A stretch of 59,440 nucleotides of DNA, counting the filler, from Dugesia japonica (taxonomy: Eukaryota): assembly GCA_001938525.1 (NCBI GenBank). It is 5 parts of 5 records of this genome, joined end to end, with 100 filler letters (N's around TTAATTAATTAA, not from the genome) between each part and the next. Parts side by side here need not be neighbours in the genome. Positions count along the whole stretch, not along the records: positions 1 to 12,089 come from MQRL01298465.1; positions 12,190 to 24,763 come from MQRL01575339.1; positions 24,864 to 36,719 come from MQRL01631903.1; positions 36,820 to 49,233 come from MQRL01591228.1; positions 49,334 to 59,440 come from MQRL01644172.1. The stretch is one strand, 5' to 3'. Of this stretch, positions 1-59,440 are shown in pieces. Made by a program: the position numbers and the translations under genes. Position 1 is the first letter of the stretch. Each line of letters starts with the position of its first letter. The notes under the pieces were generated by a model. The model was not told the origin of the DNA. It did not search any database and saw nothing but the letters and a program-made list of their open reading frames with translations.

Positions 1-176
1 ATCACCTTTGTTATGAAATATATTATTTTACAACTCAAGTGTTAATTTTTATGGAAACGAATAACAAAATAAAGATTCTGAGGAAACTACTTACAACGTT
101 TATATTAAATGAATTCTATAAAACGATCAATGGTTATGTCTAACAATTATTCTGATAATAATTGCAATTGTAAAAT
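1..176 (+). mobile_element. Penelope-like pseudo-LTR tail fragment
   Basis: 124-176 (cgatcaatggttatgtctaacaattattct...attgtaaaa) matches the motif that follows the hammerhead-like sequence at 45348-45400 and 14720-14771. Confidence 0.5.
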
Positions 177-177
177 C

Positions 178-650
178 TTTATTTCTGTCTGGAAAACGTA
201 GTAATGGTGTTTTTATCAAAGCCTGTTTCAATTCCTGAAATGCTTCGTTGCATATCGGTGTCCATATTAACGTGTCTTTGTTTCTGCCACATAATTCTTC
301 TAATGCTTTGCCTTATGCAGAATATTCTTTGATGAATTTCTAGTAGTAATTACACATACCTAGAAAGCTTCTGACTTGTTTTGTACATTTTGCCCTCTCA
401 AAGTTCTGTATACTTTTTATTTTTGTAGGATCTGTTCAGAGGCCATTTTCGTCCAAGATATGTCCTAGAAACTTACCCTCTTTCTGCAAAAAACTGAATT
501 TCTTTGGGTTGATACGTAATAACGCTTTTGCTACTTCTTTAAGCACAGTGCCCAGCGTCTTGAAATGGTCCATGGCATAATCCGAGTAAATTATAATATC
601 ATCCATAAATACCATTGCTCTAGGTGTTCTTCTCAGTACGTTTGTCATTA
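178..650 (-). mobile_element. Ty3/Gypsy pol relic (RT C-terminal half and RT-RNase H connection)
   Basis: FMDDIIIY (YxDD), KFLGHI, then past a stop TDPTKIKSI...VRSFLGMCNYY...AFQELKQALIKTPLLRFPD; several in-frame stops. Confidence 0.9.
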
Positions 651-1790
651 ATTAAAAAGAAAAGAAAAAAAAACTTTATTTAACACAACAGTAGGGTGAC
701 TAGTCCAGGTATTAAGTCAAGGTAAGTATAGATGAGTCCATAACCTAAACTTTTTCTTTGTGTCAGTTCAAACTTTCAATGAGCAGCAAAGTTCTTAATT
801 AAACTTNGCTCAAGAATCACGAAAGAGGAGTTCAATCAATTGTATTGAACCTGGCCTCATTGATCATATGGTCCAGGAAAATTCTGTTGGAGGTCTTGAT
901 CACCTTTTCAATAAGAGCCTACGAAATGTGTTTGATTTCCTTGTTGTTAAGTCCAATCACTTTGAGGGATCTTTGATTGGCTCGATCCCACGATCCCAGG
1001 GTACCAAGAATTAAAGCATCGAGGGTAGCTTCTTTGTGATACTTGGCCCCGAGATCCTTTTGAACCTGCTCATATTTGCTTTTGTTGTCTGCTCTGACTT
1101 TTTTGAATCCTTCTAAGGAGTCATAAGGAACTTTGACGTCCAATATGTGGATCTTGTTATTTATGTTGCTAGTTATAACCAGATCCGGTCTCAACTTAGT
1201 GTCAAAGCCCTGGGGTGAGCAATCATACTGCACGTCAAAGTCCCATTTCGGGAAGATTGAAGCAGTCTTTTCCAGAATTCTGTTGTGTTTGCTGTATTTT
1301 TGGTTTTTCATGGCCGGGCAGTGATTAAAAATATGCGTTTGAGTTTCCGCATGAGAACCACATTGCCTGCAGTGAGTTGGCATGTTCATTTTGAGTCTGT
1401 ATGGGTTGTAGTTGGTTCTGAGAAAGTTATTCCTTGTTCTGACAATAAATAAATAGTCCCTTTCAGTGACATTGATTCTCCTCATGAATTTGCTACTGTA
1501 GTCGGAAGCAGCAATGGCATTAGCGAGGAGACCTCGAGTAGTCAGACCGCACCAATGATGATAATAAGTGTATCCAATCTCTTTGCGGAGTGCCTTGCAG
1601 ATTTTAGATTTGGAATCATTATTAAAAATGATATTAGTCTGAAGATTGTAGTCAGGTAGTCCAGAAAGTCGTAAGGAGATAAGGTTATCTTCCCTATAAA
1701 AACTGAGTTTTAGCTTGTGAGCTTCTCCGAGTCGGTTGATGGCCAATCTAACTCTAGTCCACCGAGAGGCGACAGTATTGATGACTTAGT
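651..1790 (-). mobile_element. 5'-truncated non-LTR retrotransposon, R2/NeSL/Utopia-type (CCHC + restriction-like endonuclease) with 3' UTR
   Basis: CRQC...ETQTHIFNHC zinc knuckle, KHNRIL, RPDLV...ILDVKVPYD...KSKY RLE motif, LGTLGSW; frame reads through the stop at 919 to 832; AATAAA then T-rich tail at ~651-680. Confidence 0.9.
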
Positions 1791-2113
1791 ACTAACGAAG
1801 AGTAAAATACCATCTAAGTTCATCTAAAATACCACCCAAAAATTGACATTACTGAATACATTATCATCCTAATTTTATGTTCCTAAGGAACTCCCAAAAT
1901 TAAGTACATGTTTTTCCATATAATCTATTATCTGTAGGGTTTAGTAATTTTAGGTTAACATATTTTGGTGAAATTCACCATGGGGACTTACCAACTTTTA
2001 TCCATGTAAATTGGATTTTGAAGCTCAAGACTAGAATTACTAGCAGTATTATTTGGATGAGCTAGTGTACTACGATTACAAGGTAAAAGTGTATAGAAAT
2101 TATCTGATTTCAT
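1791..2113 (-). pseudogene. Polinton minor capsid (penton)-like paralogue 2, truncated by the non-LTR element
   Basis: MKSDNFYTLLPCNRSTLAHPNNTASNSSLELQNPIYM..KSW*V, clearly similar in DNA and protein to 3060-3184. Confidence 0.7.
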
Positions 2114-3184
2114 GTGAATGTTCTTCTTGATTGACTATTTGCATGAAACAATATTCAGATTTATCACGTATCATCACTATCATCACGTATATTGATTTCT
2201 ATATTGTTTTTATAAGATGAAGAAATAGATAAAATAATTGGATGGTCAACAATTATTTTAACTAATTCTCATTCTTCTGTTCTTCTATCCATACTGATTT
2301 CAATAAAGGAAAATTAACATCTTCAACAACAATAGGTTCATATATTTAGCCATTTTTAAACACTTTAATATTCTCGGTTTCTTATTAATTTTATATAGTA
2401 GTTGCTTATCATTCAATTATATTCGAGTATATTGCGATTTTTTAATCCTTATGTTTTTGTTAAGATTTTATCGAATTTAACTCTTCTAGTTTTATTTGCC
2501 AATGTAAATTCAAATAGTTCATCTTGCTTTAATGAAAAAGTTTTAAATAACATGTTTTTTTTCCAAATATGATCATTTAGTTGTTTAAAATCCGTTATTA
2601 ATAATTCGGAATCGAATTGAAAATTTTTTAGTTACAATCGAATATAAATATTTAATCCTTACTTTTCAATGGAATCATTGTTTTTAAAGTCATGAAAGCT
2701 AAGAGCAAATATTTTGTCTCCAAAATTCTTACCAGTATCAAAAGTTAATTTAACATCCAATTTTACAAATTTGCCACTCAAATATATAAATATCTTTAAA
2801 GTTTTCAGAGCATCAAAGAATAAACTGTGGAATGTAATATCACTAGTAAAGAATAGCGTGTTTTCTTTCGATAATTGTATAACTGTTTCCGTATTATTTT
2901 TATTATTGTCTTAAGAATTCTTAGTTAAATGAAGTGTGTTTTCTTTATTGTAACATCGAGTATTAGTTACTTCTCAATTATTTTAAATAATTCATATTTA
3001 ATCCTAGATTGACTGTAAATTGACTTCGCTGAATATACAAATGTGAAATCCATCAAGTATACTTCCCAACTACAATTTATGTAAATTAGGTTTGAAGCTC
3101 AACAATGAAATTACTAGCAGTATTATTTGGATGAACTGGTGGACTACTATTACTAAGTAAAAGTGTATAGAAATTATTAGATAT
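2110..3184 (-). pseudogene. Polinton minor capsid (penton)-like paralogue 1
   Basis: N-terminus NFYTLLLSNSSPPVHPNNTASNFIVEL..SWEVYLMDF and C-terminus EPIVVEDVNFPLLKSV..DHPI..NNIEINIRD resemble Polinton/adintovirus penton motifs; frameshifted. Confidence 0.75.
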
Positions 3185-3187
3185 CGT

Positions 3188-3660
3188 CTTAATGTTCCTC
3201 TTGTTTGTCTTATTGTATTGCTAATATCCAACTTAGTTTTCATATCTATACCATTTTACATAGTATTGTTTATTCTTTCCAGTTCCTTTGATTAAAATAG
3301 AACAGCTCTTGCAAATCTATTGAAGACAACGATAAATAACAAAAAAATATACTTGTAAACTTTATTAATCTTTGAATATGGAATCATTAGATACATTTAC
3401 CATAAATCATCAATATCATATGGTTTATATGTTCTTGTTAGAAATCTTTTCAACATTGGTTTGTTCACTAGTAGACTCGATAACTACTATTGAACGGTTT
3501 TCATCAACATTTTGACGCTTCGAAAACCTGATGGATGTTTTGTGCGCGTTGATATTATCTTCATTTTTGGCTCCATTACAACAATTTGATGCAAATTTCA
3601 TGTCAAAATTAAGTAATGATTGAAATCCACCCATTGTTCATTTAAGTTAATTCTATTACA
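3188..3660 (-). pseudogene. Polinton retroviral-like integrase, internally deleted (N-terminal core start fused to chromodomain)
   Basis: KPMLKRFLTRTYKPYDIDDLW*MYLMIPYSKINKVYKYIFLLFIVVFNRFARAV directly followed by KGTGKNKQYYVKWYRYE..SWI. Confidence 0.8.
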
Positions 3661-3699
3661 AATATTAATAATGATACTATAACGTCAACCTTTGGTTTT

Positions 3700-4006
3700 T
3701 TGAAACGAGTACAGCTTAATGCAGCTAATAAAATTGGTAGTTATGCAGCTATAAAGCCAGCTCTTTGATAATTCATTACTCGTCTCATTGATTTTCTATT
3801 TTTCATGTTTACAAGTGTTAATAAAGTTTTTCTTATGTTTTCCTTTCAGGCGCACTCAAATCTACATTACTGCGAATAATATTTATAATAATGTTAAGTA
3901 AAACATCTATAACAAATGATGAGAATGATTGTAAAATTTTCATTCTAAAAGGTTTTGATGATTTAATCAATGCAGTACAAAACGGAATACTTCTTTATAA
4001 TTTCAT
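3700..4006 (-). pseudogene. Small Polinton/adintovirus-type protein with a C-terminal Q-x-(A/G)-G-F amphipathic helix
   Basis: MKL*RSIPFCTALIKSSKPFRMKILQS...NIIRSNVDLS...QRAGFIAA*LPILLAALS; position between ATPase and integrase. Confidence 0.55.
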
Positions 4007-4297
4007 GTTAAGTTATTAAAATAATACATACCATTTATTTACTTATAATAATATAGATTTTCTGTTCATCATTCTCAGTTTCTTTCCATTCCCTTTTGCA
4101 AGTTTTTTAAATATATTCTTTGCTTCTTTTTATTTACTCTCTGCTTCTTATTTCCATGGTGTTTCTTAATGCGGTTGTTTCTTATTTTTACCATACTTTT
4201 TCTTCATAAAGGATATTTTTTGATGTTTACAACACCATCAGTTACATGAGCAACTAAATATTTCTTTAATTTTGTCTTCTTTTATAATTTTGAAAAA

Positions 4298-4925
4298 TTA
4301 CCTATTTTGTTTATATACTGTGATACCATTATGATTGAATATATCTGATGTCACACTATAATCACCTGGAAATTGTTGTGTAAAGTCGAGAAATAGATAT
4401 CCATGTGATTTTTCTGTTGCATCTTGAAATGATTCAATAAGAAATTTTCTATAATTTGGATATGCTTGTCTTGCTAGAAAATCAACAACAGTCTGATATC
4501 TAGGATTTTTAAATAGAACCAAATGCTGCACGTTTAAATTACGAGTTCTATGACTACCTCCTTTATGAAATAGATTTGGCTTAATAAATATCACAGTCAC
4601 ATTATGGTGTCTCAATATCTAAGTGAATAAATTATTGAAATCTTTTTCTTTATTCACCTCTTTATATAGATCATCAACTAAAATAACATCACTCGGTCCT
4701 AATCTTTTATTCCAATTTTTATAAAAACCATTTATAATTTTCATTTTAATATTACAAAATTCAGATTTAGTCCGTCTATGCTCTTTATCTGAACAACTAT
4801 GCCAGTATGTTTTTAAATTTAGACTTGAATAAGTTTGATTTTAATAATTAACATACAAACTAAGTTTTTCCGCTACCACTAGGTTCAACAATTTCATAAA
4901 CTGTATTCTTTTTTAATTTTTCCAT
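4298..4925 (-). pseudogene. Polinton packaging ATPase (A32/FtsK-like)
   Basis: Walker A PSGSGKT (~4863-4885), Walker B VILVDDL, RHHNVTVIFI..NLF, LVLFKNPR, HGYLFLD; stops and frameshift. Confidence 0.92.
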
Positions 4926-4989
4926 CTTGTTTTTTCTTTAATTTATTAATAATTTAGTACATTGTTTATATTTGTTTTAACGGATCAAT

Positions 4990-5147
4990 TAAATTAATTC
5001 TATCCAAACCCCAATGTCCCTCATTAATTCGATAATTATGATTGCAAATATTAATTATAGAAGTGAAGTATCGCATGAAGTAACAAAGAAAATGAGCTTT
5101 CCTTCAGACAAACCATGTCAATTCAAAGTCAAAATTGACAAGTTTAC
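4990..5147 (-). pseudogene. Protein-primed DNA polymerase B fragment
   Basis: Frameshifted GKLIF.LC..C...ICNHN..R..G.W..EL, resembling the Polinton pPolB KLxFxLCxxC..CxH..GTW motif. Confidence 0.5.
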
Positions 5148-6670
5148 AGTAGATGGATACTAGTTCACGGGAACAGTACCTCCCCCCGCCGAATTTTTCG
5201 GTGTTTTGGTTGTTTAGGTGTTTTTTGATTTGTAGTATTTCGATTGGACGTTCTGAATATATTAAAAAGATTTCAAATTCGGGTTGGAACGGTCGAAGTT
5301 TAGCTCAGGAAGGTCAAGATTCGAAAATTTGTTTTTTAAATTTGTCTGTCAAATTTTATAGTATAGTTTCACATTTGGCATTGATCGTCTTAGAATTGAA
5401 AGCTAAACATTTTTTGTATAGGGTTTCTTATATGAATATGCTTGGTACTCTGGGAAAAGGTACTAGCGTACGGGAACAGTTGACCTTGTTTTTTGAATTT
5501 CTCGATCAGATCGCTATGTAAATGGTACTATTCGATTCAGAATAAAATTCTAAACATCCTTTGTATAGGGTTTGCTGTAGCAATATGCTTGGTTCAAAAG
5601 ATTGAAAATTGCCAGGAGCCATGTCTAACCAAGGATGAAAAATTATTATTTCAAGACATATCCTTGATAATCAAACAAATTTGATATTGTTGAGCTCAGA
5701 ATTAAAACTAAACATATTTCACATAGGGTTTGCTGAACAAAATTTGTGGTTTTCTCAGAAAAGGTACTAGCACACGAAAACAGTTAGCCTTAGTCTAAAA
5801 ATTTCTCGGCGAAAACTCATTGTTTGATAATGAAAATAATAACATTCGATTTCGAATAGAATTTTGAACATTTTATGCATAGGGTTTGCTGTAGAAATAG
5901 GCATAGTTCAAAAAATAGAAAATTCCCCGTTACCATGACCCACCGAGGATGAAAAATTTAACTTTAGAAATACTAATGATAATCAAACATATTTGATATG
6001 GATCTTCTAAGAATTAAAAGGTGAACATTTTTCTATAGGATTTGCTATATGAATATGGTTCGTTCTCTCAAAAAAGGGACTAGCGCAGGGGAGCAGTTGA
6101 CCTTGTTTTGAATAAAATTCTCCGAATGAATAAAATGGCATTCTATTTAAAAAAAAATTCTGAACATATTTTGTATAGGATTTGCTGTAAAATTATGCTT
6201 GGTTTAAAGAATAGAAAATTCCTAGTTGCCCTGACTCACCGAGGATGAAAAATTATTTTTTCAAGAAATACTTATGATAATCAAACAAATTTAATATTTT
6301 TGAACTCAAAATTAAAAACTGATTATTTTTCATGTATGCTTTGCTATATGAATATTTTTAGTTTCCAAGATAAAGGTATGTCAGAACGGGAACTGTTGAC
6401 CTTGTTTTATAAATTTCTCGACCAATACTTATTATATGGTCATGTAAATGACTGCTTTTAATTCAAAATAAAATTCAGAACATTTTATGTGTAGGGTTTC
6501 TTGTAGAAATATGCTTAGTTCAAAAGATAGAAAATGGTCAGGTGCCATTTCCCACCTTAAACAACAAAAATTATTTACTCTGAAAATACTTATAATTACC
6601 ACAGAAATTTGGTATTTTTAAACTTAGAATTAAAAACTGAACATATTTCATATTGGTTTGCTGTACAAAA
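5148..6670 (+). repeat. AGTAG-terminated element with an alternating A/B ~150-bp higher-order tandem array (~305-315 bp period)
   Basis: Starts agtagatggatactag...; tagggtttgct-type anchor recurs at ~5419, 5566, 5723, 5880, 6036, 6176, 6336, 6492, 6652; A units carry ggtactagc..gggaacagttgacc, B units carry gaggatgaaaaatt. Confidence 0.8.
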
Positions 6671-7049
6671 ATGCTTTCTTCTAATAATTTTATTTCATGT
6701 GTTAATTTTAATTCATTATAATTATATTTCCAAATTTTACATTTTACTTGAAATTCATGATTTTTCCAGTTAATGTCAAATTTTGATGATTTCTATAATA
6801 TAAATTTTGATTTACTTTTAAAAATAAGTGTTAAAATGTTTTACAAACTATTTCCATTGAAAATCTAAAAAACTGAAAATAATATAAAAAATTGCATTAA
6901 TAAAAAATTTAAAATATTAAAATATCACTATTGGCAACACATGTAAAATTTAACTTTTCAAAACTTTATAAAATTTACAAAATAAATGTATTAGCAACAA
7001 TAAAAACATACAAATTTAAATTACAAGATTTATTAATTAGGTTAGATTA

Positions 7050-8790
7050 CATTAATAAACACATTGGCTTTACTGTGTCACATGGGACTTACTTACTCTA
7101 TCCATTGATTTACTGAAACACTCTGGTTTTACTGAAATACATGAACTGTACTGTGTCCTCTTGTTACTCTATCCACTACTTTACTATATATACTGGCTTT
7201 TTGTAAACGTTGCTAAACTCTGTGAATTTGATAAACTAGAGGAATTAGGAAATTAATGAAAATTTGACAAATCTTAATAAAATTAGTCTATATTTTAATC
7301 ACGGGTCTATACATTTTAATGTAATTACTTATGGACTTAGTAAAATTTTCACTAAATCTATATGCATTTATAAATTCATTTTATACAAATACAATTTTGA
7401 CTTGAAAAATTACAAACTAATTTCTCAATGTACGATGGTTACAATTTGTACAAAGGTAATCTTAATTTACGCATAAATGTTTACAATTTACTCATAGCTT
7501 GATTCAATATACACATAGATGGTTACAATTTTAATTCATGGAGAGAAGCTATCAACTGAAAAATGAATAAAGTGATAAACAATTCATCAGTCTTCAGTTT
7601 TTACAGCATTGATATATCTCCAGCTATGATGAGAATGTTACAGTCATTTCTATCATTTTTTAGAGATGATTTACTTGAGATTATTTTGAATGACGTTCAT
7701 GGTAATGTAACGTTAAGCAAAATAGAAGAAAAGCGTTGAGAAAACATAAAATGTCGCCATTAACACTTGTAAATACAAAGAATGAAAAATTAATGAATTT
7801 TTTTTTGTATGAACAAGATGGTGGTTTAAAGCAGCATTACTACCAATCGCATTAGCAGTATTAGGACTCACAAATTTCTCATGAATAATGAGTCTGGGTG
7901 AAACAATATGTAGAATAACTTGAAAAGAAGAATGGTTTGAAGTACAGCATGTAATTGGAAAAGGTATAGTTTATTTAAATTTTATTATTAAAGTAATCAA
8001 TTGTTATTATTTATACAAATCCTAGGAGAATACCAGACTTAGGAGAAGATTTAGTATTCGAGGTATCAGAAATATATCTGTACCAGATTAAAGAAAGTCA
8101 AGAGTTGATAATAATGTATATGCTTTAATAAATCTTAGATAATAAATCTAGTTATTGCTTTTACTTCTAAGTTTTTGATCTAAACATTTTTCTTTTTGAA
8201 AAGGTATATAAGTTGAATGTATTTGAGGTAATTAGTGAAGTGATTAAATAGCTAATTGTATATTTTAAGTGAATTGAACAGATTTAGGTAAAGTAAGTAA
8301 GGATTTATGATAGAATAGTGTAATTTAGTCTTACTGTGAAACATTGGTTTACTCGATCCAATAGCTTTGCATATACAGACACATATAGACTTTGATGTGT
8401 TCATTGATTAATTTATTAATTTACTATATTTAGCTTGAAGAAAGTTTTATATAACTATGTAATTTGATTTCCTATATCATTAGTTGTAAAATGAAATGGA
8501 TTATAACTATATAATCATGTTAACCATCAGTAAACATTAGAATCAGCTTAGTGTTTATTTTAATTAAAATAGTGACTTTTGCTTATAGGGGACAAATTAA
8601 GCATATTCAATGGATTAAGTGGTTGTATTGGTTAGCTTGAACGACTAAATTAAAATAAATGAAAGCATTGGATACAATATGTAAGTCAAATACGCAAATG
8701 AATTGAATATATAGGTTTAATGAATGTATCGGGTGCATTGAATGTACTAGGTTTATTGATTGTATTGTGTTAAAAAATGTATCGAGTTTA
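7050..8790 (+). repeat. Composite dispersed repeat with ~20-bp internal subrepeats (copy 1, interrupted at ~7540-8320)
   Basis: 7264-7350 and 8400-8780 are inverted homologues of 43880-43970 and 42690-43130. Confidence 0.7.
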
Positions 8791-8873
8791 ATGATTTTTA
8801 AAAAAATGATTTTTGAAAAAATTTTAAATATTCAACTTGGCGATCGTAATTATAAAAAATGAAATCAACTTAC

Positions 8874-9161
8874 TAAAGTCCAATTGATGTTATAAACCTC
8901 AGAGGATTTATAGGATAAAATTTCGCCGCAGAATTGATGATCGAGAAAATATAAACGTTTTATTATAGCGGAATTGAGAACTGAATAATTATAAAGGAGA
9001 CTAATAACACTAGGATCAATGGGCAATGAATTTAGGGAGAAACAGAGTAGATCTGAGCTGAATGGACGAACATAAAGTATCGAGAAAATGATTAGAGAAA
9101 ACACGATAGTCTGGGGAGACGCAGTAGGCTCGGAGAATTCGAAAAGGAGTGTTACGCCCAT
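8874..9161 (-). CDS. Candidate first coding exon of an unknown secreted/membrane protein
   Basis: ATG at 9161 after in-frame stops, upstream acceptor ttgcag at 9215, hydrophobic stretch TIVFSLIIFSILYV, 96 codons ending at a phase-0 GTAAGT donor. Confidence 0.4.
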
Positions 9162-9859
9162 TTATTAACACGAGAGCTCGATGGGCTTTCATTCTTCTCG
9201 GATTTCGCTTTAAGCTGCAATTTTTAAATAAAAATTTGGTGGTCATTTAATTAATTTTTGGTTTTTAATTATTTTTTGTAATGATTCGTACTTGTACATG
9301 AAAAGCAATACATTTTGAATTTGCCTCATACATGAATTTTAAATACTTTTAGTATTTTGTAAATTATTTTATTAAAAATTATGGATGAAAGTAAAGATGG
9401 TATGATAATCACAGAATCCATTAAATTTAATATTTTTTTGTGGAGTTGTCTCAATGATTACTTACGTATTTTCAGGTTGCACAACTCTGCTACTATTTAA
9501 ATAAACACTACGTGATGAACTGACAATAACTGGAGACAATGGTTTCTTTTGGTGTGTTTGGAATAGTGTCATAAAGTGGACGAGTAAAATACTAGGAATT
9601 TTTTATGAGAACTCCGTAAAAGTGTGGACGAGAAAATTAAATTAAGTGTGGACTGGAATTAACAGACATCTTCCCTGGTCCATATTTCAGGAGAGGTGGA
9701 ACCAGAAATGATAGGCCACAGGCCGAAGAAGCATAATTCAAGTAATTTTTAACATACTGAATATATAGTTTTGCTGTTTAACAAGTTTGGATGGATTAGT
9801 TGATATTATTACTAACAAATTGAATGAATGAGCAAACAAATGTCGTGGATAAAGCTTAA

Positions 9860-9980
9860 CATCAATAGAGTAAGACGCGATACCACAAAGTCGCGCTGGA
9901 CCCAGGAAGAAGAGGAGCATGGCACCGAGGTGTTATAACTGCTTGGGGATTTTAGGTATGCCCCTAGACAAATGTAATAA
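9860..9980 (+). mobile_element. Gag-like CCHC zinc-knuckle relic
   Basis: RKKRSMAPRCYNCLG...C with a frameshift. Confidence 0.35.
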
Positions 9981-11119
9981 TATTGGAATGCAAAATAAAA
10001 GTGGTGGTAATGGTGCGGTAAATCAATTAAAGCCTAAAATCCCAACAAAATGACTAAATAATATTCAAGTTTTAAGTAATAAATTGCACGTTATTTAAAC
10101 AAACGGTAAACCGCCCAAGCACAAATTTTATAAACTAAAAAAAATATACAAAAAAATCCCATAAAAAGCCGGCTGACTGGAGTGTTCACATGCGCTACTA
10201 TCTATCTACTCTCAATCTGTGCATTTAATAAAAATGATTGGTTTTTAAATTTTTATTTCATATTTAAAAATATAGTTGTCCATTTTCCACTTCAAATTAA
10301 TTATTCCCAATGTGAAAATGTTTATTCTCAATTTGAAGTCGAAAATATAAAAATTTTCTTCTGGTGTCTAATTTCTGATTTATAATTAATCCTGATAATT
10401 ATATTATTTAATTAAATAAATCTTTCGGATTTCTCATGTGTCGTCTTAGGTTTAGGTATTGCTTAACATTTAGAAGCCTTAGAATTATACGCACTCACAA
10501 ATATCATACAAACATTCTTTGTTTACAATCAACATGCATATATTATTTTGCACATAACGTACAGCACATTTATATTAATTTAATCCAAATTTCTACTTAT
10601 TTACAAATTTTAATATTTTAAAATTTAATCAAAATATTAACATATATGCAATTAGAGTTTTTACATTTCAAAAATAGTTATTTATATTATATTGTACATT
10701 ATTTTTCTTTTTAAATCTTTATTTTATAAAACTAATCTAATAAATTTAACCGGTTTATCTACAGAAAAAGTTTTTTGAAACAAAACTAAAAATGAATTTT
10801 AATAAATACAAGTTGATTCTAACTTTCTCTATTCATCACTTTTGACAGAAAAATTCAAATAAATCAGCTAAAATGTTTTTTAAACAACACTGAGAACCAA
10901 ATATTGCATTTTAATTATAAAATTCATTAAATAAATTTTGATTTTGATAGTTATTTAATATCTTTTTGTTATTTAATATCTTTTTGTTCATTCAACTGTA
11001 TCTATAATTGGTTAAGTGTAATTAAATTCGTACAAAACTATGAATTTTATAGTTTTACCAAATAATGATTAAATAAACCAACTAACCAACAAATTTTTAT
11101 TTGCATTATATAATAATTT

Positions 11120-11414
11120 TTAATGATTATATTGTATAATTTGATCAATGCTTCTGTGAATAAAAATTACAGCAATAAAACACAGTGCCATTAAAATGGT
11201 ACCAAACACTAGAATTATTGTTTCTGATTTTGAAGTCGGTAACATAAAAAGTCGAACATATCTTTCACCAACGATACCGCGTCTGTAAGTATAGATTTCT
11301 TGGGAAGTTCCATTATTGAAAACTTTCAAACCGTCAAAGACATCACGATAATGAATCAAATTTGCTTCGACACAATAATATTTTTTTTTGATTGCTGAAT
11401 GTTTTATATATTCA
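11120..11414 (-). CDS. Terminal exon of a divergent nicastrin-like type I membrane protein
   Basis: Acceptor tttaaag at 11415-11421; EYIKHSAIKKKYYCVEANL...RLFMLPTSKSETIILVFGTILMALCFIAVIFIHRSIDQII resembles nicastrin RIFLxxSxxxExxxLxxG + TM + short tail. Confidence 0.5.
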
Positions 11415-12089
11415 CTTTAAAATATAAACAAATGAAAAATATGAAAAACAGAATATGTTAAACAATATATTTTGGAACTTGGGTTAATGTTTTTTGAATT
11501 TTTGTTTTAATCAAAAATTAATTAAATATATTTTTTCATTTTTAAAATTAAAAATTTAATAGTGTAAGTGAGGATTTGTTAAATTTATAATTTGCTTTGG
11601 TATTGTATATTTTTATTGTTACACTTGCTAGTATTTGTTAAAAAAATTGAATAAAGGATTGTTGTTTAAATATTGCGAATTTTGTTGAGCAGTTTTTTAA
11701 AATAAGACATGAGTAAATCTTTTAGAATTTTGCAAGAATTAATATTCAGATCCAAGGAATTTCTATAAGAAGAAAGAAACAATCAATTTATTTAATATGA
11801 ATAACATTTTGGAAACTAATTATAATTCTGTTATTGATAATAACTCTAACAGTGTAAGGAAATATTGAAATGAATTTTTTAAGTTAACGTAGACTTAATT
11901 AAATTTAATTTTAATATGATGTTGCAGTTAGTGTGGTCATTAGTATTAATAATTTTAAAATTTCGTGCATAAACTTTAAAGATGATTGGGTGACAGTTAT
12001 GTGTGAAGCATTAATGATAAAATAGATAAGGTCATTCTAGGCCAGTAGATAGATATGAGCGCACCAAATCAGGGCCTCTCGAGGGAGGG

Positions 12090-12189
12090 NNNNNNNNNNN
12101 NNNNNNNNNNNNNNNNNNNNNNNNNNNNNNNNNTTAATTAATTAANNNNNNNNNNNNNNNNNNNNNNNNNNNNNNNNNNNNNNNNNNNN
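12090..12189. other. Artificial assembly linker
   Basis: 44 N + TTAATTAATTAA + 44 N. Confidence 0.97.
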
Positions 12190-12860
12190 ATATATATATA
12201 TATATATAGTTGTTTAAGAGAGAAATTAATCACCCGCTATTTGTAGTATTGTTATTATATACCTTTCAAATGAAAAAACAAGAAAATTTACTACCAAAAC
12301 CTTAATCTACAAAATTCCTAATAGCTCTTTAAAAGATCTAAATCAGGAGGGTAGCTAGATTTTTTAAGATCGGGGCAAATTAAATAAGAAAAAAATTTCA
12401 TTGGGCAAAAAGTTATTTTTATAATTTGGCTGCATGAGACTAATTTGTCAATGTGTGGGTTGATTTTTGAAGTCGAGAATAAAAAATCAACGTATTTAAG
12501 CGTTTTTTCAAAATTGGTTACAAGGCATTTTAAAAAGTTTGGCCAGCCTTGATCAACATGAAGCAGTGATTAAAAGTTTAAATTATCCCAGTTTAAGTTT
12601 TATAATTTTATTATAATTACAATAATAAATAAATTTCAATAATTTTTATTATAATAATCCTATTTTCAATATGCCATATTTCATAGACCTTTTTACTCTT
12701 AAATTCGGCTTTGTAAAAATTTTTAGCCGAATTTAATTTAATTTGGAATTTTGTCAATTTTACTAAGGTAATATTTTTTTGGAATTCATTTAAAATATAA
12801 GCTTAGATCAAGATTTGTTTTCAAACAAAAAAAACAAATTTTGAAATTTCTGAAAAACAA

Positions 12861-13340
12861 TCAATGGTTACGTCCAACAATTATTCTCACTATAATTGAA
12901 ATTGTAAAATAATATTGTTTTCTTTATAAATTTTAAATAGTAATTTTTATTATTAATTATTTGACGAATTATAAGTTTATTTCAGTTGTATATTTATTGA
13001 ATTTATTTGGAAATTTTGTTATTAGAATTATTTATTTAATAAATATTTATGATAAAAGAAGATTTTTCTATGCCAGAGGTGTGTATGCCTAACAGTAATC
13101 ATTTGATAATAAATTTCAATTTTATTTATTATCTTTTACAATTACAATTATTGTTAAATAATTGTTGGACTTGATCGAATTTTTAAAGTTTCAGTAAATT
13201 AAAAACCTTCAATCAAAATGTTGTTTTATTTTTGTGGTTGTTGGCAATTGTAACTTTGTTATATTTTACATATAAAATATAAATTANAATTTTATAGTTA
13301 AAATTATTGCGAGAAATAATTTTGAACTTAGTCATTGATC
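12861..13340. repeat. Three Penelope-like pseudo-LTR tail copies (12861-12910 +, 13134-13177 -, 13290-13340 -)
   Basis: tcaatggtta.gtccaacaattattctc..taattg..attgtaaaa motif in both orientations. Confidence 0.55.
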
Positions 13341-14550
13341 ACATTTTTAAAGATTCAATAAATTAAACAGATTAGATGAAATTGTTATTTTCGTTTGCAA
13401 TTCGAATTTTCTAAGATCATCTTCAAGTATTTACTTTTTGATTTCTCTAAATAAATAAAAAAGCAAATCCCTAAACCATACTTGTCGAAAATTCAGATTG
13501 CTAACAAAAAAACAATTTTATCTAAATTTTTTTAATTTATTGAAACTTGTGAAAAGCAGTATTTTTTATTTCGCTTGAAATCTTCAGATTCTTTTTCATT
13601 TTCAATAATAAAATGAATTTTAATTTCATGTATTTTCTTACATTAAATATATTCTTGTTGTTTTTCTACAATTTTTTATTTTAACTCATCGAAGAATTGA
13701 ATTCACAACTAGTTTCCATAAAAGATTTATTCATAAAACAAAAACTATGCATATAAATTTAATTTTTTCAAACAAATTCAAAAATTTATATTCGAAACAA
13801 AAAAAAATATCAGCCTTTTGAAAAATTTTTCATTATTTCAGTTTATTTTAAATTTTAATAAATAACGTAAAATTTAAAAATACAATACAAAATATATTTT
13901 GTTGTAAATCGGAAATTTCAAAATTTTACAAATTACAGTAAAATTATAAAAATTATAAAATTTTAATAGAAAAAAACTTTATTAAAAATTTTATATTTAA
14001 CAAAAATTATAAATTTCACATTCGTTTTCTGTAATCAAAAATAATTTAAAATTCGTTTGCTTTTAACGGATAATTTTAAAATTTATTTTAAAAATTATTT
14101 TAATGATTCAATTTAAATATTTAACAAATCTGATTTTAATAAATTACGTTTTAAAATACAAACTATTTAAATCTGCTTTTAAAAATAATCTCACAATCAC
14201 AATATTTAAAGATGTGTAACAAGCAGCCATTTTGAAAACAAGTGAAAAAAACCCTATTGCTTCAAAAGACTCAGATCTTTAAAATAATTTAAATTGTATG
14301 AATTATTACAAGTCCTTAATTAATTTTACAAATAGATTAAAGCAATGTTATCACCTGTACGGCATCTAAAAATATAGTTTAAGTGCCAATACTAATAGTA
14401 TAAATAAATTTTAAAATATAAAAGAAAAGTAATAATTACAAGACTAATAATTATGCTGCTCATTTTCAAAATCGATTAACTCCAAATAGCACAAAAAGAT
14501 AATATAATATTAAAATTCCAATTAAAATATAAATGCAAATAAAAGTTAAG

Positions 14551-14771
14551 TTTTCATTAAACTAATAGCTTCGATAAAAATGATATTTTTTTTGGTATAT
14601 ATTCGAAATTTCGATTATTGTTTTCAGGAGAAGACAATAATCGAAATTTCAAATAATTACCAAATAAGAAATAAAACAACATTTTTATTGAAGCTATTTA
14701 TTTAATGAAATCACAAATGCGATCAATGGCTAAGTCCAACAGTTATTCTCGTAATAATTGTAATTGTAAAA
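14551..14771. mobile_element. Inverted pair of Penelope-like pseudo-LTR fragments forming a ~160-bp palindrome centred on a hammerhead remnant
   Basis: Arms 14551-14624 and 14630-14710 (gaaatttcgattattg / caataatcgaaatttc core), followed by the pLTR tail motif. Confidence 0.6.
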
Positions 14772-15679
14772 CATTAAGTTGTCTTGATTCTTATTGTTAG
14801 GGAAACGTATTATAAATATAAAAAGTTATGATTATATCAAGAGCTTTGACACTAAAGTGCTAAAAAATCAAAGTTGATTTTATATATTTGGTTTGAGACT
14901 GGCTTAACTAAAATTATCACAAAATTAAATCAATATAAGAAATTTTAATAAATAGTTTCACCTTTCAAAATGTATATCTTATTTACTAGAACGATTATTA
15001 TTACTAAATAAAATGTTTTAATTTTCACATAGTGAAAAATAAAACAAAATCGAGGTGAGATGCACTATTTATTTTAATTGTTACGGACATAGATAGTATG
15101 CCAATTATAGAAGTTATATTTATTACTGTTAATGGATATAACTGTAGAATATTTTATGCAAGTTTGTAACTATTTTATACAAAACAACATTAATTTTATA
15201 CATAAAATGAGTTTATGTATATAATGAACTCATTAAATAAAAAGGGAAACCAGAATAACAGCACGATAAGTATCTTTTATTGGAATCTTTAGTGAAGACT
15301 AGTTTAGTTCAATTAATTTCGCCAGAATTGATTATTGATATGTAATTACTTTTGAAATTTACTTTTGAATAAATTCACGAAGTTCATGCCACCTTTGATA
15401 GGTTTGTTTAAGATCTGCAAAAATATGGCTTTCTCGAATTTATTAACAAAGAAAATTTTGACAATACCAATTTTAAACATTACCAATACAATATTTAAAA
15501 CTTGATTCTGATTGGTTGAAATTTTCAAGGTCAGTGGTATAGTATGCTTGATTCTGATGAGTCAAAATTTTCAAGGTCATATTAGTTCAAGGTCACTGGT
15601 ACATTGTATACTCGATTCTCATTTGTTGAAATTTTCAAGGTCAGTGGTACAGTATACTCAATTCTAATTGGTGTAATAT

Positions 15680-15975
15680 AAACTATAACAAAGAAAATGC
15701 ACCACAAATACAACACGAATGCAACTATAACAAAGAAAATGATACACTAATGCAACTATTACAAATAAAATGATACAAGAATTCAACTATAACAAAGAAA
15801 ATGCAACACAAATGCAACTATAACAAGGAAATTGCAACACGTATTCAACTATAACAAAGAATATGATACACTAATGCAANNNNNNNNNNNNNNNNNCAAC
15901 ATGAATTCAATTAAACAAAGAACATGAGTCATATTTGTGCAACATTAATGCAATGGAAACAATGAAAATGCACGA
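15680..15975 (+). repeat. ~31-bp minisatellite (caactataacaaagaaaatgcaacacaaatg)
   Basis: About 8 tandem degenerate units, with an N gap. Confidence 0.9.
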
Positions 15976-16349
15976 TAAATCAAAGTTTTAATAAGGTTTC
16001 TTTAGAATATTATGGGATTTTACAGGTTATCTATATAGTTTTATATATTCTTAAAAAAGTTTTAAGATTTTATTGGTTTGAAAATGTTTTTAAAGTTGAT
16101 AAAATTTTAATTAAACATGTTTTTAATTAATAAATCTTAAATTAATATTAAATTAATTTTTGTTTAAGTATACTAAATTAAAATTGATTACTAATTAATT
16201 ATTAATATTATATGGAAATTATTTATTTTTGTTTAACTGAGCTAAATAAATAAAACGGTAGATGACCTTGAAAAATCTATTATAAAATAAGTGACTTTTT
16301 ATTTATTAATTTATTTTAATGATTTTTACTAATTTTAGATATTAACAGA

Positions 16350-16716
16350 ATGAATCCAAAGAAAATTATTTCAACAAATATGGTAAGTTTAATTAATTAA
16401 TTTATTGTTATNGATTTATATTTTAGACTGAAAAAAATGATGTGTCTAAGGAATTTTATGACAATATGACAAAGAAATTTATGAAAGAGGTTAGATTTAT
16501 TAAGATTATATTTTAGGTTAATAACTTTATTTAATAAATTTAAGTTAATGAGTTTATTTTAATTTGATTATAATTTCATTTCAATTTTTATTGTAATGAT
16601 TTAAACTTTATATAATATTATCAAATTTTACTTAATTTAATGATTTTAATTGAAATCAATGATTTAACTTAATGATATAACTTAATTATTAGGAAAAGAA
16701 GCACATTTACAGATAA
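16350..16716 (+). CDS. Candidate three-exon 39-aa micro-gene inside the TIR element (16350-16382, 16427-16489, 16693-16716)
   Basis: GT-AG introns, all phase 0, give MNPKKIISTNMTEKNDVSKEFYDNMTKKFMKEEKKHIYR*. Confidence 0.4.
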
Positions 16717-16907
16717 CTTATTTTGTTATTTAAACTAATTAATTTGTACTATTAAAATCTAATTTACAATTTAGATCCAGATTTAAACAACTGTACATAA
16801 TGACTGTAATTATCCATGTTTTATCAACAATAAATTTTATTGTTTTAATTAGTCTTTTCATTTTTCTTTTATATATATTTTTAAAATTGTCTGAGAAGCA
16901 TCTAATC

Positions 16908-16992
16908 TTAATATTGCCTGGAGCAAATAATATTGATGTTAATATTGCCCGGAGCAATTAATATTGATGTTAATATTGCTCGGGGGAAATTA
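16908..16992 (+). repeat. 30-bp tandem repeat x~3
   Basis: ttaatattgcc(t/c)ggagcaa.taatattgatg units. Confidence 0.85.
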
Positions 16993-18199
16993 ACTTCAAA
17001 ATTTGAAAATTTAAACAAATTAAGTTTCCCAATAGATGTTCTATAAAAAAATCCATAAAAATAAATAAATCACTTAATTTAAATAAAAATCTGAAAATCA
17101 TTTAATTTAAACAAAAAAATTTAAACATTAAAACAAATATAAATATTAAATATTCCCGGACGACAGTTGCCATGGAAATTACCTTGACCTACTTTCATTT
17201 AACCTTGAAATATTACACTAATTAGAATTAAGTATACTGTACCATTGACCTTGAAAATTTCGACCAATGAGAATCGAGTATACAATGTACCGGCGACCTT
17301 GAACTAATATGACCTTGAAAATTTCGACCATCGAGAATCAAGTATACTCTACCACTGACCTTGAAATAATGACTTTAAAAATTTCAACCAATAAGAATCG
17401 AGTATACTATGCACCAGTGACCTTGAAAAAATTTGACTCTGAGGAGGGGGAGGGTGGCACAGTGCGCCACTTTCTACTTACTCAACTTAGATTTTTTGTG
17501 GTTTCTAATGCATCTGTATCAACAAAAATTATATGCAATAAATATGCATACAAATTTATACATCCCGTCATAATAAAACGATGCTATCAAAAAGACAAGG
17601 AAAAGTGAGAAGAAAAAATGACACGACACAAAAGCGACCAGGAAAGTAGAATAGCGAGATTGAGTGAAAATAATTGATAGCAGTAAAAAAAGGAAATATA
17701 AAATCGACGAGGGAGAAGAGAATATGAAACAGTAAATAATACTTTCTGGAAAAGAACGAAAAAATTATTTATTATACGTACATTAAATTATCATTTTATG
17801 TAAAGAAATAAATTGATCACAAGAAATAATTAGAATGAATAAAATGAAAAAAAATTAATTATTTAATTAATTAATTGTCTCAATCCACAGTACACACAAA
17901 GCTACTAAAACACATCTATAATGTGCCACTTCACCTTGTTTTGATCATACTCTAAATTTCCTTCAAGACGATTGAACAGTATTAAATAATTAAATCAAAT
18001 AGGCATCTGCCTGAAAATGGACTACAACAATGACTGTTAGCTCTTCAACAGGCTCCAGAAAACTCTGTTTCTATTTCCACAGTTTATCAATTCACCATGT
18101 GGTCTGAGCAGATCAAAGTAGGTAAATGAGCTTTATCTATTTCTAGACTATCGGCGAAAAATTTTTGGAGTTTTTAGATTTTGAATAAACGAAAAATAT

Positions 18200-18243
18200 T
18201 TATATTTATATTTATATATTATTATTATTATTATTATTATTAC

Positions 18244-18285
<42 letters not shown>
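18200..18285 (+). repeat. (TAT)n microsatellite running into a gap
   Basis: Direct observation. Confidence 0.95.
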
Positions 18286-19440
18286 NNNNNNNNNNNNNNN
18301 NNNNNNNNNNNNNNNNNNNNNNNNNNNNNNNNNNNNNNNNNNNNNNNNNNNNNNNNNNNNNNNNNNNNNNNNNNNNNNNNNNNNNNNNNNNNNNNNNNNN
18401 NNNNNNNNNAAAGCTAAAAATTCCTGAAATATTTTTTGGACCGAAATATTATCAAGGTACAGAATCAGTAATCAACATTAAATGATTTGAAATTTAACTG
18501 CTAATTAAAGGAAACGTTATGATCTAATTTCCTTTCTTTAATAACACACAACACAAATTTCCTAATATTAATGGCATTAGAATAATTTTAACCTTTCATT
18601 TACGGTTCATTATCACATTTATTATATTCTTTTATAATATCGATTAATTAATCTCAATTATAATAGACAATTCATGAAAACGGCATGTAAAACCGTCCGG
18701 AAGTATTGCGATTTTTATTTTTTAAAATTAGAAATCTTTAAAATAAAATAGTAGCAATTTTTTATGATAAAAAATGATTTAAAATTTTAATCTGTTTAAA
18801 TGTTCTCATTAACTATTTTAATTTATTATTTTCTAATTGTTCAATTTAAGTTTCATTAAACAATAACAAAGCTGTTATTTAATCATTTTGTGTGGTACTT
18901 ATGGTGATATGATTTGTGTCATAAGTAACGTTTTTAAACTGATTAGAACTAAGTGCACATACACATGGCGTTAAATTTATAATTTCTAGTAAAAATTAAT
19001 ATCTGAACCAATTGCTGTTTTATTATAGATAATTTGATTTGTGAAACCACTAGTATTTATTGATAATTATTAATTTATCTTAATTTGCAGTTCTAAGTAA
19101 ATTGATGGAAAATTAAAATTCAAACTTTGTAATTGAAAAAGCAAATTAATAAAAACCTATTTAATACAAATTTAAAAATCAGAAGTGATATCACAAGTGT
19201 TGATATTAAATATTTGTAGCAGCTATATAAATAAGATTGTTAAAGATTATAAAAATTTGTTTTCTTTCAAATTGTCACAATTTAAATCATTTGCCAATTA
19301 AAGATTTCTGAAACCATTTAATTTCTATTGCGATTTGACATTAAGCTACAGTTTTCTGTATTAATGTGAAATAGTAATAGAAAATCAATAATTGTAGTTT
19401 CCTTTGTAATAGTGGTTACAGAATATTATTAACGCATTGA

Positions 19441-20293
19441 CAGGCCCGGTCCTAGGGCCGATCCAGCAAGACCATGGTTCGGGGCACCAAATATATACAA
19501 AAAAAATTAAATCAAACCTTCACAAGATATTACGGCGCTATGAGACTTCAATTTTTTATAGTGAATTGAATTTATGGTATGTACATAAAAAAAAACTCAT
19601 TATAGTACGATGTTTAATCAATATGGTAAATATACGTATGCATGTACATTCAAGTAAAAAAATTACGCGTATTAATCGTAATTATCCTTGGTAGTCATAG
19701 TAACCGTAAATATTATTGTAATTGTTAAATGAGTTTGAAGTACTCATCTGATCATTTATGTCAAAACTCATTTCCATACAAGATTTATTCAAACAAATTA
19801 AAATTCCTTGTTTTAATTGGTGATAAATTTTCAAATATTAAAATTTTAAGTAAAATTTTGACTTTATTAATTAATCGCCATTTAAAATTTAAAACAGAAT
19901 ACTCATTCGTTATTTAAATTTAAATATTTCTAAATAAAAAGATTTTAAGAAAAATGATCTCCAGCCACACAAAAATTTTAACTCACTTTTCAAAACATAC
20001 TCACAGTAATACTGTATCCAAACATCCTACACAAGTATTAAATTTTTAACATAACACGTTTCTCTTTTGTAGATAAAAAATACACCAACATTTGATAGTG
20101 CATAATTTAGTGGTTTCCTTATTTCTGCATAAAGATTGTTAAATGTAAATTTTTAATAAAGAGTTGAAGTTTTAATAATAAAATAAAAATATCCATTAGT
20201 TATTCCTATTTTTGGTAATTTTGCTCGTTAAAGTGAATGTGGCGCGATTTAAAGCTTTGGCCTAGAGCGCCTCAAATGCTCAGATCAGGCCTG
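19441..20293. mobile_element. hAT-type MITE
   Basis: CAGGCC...GGCCTG termini with GC-rich subterminal ends; TSD degenerate. Confidence 0.5.
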
Positions 20294-23242
20294 TACATTA
20301 GGTGGCGGATGAATCACGCATGATTCATAGTAGATTTGTTCATAGTGCTACGTGAATCAAAGTTGCTTCACATCAATATTTGGCGATGACGCTTTGTGAG
20401 TATTATGTGTAGTACAGCACATTGAAATTGCAGCAAAAATGATTAGGAAATAGCGAATTAAAGGGTAAAACAAAAAGTCTACAACATAAAAACGATTAAT
20501 TAATCGTAAAATAAACTTTAAACAATAAAAACTAAAAATTTAGGGGTTTAAAGAATTAATATAAGTAACAACAAAAGTAAAGTTTTAAAATCTCAATCGA
20601 TTAATAAATACTGTGATAAAAGTGCGATTTCGTAGGAGGTAATTTTTAACCGCTTCTCCTCCCTTGTCAACAACTGTTGAACTTTTAGTAACCCGTCTAA
20701 TAAAATTATATCAACAAATTATCAATATTTTTATTAATTCTTCTGATTTAATTTATTTATCGTACAAAATTTGTTGACGTCAATTTATTTTGGACACCCT
20801 GTTCCCCTCGTCAACAATTGTCTAACTTCTTCAATCCCCACCTCCGATTTTGTTNNNNNNNNNNNNNNNNNNNNNNNNNAAAAATCAATCGAAATTATTA
20901 TACGCTGTTTTCAGTCTTTATTAAAACTCTCAAGTTATAATTTAAGATTAAAAAACGAAATCAACAATTTCGAACTTTTCAAATTACAAGTCGGTATTCT
21001 CAACCTAAGATTCAAAATTAAAAATAAAGAAGCTTATCTCAAGCAAACAAAATGTATAAAATGAACAATTAAATTAAATGAAAATAGTTTAATAGCTGAA
21101 GAAATCAAATCCCAAACAATTAACTTAAGAAACTGAATCACTGAAACCCGAGACAGTTAAATTAGAATAAAAGAACATTACCTGATAACGAATAAAATCA
21201 AATCAGATGAACTTACTTCAAGCAACAAAGTCATGAACTGAAATAAATAATTCATTATGTTAGATGAGTTTGATCATTAATGTCAAAATTCAATTCCATA
21301 GAAATTTTTTTCACAAAACAAAACTATATCCATCATTATTTGTTTATTCAAACAAATTAAAACTCCATGCTCTAATTGGAACTTATTTTTAATAAATTTA
21401 AAATTTTAAATTAAACTTTCATTTGAAAATAATTCGAAAGTTTTAAAAAAACAATTATTTGTTATCAAAATCTCCTTTAAATTTCTCCCAAAATATTAAA
21501 ACAAATAATCATTTGTTATTAACATATCCCTTAAAATTTTCACAAAATTTTAAAACAAAATGATCATTTGCTATTAAAACATCATTTAAAANNNNNNNNN
21601 NNNNNNNNNNNNNNNNNNNNNNNNNNNAAAAAATCTACAACAAATTGTGTATAAAAATATTTAAATTAATCTTAAACTATTCATAATTTTTGTACAAAAA
21701 ATTTATTTAATTTACTTTAATTCCTTAATTAATTTGTGAGTTTCAATTTTCTTGCATAAATATTTTAAAAAATAATTTCCAACCAAAGCACAAAACTTTC
21801 AACTCGCTTTTGAAAACATACTGACACATTATATAATATATAACAATGAATCTATACAATTCCAGCACAAAATTTTAGCTTGAAAGAGAAAATGATTCAA
21901 TTTACCTTCTCAAAATGATTCACAGGTTTCTATGATTATATCACAATTATAATATGATATATTATATTGGTAGAATCTATTTAGCTTATTTCTCTGATTC
22001 TTTCAAATATTCATCTAGTGAGTCAAGCACATCAACTCGCGATTAGTTGAATAATTCAAATTTAAGAATAAAAGTTAAGGTAATTACAGAATTTCCAGAA
22101 AATAAATTGTTTCGTTTGTTTTCAGTGTATAGTATCGCTGAAATTTTTTTATACATCAGAATTTGGACATTTTCCAAAGTAAAAACGTTATTATTTGACT
22201 ATATTTTGACAAATCTAAATTAGACCATGAAAGATTTTACTACACACTGCTAATGGATTAATATTAAAGCGGTCTTCGTTTCGAATTAAAGTAGAAGATT
22301 TTCTACAGACAATAATTTTAAGATAAAAGTCGGTTTTAAATTATTAAATCTAATCGTATTCGAGGTAATGACAACTTTTTTGATTTATTGAAAGATTTGT
22401 TTACCTTTCTTCAAATGTAATTTTATTGATTCCTCACTCATGTTGCTTTTTTGTAGGTTAATTTTATAATCATGTAATTCAATATTTGTTTTGATTAAAG
22501 TTAATTTACAAGAATAAAAATATAACTTCCAATCTCGTTCATTATTTAAAATTAAATTTCAATTTCATGAATTTAATAGGGTTGCTAGATTAGTTTAACT
22601 AAATGATATTTAAGTTTTAACTTTCCTCAAAATAAAACGAAACTATTATTATAAATAAAATATCTGCATGAATTTTAGCATAAGTTTAGCATAGATTTTA
22701 AACTCCGATTTAATTCAAAATTAAAATATTAAAAAACCTATCACAAAAAACGATAATTTCATTCCAATATATTTTTTGTCAAAAAAAATTAAAATAAATA
22801 ATAATTACAATGAATAGATAAAGCAAATATTATGACGTTATCATATTCGATTTACCTTCTCGACCACCGTTTTTTCGATTTTGTTTGTAACAATATGCTG
22901 GCTGGTATGCAAGAAAATGATTATATGCATATCTCTATTAGCACAACTGCACGAACAATGCAGTTTTCTTTTTTGTTACCTTTCAAACACACATGTAAAT
23001 AATAAAATGAAATTTTCAATGAAGCATCAAGATTTATACCTGCAATTTTATTGTCAGTTTGGTTGTATTATCCAAGTCTGTGTGTACATTTGTCATTTAT
23101 TTGCTTTAGCACTGATTGTCAGAAATTCTCTTTTATTTTAATATTCCGTTTAAAATTAATATTGTCCAACTGAAAACCAGTAGATGTAAATTTTATTTGA
23201 TTGAATTGTATTAACTGATTTGTAAAATTCTCTGAATTTTAG

Positions 23243-23603
23243 GGAATATCGATTACCAATAAAGAATATATCAATACCCAGAAAAGCCATGACTACGGTG
23301 TCACATTCAAAACCACCATTGTCTCCTTTCACCACAAATAGTAACGGATCATTGCGTAATTGTAAAACTCTAATGAATTCAAAAAAAATTGAATGCGCAA
23401 TCAATAAATCTATTATTTCTAAAAATGAAGGTTATGAAATCGATTCTTCCGTTAGTGATGATCGATGCCTAGAAATAAATGATTTAGAATCCTTTGACAA
23501 CTCTTTAGAAGGTGAAATGGATCTATTGGATAATCTTGATTCGGAAATACCAAATGAAAATTCTAGTAAATTAGCATATATCGAAGATTTAAGATCCGAT
23601 TCA
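23243..23603 (+). CDS. Internal exon of an unknown host gene (Ser/acidic-rich, probably disordered)
   Basis: Acceptor ttttag at 23242, open frame EYRLPIKNISIPRKAMTTVSHSKPP...LRSDS, donor GTAAGT at 23604. Confidence 0.6.
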
Positions 23604-24301
23604 GTAAGTCGGTTTTCATTAAGTTTAGATTTGAAAAATGTTAAATAATTTAATGATCAGTATTCAAAATATAAAAGTANNNNNNNNNNNNNNNNNNNNN
23701 NNNNTTTTTGGCAAATTTTTCAAGCTAATTGTAATTTCTAAATTTTGAATTAAAACTATTATTAATGGGAGTTAAATTATGTTTTTGCTATTTTTGAAAA
23801 ACAATATTATTATTTATTTTAATTTTTTTAAATAATAAATTTGGTTTTTAAACTTCTTGATTAATTTATGAGAATATTTAACTATTGGCTGCTTAATAAA
23901 TATTAAAAGGAGACATATATATATCAACCAAGAACAATAAGTCCTATATTATGCATATCATGACTAGAATTTATGGTTTGCTAAATATTAATATTTATCT
24001 GATGACGGAACATTTAAGAAATAAAATCTTGCTTTTATTGATTAATGTTCTATTTTGTTTATCTAAAAAATTTTATTTTCTTGACGCCTATTAATCTGAA
24101 ATATGTAAAAAATTAAAATTTCATTTTAAATTTCAAATATCTTTTCAATAATTATCACTAATTTTTTATTTGTAATTTCCATTTTAAATAATTTAATTAT
24201 TAAACTTAAATCTTAGCTGTTTATTGCGCTACATTAAAAAAAAATTTATGTATAAAATTGAATCAGGTTTTAATATAGAGCAATTTTTTTAAAAAATTGT
24301 T

Positions 24302-24763
24302 TTAGTCGAGTTGAGACCCATCTGCCCATTCCATGATTTTATTCTCGCTACAAATACTCTCTTTGAAGAATGAAATGTGTAATTGAGCCAGTGAAATGTT
24401 ATTTTCTTCCACAGAGCAGTCGGCTAGTGTACTAAATTGGATCTCTTCAACTGACTGAAACAAATGTCTAAATGAATTTTGAATTAAATATTGTGCGATC
24501 TTATTCCATGCTTGAATAGTTAAATATGCCACATCCTTTAAATTAATTATTTTCTAAGTGGAAACTGTTGAATCTGTTTCTTGGTTTTCAGTTAAAGTAG
24601 CTAATGTTGTAAGGAGGTGCTTTGTGTAGCGCTTTCAGTGATTTGATCAATTTTGGTCCTATGGTTGCAATAAACATCGCCTTAAAGCTCTCAATCTCAG
24701 TGAACATATTATCAGAGCTATGGAAAGTCTCGTTATCAACCAATAAAATCAACCTAACAGGTT
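24302..24763 (-). mobile_element. Tigger/pogo (DDE_1) transposase relic
   Basis: ILLVDNETFH, LQP*DQN..IKSLK, AYLTIQAWNKI...IQNSF. Confidence 0.75.
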
Positions 24764-24863
24764 NNNNNNNNNNNNNNNNNNNNNNNNNNNNNNNNNNNNN
24801 NNNNNNNTTAATTAATTAANNNNNNNNNNNNNNNNNNNNNNNNNNNNNNNNNNNNNNNNNNNN
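24764..24863. other. Artificial assembly linker
   Basis: 44 N + TTAATTAATTAA + 44 N. Confidence 0.97.
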
Positions 24864-25239
24864 AAAATTCTTGTAAGTTTTGAATGAAATTTATGTAATT
24901 TAAGTTTCATTAGTTTTTCAAAAAACCGATTATTGAACTTATTTAAGGTTATTTATTAAGGTTATTTATAAAGGTTATTTATTGTGTTTTCATTTATTTT
25001 ATTTACTGTGTTTCAAAAGCGCTATAAAAAATATTCAATTAAATTTTCAGTAAAAGAAAAATATAATTTTTAGTAAGAAATTTCAAAACCGAAACATTTT
25101 GTAATGAAAATTTTTTGTTGTAATTTCGTGGATAATGTTGCGCAATTAGTAATTTTTAGGTAAATCTTCTAAATCTTTTTTCCAAATAGCAAATATTTAT
25201 TTCAGACATCTTATTTCAATTATCATATATATTTAATTC

Positions 25240-27015
25240 AAATATACGGTAACTGCATTCAATTGTCTAAAATCCAAATATATTCATATGCCTTCCTTTT
25301 ACTTTTTCTAAACACAAATCAATGGAGCATTCCATAGAGAATTGCATTTCCGGATAATATTATTCTCAAAANNNNNNNNNNNNNNNNNNNNNNNNNNNNN
25401 NNNNNNNNNNNNNNNNNNNNNNNNNNNNNNNNNNNNNNNNNNNNNNNNNNNNNNNNNNNNNNNNNNNNNNNNNNNNNNNNNNNNNNNNNNNNNNNNNNNN
25501 NNNNNNNNNAAATTTACCTGCTATGAAAACAACTTTATTTCTAATTATTTTCATTAGCACTTATTCGTTTTGAATTTTCAGAGTATTTAAGCTTCTTGCT
25601 AATCTCTCTCCTTTTTTATTTGTCTCCCAAATTATGCTTCAATATTACAAATGTAATTTTCAACTTTTCCATCTTTTTAACTATTGATCTTTTGTACAAG
25701 TCAGTATCAAAAGTTTTTTTGCATATCTATTCCTCCAATCACATATGGCGTCATTCTTTTTGCAACTAAGAAAGTAACCTCTTTGCAAGCGTCATAAATT
25801 GTCACTCCAGGTCTAGCTTTCCTAACAATCTCAAGTAAACTATCATTTGCACAACGCAATCTTTCATTGCTTATTTCAAAATGTATTTCTCGTAATTTAT
25901 TAAAATAACTTAAATTCATAACGTTAAATCAAGCCCCTGTATTTAAAATACATTTAACTTTATTTCCTTTGATTGAAACCGTAACACTTGGTCTGCATTG
26001 CAATTTTGGTAAGAAATATTTGTTTTCTCTTCTGCTTCAACTGTTCAAAATTCATTCCATATTTCTATTATCCCCAAAATTTTCCCTCTTTAAGAACCTG
26101 TATACTTTTTCTGTTACTTTACTGATATCATTCCACTTTTCAACCCCTAAAGGATATAAACTTACTTTATTTAACAATGGATGGCTCCGACCAATTCTTC
26201 TACTGGTATCACCCTGTCTTTTGGGTACTGTCTTCCAAAATCACTTTTATATACTTATTTTATATCCATTGTTTTTATTGACTTTTCCATCTGCAATTGC
26301 ATGTATTCGATTATATCGATTTCCTGGCTCACAAAGTTTTTAGTTATTATTTTTATTTTTAAATTGGTGTAGCCCTCTTCTATTCGATGTCTACAATTTT
26401 CACATCGTTTACATTTCACTTCTTGGTTTACATTTTCATCGTTTACATTTCACCTTCTAATTTGGCCCATCTTTCCTCAATCAAAGCATTTATTTTGTTT
26501 TTTATCAGGACAAACTCGACTTACGTGTCATTTTTTATGACAAGTCTATCAATTTTTTCTCGAAAAATATTTTTTAGTATAATCAATCTGAAGACATAAT
26601 CTAACCACAAGTTTTTGTTTTTTCTTCCCTTCATCTTATTTTCTACTTAATATATTATTTACAAGTTTCTGATAAATTTGACTTGTTACTCTCGCGTAAC
26701 TTTTAACTGCATCAACTTAATATCTTCTTTTATCTAATCAATCTACTAACGTCATTGTTTCTTCTAGTTTTTCTATATCCGATTGTTTCCTCAAAGTCAT
26801 TTTTTCTTCAACATTTTTGTTATCTGAAAAATCATTTTGCTATCATTTTTTTCTTAGTGAAATCTTTTTTTACAAATAATCTTTTCACTAAATCTTTTAA
26901 ATTCTTAAAAATAAATCTGAATCTCTTCATTTTCACGCCTGTAGTTAATCAAACTTTGAAAATTTTTGATGGCATCTTTCTTTTTCTCAAATTTTAAACT
27001 TAAACAACCATGAAA
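25240..27015 (-). mobile_element. Ty3/Gypsy gag-protease-RT start relic, same family as 37866-41608
   Basis: PSVTVSIKGNKVKCILNTGA protease site, LRCANDS, ICLDFRQLNAV; long DNA similarity with 40400-41580. Confidence 0.85.
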
Positions 27016-27761
27016 TCCTTAAACCGTTTTCAATGTCTTTGCATATTCTTCCAACAAATCGTCATTTAATAAACAAGAATCTATTATTTCCTGTTGTTTC
27101 TTCTCGGTAATGTATATATCATCAAAATTCAATTCAAAATGCATTATTAATTTTTCAATGTCATCATCTGTACAGAACACATTTGGAAATAATCTATCTG
27201 TAATAGAATGGGTATTTACCGCTGCCACCATATTAGGTAAATCTTCTAATTATTTTCAGAATCACAAATATCGATTTCATACATTTTTTTCACAGTTATC
27301 AAATATATTTAATTCACATAATTATAGAGTAAATAGAAACAATTGTATAAAATTACTCATTTTAATCCATTTTTGTTGGATGAAATTATTCATAATTATT
27401 TCCTTATAATAACTTTTAAATAAACGTTATAGTTGATTTAATAATTAAATGTTTATATTAAAAATTATTTATGTATAAACAACGAAAATAATTATTGTTT
27501 TTCTAACTTCCTTACAGACATTATCGTCATGTCAAAATGTTTTTTATTTCATTTAGATTTTATTTTCATAAATATGATTAAATTATTCAAATTATAGATA
27601 GTACTGAATCAAATATATTTGTATATTTTTAAATTTGAAAATCAGTAACGTGTTACGAATAGAATAAATCAAAATTTGTTTTTGAAGTTAAGTGTTGAGT
27701 TCTGCGTCTTTCTATTTGGAATTAGTGAGATCAACTTCGAGAATATTTGAACTATATATAT

Positions 27762-29218
27762 GGTTTGGTGACACTTAATTACGCGTCATTTAAACACTCG
27801 ACATTTAATAACTCGACACTTAATCACTGGATGATTAAAATTGTGGNTGATTGTGATCCTCAACATAATCATAATCATAAGAATAATTTTTTGGCCAAAC
27901 AATTAGTTGCTAAAATGAAAGACGAAATGGGTGAAATATCGACTACAACAACTGAAATGATAGTTTCTGTAGGTAAAGAGCTTTAATCGGATGTTCTTTT
28001 AGCTTTACCATAAAAAGATTCTCTTAATCGAAATTTGCAGCAAAATCGCCAAAAGATACAGTCGGAGTCAGGATTGACATATCGTCTTCCACCTCCAAAA
28101 GATATGACATTCAATATACCTGAAGAATTTCAAAATTTGATTTTATATGATTCAGGATCTGGATCTGATCGGCTTTTGATAATTGTAAGTGACGAATTAT
28201 TTAATGGATTGGCTAGAGCTAAACTATAGTTGGCTGATGGAACATTCAAAGTAGTTCCTTCTGTATTTTTTTCAGCTATACATTATAAATTTTCCACTTG
28301 TTCCTGGTATAAATCCTACTGTAATTTACTGTCTGGTTCAAACAAAAACACGTGCTGTTTATGATCGCATTATAATGGCAGTTAAACAGATGATTCCATT
28401 GGCTACGCCAGATAGAATACTGCTCGATTTTGAGAGTGCTGCAATAAGTGTCTTTAGAGCACCTTTTCCAAATGTAAATATCATGAGCTGCTATTTTCCT
28501 CTTACGTCAAGTGTAAAGCGGAAAGTAAATGAAATTGACATGAAAGTCGATTAATAAGATACCTTAGCCTTTGTCCTATTTTGAAATAACTTATATTTGA
28601 GGCAGAAGGCGACCAGGACGTACTGAATATTATGGTTCAACGCTCTTTCCAATAGAAAGCTGGAATCATTATGAAAGTGCATCTGAAGGAATAGCCAGAA
28701 CAATGAACTCCGTAGAATGTTGGGATTATGGACTACAGATATTTTTTCAATGCCACCATCCTACATTATAGACTTTTATAAAAGGAATCTCAAAGGATAT
28801 GCAAATGCAACGAAATGCATTTTTACAGGTATATCTAGCGTGTAATCCACTGTATCCAAAGATTACAAGTTAATGAAACAGAGAGTAAAAAATACAGTTG
28901 ATAGATATCTGTCGAGTGAAATATTATTTACGTAGTCTTGCACAGATGTCATGTAATTAATAAATTTATATTGTGAAAGGTTTTTTATTTTATTTTACTT
29001 TATTGTATTCATTTTATTGAATTGTACTATTAATAAATTAAATATATTAACATCGCCTGATTAAGTATTTTTATTTTTAAATGTCGATGATAATGTGTCG
29101 ATCGATTAAATATCGGCGGTTAAGTGTCTCGTGATTAAATGTTCGTTATGTAGTTGATTAAGTGTCTACGTGATTAAATGCCGGTGATTAATTGTCGCGT
29201 GATTAAGTGTCCGTACAC
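27762..29218 (+). mobile_element. Mutator-like (MULE) element with decayed transposase
   Basis: ADGTFKVVP, LLDFESAAI, CYF motifs; TIRs built of gacacttaatcac subrepeats; tatatatat on both flanks (possible 9-bp TSD). Confidence 0.88.
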
Positions 29219-31169
29219 TATATATATATATAAAGATAAAACCAGCATGTTAATTAATAATTAAATGAAATCAAGTATTTTTGCTAATTTATTCCCTTGG
29301 TCCCTTTTCGTTTCCCTTCTCTTTATAAGCTAGTTTTTTTGTGCGCTTAAAATGCAAAATTATTCAGTATTTTTAGCTGAATGTTGAAAAATAATGATGC
29401 TACTAAATCTTCTCACAAATTAAATAAAATAAAAAACAAACATATCATAAAATATAAATTCAAATAAGAATTCATTACCTCCAATTTAGAACTATCCAAT
29501 TAACTAACTAGAAGATAATTAACGATTTATTAATTAAAATTATAAAATCAAAATATCATTAAAATAATTATAAAATTAAAATCAAATTACGAAATCAATA
29601 AATAAATTCAATATCATAAATCATTAAAATCAAATAACAATCAATAATTTTAAAAACTAATCTAAAATCAATAAATAACAAAAATTATGAATAAATGATA
29701 GTAAATAATAAATCAAGTAATGACAAAGGGGTCATAATATTGTTATTTGTCAACTAATTAATTGATTGGATTGGATCGAGGATTGTTTGATGACCCATCA
29801 TAAGCAAATGTTAAATTTGGTATTTATTTAAGTACTTATTTGTTACAAATTACAATTCAATTTATTAAAATGTTATCTCACAAAATTGGCAAACCTATAT
29901 GAAAATTATACCAAATTCAAATTGATTATAATTAAACTATACGTAAATTAGTTTGAAGTATGCGATAAAGTGAAATTGATTTAAGCCTTTTGCCGTTAAT
30001 TTAGACACTTTTGAAATGAGTATAATTTTAGCGAATTATTTGATGTTCTATTTAAGAAAATATCTCAAAGAAAATTGAGACAATTACAAACACTCTACTG
30101 ATCAAGCACGTTAAANNNNNNNNNNNNNNNNNNNAATTCTTTTTTAATTATTTTTAATTATTAAAAATCTTTTAATATTCTGTTGAAATTGGTATTTTAA
30201 TAACAATATGTCTTTAAATTCAAAGGAATTTATATCATTGAAAAAAATAATTTCTGCTATAGCAATTTAGCTTTTTGATCGTTCACTAAAAAAAATTCAG
30301 ACATATTAATAAAATGAGACAAAAAAGCTTTTCCGTGATTAAGAATATTTTTCAATAATCACTGTTTGAAATCTAATGAAATAGTGAGTTTTTTTAATTT
30401 AGTATTAAGACAATTTTAAGACTTAAATTAAATAAAACTGTCTTTTCACATATTAAGTTATTTAACCACATTAGAAAATATTGATAAAATGAGTTAGCTA
30501 AAAAACTTTAAGAAGAATATAATTTCAGAATATTTAAATCTTTGAATGTTTCCCGATTTTTTATTTAAATATCATAAATGTCAAAATTTTAGAGTAATTA
30601 GTTCCTAGATTTATTGGATTCATAAAAACAAAACACAAAATAAATAATATATTTACAATAATAGCAATAATCTTGCGAAATGTTTTCTTTTATTCTTTAA
30701 TATCCATCATTTTTTAAAATATAATATTTGAAGTTTAATTTTCTTTAAAGTATTTAATAAAATTATTTAATTTTTAAATTAATTTTAACAAAATTAAAAA
30801 AACGTTTCTTATTTAAAAATATTTAAAATTCAATTTTAATAAAATATTTCCTTTCATTGAAAATATGTATGCTTTAAAATATTTGTTTTATTTAAAAGAA
30901 TATTTATAACTATAATTTGGCATCGCTTTGCTTGATTTCTAAAAATTTGGTTGCCATTCAGAATTAAATATTTGAACAACAATACTTTAATTTAAAGTTA
31001 AAATTGTTAAATTTTTAAACACTTAGTGATGGCAATTTCCAGCAACTTTAATTTAATTTTTTCAACTTAAAGCGTTATTTTGTCTGTCATTTGATTATAG
31101 ATTTCCTTTAAAATGAAAAAAAGCAAATATTTTTTGTTTTTTACAAAGCTTCATGATATATAACACTTA

Positions 31170-31440
31170 CATATCACTTCAACACCGATTTGATTCTTAT
31201 TGAGCAGTTCCATTAGCACGATGTAGTCTTTGAGCTTCTGTATTTGATCATTTTTGATTTTAGATCTGATGAGGAGATGAATTATTCAAAACATTCTGAC
31301 GATATCTTTGATTAGCTTGTAGTCTTCTTAATGACGCTTCATGTAGCTGTACATTACATGCCGTCGTGTTTCTTAATCTTATTGAATAACTCTATTCATT
31401 TTGTTGATTATTTTGATTTTTTCTTGATGGTATTTTAATT
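31170..31440 (-). pseudogene. Possible Helitron RepHel N-terminal (R/Q/E-rich repeat) relic
   Basis: RRLQANQRYRQN...EAQRLHRANGTAQ with stops, ending at a GTAAGT donor. Confidence 0.3.
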
Positions 31441-31529
31441 CTATTTAATTTGTAAGCNNNNNNNNNTCAATATAATAAAAATGTTTTAAATGTGATGACA
31501 ATAATAATTCTCAAATGATTGGATTAAAC

Positions 31530-31833
31530 CAGTGGTCTTCAAATTTTTTTGCTTGCGGAACCCTTTTACAAAAAAGAATTTTTTGCGGAATCCAAATTTA
31601 CTTTTTAAAATTTAAGTTTAATTTTTTAATACAATATTTAACAAATNNNNNNNNNNNNNNNNNNNNNNNNNNNNNNNNNNNNNNNNNNNNNNNNNNTAAT
31701 ACAATATTTAACAAATATAAAATAAAATATTTTATAAACAAAACTATATTAATAAATATTAAACAAAAAAGTTTTCAAAGCTTAAAAAATATGTATGAAA
31801 ATATTTTTTTGTGGAACCCTAAGAAGACCACTG
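31530..31833. mobile_element. hAT (Charlie/Buster-type) MITE
   Basis: TIR CAGTGGTCTTC/GAAGACCACTG; perfect 8-bp TSD gattaaac. Confidence 0.92.
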
Positions 31834-32457
31834 GATTAAACAANTAAAAATATTTAAATGACTTTAACAACAAAATTAAAAAGAAACTAAAAAACTTGAA
31901 ATTTTTGTCTGTGTTCTGATAGCTGACCTGAGGAGATTGTTTATCAAAAAATGTATCATCGCTGATGCATTAAAATTACACGATTTCTGATTTTTTATTT
32001 TTATGTGCCTTCACAACCAATTGGTTAGTTGAAAATTTTCTAAATTATGGATATATTTCGCATAGAACTTGTTTCAAAGAACTTGTAATACAAACATTTA
32101 TTTCAATATATTGTCTCATTGTACCTTTTAAAATTTTCGTTTAAATTTAAAAAAGTCAAAAATTGACACAATTAACAGTTGATATCTTCGAAACCCAAAA
32201 TTTTTCACGAACGTTTTTAAATGCGTTCAGTTTGTCTTTAAAAAAAAACTACATTTTACTTCTTAAGCTATCTTGATTAATTTAGTCAAATAATGTAAAA
32301 AAACTCGATATCTTATATCAGACTAAAAAAACGTTTTTATTATATATAATTTATTGAATTCAATTTTGAATTTAAAATTCTCATCATTTTATTTAAACTT
32401 CTATTAACGTCGCAAAGATGTTTTTTTGAAATTTTTAAATTATATTAAACTTTTGAC

Positions 32458-32939
32458 CAATGAACGGCAACCTTTTATCGCTCGTGACACACTATAGCTG
32501 AAAATTATTTTCGCGGCACACAAATAAAAAATTACATTATAGTTTCAAAAGAATATTTATTTTCATTCATTTATCTAACTTTTACAATCGGTTCTAATTC
32601 AATAAAAGAATTTATGACTAACGTGACACTTGTGGTGGTTTTTTTTTTGACCACATTAGTTCAAAACGCGGTTCCATGTGAGACAAGCAAACTCTCATTT
32701 CCTGGTCGATCATCTGCAATCTTTCGCATTTTTTAGATTTAATTTCTGTGAGTGCTGAGAAACCAAACTTGCAAAGATATGATTATCCAAATGGCAGCAG
32801 CGAATAAATTGCATTTTTAGTTAACTGAGGATATTCGTTTTGAAGTGATATCTAGAAAGCCGAAAGCTCTATTTCAGAAAACGAATAAAAAGCAAATCAT
32901 TTCAAATATTTTTCGTGACACACCGGTTACCAACCACTG
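32458..32939 (-). mobile_element. hAT Buster/Charlie deletion derivative retaining the transposase C-terminus
   Basis: LLPFG*SYLCKFGFSALTEIKSK...RL...EMRVCLS..EPR; CA(A/G)TG TIRs; near-perfect 8-bp TSD (c/t)ttttgac. Confidence 0.85.
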
Positions 32940-33073
32940 TTTTTGACTGTCGGCATTACTTGCATGAAAACAAAACGTATATTTTCATATTGAGCGTTAA
33001 ATATGGTTAGTATTTTTCATTTTAAAGCACAACTTAAAAGCTATCAATAAAAGCCAAAGATCGCTCGTTTTCA

Positions 33074-33461
33074 CAGAGGCTTAGCTAGGGAGGNNNNNNN
33101 NNNNNNNNNNNNNNNNNNNNNNNNNNNNNNNNNNNNNNNNNNNTCAAGATTGAAGGTTCGTCACTCTCTTGCAGTCAACCTTTTGTTATGCACTATCAAT
33201 CTTATTGTGTGAATTTATTATTGCTAAACCTACAGATTTGCTAAGACTACAGATTTTGTAACCTATGACCAGAAACATACATCTTATTTGGATATAGTAT
33301 TTCGTTTCTATTGCTTGACTTATCACATGTTTCGTCTGCATCAGTTTCTTCTTTTGTCTTTAAATTAGTAGCCGTTACATTAGATGACTCTTAATTTTTC
33401 AGTGGGGGGTGCAAAATATGAATCTTGTCTCCGGGTGCCAAACACATTAGCTACGCCTCTG
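33074..33461. mobile_element. hAT-type MITE
   Basis: TIR CAGAGGC(T/G)TAGCTA at both ends; degenerate 8-bp TSD. Confidence 0.7.
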
Positions 33462-33614
33462 CATTTGCAGTAAAATAAATCCGTTGGTAAGGTCACCTAT
33501 TTTATTTCAAATAATTTCAAAATTGAAATTAAATAATTCATAAAATTTTATAATATTATTTGAGATTGAATATTTTAAGTTATATTTATATATTACATTG
33601 ATTTATGTTTACAG

Positions 33615-33724
33615 AAGTGGATGGATTATCAACTAAGATGGGAGCCTTCTGATTTTGGTAATGTAGATGTTGCTAGAATCAATCCAAGTCGAGTATGGCA
33701 GCCTGATATTGTTCTTTTTAATAA
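33615..33724 (+). CDS. Nicotinic acetylcholine receptor subunit, single ligand-binding-domain exon
   Basis: ttacag | KWMDYQLRWEPSDFGNVDVARINPSRVWQPDIVLFN(N) | gtaaat; 110-nt exon matching the conserved nAChR exon size and the WxPDIVLxNN loop A. Confidence 0.93.
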
Positions 33725-33793
33725 GTAAATCTTTCATATTTAAATTTTAAAATACGTACTTTTATTCACAAATTAATATTATTATTTATATAT

Positions 33794-34604
33794 ATTAAGT
33801 TTATCAGAAAGTTCCTTCAGCTTTTAATATGAAAACAATATAAATTTCTAAACACACAGAAAATATTCATTCTAAAACACATTGGCTATTAATATCGACA
33901 ATTTTTCGCTATCTCTCTGTCAACAGCATGATTAACATTTCATAAAATTTATGATTGTGTTTAGCATAAAATTCTTCTAGGTATTTTTGGATACTATCAT
34001 CTGAGGTAATGGTTTACCAAGCTAAAGAGTTATGTAAAGACCGAAGCAGATAATAGTCTGATAGTATCATATTAGGACTATATGGTAAGTTTCAGTAATT
34101 TTTGTCGAGTCTTCTAATATATGCGAGGTTTTACATTGTCGGGATGGAAAACAACACATCAATGATTTACTAATTTTGAACGTTACTGCTACAAACAATC
34201 CTTAATTGGCTGACAGTAGGCATATGAGTCAATTGTTGAGTTAACTAGTAAGAGTTCAAATTATACTGTCCCCTTATAATCTCACCATATTGACAATATG
34301 ACCTTTTCTGGAGAGTTTCAATATTTAGTGTTGTTTGAGTTGGTTAACTATGCTTGAACCATAATCTTTTATGTTAACTTTTTTCGTAGCCAGTCATGAG
34401 TTTCTTTAACATTGAATTGGTCTGATTACATTAGACATAATAGCATATCACAGATATTGATTTTTTGAATTAAATGATTTTTTTCCAATTCAAATATCAA
34501 ACGTCTTTACGTATCCAAGTCTTTTCAATTTGTTTTCCGGATTTGTCTCGATTTTCCTATATTCTCTCGTTATTAATGTTCTAAAAGGTATTCTTGTTTC
34601 TCTG
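33794..34604 (-). mobile_element. mariner (Mos1-like) transposase relic
   Basis: LGYVKTFDI, TGYEK (TGDEKW), VFHPDNVKP (HDNARPH), YSPNMILSDYYLLRSL (YSPDLAPSDY). Confidence 0.85.
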
Positions 34605-35641
34605 ANNNNNNNNNNNNNNNNNNNNNNNNNNNNNNNNNNNNNNNNNNNNNNNNNNNNNNNNNNNNNNNNNNNNNNNNNNNNNNNNNNNNNNNNNNNNNNN
34701 NNNNNNNNNNNNNNNNNNNNNNNNNNNNNNNNNNNNNNNNNNNNNNNNNNNNNNNNNNNNNNNNNNNNNNNNNNNNNNNNNNNNNNNNNNNNNNNNNNNN
34801 NNCTATTTTGTTAGCGATAACATTGTAATTTTGATTGAAATACATAAATCAATATTATAATACATTTTCCAGTTGGATATCCCGATTTTATTTATAAAAC
34901 AAAACAAAAAAAATTAAATATAAAACGATTTAACACTGAAAATTAAATCAAAAATTCATTTCTATATTTTAAATAAATGTTAAAAGACTTTATTTTTTTT
35001 AAGAAATTTAATAAAACATATAAGACGTTATCGAGCGGTATTACCAAGCGTTATTTTGAGAGGTTGGCACGGTTTAATTGCCTTTTGAACTTATATATTC
35101 ATTTTCTTCTATAAATACCAGGAAAAATTTCCAGTAATTAAATTAAATTATATTTTTACTATTTTACTTTAATCGGAAAACGCGTTTCAAAACTATGTTC
35201 TATTTTAGAATAATTAACCAAATTTTATTTAAAAATTCATCATTTAAATAAAATTCAAAAAACCGTCATTTATTTCTTAAAGATTTCTTTTGATATAATT
35301 TAATTCTTTTTCATTTTGTATTTAATATATTTAATTAATTTTATTTTTAAAATTTATATACTTTTATTTCAAAATAAAAATTAAATTTGTAAACAAATAC
35401 CATCAATTAACGTGATTTGTCCCATCTGTAATAGACATTTACGAAATGATTCTTGAATAAATTATAAATAATCTTGCATTCAAACTGAAAAAAAATTAAA
35501 ATATTTAACACGTTTTTTCAGTAACAATTTCCACAAGACCACTATGTTTGTATAAAAATACATTTTTAGAACCTTTCAAAAAAAACATTAAATCTTTAAT
35601 ATTCATCACAATATAATTTGTAAACCGAAAATAAGTACGTA

Positions 35642-35988
35642 GATTGGTCAGCATGACCTTATCATTTTGATTGGTCAATTCAAAAAATTCTCTTAACTCC
35701 CGCCCCCTCACCCTCGCGAAAATACATTACAGTTGGGTATGAAATTGTATGAGTTATCGCGCATTTATTGATTATTGATTTTCTTTTAAAAAGCTAGTGC
35801 AATTTCAAGAGCAAGTTCAATTGCAAGTGCACAATATTGATTGATTATTGATTTTGAAGTGAATTTTGATTTTAAAGTGATTTTGGATATACTAATTAAT
35901 TTACAGTGCTGATGGGGAAGGGAAGTGAAAGTGGGGGAAATAGTTTTTGAATTGCCCAATCAAAATGATGAGGTCATGCTGACCAATC
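35642..35988. promoter_or_regulatory. 45-bp inverted repeat pair, each arm with two CCAAT boxes (possible bidirectional promoter)
   Basis: 35642-35686 vs 35944-35988 nearly perfectly reverse-complementary; GC-box-like tracts on the inner side of each arm. Confidence 0.4.
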
Positions 35989-36719
35989 CACCATATATTT
36001 GTTTTAGTTAAGTGTAGTTATCATGAATTTCAATTTTTTATTTTAAAGAATAAGTAAATTTTGCGGGACTTTAAAATTTTACTTTGGCCGGATATTTAAA
36101 TTTATTTTTACTTTTTTTTCCAGCGCCAAATTTAAAAATTTTTTCTTTTCTTCATCTTTGCTTTCCACTATCTTTTATTTTTAACTTTTTTATATTTTTT
36201 AATTTTTTTAAAGTTTCAATGATGCATTTCAATAGGGATTTTAAGTCTGTATCTAATCCCATTGATAACTTTTACAAAAATGTTCTTGTTGGTTACAGTG
36301 ACGTGTTTATTGGATTTCTGTTTAATGAGTCTATTGTAGTGATTTATTGTTGTATTTGAATGATTTTTATTTTGAATGAAAGAAGGAAACGCGGGACATA
36401 CGAAAAAATGGTTTGATATTTTTTAGGTGATGATGTGTGTGTATGTAAAAATGTAAATTTTTCTAATGAAGATTTCAACAGAATGGGTGTTGGGTGATAA
36501 CTTTTGGGTTTCTATGGTATATTAAAGTTGGTCATAAAAATTGGTCTATAGATTGTCAAAAGTAACTATGTGCTAAAATGTTTGTGTGGTGCATGAATTC
36601 AGCTGTTGTATTGTATTTTTGTATTTGTATCAGTTTCAAGTTTAGTTTTCAGGTTTTATAAGCTTAAAAATATGAAATAAGACATTTATTAAATTTATTT
36701 TACTTATAATGTGTTATCG

Positions 36720-36819
36720 NNNNNNNNNNNNNNNNNNNNNNNNNNNNNNNNNNNNNNNNNNNNTTAATTAATTAANNNNNNNNNNNNNNNNNNNNNNNNN
36801 NNNNNNNNNNNNNNNNNNN
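36720..36819. other. Artificial assembly linker
   Basis: 44 N + TTAATTAATTAA + 44 N. Confidence 0.97.
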
Positions 36820-37509
36820 CCCCATGATCGCAACAAGGCATTCTTCGTTTTCTAAAATTTTAATAGTGATAATAATAAGAAAGTTTCATACTAATGATCT
36901 ATCAATTTTATTGTAATTAAAATCTATATACACTTGCATGGTTTTATCTTTTGACTATAACTTGTAAATTATTATATGGTTTTCTGGTTATTCTATAGTT
37001 TTTGGATACTCAATGGTTTTCTAAACATTTATAGCTTTCTAGAGTTTCTATGGTTTCATGAGTTGCAAAGGGTTGAATTTGATNNNNNNNNNNNNNNNNN
37101 NNNNNNNNNNNNNNNNNNNNTATTTCGAGTTTAATAAAGCGAAATAACATTGGCACGCAAACTTGATTATTTCATACAACAATTCCATTACTTATTGAAC
37201 TGATATACACATTCTTCATATATGTTCTCATAAAAATATATTAATTTTTCCAAAGTATAATCAAAAAGATTGATTTTCATTAAAAATATTAGTTTTCATT
37301 AATTCATAGCAAAATACTTAAATTTAAGCAGTAATACTCTAATGACTTATACCATTGTCAATAAAATATTTTTTTACTATAATAATACTTACATCAATGT
37401 TATTTAGTGATTTTTCATTCTATAGATTTCATACAAATTTCAATATGTATACACTAAAGAATATGCACGCCTTATAAAAAATAGAGATATTTTCATAAGT
37501 ATACATTAA

Positions 37510-37564
<55 letters not shown>

Positions 37565-37614
37565 NNNNNNNNNNNNNNNNNNNNNNNNNNNNNNNNNNNN
37601 NNNNNNNNNNNNNN

Positions 37615-37675
<61 letters not shown>
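37510..37675 (+). repeat. (TTA)n microsatellite spanning a gap
   Basis: Direct observation. Confidence 0.95.
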
Positions 37676-37676
<1 letters not shown>

Positions 37677-37865
37677 ATTGTTAGGTAAATCTTCAATTGG
37701 TAATTCATTTTCCAAATCAGAACTAATATTTTGGTACATCATTTACTTTACATCTAAAACTCTGCTATTTATAAATAATCATCATTGAAAAGAATTGATT
37801 GAAACTTAGAACTGAAATAACTCAATTTCTATTGGCTAAAAATATTAAATAATAATTATTTTCTT

Positions 37866-40800
37866 ATAATTGCCCTTCTTAAAAAACGTCTAAGTTTTTC
37901 CACATTTCTTTCTAATCGCTATCAATTTTCTTCTTGTACCGCATACCGTCTTTCGTGAGTTCTCTCAATTATTCGATAAGGTCCTTCAAATCTGTCTTGA
38001 CTTTTATTTCTTGTTTCTATCTTGATGAGTACAAAATCGCACACTTTGAATTCTCTAATTGTATTCATATCTGAAGTGTTTTCTTTAGTTTTATTTGAAA
38101 CGTCTGACTCATACCATTTTTCTCTGCTAATCTTCTTTCCAAATACGATCTCAGCTGGGATCACTCCAGTCGTCTTCTGCTTTGTTGCATTCATTGTAAA
38201 TTCTATTCGCGGTAAAAGATCTGCCCAATATGTTGTCTTTCTTTCCTGAAGTGTTGCATTAATCAAATCTCGAATTGTCCTGAACTGTCTTTCAATTTGT
38301 CCGTTTGCATTATGATGATAGGGACTCGAAAATCAAAGTTTAATATCTAACTTCAGTGCAAACTTTCTCATAACTTTGAATTCAAAAGCTTTGTCACAAT
38401 CAAATTTTATTTTTCTTGGACTTCCAAATCTCAATATCTACTTTTCAAAAATAGCTTTTCGTATTGCTTCCTCGTCTTGTCTAGGCAATGGTATAAGAAC
38501 CAAATATTTACTGTACTGGTCGATTATTCCAAGAATGTATTTTTTCGTTCACTTGTTTCCCGCATTGTCCCACATATATCTGTGAATATGACTTGAAACA
38601 AATTTGTAGCTTCTAATCTCTTTACGTTCTCTTTAGTTACTCTTGTCATTACTTTGGTCTTCTGACAAATTTCACAACTACGAACTATTTTCTGTATTTG
38701 GCTACACAAATTCTTTGCAATGTATTTGTTTCTCATATATTCGTTCACCTTTTCCACTCCTGCATGACATAATAATTTATGTACTTCTTCTATTGTCTTA
38801 TGTATTTTGTCCTCCGAAATTTTTATTTTCTTGAATTAATCTTTGTCCTAAAAAATGTATAATTGGTCTTCTTTTTCCTTTTCAATCATGTTTAGTATTC
38901 TCGTTTTAAGCTTCCCTTTCTTAGAATCTTCATGTGACATTTGACATTGTACACATACCTCACATCTTGGTCAAGATAACATATCTGCATTGCCATGTTC
39001 AATTCCTTTTCTATATTCCCAAACCATGTCTAGACTACTCAGATGATTAATCAATGTCTAAAATTGTGATGTTATTGGTTTTTTCGTCGTCATCATTAAC
39101 GTTAGAGCTTTATGATCTGTTCTAAGAGTAAATCTTCTACCGCGCAAATAGTGTTTGAAGTGCATGCAGAAATAATAAACAGCCAACAATTCTTTTCGTG
39201 TGATGCAATATTCCTTTTCATGACTCGTCATTGAGTGTGATCCATAGGCAACAACTCTTTCTCTTCCTTCTTTATCTATCCGTGACAATACTGCTCTAAT
39301 TGTATCAAAACTGGCATCTGTATCTAATATTAATTCTTTGTTTATGTCGGTAAAACATAATATTGATGCAGTCATTAGAGATTGTTTCAGACCCTCAAAA
39401 GTATTGTTTATTTCATCTGCCCATTCTAATTTTTTGTTGCTTGGCCCTCTACACAACTGCTCTAAACTCCTTGATTTTCTTGCGTAGTTTTCTATAAACA
39501 TTCTGTAATAATTACAAATTACTAAGATACTTCGTAACTTCTTAACACAGTTAGGTTTGCCAAATGTTCTTATTGCTTCTATTTTAAACGGATCAGTTCT
39601 GACACCCTCCGTGCAAATTATGAGTCCAAGAAACTTGATTTCGCTTTGAAGAAACTTACACTTTTCTGGATTAATTCTTTTACGAGTTTTCATTATTTCC
39701 GTCAATACTCTTTCAATTACTTCATATTATTGATCTTTATTGTTTGTAAATATCAGGATGTCATCAAGATAAACCATGGTTCCATTGATTCCGCCTACCC
39801 TTTTTGTCATCATCTCTTGAAATGACCCTCGTGCCGCTGCGATGCCAAATAGCATTCTATTAAAACAATATTGTCCATGCTTTGTTGAAAACGCCGTTTT
39901 TTCTTGAGATTCTTCTACGAGCTCTACCTGAAAGTATTTCCCAAATCTATTGAACTGAAATATTTGGCTCCATTTAACTTGTCCAGCATTTCATTGACAT
40001 TAGGCATAGGAAAGACTGTTCTTTTCATTACTGCATTCAATTGTCTGAAATTCAAACATATTCTTATGTATTTTCTTTCTTTTTTTCAAACACAGATTAG
40101 TGAGGTATTCCATGGAGAGTTGCATTTTTGAAAAGGTTTTAGATAGCTTCTTCAATTTTAGATTCTAAGTTTATTAGTTGNNNNNNNNNNNNNNNNNNNN
40201 NNNNNNNNNNNNNNNNNNNNNNNNNNNNNNNNNNNNNNNNNNNNNNNCCTACATCTCAGTTATCTACCATAAAAGCATCTTCTTTACTTTCAATTATTTT
40301 CAATAACCGTTGATCCTCTTTAATCTTCAAAGTATTTAAGGCTCTTGTCAATTGCTCTCCTTTTTTAATTTGTCTTCCAAATTTTGCTTCAAAATTGCAA
40401 ATCTAATTTTCGACTTTTTCATCCATTTTGCTATCAACCTCTCGCATAAGCTGGTATTCAAATATCTTCTGCATATTTATTTCTTCTATAAGATCTGGTG
40501 TTACTCTTTCAGCAACAATGAACGTAATCTCTTTGCAAACTTCATAAATTATCACTCCAGTTCTAATTTTTCCAACAATTTTAAGTGAACTATTATCTGC
40601 ACAACGCAATTTTTCATCACTCATTTATAAATTTACTTCTCGTAATTTAATAAAACAATTCAAACTCATCACGTTAATTCTAGCCACTGTATCTAATAGA
40701 CATTCAACTTTATTTCCTTGAATTGATACCGTAACACTTGGTCTGCCTTGCAATGTATGGTACAAAATATTTGTTTTCTTTTCTGTTTCAACTGTTCTAA

Positions 40801-41608
40801 CCCATTCTACTTTTCTATCATCCTCAAAATCTTTCCTCTTTAAGAATCTGTATACTTTTTCTGTAACTTTTCCGATATTATCTTACTTTTTTACCCCTAG
40901 AGAATATATACTAACTTCCTTTAACAATGGATTGCTCCAACGAATTCCTCCACTGGTGGAGCCCTGCTTTTTGAGAACTGCCTTTTGAGAGTGCCTTTTG
41001 GAGTCACTTTCATGTACTTCCTCATATCCATCGCTTATGCTGACATCTTCATCTGCAATCGCATGTACTCGATTATATTGGTATTTTGATATTTCTGCAG
41101 TCATAAATTTCTCATTTGTTCTTTTCATTTTTAAATTTGAGTAGCACTTTTCTGATCTATTTCCACCATTACCACATCCTTTACACCTTACTTCTTGATA
41201 TAACCTTCTAATATGGCCAACCTTTCCACATCCAATACATTTTATTGGTTTTTTATTTGGACAATCTTGACTTATATGTCCTGTTTTATGACACGTCCAA
41301 CACTCTACCACTTTTTTTGATCGGATAATTTGCTTTAGCATGACCAATCCTATGACATAACCAACATTTGCTATTTTGTCCTTCCTTTCTTTGCTCCACA
41401 TGTCTATTCACTGTATGATTTACTGGTTTCGGATCATTTCAATTTGTAACTCTCACGTAACTTCTAACTGCATCAACTTGATCTCTTTTTTTCTCTACTC
41501 AATCTACTAACGTCACTGTTTCTTCAATTTCTTCTATAATCTCTCTTTTTCGCAAAGTCACTTCTTCTTCAACTTTTTTGCTATCTGAGCAATATACTAG
41601 CATCTTTG
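37866..41608 (-). mobile_element. Ty3/Gypsy LTR retrotransposon internal region (gag-PR-RT-RH-IN), decayed
   Basis: Gag CCHC knuckles CWTCHKTGHISQDC, protease LLDT, RT YLDD, RNase H DTDAS..KELLA..TDHKAL, integrase CEICQ..DICG, GPY; purine tract at ~37871-37885. Confidence 0.95.
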
Positions 41609-42649
41609 NNNNNNNNNNNNNNNNNNNNNNNNNNNNNNNNNNNNNNNNNNNNNNNNNNNNNNNNNNNNNNNNNNNNNNNNNNNNNNNNNNNNNNNNNNNN
41701 NNNNNNNNNNNNNNNNNNNNNNNNNNNNNNNNNNNNNNNNNNNNNNNNNNNNNNNNNNNAATACAAAGAGATTATCATGAATCACTTTCTCAAATAAATA
41801 TTTTCAATTATGTATTCAGTTTTTTTAATTGTTTTACTCAAATATATGTACTGATATCATACGTATACAGTACTTTCATACATATATAACGAGATTTTCG
41901 ATAGAATTAACCATCATACATTTTATTTATTTATTAATTATACCACCTAAGTCCATTAAACCATATAAAACTAAATACAATCAATAAACCAATTGTTGAA
42001 AATTATAAGTAAAGTATGCCCCCGGAGATTAGGATTTTATACATATTAATCAATTTCATTCTAGTTAATTATATTCTGGTAATTTATTTGATGTGTTATT
42101 CAAATGTTAAAAAAGATTATACAAAATTAGTTTCATAGAGCTATCGAAAAATGGTACAGAATTTCCCTAGAAGTGTTGTAAAATAATCAAAATCTATGTA
42201 AAATACTGGGAAATATATCCAATACTTCCGAGAAGTGTTGTAAAATTATTTAAACTTTCCTAGTAGACATGGAAATCTATCCAAAATTTCATCGAAGTCA
42301 TGGAAAGTTAACCATAATTTTACAGAAGTTATAAATTGTTATATTTAAAAAAAAATACTTTATACTCTACTTAGCTATTTCCAAGAATTTCTATTGTACG
42401 CATGAATTTGTCTTCTTTTAGATTAATAAAAGTTGTTACAAATAATTCTTTGATGGGTACAAGAATTATTAAAAACGTGAATAAAATTTAGTGATATTTC
42501 AGTGTATTTAATTAATTTTATTTAACATCTTAAATATGTCTAGTTTAAAGTTATTGTTTGCACTAAATGTATTTTTTCAAATTTCCAAAATTTGTTATTN
42601 ATATATACAAATGAAATCATTTAGAAATTTTTCAGCGTTATAATGAAAA

Positions 42650-44420
42650 TGTGAAAACACTTGCATACTTTCTATCTGAACTAATGCAAATCACTAAACT
42701 CGATACATTCAAATAACTCAATACAATTAATAAACCTAATACATTCAGTAAACCTGATAATTTCATTAAACCTATACATTCAATTCATTTACCTATTAAA
42801 CTTAAATCTTGTATTTAACGCTTTCATTTATCTTTATCTAATCGTTCAAGTCAATCATTACAGCTACTTTACACATTGAATATTCTTAATTTGTTAAATT
42901 AACTATAAATCTATAAGTAATAGTTAGTATTTTCATTAAAATTATGACTAAGCTGATTGTAAGCTATACTGAGTGTCAACATGATTTTATAGTCATAATG
43001 CATTTCATCTTACAACTATTGATATAATTAATCCAATACAATCAATTTACATAGTTATTTATTAAGTTATATAACAATTTTGTCAAGACAAATACAGTAA
43101 ATTAATCGATTAATCAATGAATACAGTAAACCAGTGTGACTCAGTAAACAAGTGAACACAGCAAAGCTTAGGAATAGACTAAGCAAATGAGTACAGAAAC
43201 CCAATGTGACAGATTAAAAACAATGGGATTCAGTAAATCAATGGATAGAGTAAGCAGATGATAGCAGTAAGTCAATGCGATAAAGTAAGCTAATGTGACA
43301 CAATAAACCAATATGTTTCAGTAAACTAATGTTTAAAAGTTAAACCAATGAACACAGTTAACCTAATGTGATGTAGTAAAACAAGTGTAATGTAGTAAAG
43401 CCAAAAAACAACACATATAATGTACAAATTGTAGTAGGCTATGTGTAAATTACAACCAGCTATATGTAATTTGCTGACACTTATATACAAATTGTAGACA
43501 CATATAAACAAATTGTCACCACATAAGTGCAAAATATAGTAAACCATGTACAAATCTTTGCAAGCTGTGACTACATTATAACAATCAATGAATAAATAAT
43601 AGCAAGTTATTAACAAAATTGTCGTTAGCTGTGTACAAATTGCAACAACCTATGTGTAAATTTTGGTCACATATGTACAAATTGTTACAAGCTATGAGTA
43701 AATTACAACCACTTTTGAATAAATTGTAGACACATATAAGCAAATGATAACCAACTATATGTAAATTGTAGACATCTATTGTACATTGATACATTAATTT
43801 TAAATTTTTAAAGTTTGAATTTTATTTAAATAACTTTATTTTATTAAATTTCTTAAAATTTGCACAAAATATTAATAAATATATACTAAGTCCATAAACA
43901 ATTTCATTAAATATAAAGACCCGTGTAAAAAATATAGATTAATTTTATTAAGATTTGTTAAATTTTCATTAAGTTTAGTAAAATTAATTAAATTCACGAA
44001 CATTCATCGAATATGATAAGTTAGATAGATTAATATTATTCATTATGATTTCTTTCATAGAGTTGAGTGGTTGTATTTACATAATAAACAAATAGTTATA
44101 GTAAAATAATGCATAACGAGTAAATGGATACTATGATCCAATGTAATACAGTGAAGCCTATGTGTTACAGTAAAACCATTGTGACACAGTAAAGCAATTG
44201 GGTTTTGGTAAAGTCAATGTGTTAGAGTTAACAAGTGAACACAATAGACCAATATGACACGCAGCTTATTAAAGTAAAGCCAATGAACACAGTCAAGCCC
44301 ACGTGTTGCAGTAAAATCTATGTATTACAGTAAACTAATGGATAGAGTAAGGAAATTGGTGCAGAAAGCCAGTGGATTTAGTAAACTATATAACATTGTA
44401 AACCAATGAATACCAAACAC
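42650..44420 (-). repeat. Composite dispersed repeat (copy 2) with ~20-bp cagtaaaccaatgtgaca and acaaattgtagaca subrepeat arrays
   Basis: Inverted homology to 7050-8790; internal short-period repeats. Confidence 0.75.
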
Positions 44421-44865
44421 ATAGATAGTATTTTATCATAGTACATGCTCAATTTAGCCAATCGAAGTAAATGATTTGATTATTTAACATAACAATGATT
44501 TAATACATTTATTTTTAGTAGAACATTATCATCCAGCTCAAATTTGTTCAAAAAATTATGAAAAACTTTACTGAAATAAATCTTCTAATTTAAATTTTGT
44601 CTTTAATTTATCAATTTTTATAGTTTTGTTATTTTCATAACAAAATTTTCATTTTTGTTATTTTCATAATGTTAATTTTATATGATAAATAGTGTACATT
44701 TGACTTTAAATAAAGCCTTTTGATATTTGTTGTAAGGTGTATAATTTTTATTGTTATTTTGTGTTTTATATACATATGTTAAATTTTGTACCTATTTATA
44801 ATTGTTTTAGCAATGTTATAATATGTTATAGCATAATGCAATGTTATATCCATTATATAACATAA

Positions 44866-45057
44866 CGGATAACTTCCAATAGTATGACTCATACTAGTAA
44901 ATAGTATGACCAAAAAAGTTATTTTTTGAATTTTCATTAAATTTGGTCATAATATTTGGATTAAAAATATTATAAAAATTATTATAACAATGGTCATATT
45001 ATTTTTTAGTGTACAAAAAAAATTGAAAAAAATAGTCATACTATTAGGAGTTACCTG
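44866..45057. mobile_element. Small MITE
   Basis: TIR taacttccaatagtatgact / agtcatactattaggagttac. Confidence 0.65.
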
Positions 45058-45179
45058 TTAAAAATAATTTCTAAATTTTAAAATTACAATTAAATAATTT
45101 AAATGACTTAAACAATGAAAAACATGTGGAAATATTTTAATAGCTTTTCACGAAGAAAGAAGTGTTTCACGATAGTAAT

Positions 45180-45540
45180 TCGTTAAACAATATATTGGCA
45201 GTTTTTTTATTCTGATTTTTTGGTTTAAAAATAAAATTAATTAAATGATTATGTTCCTGAAGAAGACTATTGTCGAAAATTTGAACTTTATTACAAATAA
45301 ATTTTGTTTTGATCGAAGCTTTATCTTATTTTAATGAAATCTCAAATCCGATCAATGGTTAAGTCCAACAATTATTCTCACAATAATTGTAATTATAAAA
45401 TTATAAATATAATCAATAATTTTATTTTATTTCAAGAACCAAGCATCTTTAGCTATAAGTCCGTCAGACAATTCATAGGTAACATTTTATTCTGATTCTT
45501 ATGATGCGAAAGTCAAAGTTATGACTGATAAATTTAAAGA
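45180..45540 (+). mobile_element. Penelope-like element relic
   Basis: Hammerhead-like motif, pLTR tail 45348-45400, then AISPSDNS...DSYDAKV resembling the PLE IxPADK...DYxxK RT motif. Confidence 0.55.
45251..45288 (+). ncRNA. Minimal type I hammerhead ribozyme-like motif in a Penelope-like pseudo-LTR
   Basis: GTTC-CTGAAGA-a-GAC(TATT)GTC-GAAA-ATTT-GAAC: both core boxes, stem II and a 4-bp stem I. Confidence 0.6.
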
Positions 45541-45544
45541 TAAA

Positions 45545-46284
45545 TTTCAATGTAGCACAGTACGCTACTACATATTCTGAGAGAACTAAGCTTATTAATA
45601 TAACAAACCCTATATATAAAATAAAGAACTTTAAATTTTAAGGCTATTGATACTAAATTTAACAGTATATGATAATTCTGGACTGAGAAATAAATTATTG
45701 AAATTTTTAATTTAAACATTTCTAATTCGATTTTCGTATGAAAGAAAGGGTTTTCGAAGATTTTGCTTGAATATGATCCCGACCTACTTTTTAATAATCT
45801 ATAAAATGATAACGAGTATGATTTGAAATCTTTTAGATCATGAGAGGGTACTGTTCCAGTGCGCTAATATCTTTTCTGAGAGAACTATAGCATGTTTTGA
45901 GAAAAGTAAAATTTTATTCCTAAAGAATTTTAAATTTTGAATTCAATGGTATAAAATATTTTATGAATTATTATTATTTTAATTATATAATTATATATTA
46001 TTTCCTGAACGAAGCATTTTGTACTATAGGTTCTTTAGACGATAAATAAGTAACAATTTATTCTGATTTCAACGATACTAAATTTGAAATCGTACGATAT
46101 AAATTTACCAAAAAGCTTTGCACCACAAATTAAAATTTTTGATCTTCTTGAGCCAAAATGCGACCAATAAAATTCGAAATAAAAAAATTCTTTTAAGTAA
46201 TCGTAACGATGAATCATAATCCAACATTTCTAGATCACTTAATCGGTGGGGATGGGTGATCCATTGCATTAGTATCTACAAACT
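45545..46284 (-). mobile_element. Second copy of the AGT-terminated array element (same family as 5148-6670)
   Basis: Minus-strand start agtttgtagatactaatgcaatggatcacccatccccaccga; internal ttctctcagaaaagatattagcgcactggaacagtacc and atagggtttg units. Confidence 0.65.
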
Positions 46285-47015
46285 TGATGTAATCTAAATT
46301 TCTTTACTTTCTAGCTTGCCGAAATTGGTATTGAAATAACCTTAAAGATTCCACAAGAGAATATTAAAATTCAAAGATTATTTTTTGCTGAAATTCACAA
46401 TTGCTTTTATAGCAAATTGTATCGTCAAATTTGAAGTTTATTGTGCTACTTCAAAATGTTTAGATTTCTTATTTGTATGTTATGACATGAGGCACTGACC
46501 CGCTACTCACATATTTTATTTTTTACATTGATATTTAGTTGCCTTTGCTGCTTCTATTTTTCTATTGTACCGGTGTTCATTCGATAACTATAGATGCATA
46601 TCGTTTTTAAGCTATGCACAGTGCTCACCTGATACACGCAAAAATAAATTGTATTAATAATTTTCTGCAAATGCAAAAGGTTTTATCTTGTGTTAGTGCT
46701 AATGAAAACTAAATTCACTGAACAGACACGAACTGAAGTAAATTTTAATAATATCTTTGATGAAAAATACTAATTTTCCAAAAGTCTGTAGTAATTTATA
46801 AATAAGTATTCTTAAAATTTCGTTTTCAAATAATTAAATATCAATAAAAAATCTCTACATATAATGGTTTAATCCTTCCTGAAACCAATTTTCATTTTAA
46901 AACTTGGTTACTTGCTTACTAAATAATAATATTTATTGGTTTCCTGAATTGAATTCTATTGGTATCTTGTATAAGTCTCTATTGATTTCCTGTGTGAAAC
47001 TCTATTGGTTTACTG

Positions 47016-47387
47016 CAGGGCCGTTGCTAGGTCGTTGGGGACCCAAGCAAAGGGGCAGATTTAGCGCCCGAACCCATGAATATACGAAATAGTGGTTTCT
47101 ATAACTAAAAAGTAACAAAAACGTTTTCATAATTATAATTATTTATTCGTCATTCACATTGTAGGCTGTAGCCAAGCCTAGATTGCTTAGTTTCATTCAT
47201 TTGAATCATTTCAACTAAATATGTATAAGATTAATATAATAGGGAGGGCCATGCTAAAATTGAACTTTTCGAGCTTTAGTTAAAATTTCGGAAATTCCTG
47301 GGCATCATTTTAGCGCTCCCTAGGCTCCTGCAACCCATTGGCACCCAGGGACACCGCCCAATTCGCCAGCCCCTAGCAACGGTCCTG
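47016..47387. mobile_element. hAT MITE
   Basis: 16-bp TIR CAGGGCCGTTGCTAGG/CCTAGCAACGGTCCTG; perfect 8-bp TSD gtttactg. Confidence 0.93.
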
Positions 47388-48089
47388 GTTTACTGTATAC
47401 AACTCTATTAGTTTACTGTATGATATTTTATTAGTTTGTTTTTGTATAAAATTAAACTTGGTTTGGCTTAATTACTTTTACAATTGCTTTTATTGCGAGA
47501 ATAATAAAAAAATAAATAAAAATATTAAAAAAACATTTCATCGAAAAACATTAATATATAAAAATCAAATAAATTGATTTCAAACATGTCAGTTGTATTT
47601 GTCATCTCATTGGGGTTCAAATGACATCAAATTGGATACAGTTCGATTAAGAAATTTTACTAAAAAACCATTTCTTTTAATATTTGAAAGTTCTTTGTTT
47701 ATTGTTCTTTGATTTTCTCTTAAAGTATACATTTTTTAAATCAGTACTTTATAAAATATATAGGTACTCTTTGAATCTTTATCGATTGGTATGAGGATCA
47801 AGTCAAATTATAATTATTTCGATTCTGTACAGAGTTTTTAAAATTTAAAAGTTTTAATAACTTCTCCTCAGTAGATCAAATTGAACTTCTGAGATAGCAA
47901 TAATGTTTATCATCTGATTACGAGTCCAACAATATTAAGTGTGTCATCATATCACGTATCTACTCGTTTTAAATTGAATTTTAAAAAGTGTGTTACAGTG
48001 TACCACTATCTACCCATTCNNNNNNNNNNNNNNNNNNNNNNNNNNNNNNNNNNNNNNNNNNNNNNNNNNNNNNNCGCAGTGTATGGTCA

Positions 48090-48809
48090 GTTTTCGATTT
48101 TCTTTCAGATGATTATAGTGTAAAGTTGAAGACCTTAAACCACCACCATAAACAGTCAAATTTCGGGTGTTTTTAATTTTACGGAAAAGAAGCCATGTTT
48201 TTTAAAAATGTTTTAAACTTTTAATCGATTGGTAATAAAAACTCGATGACTGTAATGGAAAACCATTGAAAGAGATACTTTTTTTAAAAGCCTTTAAAAG
48301 TTCAATTCGTTTATAACTTTTTACTGTTATGTATGATAAAGTTCTCATTTATCCCATTGAGTTTGCTCTAAAATCTTGTANNNNNNNNNNNNNNNNNNNN
48401 NNNNNNNNNNNNNNNNNNNNNNNNNNNNNNGTTTTCGATTTTCTTTCAGATGATTATAGTGTAAAGTTGAAGACCTTAAACCACCACCATAAACAGTCAA
48501 ATTTTGGGTGTTTTTAATTTTACGGAAAAGAAGCCATGTTTTTTTTTAAATGTTTTAAACTTTCAATCGATTGGTAATAAAAACTCGATGACTGTAATGG
48601 AAAACCATTGAAAGAGATACTTTTTTTAAAAGTCTTTAAAAGTTCAATTCGTTAATAACTTTTTACTGTTATGTATGATAAAGTTCTCATTTACCCCATT
48701 GAGTTTGCTCTAAAATCTTGTATAAGGCTAGAAAAAATTGTTTAAATCGGAACTATATTTCGGCCGCAAAGGAAGGGGGGCGCAGTAACGTAAAGTTTGG
48801 AAACCACTG
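48090..48809 (+). repeat. Near-identical ~290-bp tandem duplication across N gaps, ending in an hAT-like TIR (gtttggaaaccactg)
   Basis: 48090-48380 vs 48431-48722. Confidence 0.8.
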
Positions 48810-49233
48810 TTCCATAGTAAATCATTCTTTTCAATATTCTCAATTTTGCTGTGATTTAATTACGACATAATGTGAAGTTGATAATAATTGTAAATTCATT
48901 CAAGAATTGTGTAAAATCATTTTATTTTTCTCTATAATTTTTGTAAGTGGTTTGAATTTAATAAAGTCTTCTAAACCGTTTGTAACTTCCTTTTTCTTTA
49001 TTATAATTTTCTGTTACCTTTTTTTAAATTTCCTAATTATTTCTAGTAATTATTTTTACTATTTACAATTTCAATGGACGTTTTACAATTTAATTTTGTT
49101 ACCATAGTGATTATCATTTCTGAAAGATATTTATATTGCTATTAATTGTTTTTATTGTACACATCTATTTTTGCATTCTCATAAGATTATGTAAACAAAC
49201 ACGATTGTAATTTCTCGGGATAAAGTTTTTTTT

Positions 49234-49333
49234 NNNNNNNNNNNNNNNNNNNNNNNNNNNNNNNNNNNNNNNNNNNNTTAATTAATTAANNNNNNNNNNN
49301 NNNNNNNNNNNNNNNNNNNNNNNNNNNNNNNNN
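49234..49333. other. Artificial assembly linker
   Basis: 44 N + TTAATTAATTAA + 44 N. Confidence 0.97.
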
Positions 49334-49567
49334 CGAAAGACTAGGACCACGGGTTATGAAAGAATTGAAACTGCAAGATGTCACAAATGCATTTGGTACT
49401 ATGGATTCCTACGATAATATCTCTGAGGAAGATGAAATGTTTATAATTGAATAAATATTTTTGATTGATTTTTTTATTTATTATAAGACACCCCCTCAAT
49501 ATAAGGCATGTTTGAAATCTGACAATTTTTTTTATAAGGCATGTCTTATAATAGGGGAAACACGGTA
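49334..49567 (+). mobile_element. 3' end of a pogo/Tc2-like DNA transposon
   Basis: Acidic C-terminal remnant, ataagac/ataaggca subterminal repeats, ggggaaaacacgg-TA end. Confidence 0.55.
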
Positions 49568-50230
49568 CTACATGAAAAGTTTACAGATTTCTTCATGAAT
49601 ATATACTGTTGACATTGAATGAATATTTTTTATCAATATTGCAGACAACAGCAATAGACATAAATATAATAATGAACGATTCCATCTTGGAACTTCAATC
49701 AAATTTCCCGTGCAATCTAAACAAGACCCATTATGACATCTTAAAAAATGTTTTGAAGATGACTGAAGACTTTCTGGATTAAATGTTATGTTAATAAATG
49801 TTTTATTGGATAATTGTTTTCTTTTATTTATTTTTTTTATAATTAGTAAATTAATAAGATTCTTTAAGTAGTAAAATAATAAATGTTTCTTATTGTAAAT
49901 AGTTTTTAATTGTGAATGCAATAGGCATGCAATAGAGATGCAAAACAGTAACACGTGCCTGGGAATTTTGAAATATGCAATATTCATTCAATTGGGTTGC
50001 AACACAACAACACTTGCCTGGCAATTTTAGACTGCCCCATCCATTGCAAAATATCAAGCTATCCCGTCTACTGCAAAATCTAAAGACTACTCCAATGTTT
50101 TTAATAATAAATGCAATAGGCATGCAATGGGATACCAACACCGCGATACGTGCCTGGGAATTGTAGTCTGCTCAAAACATACCAAGGATGTCACATCCCT
50201 TGCAAAATATCAATACTGTGCCATATATAA
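49568..50230 (-). pseudogene. Decayed tandem Cys-rich (RING-finger-like) gene
   Basis: Two ~195-bp DNA repeats encoding IPRHV..C...IACLL plus HFLRCHNGSCLDC..PR. Confidence 0.4.
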
Positions 50231-50299
50231 ATATCAAATCTGCTTAAAAATACATCTATTTTTCATAAAAAAAAACATTTTAAATAAATACTTCATTTT

Positions 50300-51028
50300 T
50301 TATTAAAAAATCATAAGTTCAAAATTTTTATGAAAATCAACATTTTTCAAAAAATTATTACGTCACCCACACCACACAGAAAAAATTCATTTAAATTTTA
50401 TAAAATCCGATAATTAATTACCTTTCTACCCATATACCTATCCCCAGGAGGAAATTTTTTAACACCTTTATACTACTTACAAATTATTGACCAATCAAAT
50501 TATCGATTAAAAAAACTTCAATTTCCCTCAACTCCTATACCATCATCCTCCTCATTACACCATCTTTCCAACAAGCAATCAACCATCAAAATTCATCAAC
50601 TACTATACAAACATATACCCTCCCAAAAATCAACGCGCGATAACTCATCAGGTGATCCAGTGCGCTACCACCCCTTGTAGACCAAACCATTCATTCTACC
50701 CCATAAGTTTTAAAGACAATATATAAGCAGTATTTTGGTCTCAACACACCCATATCATAATACCCACAAAAAAGTGAAAATCAATAACTACACAGTTCAA
50801 TCACATGCACGTCCACTCTTACACACCCACCACCTCCACCAAACCAACTTTAACTTACACACAACAACCTTCTAAACACACACAAATTTTAAAATCAAAG
50901 TTCCACACACCAACAGCCCCAAGTTCAAAATATTTGATCCCGATCAAAAATCTTTTTTAAAAAATTTACAAAAACTAGTATATCAAAATTCTCGGTGGGG
51001 TGATTCAATGCGCAACTATCTACCTACT
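50300..51028 (-). mobile_element. Polinton-type terminal region
   Basis: Minus-strand start AGTAGGTAGATAGTTGCGCATTGAATCACCCCACCGA; internal reiteration ggtgatccagtgcgctacc at ~50651-50670. Confidence 0.6.
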
Positions 51029-51129
51029 GTTTATCAGTCTTAGTTCCTGGTATTAATAATATTTAATACCAAGATCTTAAACCAGCAGACCCGAATGGTG
51101 TTCTGATACATAAAATTTTTAACAATGTT

Positions 51130-51720
51130 TTTGCATCTAAACTGACTCTTAATAGCTCGCGGATATACTCAACTCTGATGATACCCAAGACTATCTATCA
51201 ATTATGTTTCTATCCCCTTGTCTCATCTTGGAGGTCAATAGTCTTGCTTGACTGCCTATAAAAGCTCTTTATGGCTTGTCTTGCATCGCAACTCTCAATC
51301 AGGGCTAAGAATTTCGGTTTGCTACATAAACTTCAGAAAAGTGCTGGAAAATCTGAACGGGGTTTTGAGCACTATTTTCTGCTACATTGCCTCCTTGATA
51401 AGCAAAACCAATATACAAAATTCAACTTGCATATCGTGTTCTTTGACATAACTGACGCCTTTGGAAATATCACCATCGAGAAAATTCTTGACCTGCTCAC
51501 GCGTATGGGAGTCATAAAGCTAAAACTGTAAAAGCAAAAAGGTTAATAATAGCGCTGTACTCTGACTTTTCCAACTATTATATCTGTAATGGGATCTCTT
51601 CCAATACTATTGCTAATAAAAGGAGGATTAGACAGGACTGTTCCCAGTCTATGTTATTGTTTAACATTGGAATCAATCCAATAATTAATGAGATTTCTAA
51701 GTCTCATGGTGCCAGTATTA
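51130..51720 (+). mobile_element. Non-LTR (R2/NeSL-type) reverse transcriptase relic
   Basis: GFEHYFLL, IVFFDITDAFG, RRIRQDCSQSMLLFNIGINPII (G.RQG.P.S..LFN). Confidence 0.8.
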
Positions 51721-51729
51721 GATAAAGTC

Positions 51730-53800
51730 GAGAATCTCATCAAACCTTTTTGAGTTGCGTTAATACTAAACTTACTCCTCGGCAGTAACTCACCACAGTT
51801 TTTCTCTTCGCCGCTTTTTTCTAAAGAAGTAGTGATCAAGTCACAGATGGTTCTTATCACTTTTTCTACTAGATCATTAGACTGATGTTGGTACTGGAAA
51901 CTGAACTCAAGTGGAATTATCAAATCTTTTCGTCTCTGTTTAAGCCATGTGCACTTGAAATTTTTTTCTCTGTCTGTCAAAATACTTATCCGTCTTTCAA
52001 ATTTATGTATCCAGCTTCTTATAATTATTCTGAAAATTGATCAATCATTCAGCTTAGACAATGCGTCAAACTTACCAACTTGCTAAAATGATCAATGATG
52101 ACAAACAAATATTTATTATAAGCTCTGGCTATTTTCAGGAAAGCCACATCTATCAAAATGTTTTCCTGGAAATGCAACTTTCTTCTTGGAATCAATATTT
52201 ATTTTGTACAAGTCTCATATATTTTTCTCCTAGCACAAACAATGCAAGCTTTCAAACATGAGCTGAATGAATTCCACATTGATGGCCAGTAATAATGATC
52301 TTTTAAATAATTGAATATATATCTGGCATAGGAAATGTAAGTTTCCCGGGGATTGCATTGATTTTCTTAAAATCAATACACATTTGAATCGATCCGTTTT
52401 TTCCCCAATCACAATTAACGGAGAATTTCATGAAATTTTGCATTTCAAAACAACGCTAGTGATTACGATATGTGACACCAATTAATCAACTTTTAACTAA
52501 AGATGCATGGATTGTNTTCTTTGGTANTNTAAAATAGGTATGTCTGTCACTTCGATATANTGTTGAACTACAGTTGCATGCTCTAAAAAGTTTGATGTTA
52601 ATGTCATAAAAATATTGCAAAATTGACCCAATAAATTATGTAATCGCACACTTAGTCAATCATTTAAAAATAATGTTACATAATTTCTTCTATCAATGTC
52701 TATATTTTTTTCTTCAAATCAACAATGTAAATTGAGCACATATTGACTTCAAATAACTTTATAAAATCGTCAATAAAATTTGGTTGCAATATTTTTACAA
52801 CAAATACTTCTACTTTGCAGTTCCTTCTATTCCAAGAAATATTTCCATTGAACATTCCCAAAGGATTCTCCCTTTCGATGAAAATACACCTATCAGAAAG
52901 ATACTGCTTAACAATAATTTAGAATCTTTGACTTTTCTCAAAGTTTTTTCAGTAACTACGATGACTGATGCTTCAGAATCCCAAAATAACTCCACTACCT
53001 ACCATTCACAGTCTCATACAATTCAACATCTTTTCCATTCCGATTTTTGAAATTCAGTCTCATAGACAAAAGATTTATGCGCTGGTGTTCGTCTGGTTTC
53101 TTACTTCTTTAAATTCGTCTTGTGAACAATTTCTTTTGGTTTATATCATGTTAACTTTTATGAATAACTGTGTTGGCACATTGCATTTATCTGAAACTCA
53201 TCTTCTTTTAAGCTTCTGGTTTCTATTTTCCCAAAGTTTAGGCAAACTGCGAATATCTCTTATGGGCATATTTCTTGTGCATCTTACAAGAAAATCACTT
53301 ACAATTTCTTCATTCTACAATCCAGAATCCAACACATCAGTTTACAGATTTTGAACTTGAATTTCGATGGTAGCAAATTTCCCATCATGATTTTGTCTTA
53401 CCTCTGCAAGTTCCATATATAAATCTATTATGGATTTCTTTATCATAAAGATTCAGTAAATCAATTTCTTGCTTATTCTTTTGTTGTAGTTTCTGATTTA
53501 AAATTCTTCCACAAGGTTGCAGCCACTTCAGACAAAAGCAATTCAAAGACTCCAGTTAAATATAACTCATTGATTATTAGATATGCTTATATATATTTTA
53601 ACCAACGTTTTGCTTCATCGGGCTTTTCACCATCAAAGCATCGAATTTGAAAATTAATAAATTCTCTAGATTTCTTTTTTAAGGTTTTGACTAACAGTTT
53701 TTTCTGTTTGCAAGTTATGAAATTAATATTTTCGGTGGGCTTGCCAGTAAAATCATTCTTACTATTTGACTTACGCATTTAGTGATCACGCTAACCAAAA
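51730..53800 (-). mobile_element. Heavily decayed Ty3/Gypsy relic (gag, protease, integrase)
   Basis: IRCFDGEKPDEAKRWL gag; YQHQSNDLVEKVIRTI..LLPR..FSINAT integrase. Confidence 0.75.
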
Positions 53801-55595
53801 ATTTATTTAATAAAATGAAACAGAATGATGTAATGCATAACTCTTTTTATTACATATTTAAAACTAATCATGCTTTTGATTTGTTAGTACTTATTATAAT
53901 ACACTGCCCAATTTTGGTTATCAATTGCATCAATGAATTTAACAAGTGTTCTGAATTTTGATTAGTTATAGATTTTTATTATTACTAAAAATTTTCATTA
54001 TCAATTACATAAGCTAATTTAATAAGTTTCGGAAATTTGAATTGTTACTAAAGAAAGTTCGAAGAAATTCCTGTGTGACAATACTATATTTGAACTAAAT
54101 AAGACTATAAATATAAAGAGTAATTAAATAGCACCATCTTGGTCTTTTAAGCAAATGGATGAGGGAAGTTGACAGTTAGTAATGATACCTTCGACTATCA
54201 TTCATTTAGAAGCCAACAAAAATTGAAAAAAAAACTTTTATTAAAGAATGTTTCTGGCTGCAGAACAATTTGAGTACTCCAACATTTTTCTATAAAATAA
54301 TCCAGTGATAAGGGTTAATCTTTTTAAATTTTTTTCTGATTAGAATTCTTAGGTGCTCCACTTATGATAACAAGATTTTTCCATGCAGAGAAAATGTTCA
54401 CTGTTAAATTTAAAAAGGGAAGATATATTGAAAAATACACCCTGTTATACAATATTCATAATTTGTGTACAGTGTATTGAAATCCTTGAAGACATCTTTC
54501 CAAGTTTCTCTTTTACATCTAAACTTAAGTTAGATCATTCATCTCTGTTACTCTTGAAGTCCACTTTGTCAGTTTTTAATTGTATTATCTATCAAATATT
54601 TTTTTTGCTATACTTCACCTCAATTAACTTAACCGAATGTTCCTCAAGAGTCTCGGCTAGAATTCTTTCTTTGTCTTCATATATAATCGAATATCGCTTT
54701 AAAACGTTATTTCTTTTAATTTTGTGATTAAAGCTGCTTTCTAAATTCTCAAACAATGCAATTGTAAGTATAAGAAAATCCTGCAAAAGTTATACATTTC
54801 ACAGATTAAATAATAGATTGAAAAACCCTATAATACTCAAACAAGATTGTTTTAGTAAACTCATAAAATGTTCACATTGGTAAGGTTACTACTCATAAAA
54901 GAATAAAATTTAAAATAATCTAGTAATAAGTTTGCTTTTGGGTCCTCATTATTTGAACTTGTGGTCATAATATTTTGAAAACGAGTCAATTGCATTATTT
55001 TGCATACATGTCGTGTTAAAAGCCAAACATTATTAAGGTAAGTTTCACTAATAATTATTTATTAGTANGTTGTTTTTATTGGTTTCAACTACATATTTTG
55101 GAGTTGTATTTAATTATTTATACTGTTAAATTTTAACAATGTTAACCGAATATGTGTAAAATTTGTACTTTGAATGCTAAATACAAGTCAATAAAATATT
55201 TAAAGACCAGATAATTTAACGTTTAATAAATATTTGTGAGTATAAATTTTTAAGAGGAGAGGGAAATCATGATTAATTTATTGAAATCAGGAAATTAAAA
55301 TTATTTTCTATTTTCAATTAAGTGAAGATTTAAATAACATGAAGATATTTTAAAAAATATCGCTTTTTAAAATCTAGTTTTTAAACGTATTTATCAATTA
55401 TATTAAATTAAAAACATTAATTATAATAGAGAACTTTCGTTTTCAATTATTATAATATTTGTTATCATTGAACCAATATTCACTAAATATCAAATTCTGT
55501 TGTTTAAATATTCTATTTTTATGCTCTTCCATTACAAGTAAAATAAATATAATTCTAAAGAATATTTTTAATGGAATTTTAAATTTAAATTTTAG

Positions 55596-57551
55596 ATGAG
55601 TCATCATAATTTAGATAAAAAGATTAATAATGTTAAAAATAACTATCAAACTATATTGGCTAAAGACATTCCTTTAACTTTTTCAGAATCAGAACTTTAT
55701 AAGATTTTTAAACAATATGGGTCTATTAACAAAATTCAAAAACTATCAAATTTATCTTACTGTCTAATTGAGTTTACAGATAGTAATGTTTCAATGTCTT
55801 TAGTTCAGAATTCCAAATTGAAACCATTTTATATTGAGTCACATAAAATACAATTAGAATATTCTACTCAATCAATTAGTTTATTAGATACCAAATGTAC
55901 CGATAATTCAACAAACATATTGAATCTCAATATCTCGAATGTTAAATACCCAATAACTGTGGACATTATCAAACAAATATGTCTAAAATTTGGAAAACTG
56001 TTGAAAATATTCATCGGTAAGAAAAATCAAGATAATGTAGTTGAATGCTTAGTTGAATTTGAAAAAATTTCTGAAGCAAAAGCTGCAAAGGAAGCTTTAC
56101 ACGGAGAAGATATATATTCGGGTTGTTGTTCCTTGGATGTTAAATATTCTAAAATGTCCAATGTTCCGGTTTTTAAAAATGACGATGAATCATGGGATTT
56201 TTCTAAATCACAAGTAAAACAGGGAATTTTAAAAGTGCCCCCATCAAATGGATCAGTTTCTAGTAATAATGTGAATGTGTTTACACCAACCAATCCACAA
56301 TTGTATTCACCCGTTTATAATTTCCCTCCTCCAATGTCATATAATCATATGCCTGTTCCTCCAATTCACGGGTTTCCCTGTCATAATTTAATTTATAATT
56401 ATCCAAGTATACAAAAAAATTCCAAGTCTAAATCGAAACTGGATATAAATAAAGATGCATTTGTTGTTGAAATTGGAGTTGTGTTTATGGTTTATAATTT
56501 GCCTTTTAATATTTGCGTAGATCACTTGTTTAATCTTTTTTGTCTGTATGGTAATGTGAATAAAATAAAATTTACCAACCAACCAGGCACGGCAATGGTC
56601 CAAATGGGATCTAAAGCTGCAGTCGAAACCTGTATTCAATATTACAATAATAAAACTTTATTCGGCCAAGAAATGCATCTAATGAAATGTAATAAACCGG
56701 AAATATTTCCATCGAAAAATATCGAATTTCTTCCAAATGGAACTCCGGTTTTCAAAGATTTTTCTGCAGACGCCAACAATCGATTTCTAAATGATCACGG
56801 AATAAATAGTAATAAAATTCTCGAACCGAACAGAACTCTCCACTTTTTCAATGCTCCTTATACGTTTGCTGAAATCGATTTGAACAACATGATTATCCAA
56901 TCGGGAGTTCCGAGACCGATAAATATCATAATTTTCAGCAATAAGAACGACCACGTTAAAAAGTGTATTGGATTGTTCGAATTTCATAGATTGGAGGATT
57001 CTTTAATCGCTCTTTCTGTTCTCAATCATAAACCGATTATTATTCCCGATACCAATCAAGTCTTTCATATGAAACTGACGTTCAGTGCTCGAGAACCGAA
57101 AAACGTTAACCCTGGTCACGTGGACATTAAGAGATGTCAGTCGTTTCGAGAAACTCCTGAAATCGATCAAATAAGCTCTAAGAAATCTAAATTTGAAATC
57201 AAAGACGAGTTAGACAATATGAAAAAGGAGAAAGAAGTTGTAACCGTCGTTACGCAGCCTGATAACCTAGATCGATCATCGTTGTCACCGGGAGAGAATG
57301 GTTGGTGCGGCTTGAATAATAATCTTGATAACGATTTTCACGGTTCAATTTTAAATGAAAAAATCGATTGTAAACGTGAATCATTTGCAAACAATCAGCA
57401 ACAATCAATCAATATTGAACCCGATGAAAACAAAATCAATAATCAATCTAATTGTTCTCTGACTGATGGCGGCTATATTGTTGTTGATTCAATATCAGAA
57501 ACTAGTAAACAATCAATAATCGATAATTGCACGACAAACACTGGAACATAA
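55596..57551 (+). CDS. HNRNPL: Heterogeneous nuclear ribonucleoprotein L-like protein (4 RRMs), intronless CDS, 651 aa
   Basis: RRM2 YPITVDII...AKEALHGEDIYSGCCSLDVKYSK..VFKNDDESWDF, RRM3 VFMVYNL..HLFNLFCLYGNV.KIKF..GTAMVQM, RRM4 LHFFNAP...LNH...MKLTFS; Pro-rich linker; AATAAA at 57759. Confidence 0.93.
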   Translation: MSHHNLDKKINNVKNNYQTILAKDIPLTFSESELYKIFKQYGSINKIQKLSNLSYCLIEFTDSNVSMSLVQNSKLKPFYIESHKIQLEYSTQSISLLDTKCTDNSTNILNLNISNVKYPITVDIIKQICLKFGKLLKIFIGKKNQDNVVECLVEFEKISEAKAAKEALHGEDIYSGCCSLDVKYSKMSNVPVFKNDDESWDFSKSQVKQGILKVPPSNGSVSSNNVNVFTPTNPQLYSPVYNFPPPMSYNHMPVPPIHGFPCHNLIYNYPSIQKNSKSKSKLDINKDAFVVEIGVVFMVYNLPFNICVDHLFNLFCLYGNVNKIKFTNQPGTAMVQMGSKAAVETCIQYYNNKTLFGQEMHLMKCNKPEIFPSKNIEFLPNGTPVFKDFSADANNRFLNDHGINSNKILEPNRTLHFFNAPYTFAEIDLNNMIIQSGVPRPINIIIFSNKNDHVKKCIGLFEFHRLEDSLIALSVLNHKPIIIPDTNQVFHMKLTFSAREPKNVNPGHVDIKRCQSFRETPEIDQISSKKSKFEIKDELDNMKKEKEVVTVVTQPDNLDRSSLSPGENGWCGLNNNLDNDFHGSILNEKIDCKRESFANNQQQSINIEPDENKINNQSNCSLTDGGYIVVDSISETSKQSIIDNCTTNTGT

Positions 57552-57734
57552 GAAATGTTAACATACACACACACAAATACAAAAAAATCATTGATTAATA
57601 GTGCCTGTTGTTCGATTGCCAGTGAAAAAAATGTTGAGCAAATATTCATTCATTTATAGATCAGCTTTGTAAAAATGTACTTTTAGATCATTTTAATTTT
57701 GTATGAAAATGTTGATTAAGATTGCTATTTTGTA

Positions 57735-58882
57735 TATCATGTATTTAATTGTGTTTCGAATAAATAATGTCAATTTGGCGGCTTTAGTTTTCTGTTCTTT
57801 TTTTAATTTCGGTCTCGGCCAACATAACTATCACCGTTAGTTCTTGTCGATGAGTTGTGGCTTATTTATAGGAAAAGATCCAATAAACCTTTTCGGTTTG
57901 TAGAACCCTTAGTATATCAAAGTTTTTCCGTGATGCCTCAAGTCAATTCTTCGTTTATGGTTCGATATCACAACAAATTGTGAATGGATTTTTGTTCGCA
58001 TTTTGGATTTGTTACTTTTATATGAAGGTGTCTAATATTGGAAAATTCTCGCGGTTGGCAGTTTAGGAACCACTGCCACAGATCTTATAAAGAATTTGGA
58101 ATTTAATGTTCGATTTGAATCCATTTTTAAATGCAATTCGTGGTTATTTCATTCCACTTTACATCAATCTATTAATATATGTTTCAACACAAAAGGCTCT
58201 TTTAATTGACCCAGACATAGTATTCAATAACCATCCACTTCTCCCATTTTCATTATAGAGTATTCAATCCGATTAACTATAATCGTTATTTTAATGAATT
58301 TGGTATATGTATTTAATCGTATCGAATAAATAATACCAATTTGACAGCTTTAGTTTTTTCATTTAATCTCGATCAACATAACTATTACTTCGAATTCTTG
58401 TCGATAAGTTACGGTTTATCTATAGCAGAAAAGTTTTAAAAAAAAGAAAATATTTGCTTATCCATAAAATCCATGTTATACGCAAAATTCCCGATAGAAA
58501 TTAAATTTATTCATCTTTATGTTCAACAGTTAAAAGATCCAATAAACATATACACCTAGTATATCAAAACTTTTCCATGACGCCCTAAATTTTTCCCCAG
58601 TGATTTATTCTTCGTTTATGGTTTGATATCACAACAAATTACGAAAATAAATGAATGGATTTTTGTTCGCCTTTTGGATTTGCTACTTTTATATAAACGT
58701 GTCTAATATTGAGAAATTCTCGCAGCGCACAATTTGGGAATATCATGTTTGATTTGATTTTCAAGTTCACCACTGGATTAACATCTTGGAATATCATAAT
58801 TGATTAATCTTAGATTAGATAATCAGAGGTGTAAGCAAATTTTAATTCATTTTTAATGTAATCCACGGTTATTTCGTTCCAA
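57735..58882 (+). repeat. Diverged ~570-bp tandem duplication covering the poly(A)-signal region of the hnRNP L-like gene
   Basis: cgaataaataat..caatttg..gctttagtttt at 57757 and 58323; ttcttcgtttatggtt.gatat..acaacaaatt at 57947 and 58608. Confidence 0.85.
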
Positions 58883-59440
58883 TTAGGGTTTAGTAACACT
58901 CGGGGTTTCGAGACTCACCGAGTCTAGTTATTTAAGTTCTATTAAAAAAAACAGAATTACTGATACAAATTTTTTATATACATACACGAAACTGGCCACA
59001 CATTTAATAAAAACATAATATACACATGCAAAGAAATACGAATAAATGATAAATGTTGGGTATCTAACTCAACAAAGTGTTTATGGCTCGTTTAAATAAT
59101 TTTTATTTTATTTTATGAGTGTTGATTTTATATGTAAATACAAATACTATATAAAGTATATCGTTAATCAAAATTAGAAATAGTGTAATATATGTATGTA
59201 GTCCCTTATATAAATAAATGAAGATTATACCTTTTTAATACTTTTATTTTTTNATGTATAACAATATAGGTACAGTAAACTTAAATCTTATAAGCAATAT
59301 TTTATTTAAAGGAAAAAAGCCACTCAAGGAGAGGTTTTTTCAATTAAAAGTCTGAATTTTCTGATAAAATTGATCAGTATTTATACTGATTTTCTACAGG
59401 ATACACACATATACACACATGGATATAATCAATAATAAAA

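Follow-up and report, generated by a model that had tools for sequence, protein, structure and literature searches.

Gene remnants and repeat ends in the window

The window analysed here, 59,440 nucleotides of Dugesia japonica DNA (GCA_001938525.1), consists of five scaffolds whose borders are N44-spacer-N44 joins; a host gene gives a match of 100% to this species. Positions 1786..5147 (minus strand) hold a decayed Polinton/Maverick gene block that comprises a packaging ATPase, a small basic gene, an internally deleted integrase and two probable minor-capsid copies, the last a label that we take from motifs. Every gene of the block carries stops or frameshifts, and the gene order is that of metagenomic Polintons. 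The A32-type ATPase relic (4298..4930, minus strand) gave 142 matches among 151 candidates, with a best identity of 75-76% and most matches annotated as PF04665; the broken small basic gene that comes after it (3696..4012, minus strand) was matched by 18 of 31 metagenomic Polinton loci. The Polinton pieces of the window matched no Pfam family at E<0.05. A preliminary description of this DNA had placed Polinton genes at 1791-5147, where they are indeed present, and had made that Polinton the source of mobilisation in trans for a set of short elements. However, its genes are broken, it lies outside the repeat end at 5148, and it shows only a diverged match to the small basic gene inside that end. 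Being broken and beyond the 5148 end, this Polinton cannot be the helper; more likely, the 5148 element inserted into the relic.

The end at 5148..5190 (plus strand) starts with AGTAGA and continues into a C-rich tract. Related strings are present at all four places for which they had been described, 5148(+), 17482(-), 46284(-) and 51028(-), spread over four of the five scaffolds, with the exact AGTAGGTAGA found only at 51028 and variants at the other three. Two further clear ends, absent from the earlier list, lie at 10170..10210 (minus strand) and at 12044..12089 (plus strand), the latter truncated at 46 bases because its scaffold stops there, and a worn end at 47990..48018 (minus strand) adjoins an assembly gap and has the 17482 end as its nearest relative. 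A 12-letter pattern, derivable from the 5148 and 51028 ends alone and drawn up with the ends already known, has four matches against 0.01 expected, two of them being the newly listed 10210(-) and 12044(+). With a 24-position profile trained on the four cited ends only, 10210 scored 25.9 bits and 48018 21.6, both above all 10 shuffled windows that served as the null (best, 18.1). The 10210 end agrees with 51028 in 25 of 32 bases and with 5148 in 24 of 32.

That the likeness of the ends is due to chance or to assembly artefact is largely refuted by these figures, and we hold it to be very improbable, even though the first patterns postdate the sight of the ends and 12044, at 17.9 bits, falls under the best of the 10 shuffles. 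Independent contigs, moreover, span the 5148 and 12044 junctions: the former is not an assembly error, since one contig spans 4975-5300 with 1 difference, and 11823-12089 is covered by contigs of three of the four runs listed, with no differences. The ends are true boundaries of abundant repeats, and it is at such boundaries that the common motif sits. For 17482, 51028, 12044 and 48018 a Maverick link is suggested by the end motif alone.

The element at 5148 and its relatives

Inward from 5148, a subterminal array of units of ~300 bp (5324..6680, plus strand) holds in its units a variant of end bases 11-31; this variant recurs at 5461, 5765 and 6078, and also at 45869 in a sister copy, and the spacing of 314/296/316 bears out the ~300-bp arrays described earlier. 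There follow arrays of short units (7028..7531, plus strand), which the sister copy also has, and a block (8396..8797, plus strand) that matches 43125-42688 at 75% and is the last homology between the two copies. The sister copy itself (42688..46284, minus strand) has a worn end, AGTTTG, and is without a Maverick gene. Six blocks, 71-88% alike and covering 942 of 5063 bases, are common to 5148 and 46284, contrary to the claim that each end continues into a different interior. The four strongest blocks stand in colinear order, and the interiors are in common, the outer flanks not. The elements at 5148 and 46284 belong, as colinear copies, to a single array-rich family. AT-rich low-complexity matches near 6600-7050 were left out as homology because control regions also give them. 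A contig in three of four runs links 6595 to 7828 via 47 other letters, which points to a further copy with a different deletion.

Between the arrays common to both copies, the 5148 element holds at 7560..7880 (plus strand) a small basic gene that is whole but frameshifted and has no adjoining ATPase or integrase. It is matched at E<=1e-4 by proteins of eight of the 31 metagenomic Polinton loci, and by three further loci once the low-complexity filter is off, and it aligns, with divergence, to the outer copy at 3696..4012. In related Polintons the small basic gene comes after the ATPase, and by position the gene is probably the 'pm' of PMC8097293. One of seven post-ATPase proteins scanned gave a weak match to adenovirus core protein X, at E 0.0037, short of the cut-off and thus a hint only. 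The gene points to Maverick descent for the 5148 copy, and homology extends that descent to 46284; a lone broken Maverick gene inside a repeat makes it likely that these elements are stripped-down Maverick offshoots. Elsewhere in the interior, Pfam gave no family at E<0.05 in 8800-10100, 7880-8330 or 9723-10085, and a comparison of one frame of 9723-10085 with longer proteins yielded no homologue (weak evidence). Rfam gave no matches.

The 5148 and 10210 ends form the only inward-facing pair in the window, facing each other across 5063 bases. A target duplication of 2-10 bases was looked for at this pair and none was found, the flanks being GTTTAC and CTCAAT. The preliminary description had named TA, 8-bp or 9-bp target duplications, or none, among the results that would speak against it; the force of that result is weakened because 5148 and 10210 may belong to different elements. 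Their arms have 68 identities in 106 columns and those of 10210 and 51028 have 67 in 109, so that the likeness within the pair does not exceed that seen between different scaffolds. Since 10210 is equally close to 51028 and the arrays are present at one end only of the pair, the two may be separate broken elements. A 5147-10211 joint was not among the 15 joints listed (1159 others), and none of the six ends has a partner with a matching flank on its own scaffold. A 100% flank match of 10210 and 12044 proved to be a product of overlapping query stretches, and 35634-35991, a candidate for a complete mini copy, was dropped, as it has a right end without the motif, no 6-bp duplication and a score within background. 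Of the family of mini-Mavericks proposed before, the end motif and the Maverick ancestry of 5148 and 46284 hold; no complete mini element was found.

The repeats are abundant. In each run, ~20,500-23,600 contigs match 4200-12089 at >=80%, a count that cannot tell short from full-size copies. Summed contig depth, which is not copy number, reaches 37,000-218,000 over 4200-6829 and, in the bin that holds the 12044 end, ~20,000-28,000, and outside 10210 it drops from thousands to 16-28 (at 11038-11300) within ~1 kb. With two diverged copies in the window and thousands of related contigs per run, the family is dispersed and multi-copy.

Origin of the elements

We think it somewhat likelier than otherwise that the elements are old non-autonomous Maverick derivatives, of a known kind. 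They would be internally deleted offshoots of virus-like Maverick/Polinton transposons, and intact Mavericks at other places in the genome would have supplied the enzymes that copied and inserted them. Their ends would serve as origins for the protein-primed polymerase and as sites for the retrovirus-like integrase; core genes may have been lost through deletion between arrays, the shortened forms later spreading in trans, and the remaining ends may represent other Maverick lineages.

A possible but rather doubtful alternative is that full-size Mavericks from several families decayed where they stood and left the ends as stumps, the deletions having occurred after insertion, the short forms being immobile, and 5148 and 10210 coming from separate elements. 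The absence of a target duplication at 5148/10210, the lack of special likeness between these two ends, and the stretch 8800-10050, to which nothing in the sister copy corresponds, all agree with decay in place, as do scaffolds of ~10-12.6 kb, below the size of an intact element. So does the degradation of 96% of vertebrate Maverick loci, 2,166 of them without discernible inverted repeats (PMC8097293). However, arrays that the gene-free copy has as well lie on either side of the gene at 7560-7880, this gene is without a flanking ATPase and integrase, unlike the 1786-5147 relic and the metagenomic relatives, and another copy has the same framework with a junction of its own.

The 2-kb element at 15493..17482 (minus strand) bears on a different alternative. 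It is foldback-like, with inverted arms that are repeated internally; its right arm ends in AGTAAG and its left arm is without the outer ~80 bases. The CAAGGTCA inverted repeat described earlier was recovered here (15500-15679 / 17210-17403; ~200 bases at 86%), as was the spliced micro-gene, which at 16350..16716 (plus strand) has three exons (16350-16382, 16427-16489 and 16693-16716) with GT/AG sites and both introns in phase 0. Such anatomy, together with a spliced micro-gene, would suit a foldback or Mutator-like family that moves by cut-and-paste and is not a Maverick; the ends would then be those of this family, and the Maverick gene and the host-like spliced fragments would be captured cargo. 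The ends do differ from published Maverick motifs, and capture of a Maverick piece is plausible because Maverick DNA is so abundant in this genome. We consider this account unlikely, however: AGT opens each of the six clear ends, capture would have taken in an entire Maverick gene from start to end, searches of selected stretches with Pfam and comparison with the 31 loci detected no transposase beside any end, and, with the end shifted one base outward, five of the six ends have no flanking TA. A Tc1/mariner-type MITE would have a TA duplication ahead of a CAGT end; here TA precedes CAGT at 5148 only, one of the six ends. Helitrons start with TC, end with a hairpin and CTRR and have no inverted arms; the inverted arms and AG ends seen here do not suggest one.

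Beyond the 5148 family, the end at 50380..51028 (minus strand; start approximate) has a G/T-skewed interior and is closest to 10210. The RING-like relic of the preliminary description is unsupported: Pfam gave no family at E<=1 for 49571-49987. Proteins of the 31 metagenomic loci gave no match at E<=0.05 to the interiors behind 46284, 51028 and 17482 or to 7880-10210. Nor did these loci, whose polymerase, capsid and protease labels are taken from motifs, show a comparable end; they contain three motif matches, all internal. The large reading frame of locus L005 matches Endonuclease_7 only. Among viral contigs, none of three candidates from a search with the ATPase alone was confirmed, and none of 223 from an ATPase alignment search; a 20-letter end pattern had no matches there, and a 17-letter pattern had eight, all internal, at least 247 bases from a contig end and taken as chance.

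An expansion of DNA/Maverick elements in Dugesia has been reported in a preprint on the basis of automatic classification. More tentatively, and with considerable doubt, we propose that unrelated interiors (300-bp arrays, the spliced micro-gene foldback and the G/T-skewed arm) have come to stand on Maverick-type ends as Dugesia Maverick satellites, that in one lineage the small basic core-like gene is all that is left, and that such satellites, rather than full-size elements, form much of the Maverick expansion linked with the growth of genomes in the genus. If this is true, part of the reported 'DNA/Maverick' expansion gets its composition named, and a set of satellites that agree in their ends but not in their interiors would delimit the smallest set of cis-signals needed to replicate and integrate a Maverick, signals that are still inferred and are not known to have been measured. 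That the small basic gene is kept alone may hint at a packaging role. The gain is modest as matters stand, since what the window holds is an element type already known, in copies that are old and broken. In the openly searchable article literature we found no paper that treats the ends or the non-autonomous families of Dugesia Mavericks, although the supplements of the Dugesia preprint may include such families, and we found no planarian Maverick end motifs in print.

Comparison with known systems

The commonest vertebrate Maverick end is (AGT)2, with (AG)3 and (AC)3A also found (PMC8097293). The ends here read AGTAG(A/G); none has an exact (AGT)2, (AG)3 or (AC)3A, and set against AGTAGT, a vertebrate motif that may not be the planarian one, four ends fit in 5/6 bases and two in 4/6. 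With animal Mavericks/Polintons and adintoviruses (PMC8097293, PMC3014272, PMC8502044), the likeness lies in AG-starting ends close to (AGT)2, in the A32-type ATPase, rve-type integrase and small post-ATPase gene of the window, and in copies that are mostly degraded. In contrast to autonomous elements, there is no polymerase, capsid, protease, integrase or ATPase inside the ends, where the only gene is the small basic one, and no 6-bp duplication was found; the arms of 5148/10210, ~30-100 bases at 64-75%, compare with 46-1447 bases in intact vertebrate Mavericks.

Non-autonomous Polinton derivatives likewise retain their ends, have lost the core genes and require a helper. Kapitonov and Jurka reportedly described non-autonomous Polinton families in 2006, and Repbase contains such families; Tlr1 retains an integrase and a helicase. 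Tlr1 is sometimes called a non-autonomous Polinton derivative (PMC5499653). The elements described here differ from such derivatives in that nested tandem arrays make up most of their interior and no copy was seen to have both ends and a duplication. Foldback-type elements such as Galileo have internally repeated arms, an anatomy that recurs at 15493-17482; that element differs from them in that neither a transposase nor a typical duplication was seen there, and in that its end motif is common to the family bearing the Maverick gene.

Related termini across the window

Six clear ends that start with AGT are present in the window: the four of the preliminary description, at 5148(+), 17482(-), 46284(-) and 51028(-), which lie where claimed and on four of the five scaffolds (spacers at 12090, 24764, 36720 and 49234), and two more, at 10210(-) and 12044(+), found by a relaxed scan. 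A 12-letter pattern, composed only after the ends had been seen, matches four times in the window against 0.01 expected; a profile built solely from the four original ends, with 10 shuffles as the null, is a fairer test. With this profile two ends outside the original four, 10210 at 25.9 bits and 48018(-), a worn one, at 21.6, exceed the best shuffle (18.1; n = 10), and the 12044 end, at 17.9, stays inside the shuffle range. Between clear ends, 16–25 of the first 32 bases are identical. The ends are genuine; that they resemble one another by chance is very improbable. Five of the six clear ends have G or C as the base directly outside AG. GC makes up about 26% of the window; this observation, made after the fact, possibly reflects a target preference.

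The stretch 4200-12089 is partly present in 7 of the 12 sequencing runs listed, and contigs of four runs were mapped to it. Among the matches listed, about 20,500–23,600 contigs per run map at ≥80%, and the summed contig depth, which is not a copy number, is 37,000–218,000 over 4200-6829 and 2,300–4,400 in the bin with the 10210 end; outside that end it is 940–1,400, then 78–153, then 16–28 at 11038-11300 (covered by single contigs of 881–1254 bases), and it climbs to about 20,000–28,000 in the bin that holds the 12044 end. One contig with one difference spans the 5148 junction (4975-5300), and contigs from three runs cover the 12044 junction (11823-12089) with no differences; both junctions are therefore present in DNA.

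The 5148/46284 family is of Maverick descent

Different interiors had been claimed for the ends. However, the elements behind the 5148 and 46284 ends share six blocks at 71–88% identity, which add up to 942 of 5063 bases. Of these blocks the four strongest are colinear, and the outer flanks of the two elements do not match; judged by this alignment they are one family. A variant of the end motif lies inside the 300-bp array units. A contig from three of the four runs joins 6595 to 7828, and there is therefore another copy with a different deletion in the framework of this family.

The ATPase relic of the Polinton block at 1786-5147 has 142 relatives (the best 75–76% identical), mostly annotated as A32-type ATPases; 31 metagenomic Polinton loci were fetched, with an alignment of 28 ATPase relatives. 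Their gene order (ATPase, small basic gene, rve integrase) is that of the block, in which every gene is broken and which sits outside the 5148 end. For these two reasons the block cannot be the helper that the Polinton at 1791-5147 had been proposed to be, and is more likely an insertion target. Its small basic gene (3696-4012) is matched by proteins of 18 of the 31 loci. The copy inside the 5148 element (7560-7880), whole and frameshifted and with neither ATPase nor integrase adjoining, is matched by those of 8 of 31 (E ≤ 1e-4), and by three more loci without the low-complexity filter; the 46284 sister copy lacks it. By position, it is probably the 'pm' gene of PMC8097293. The other interiors gave no match to proteins of the 31 loci at E ≤ 0.05.

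The start of a probable minor-capsid gene is present twice, at 1968-2144 and 3043-3218 (79% alike), and one metagenomic locus, L005, likewise has two such genes in tandem; its largest frame (L005:10212-13865, minus strand) has an endonuclease VII domain. In two other loci, L007 and L011, host-like accessory genes precede the ATPase. The 3' part of a non-LTR retrotransposon (650-1785, minus strand; zf-RVT match) adjoins the Polinton relic. Directly after the orphan small basic gene, 7880-8330 has GT..AG intron-like gaps and no Pfam match; its first piece resembles the start of a protein kinase, and the segment is possibly a captured host fragment. The high-depth segment 9723-9985 has a Myb-like and a cysteine motif that resemble the start of an R2/NeSL-type retrotransposon; Pfam and a protein homologue search returned no homologue. 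A separate palindromic MITE-like family (103, 12837, 13119-13548, 14552-14780, 45307-45413) has one copy within the 46284 element.

Foldback-like elements and other features

The element that ends at 17482 is foldback-like and 2 kb long (arms of about 200 bases at 86%, left outer end lost) and carries the three-exon micro-gene previously described; the RING-like relic, also proposed as cargo, has no Pfam match. Such a form would suit a foldback or Mutator-like family carrying a captured gene, which we hold to be a quite unlikely source of the ends. A 360-bp element at 35634-35991 (48-bp arms at 94%) has GGTCA, ATTGG and C-rich tracts in common with the 17482 arms; it resembles the family motif at its left end, not its right, and has no clear duplication.

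Inverted arms of 14–15-bp units at 27753-29228 flank a broken reading frame that resembles a Mutator-like transposase. Gypsy-like retrotransposon relics at 25252-26830 and 37900-41590 are related (74% alike). The tandem duplicate 48090-48380/48431-48722, 97% identical and spanning an N gap, is likely an assembly artefact. At 55596-57551 lies an intronless hnRNP L coding sequence, one frame of 651 codons. The gene (55596-57548) agrees at 100% with hnRNP L of Dugesia japonica across 82% of its length, and the genome is therefore that of D. japonica or a very near relative.

Origin of the ends and comparison with known Mavericks

For none of the ends does its own scaffold hold a matching partner. 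The sole inward-facing pair, 5148/10210, has arrays at one end only and, when checked for a target duplication, showed none of 2–10 bases; the 10210 end is equally close to 51028 and to 5148. Among the 31 metagenomic loci there is no comparable end. Unpaired ends could be what remains of full-size elements that decayed where they had inserted, a possible but rather doubtful reading. On balance, we lean towards non-autonomous derivatives of full-size Mavericks, shortened, spread by a helper and decayed. Deletions running from one subterminal array to another would have removed the core; what was left would retain ends recognisable to the helper's protein-primed polymerase and integrase, and would have spread and later decayed. 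Recognition by a helper, spread in trans and the Maverick status of the other ends are what we infer. The mini-Maverick reading is partly right: it keeps its real ends and loses both the different interiors of 5148 and 46284 and its helper at 1786-5147.

Non-autonomous Polinton families are present in Repbase. Non-autonomous Polintons are a known idea (PMC5499653), and an anole genome study reports none there (PMC3014272). DNA/Maverick expansion in Dugesia genomes, by automatic annotation (10.64898/2025.12.11.693146), and Polintons among piRNA targets in Schmidtea (PMC8532177) are reported; further background is in PMC6431247, PMC8502044, PMC9683012, PMC11662393 and 10.1101/2025.02.07.637071. 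The literature searched, Repbase and supplements excluded, holds no description of the window's ends. Vertebrate Mavericks end in (AGT)2, (AG)3 or (AC)3A, with arms of 46–1447 bases and 6-bp duplications (PMC8097293); the ends in the window match (AGT)2 at five or four of six bases.
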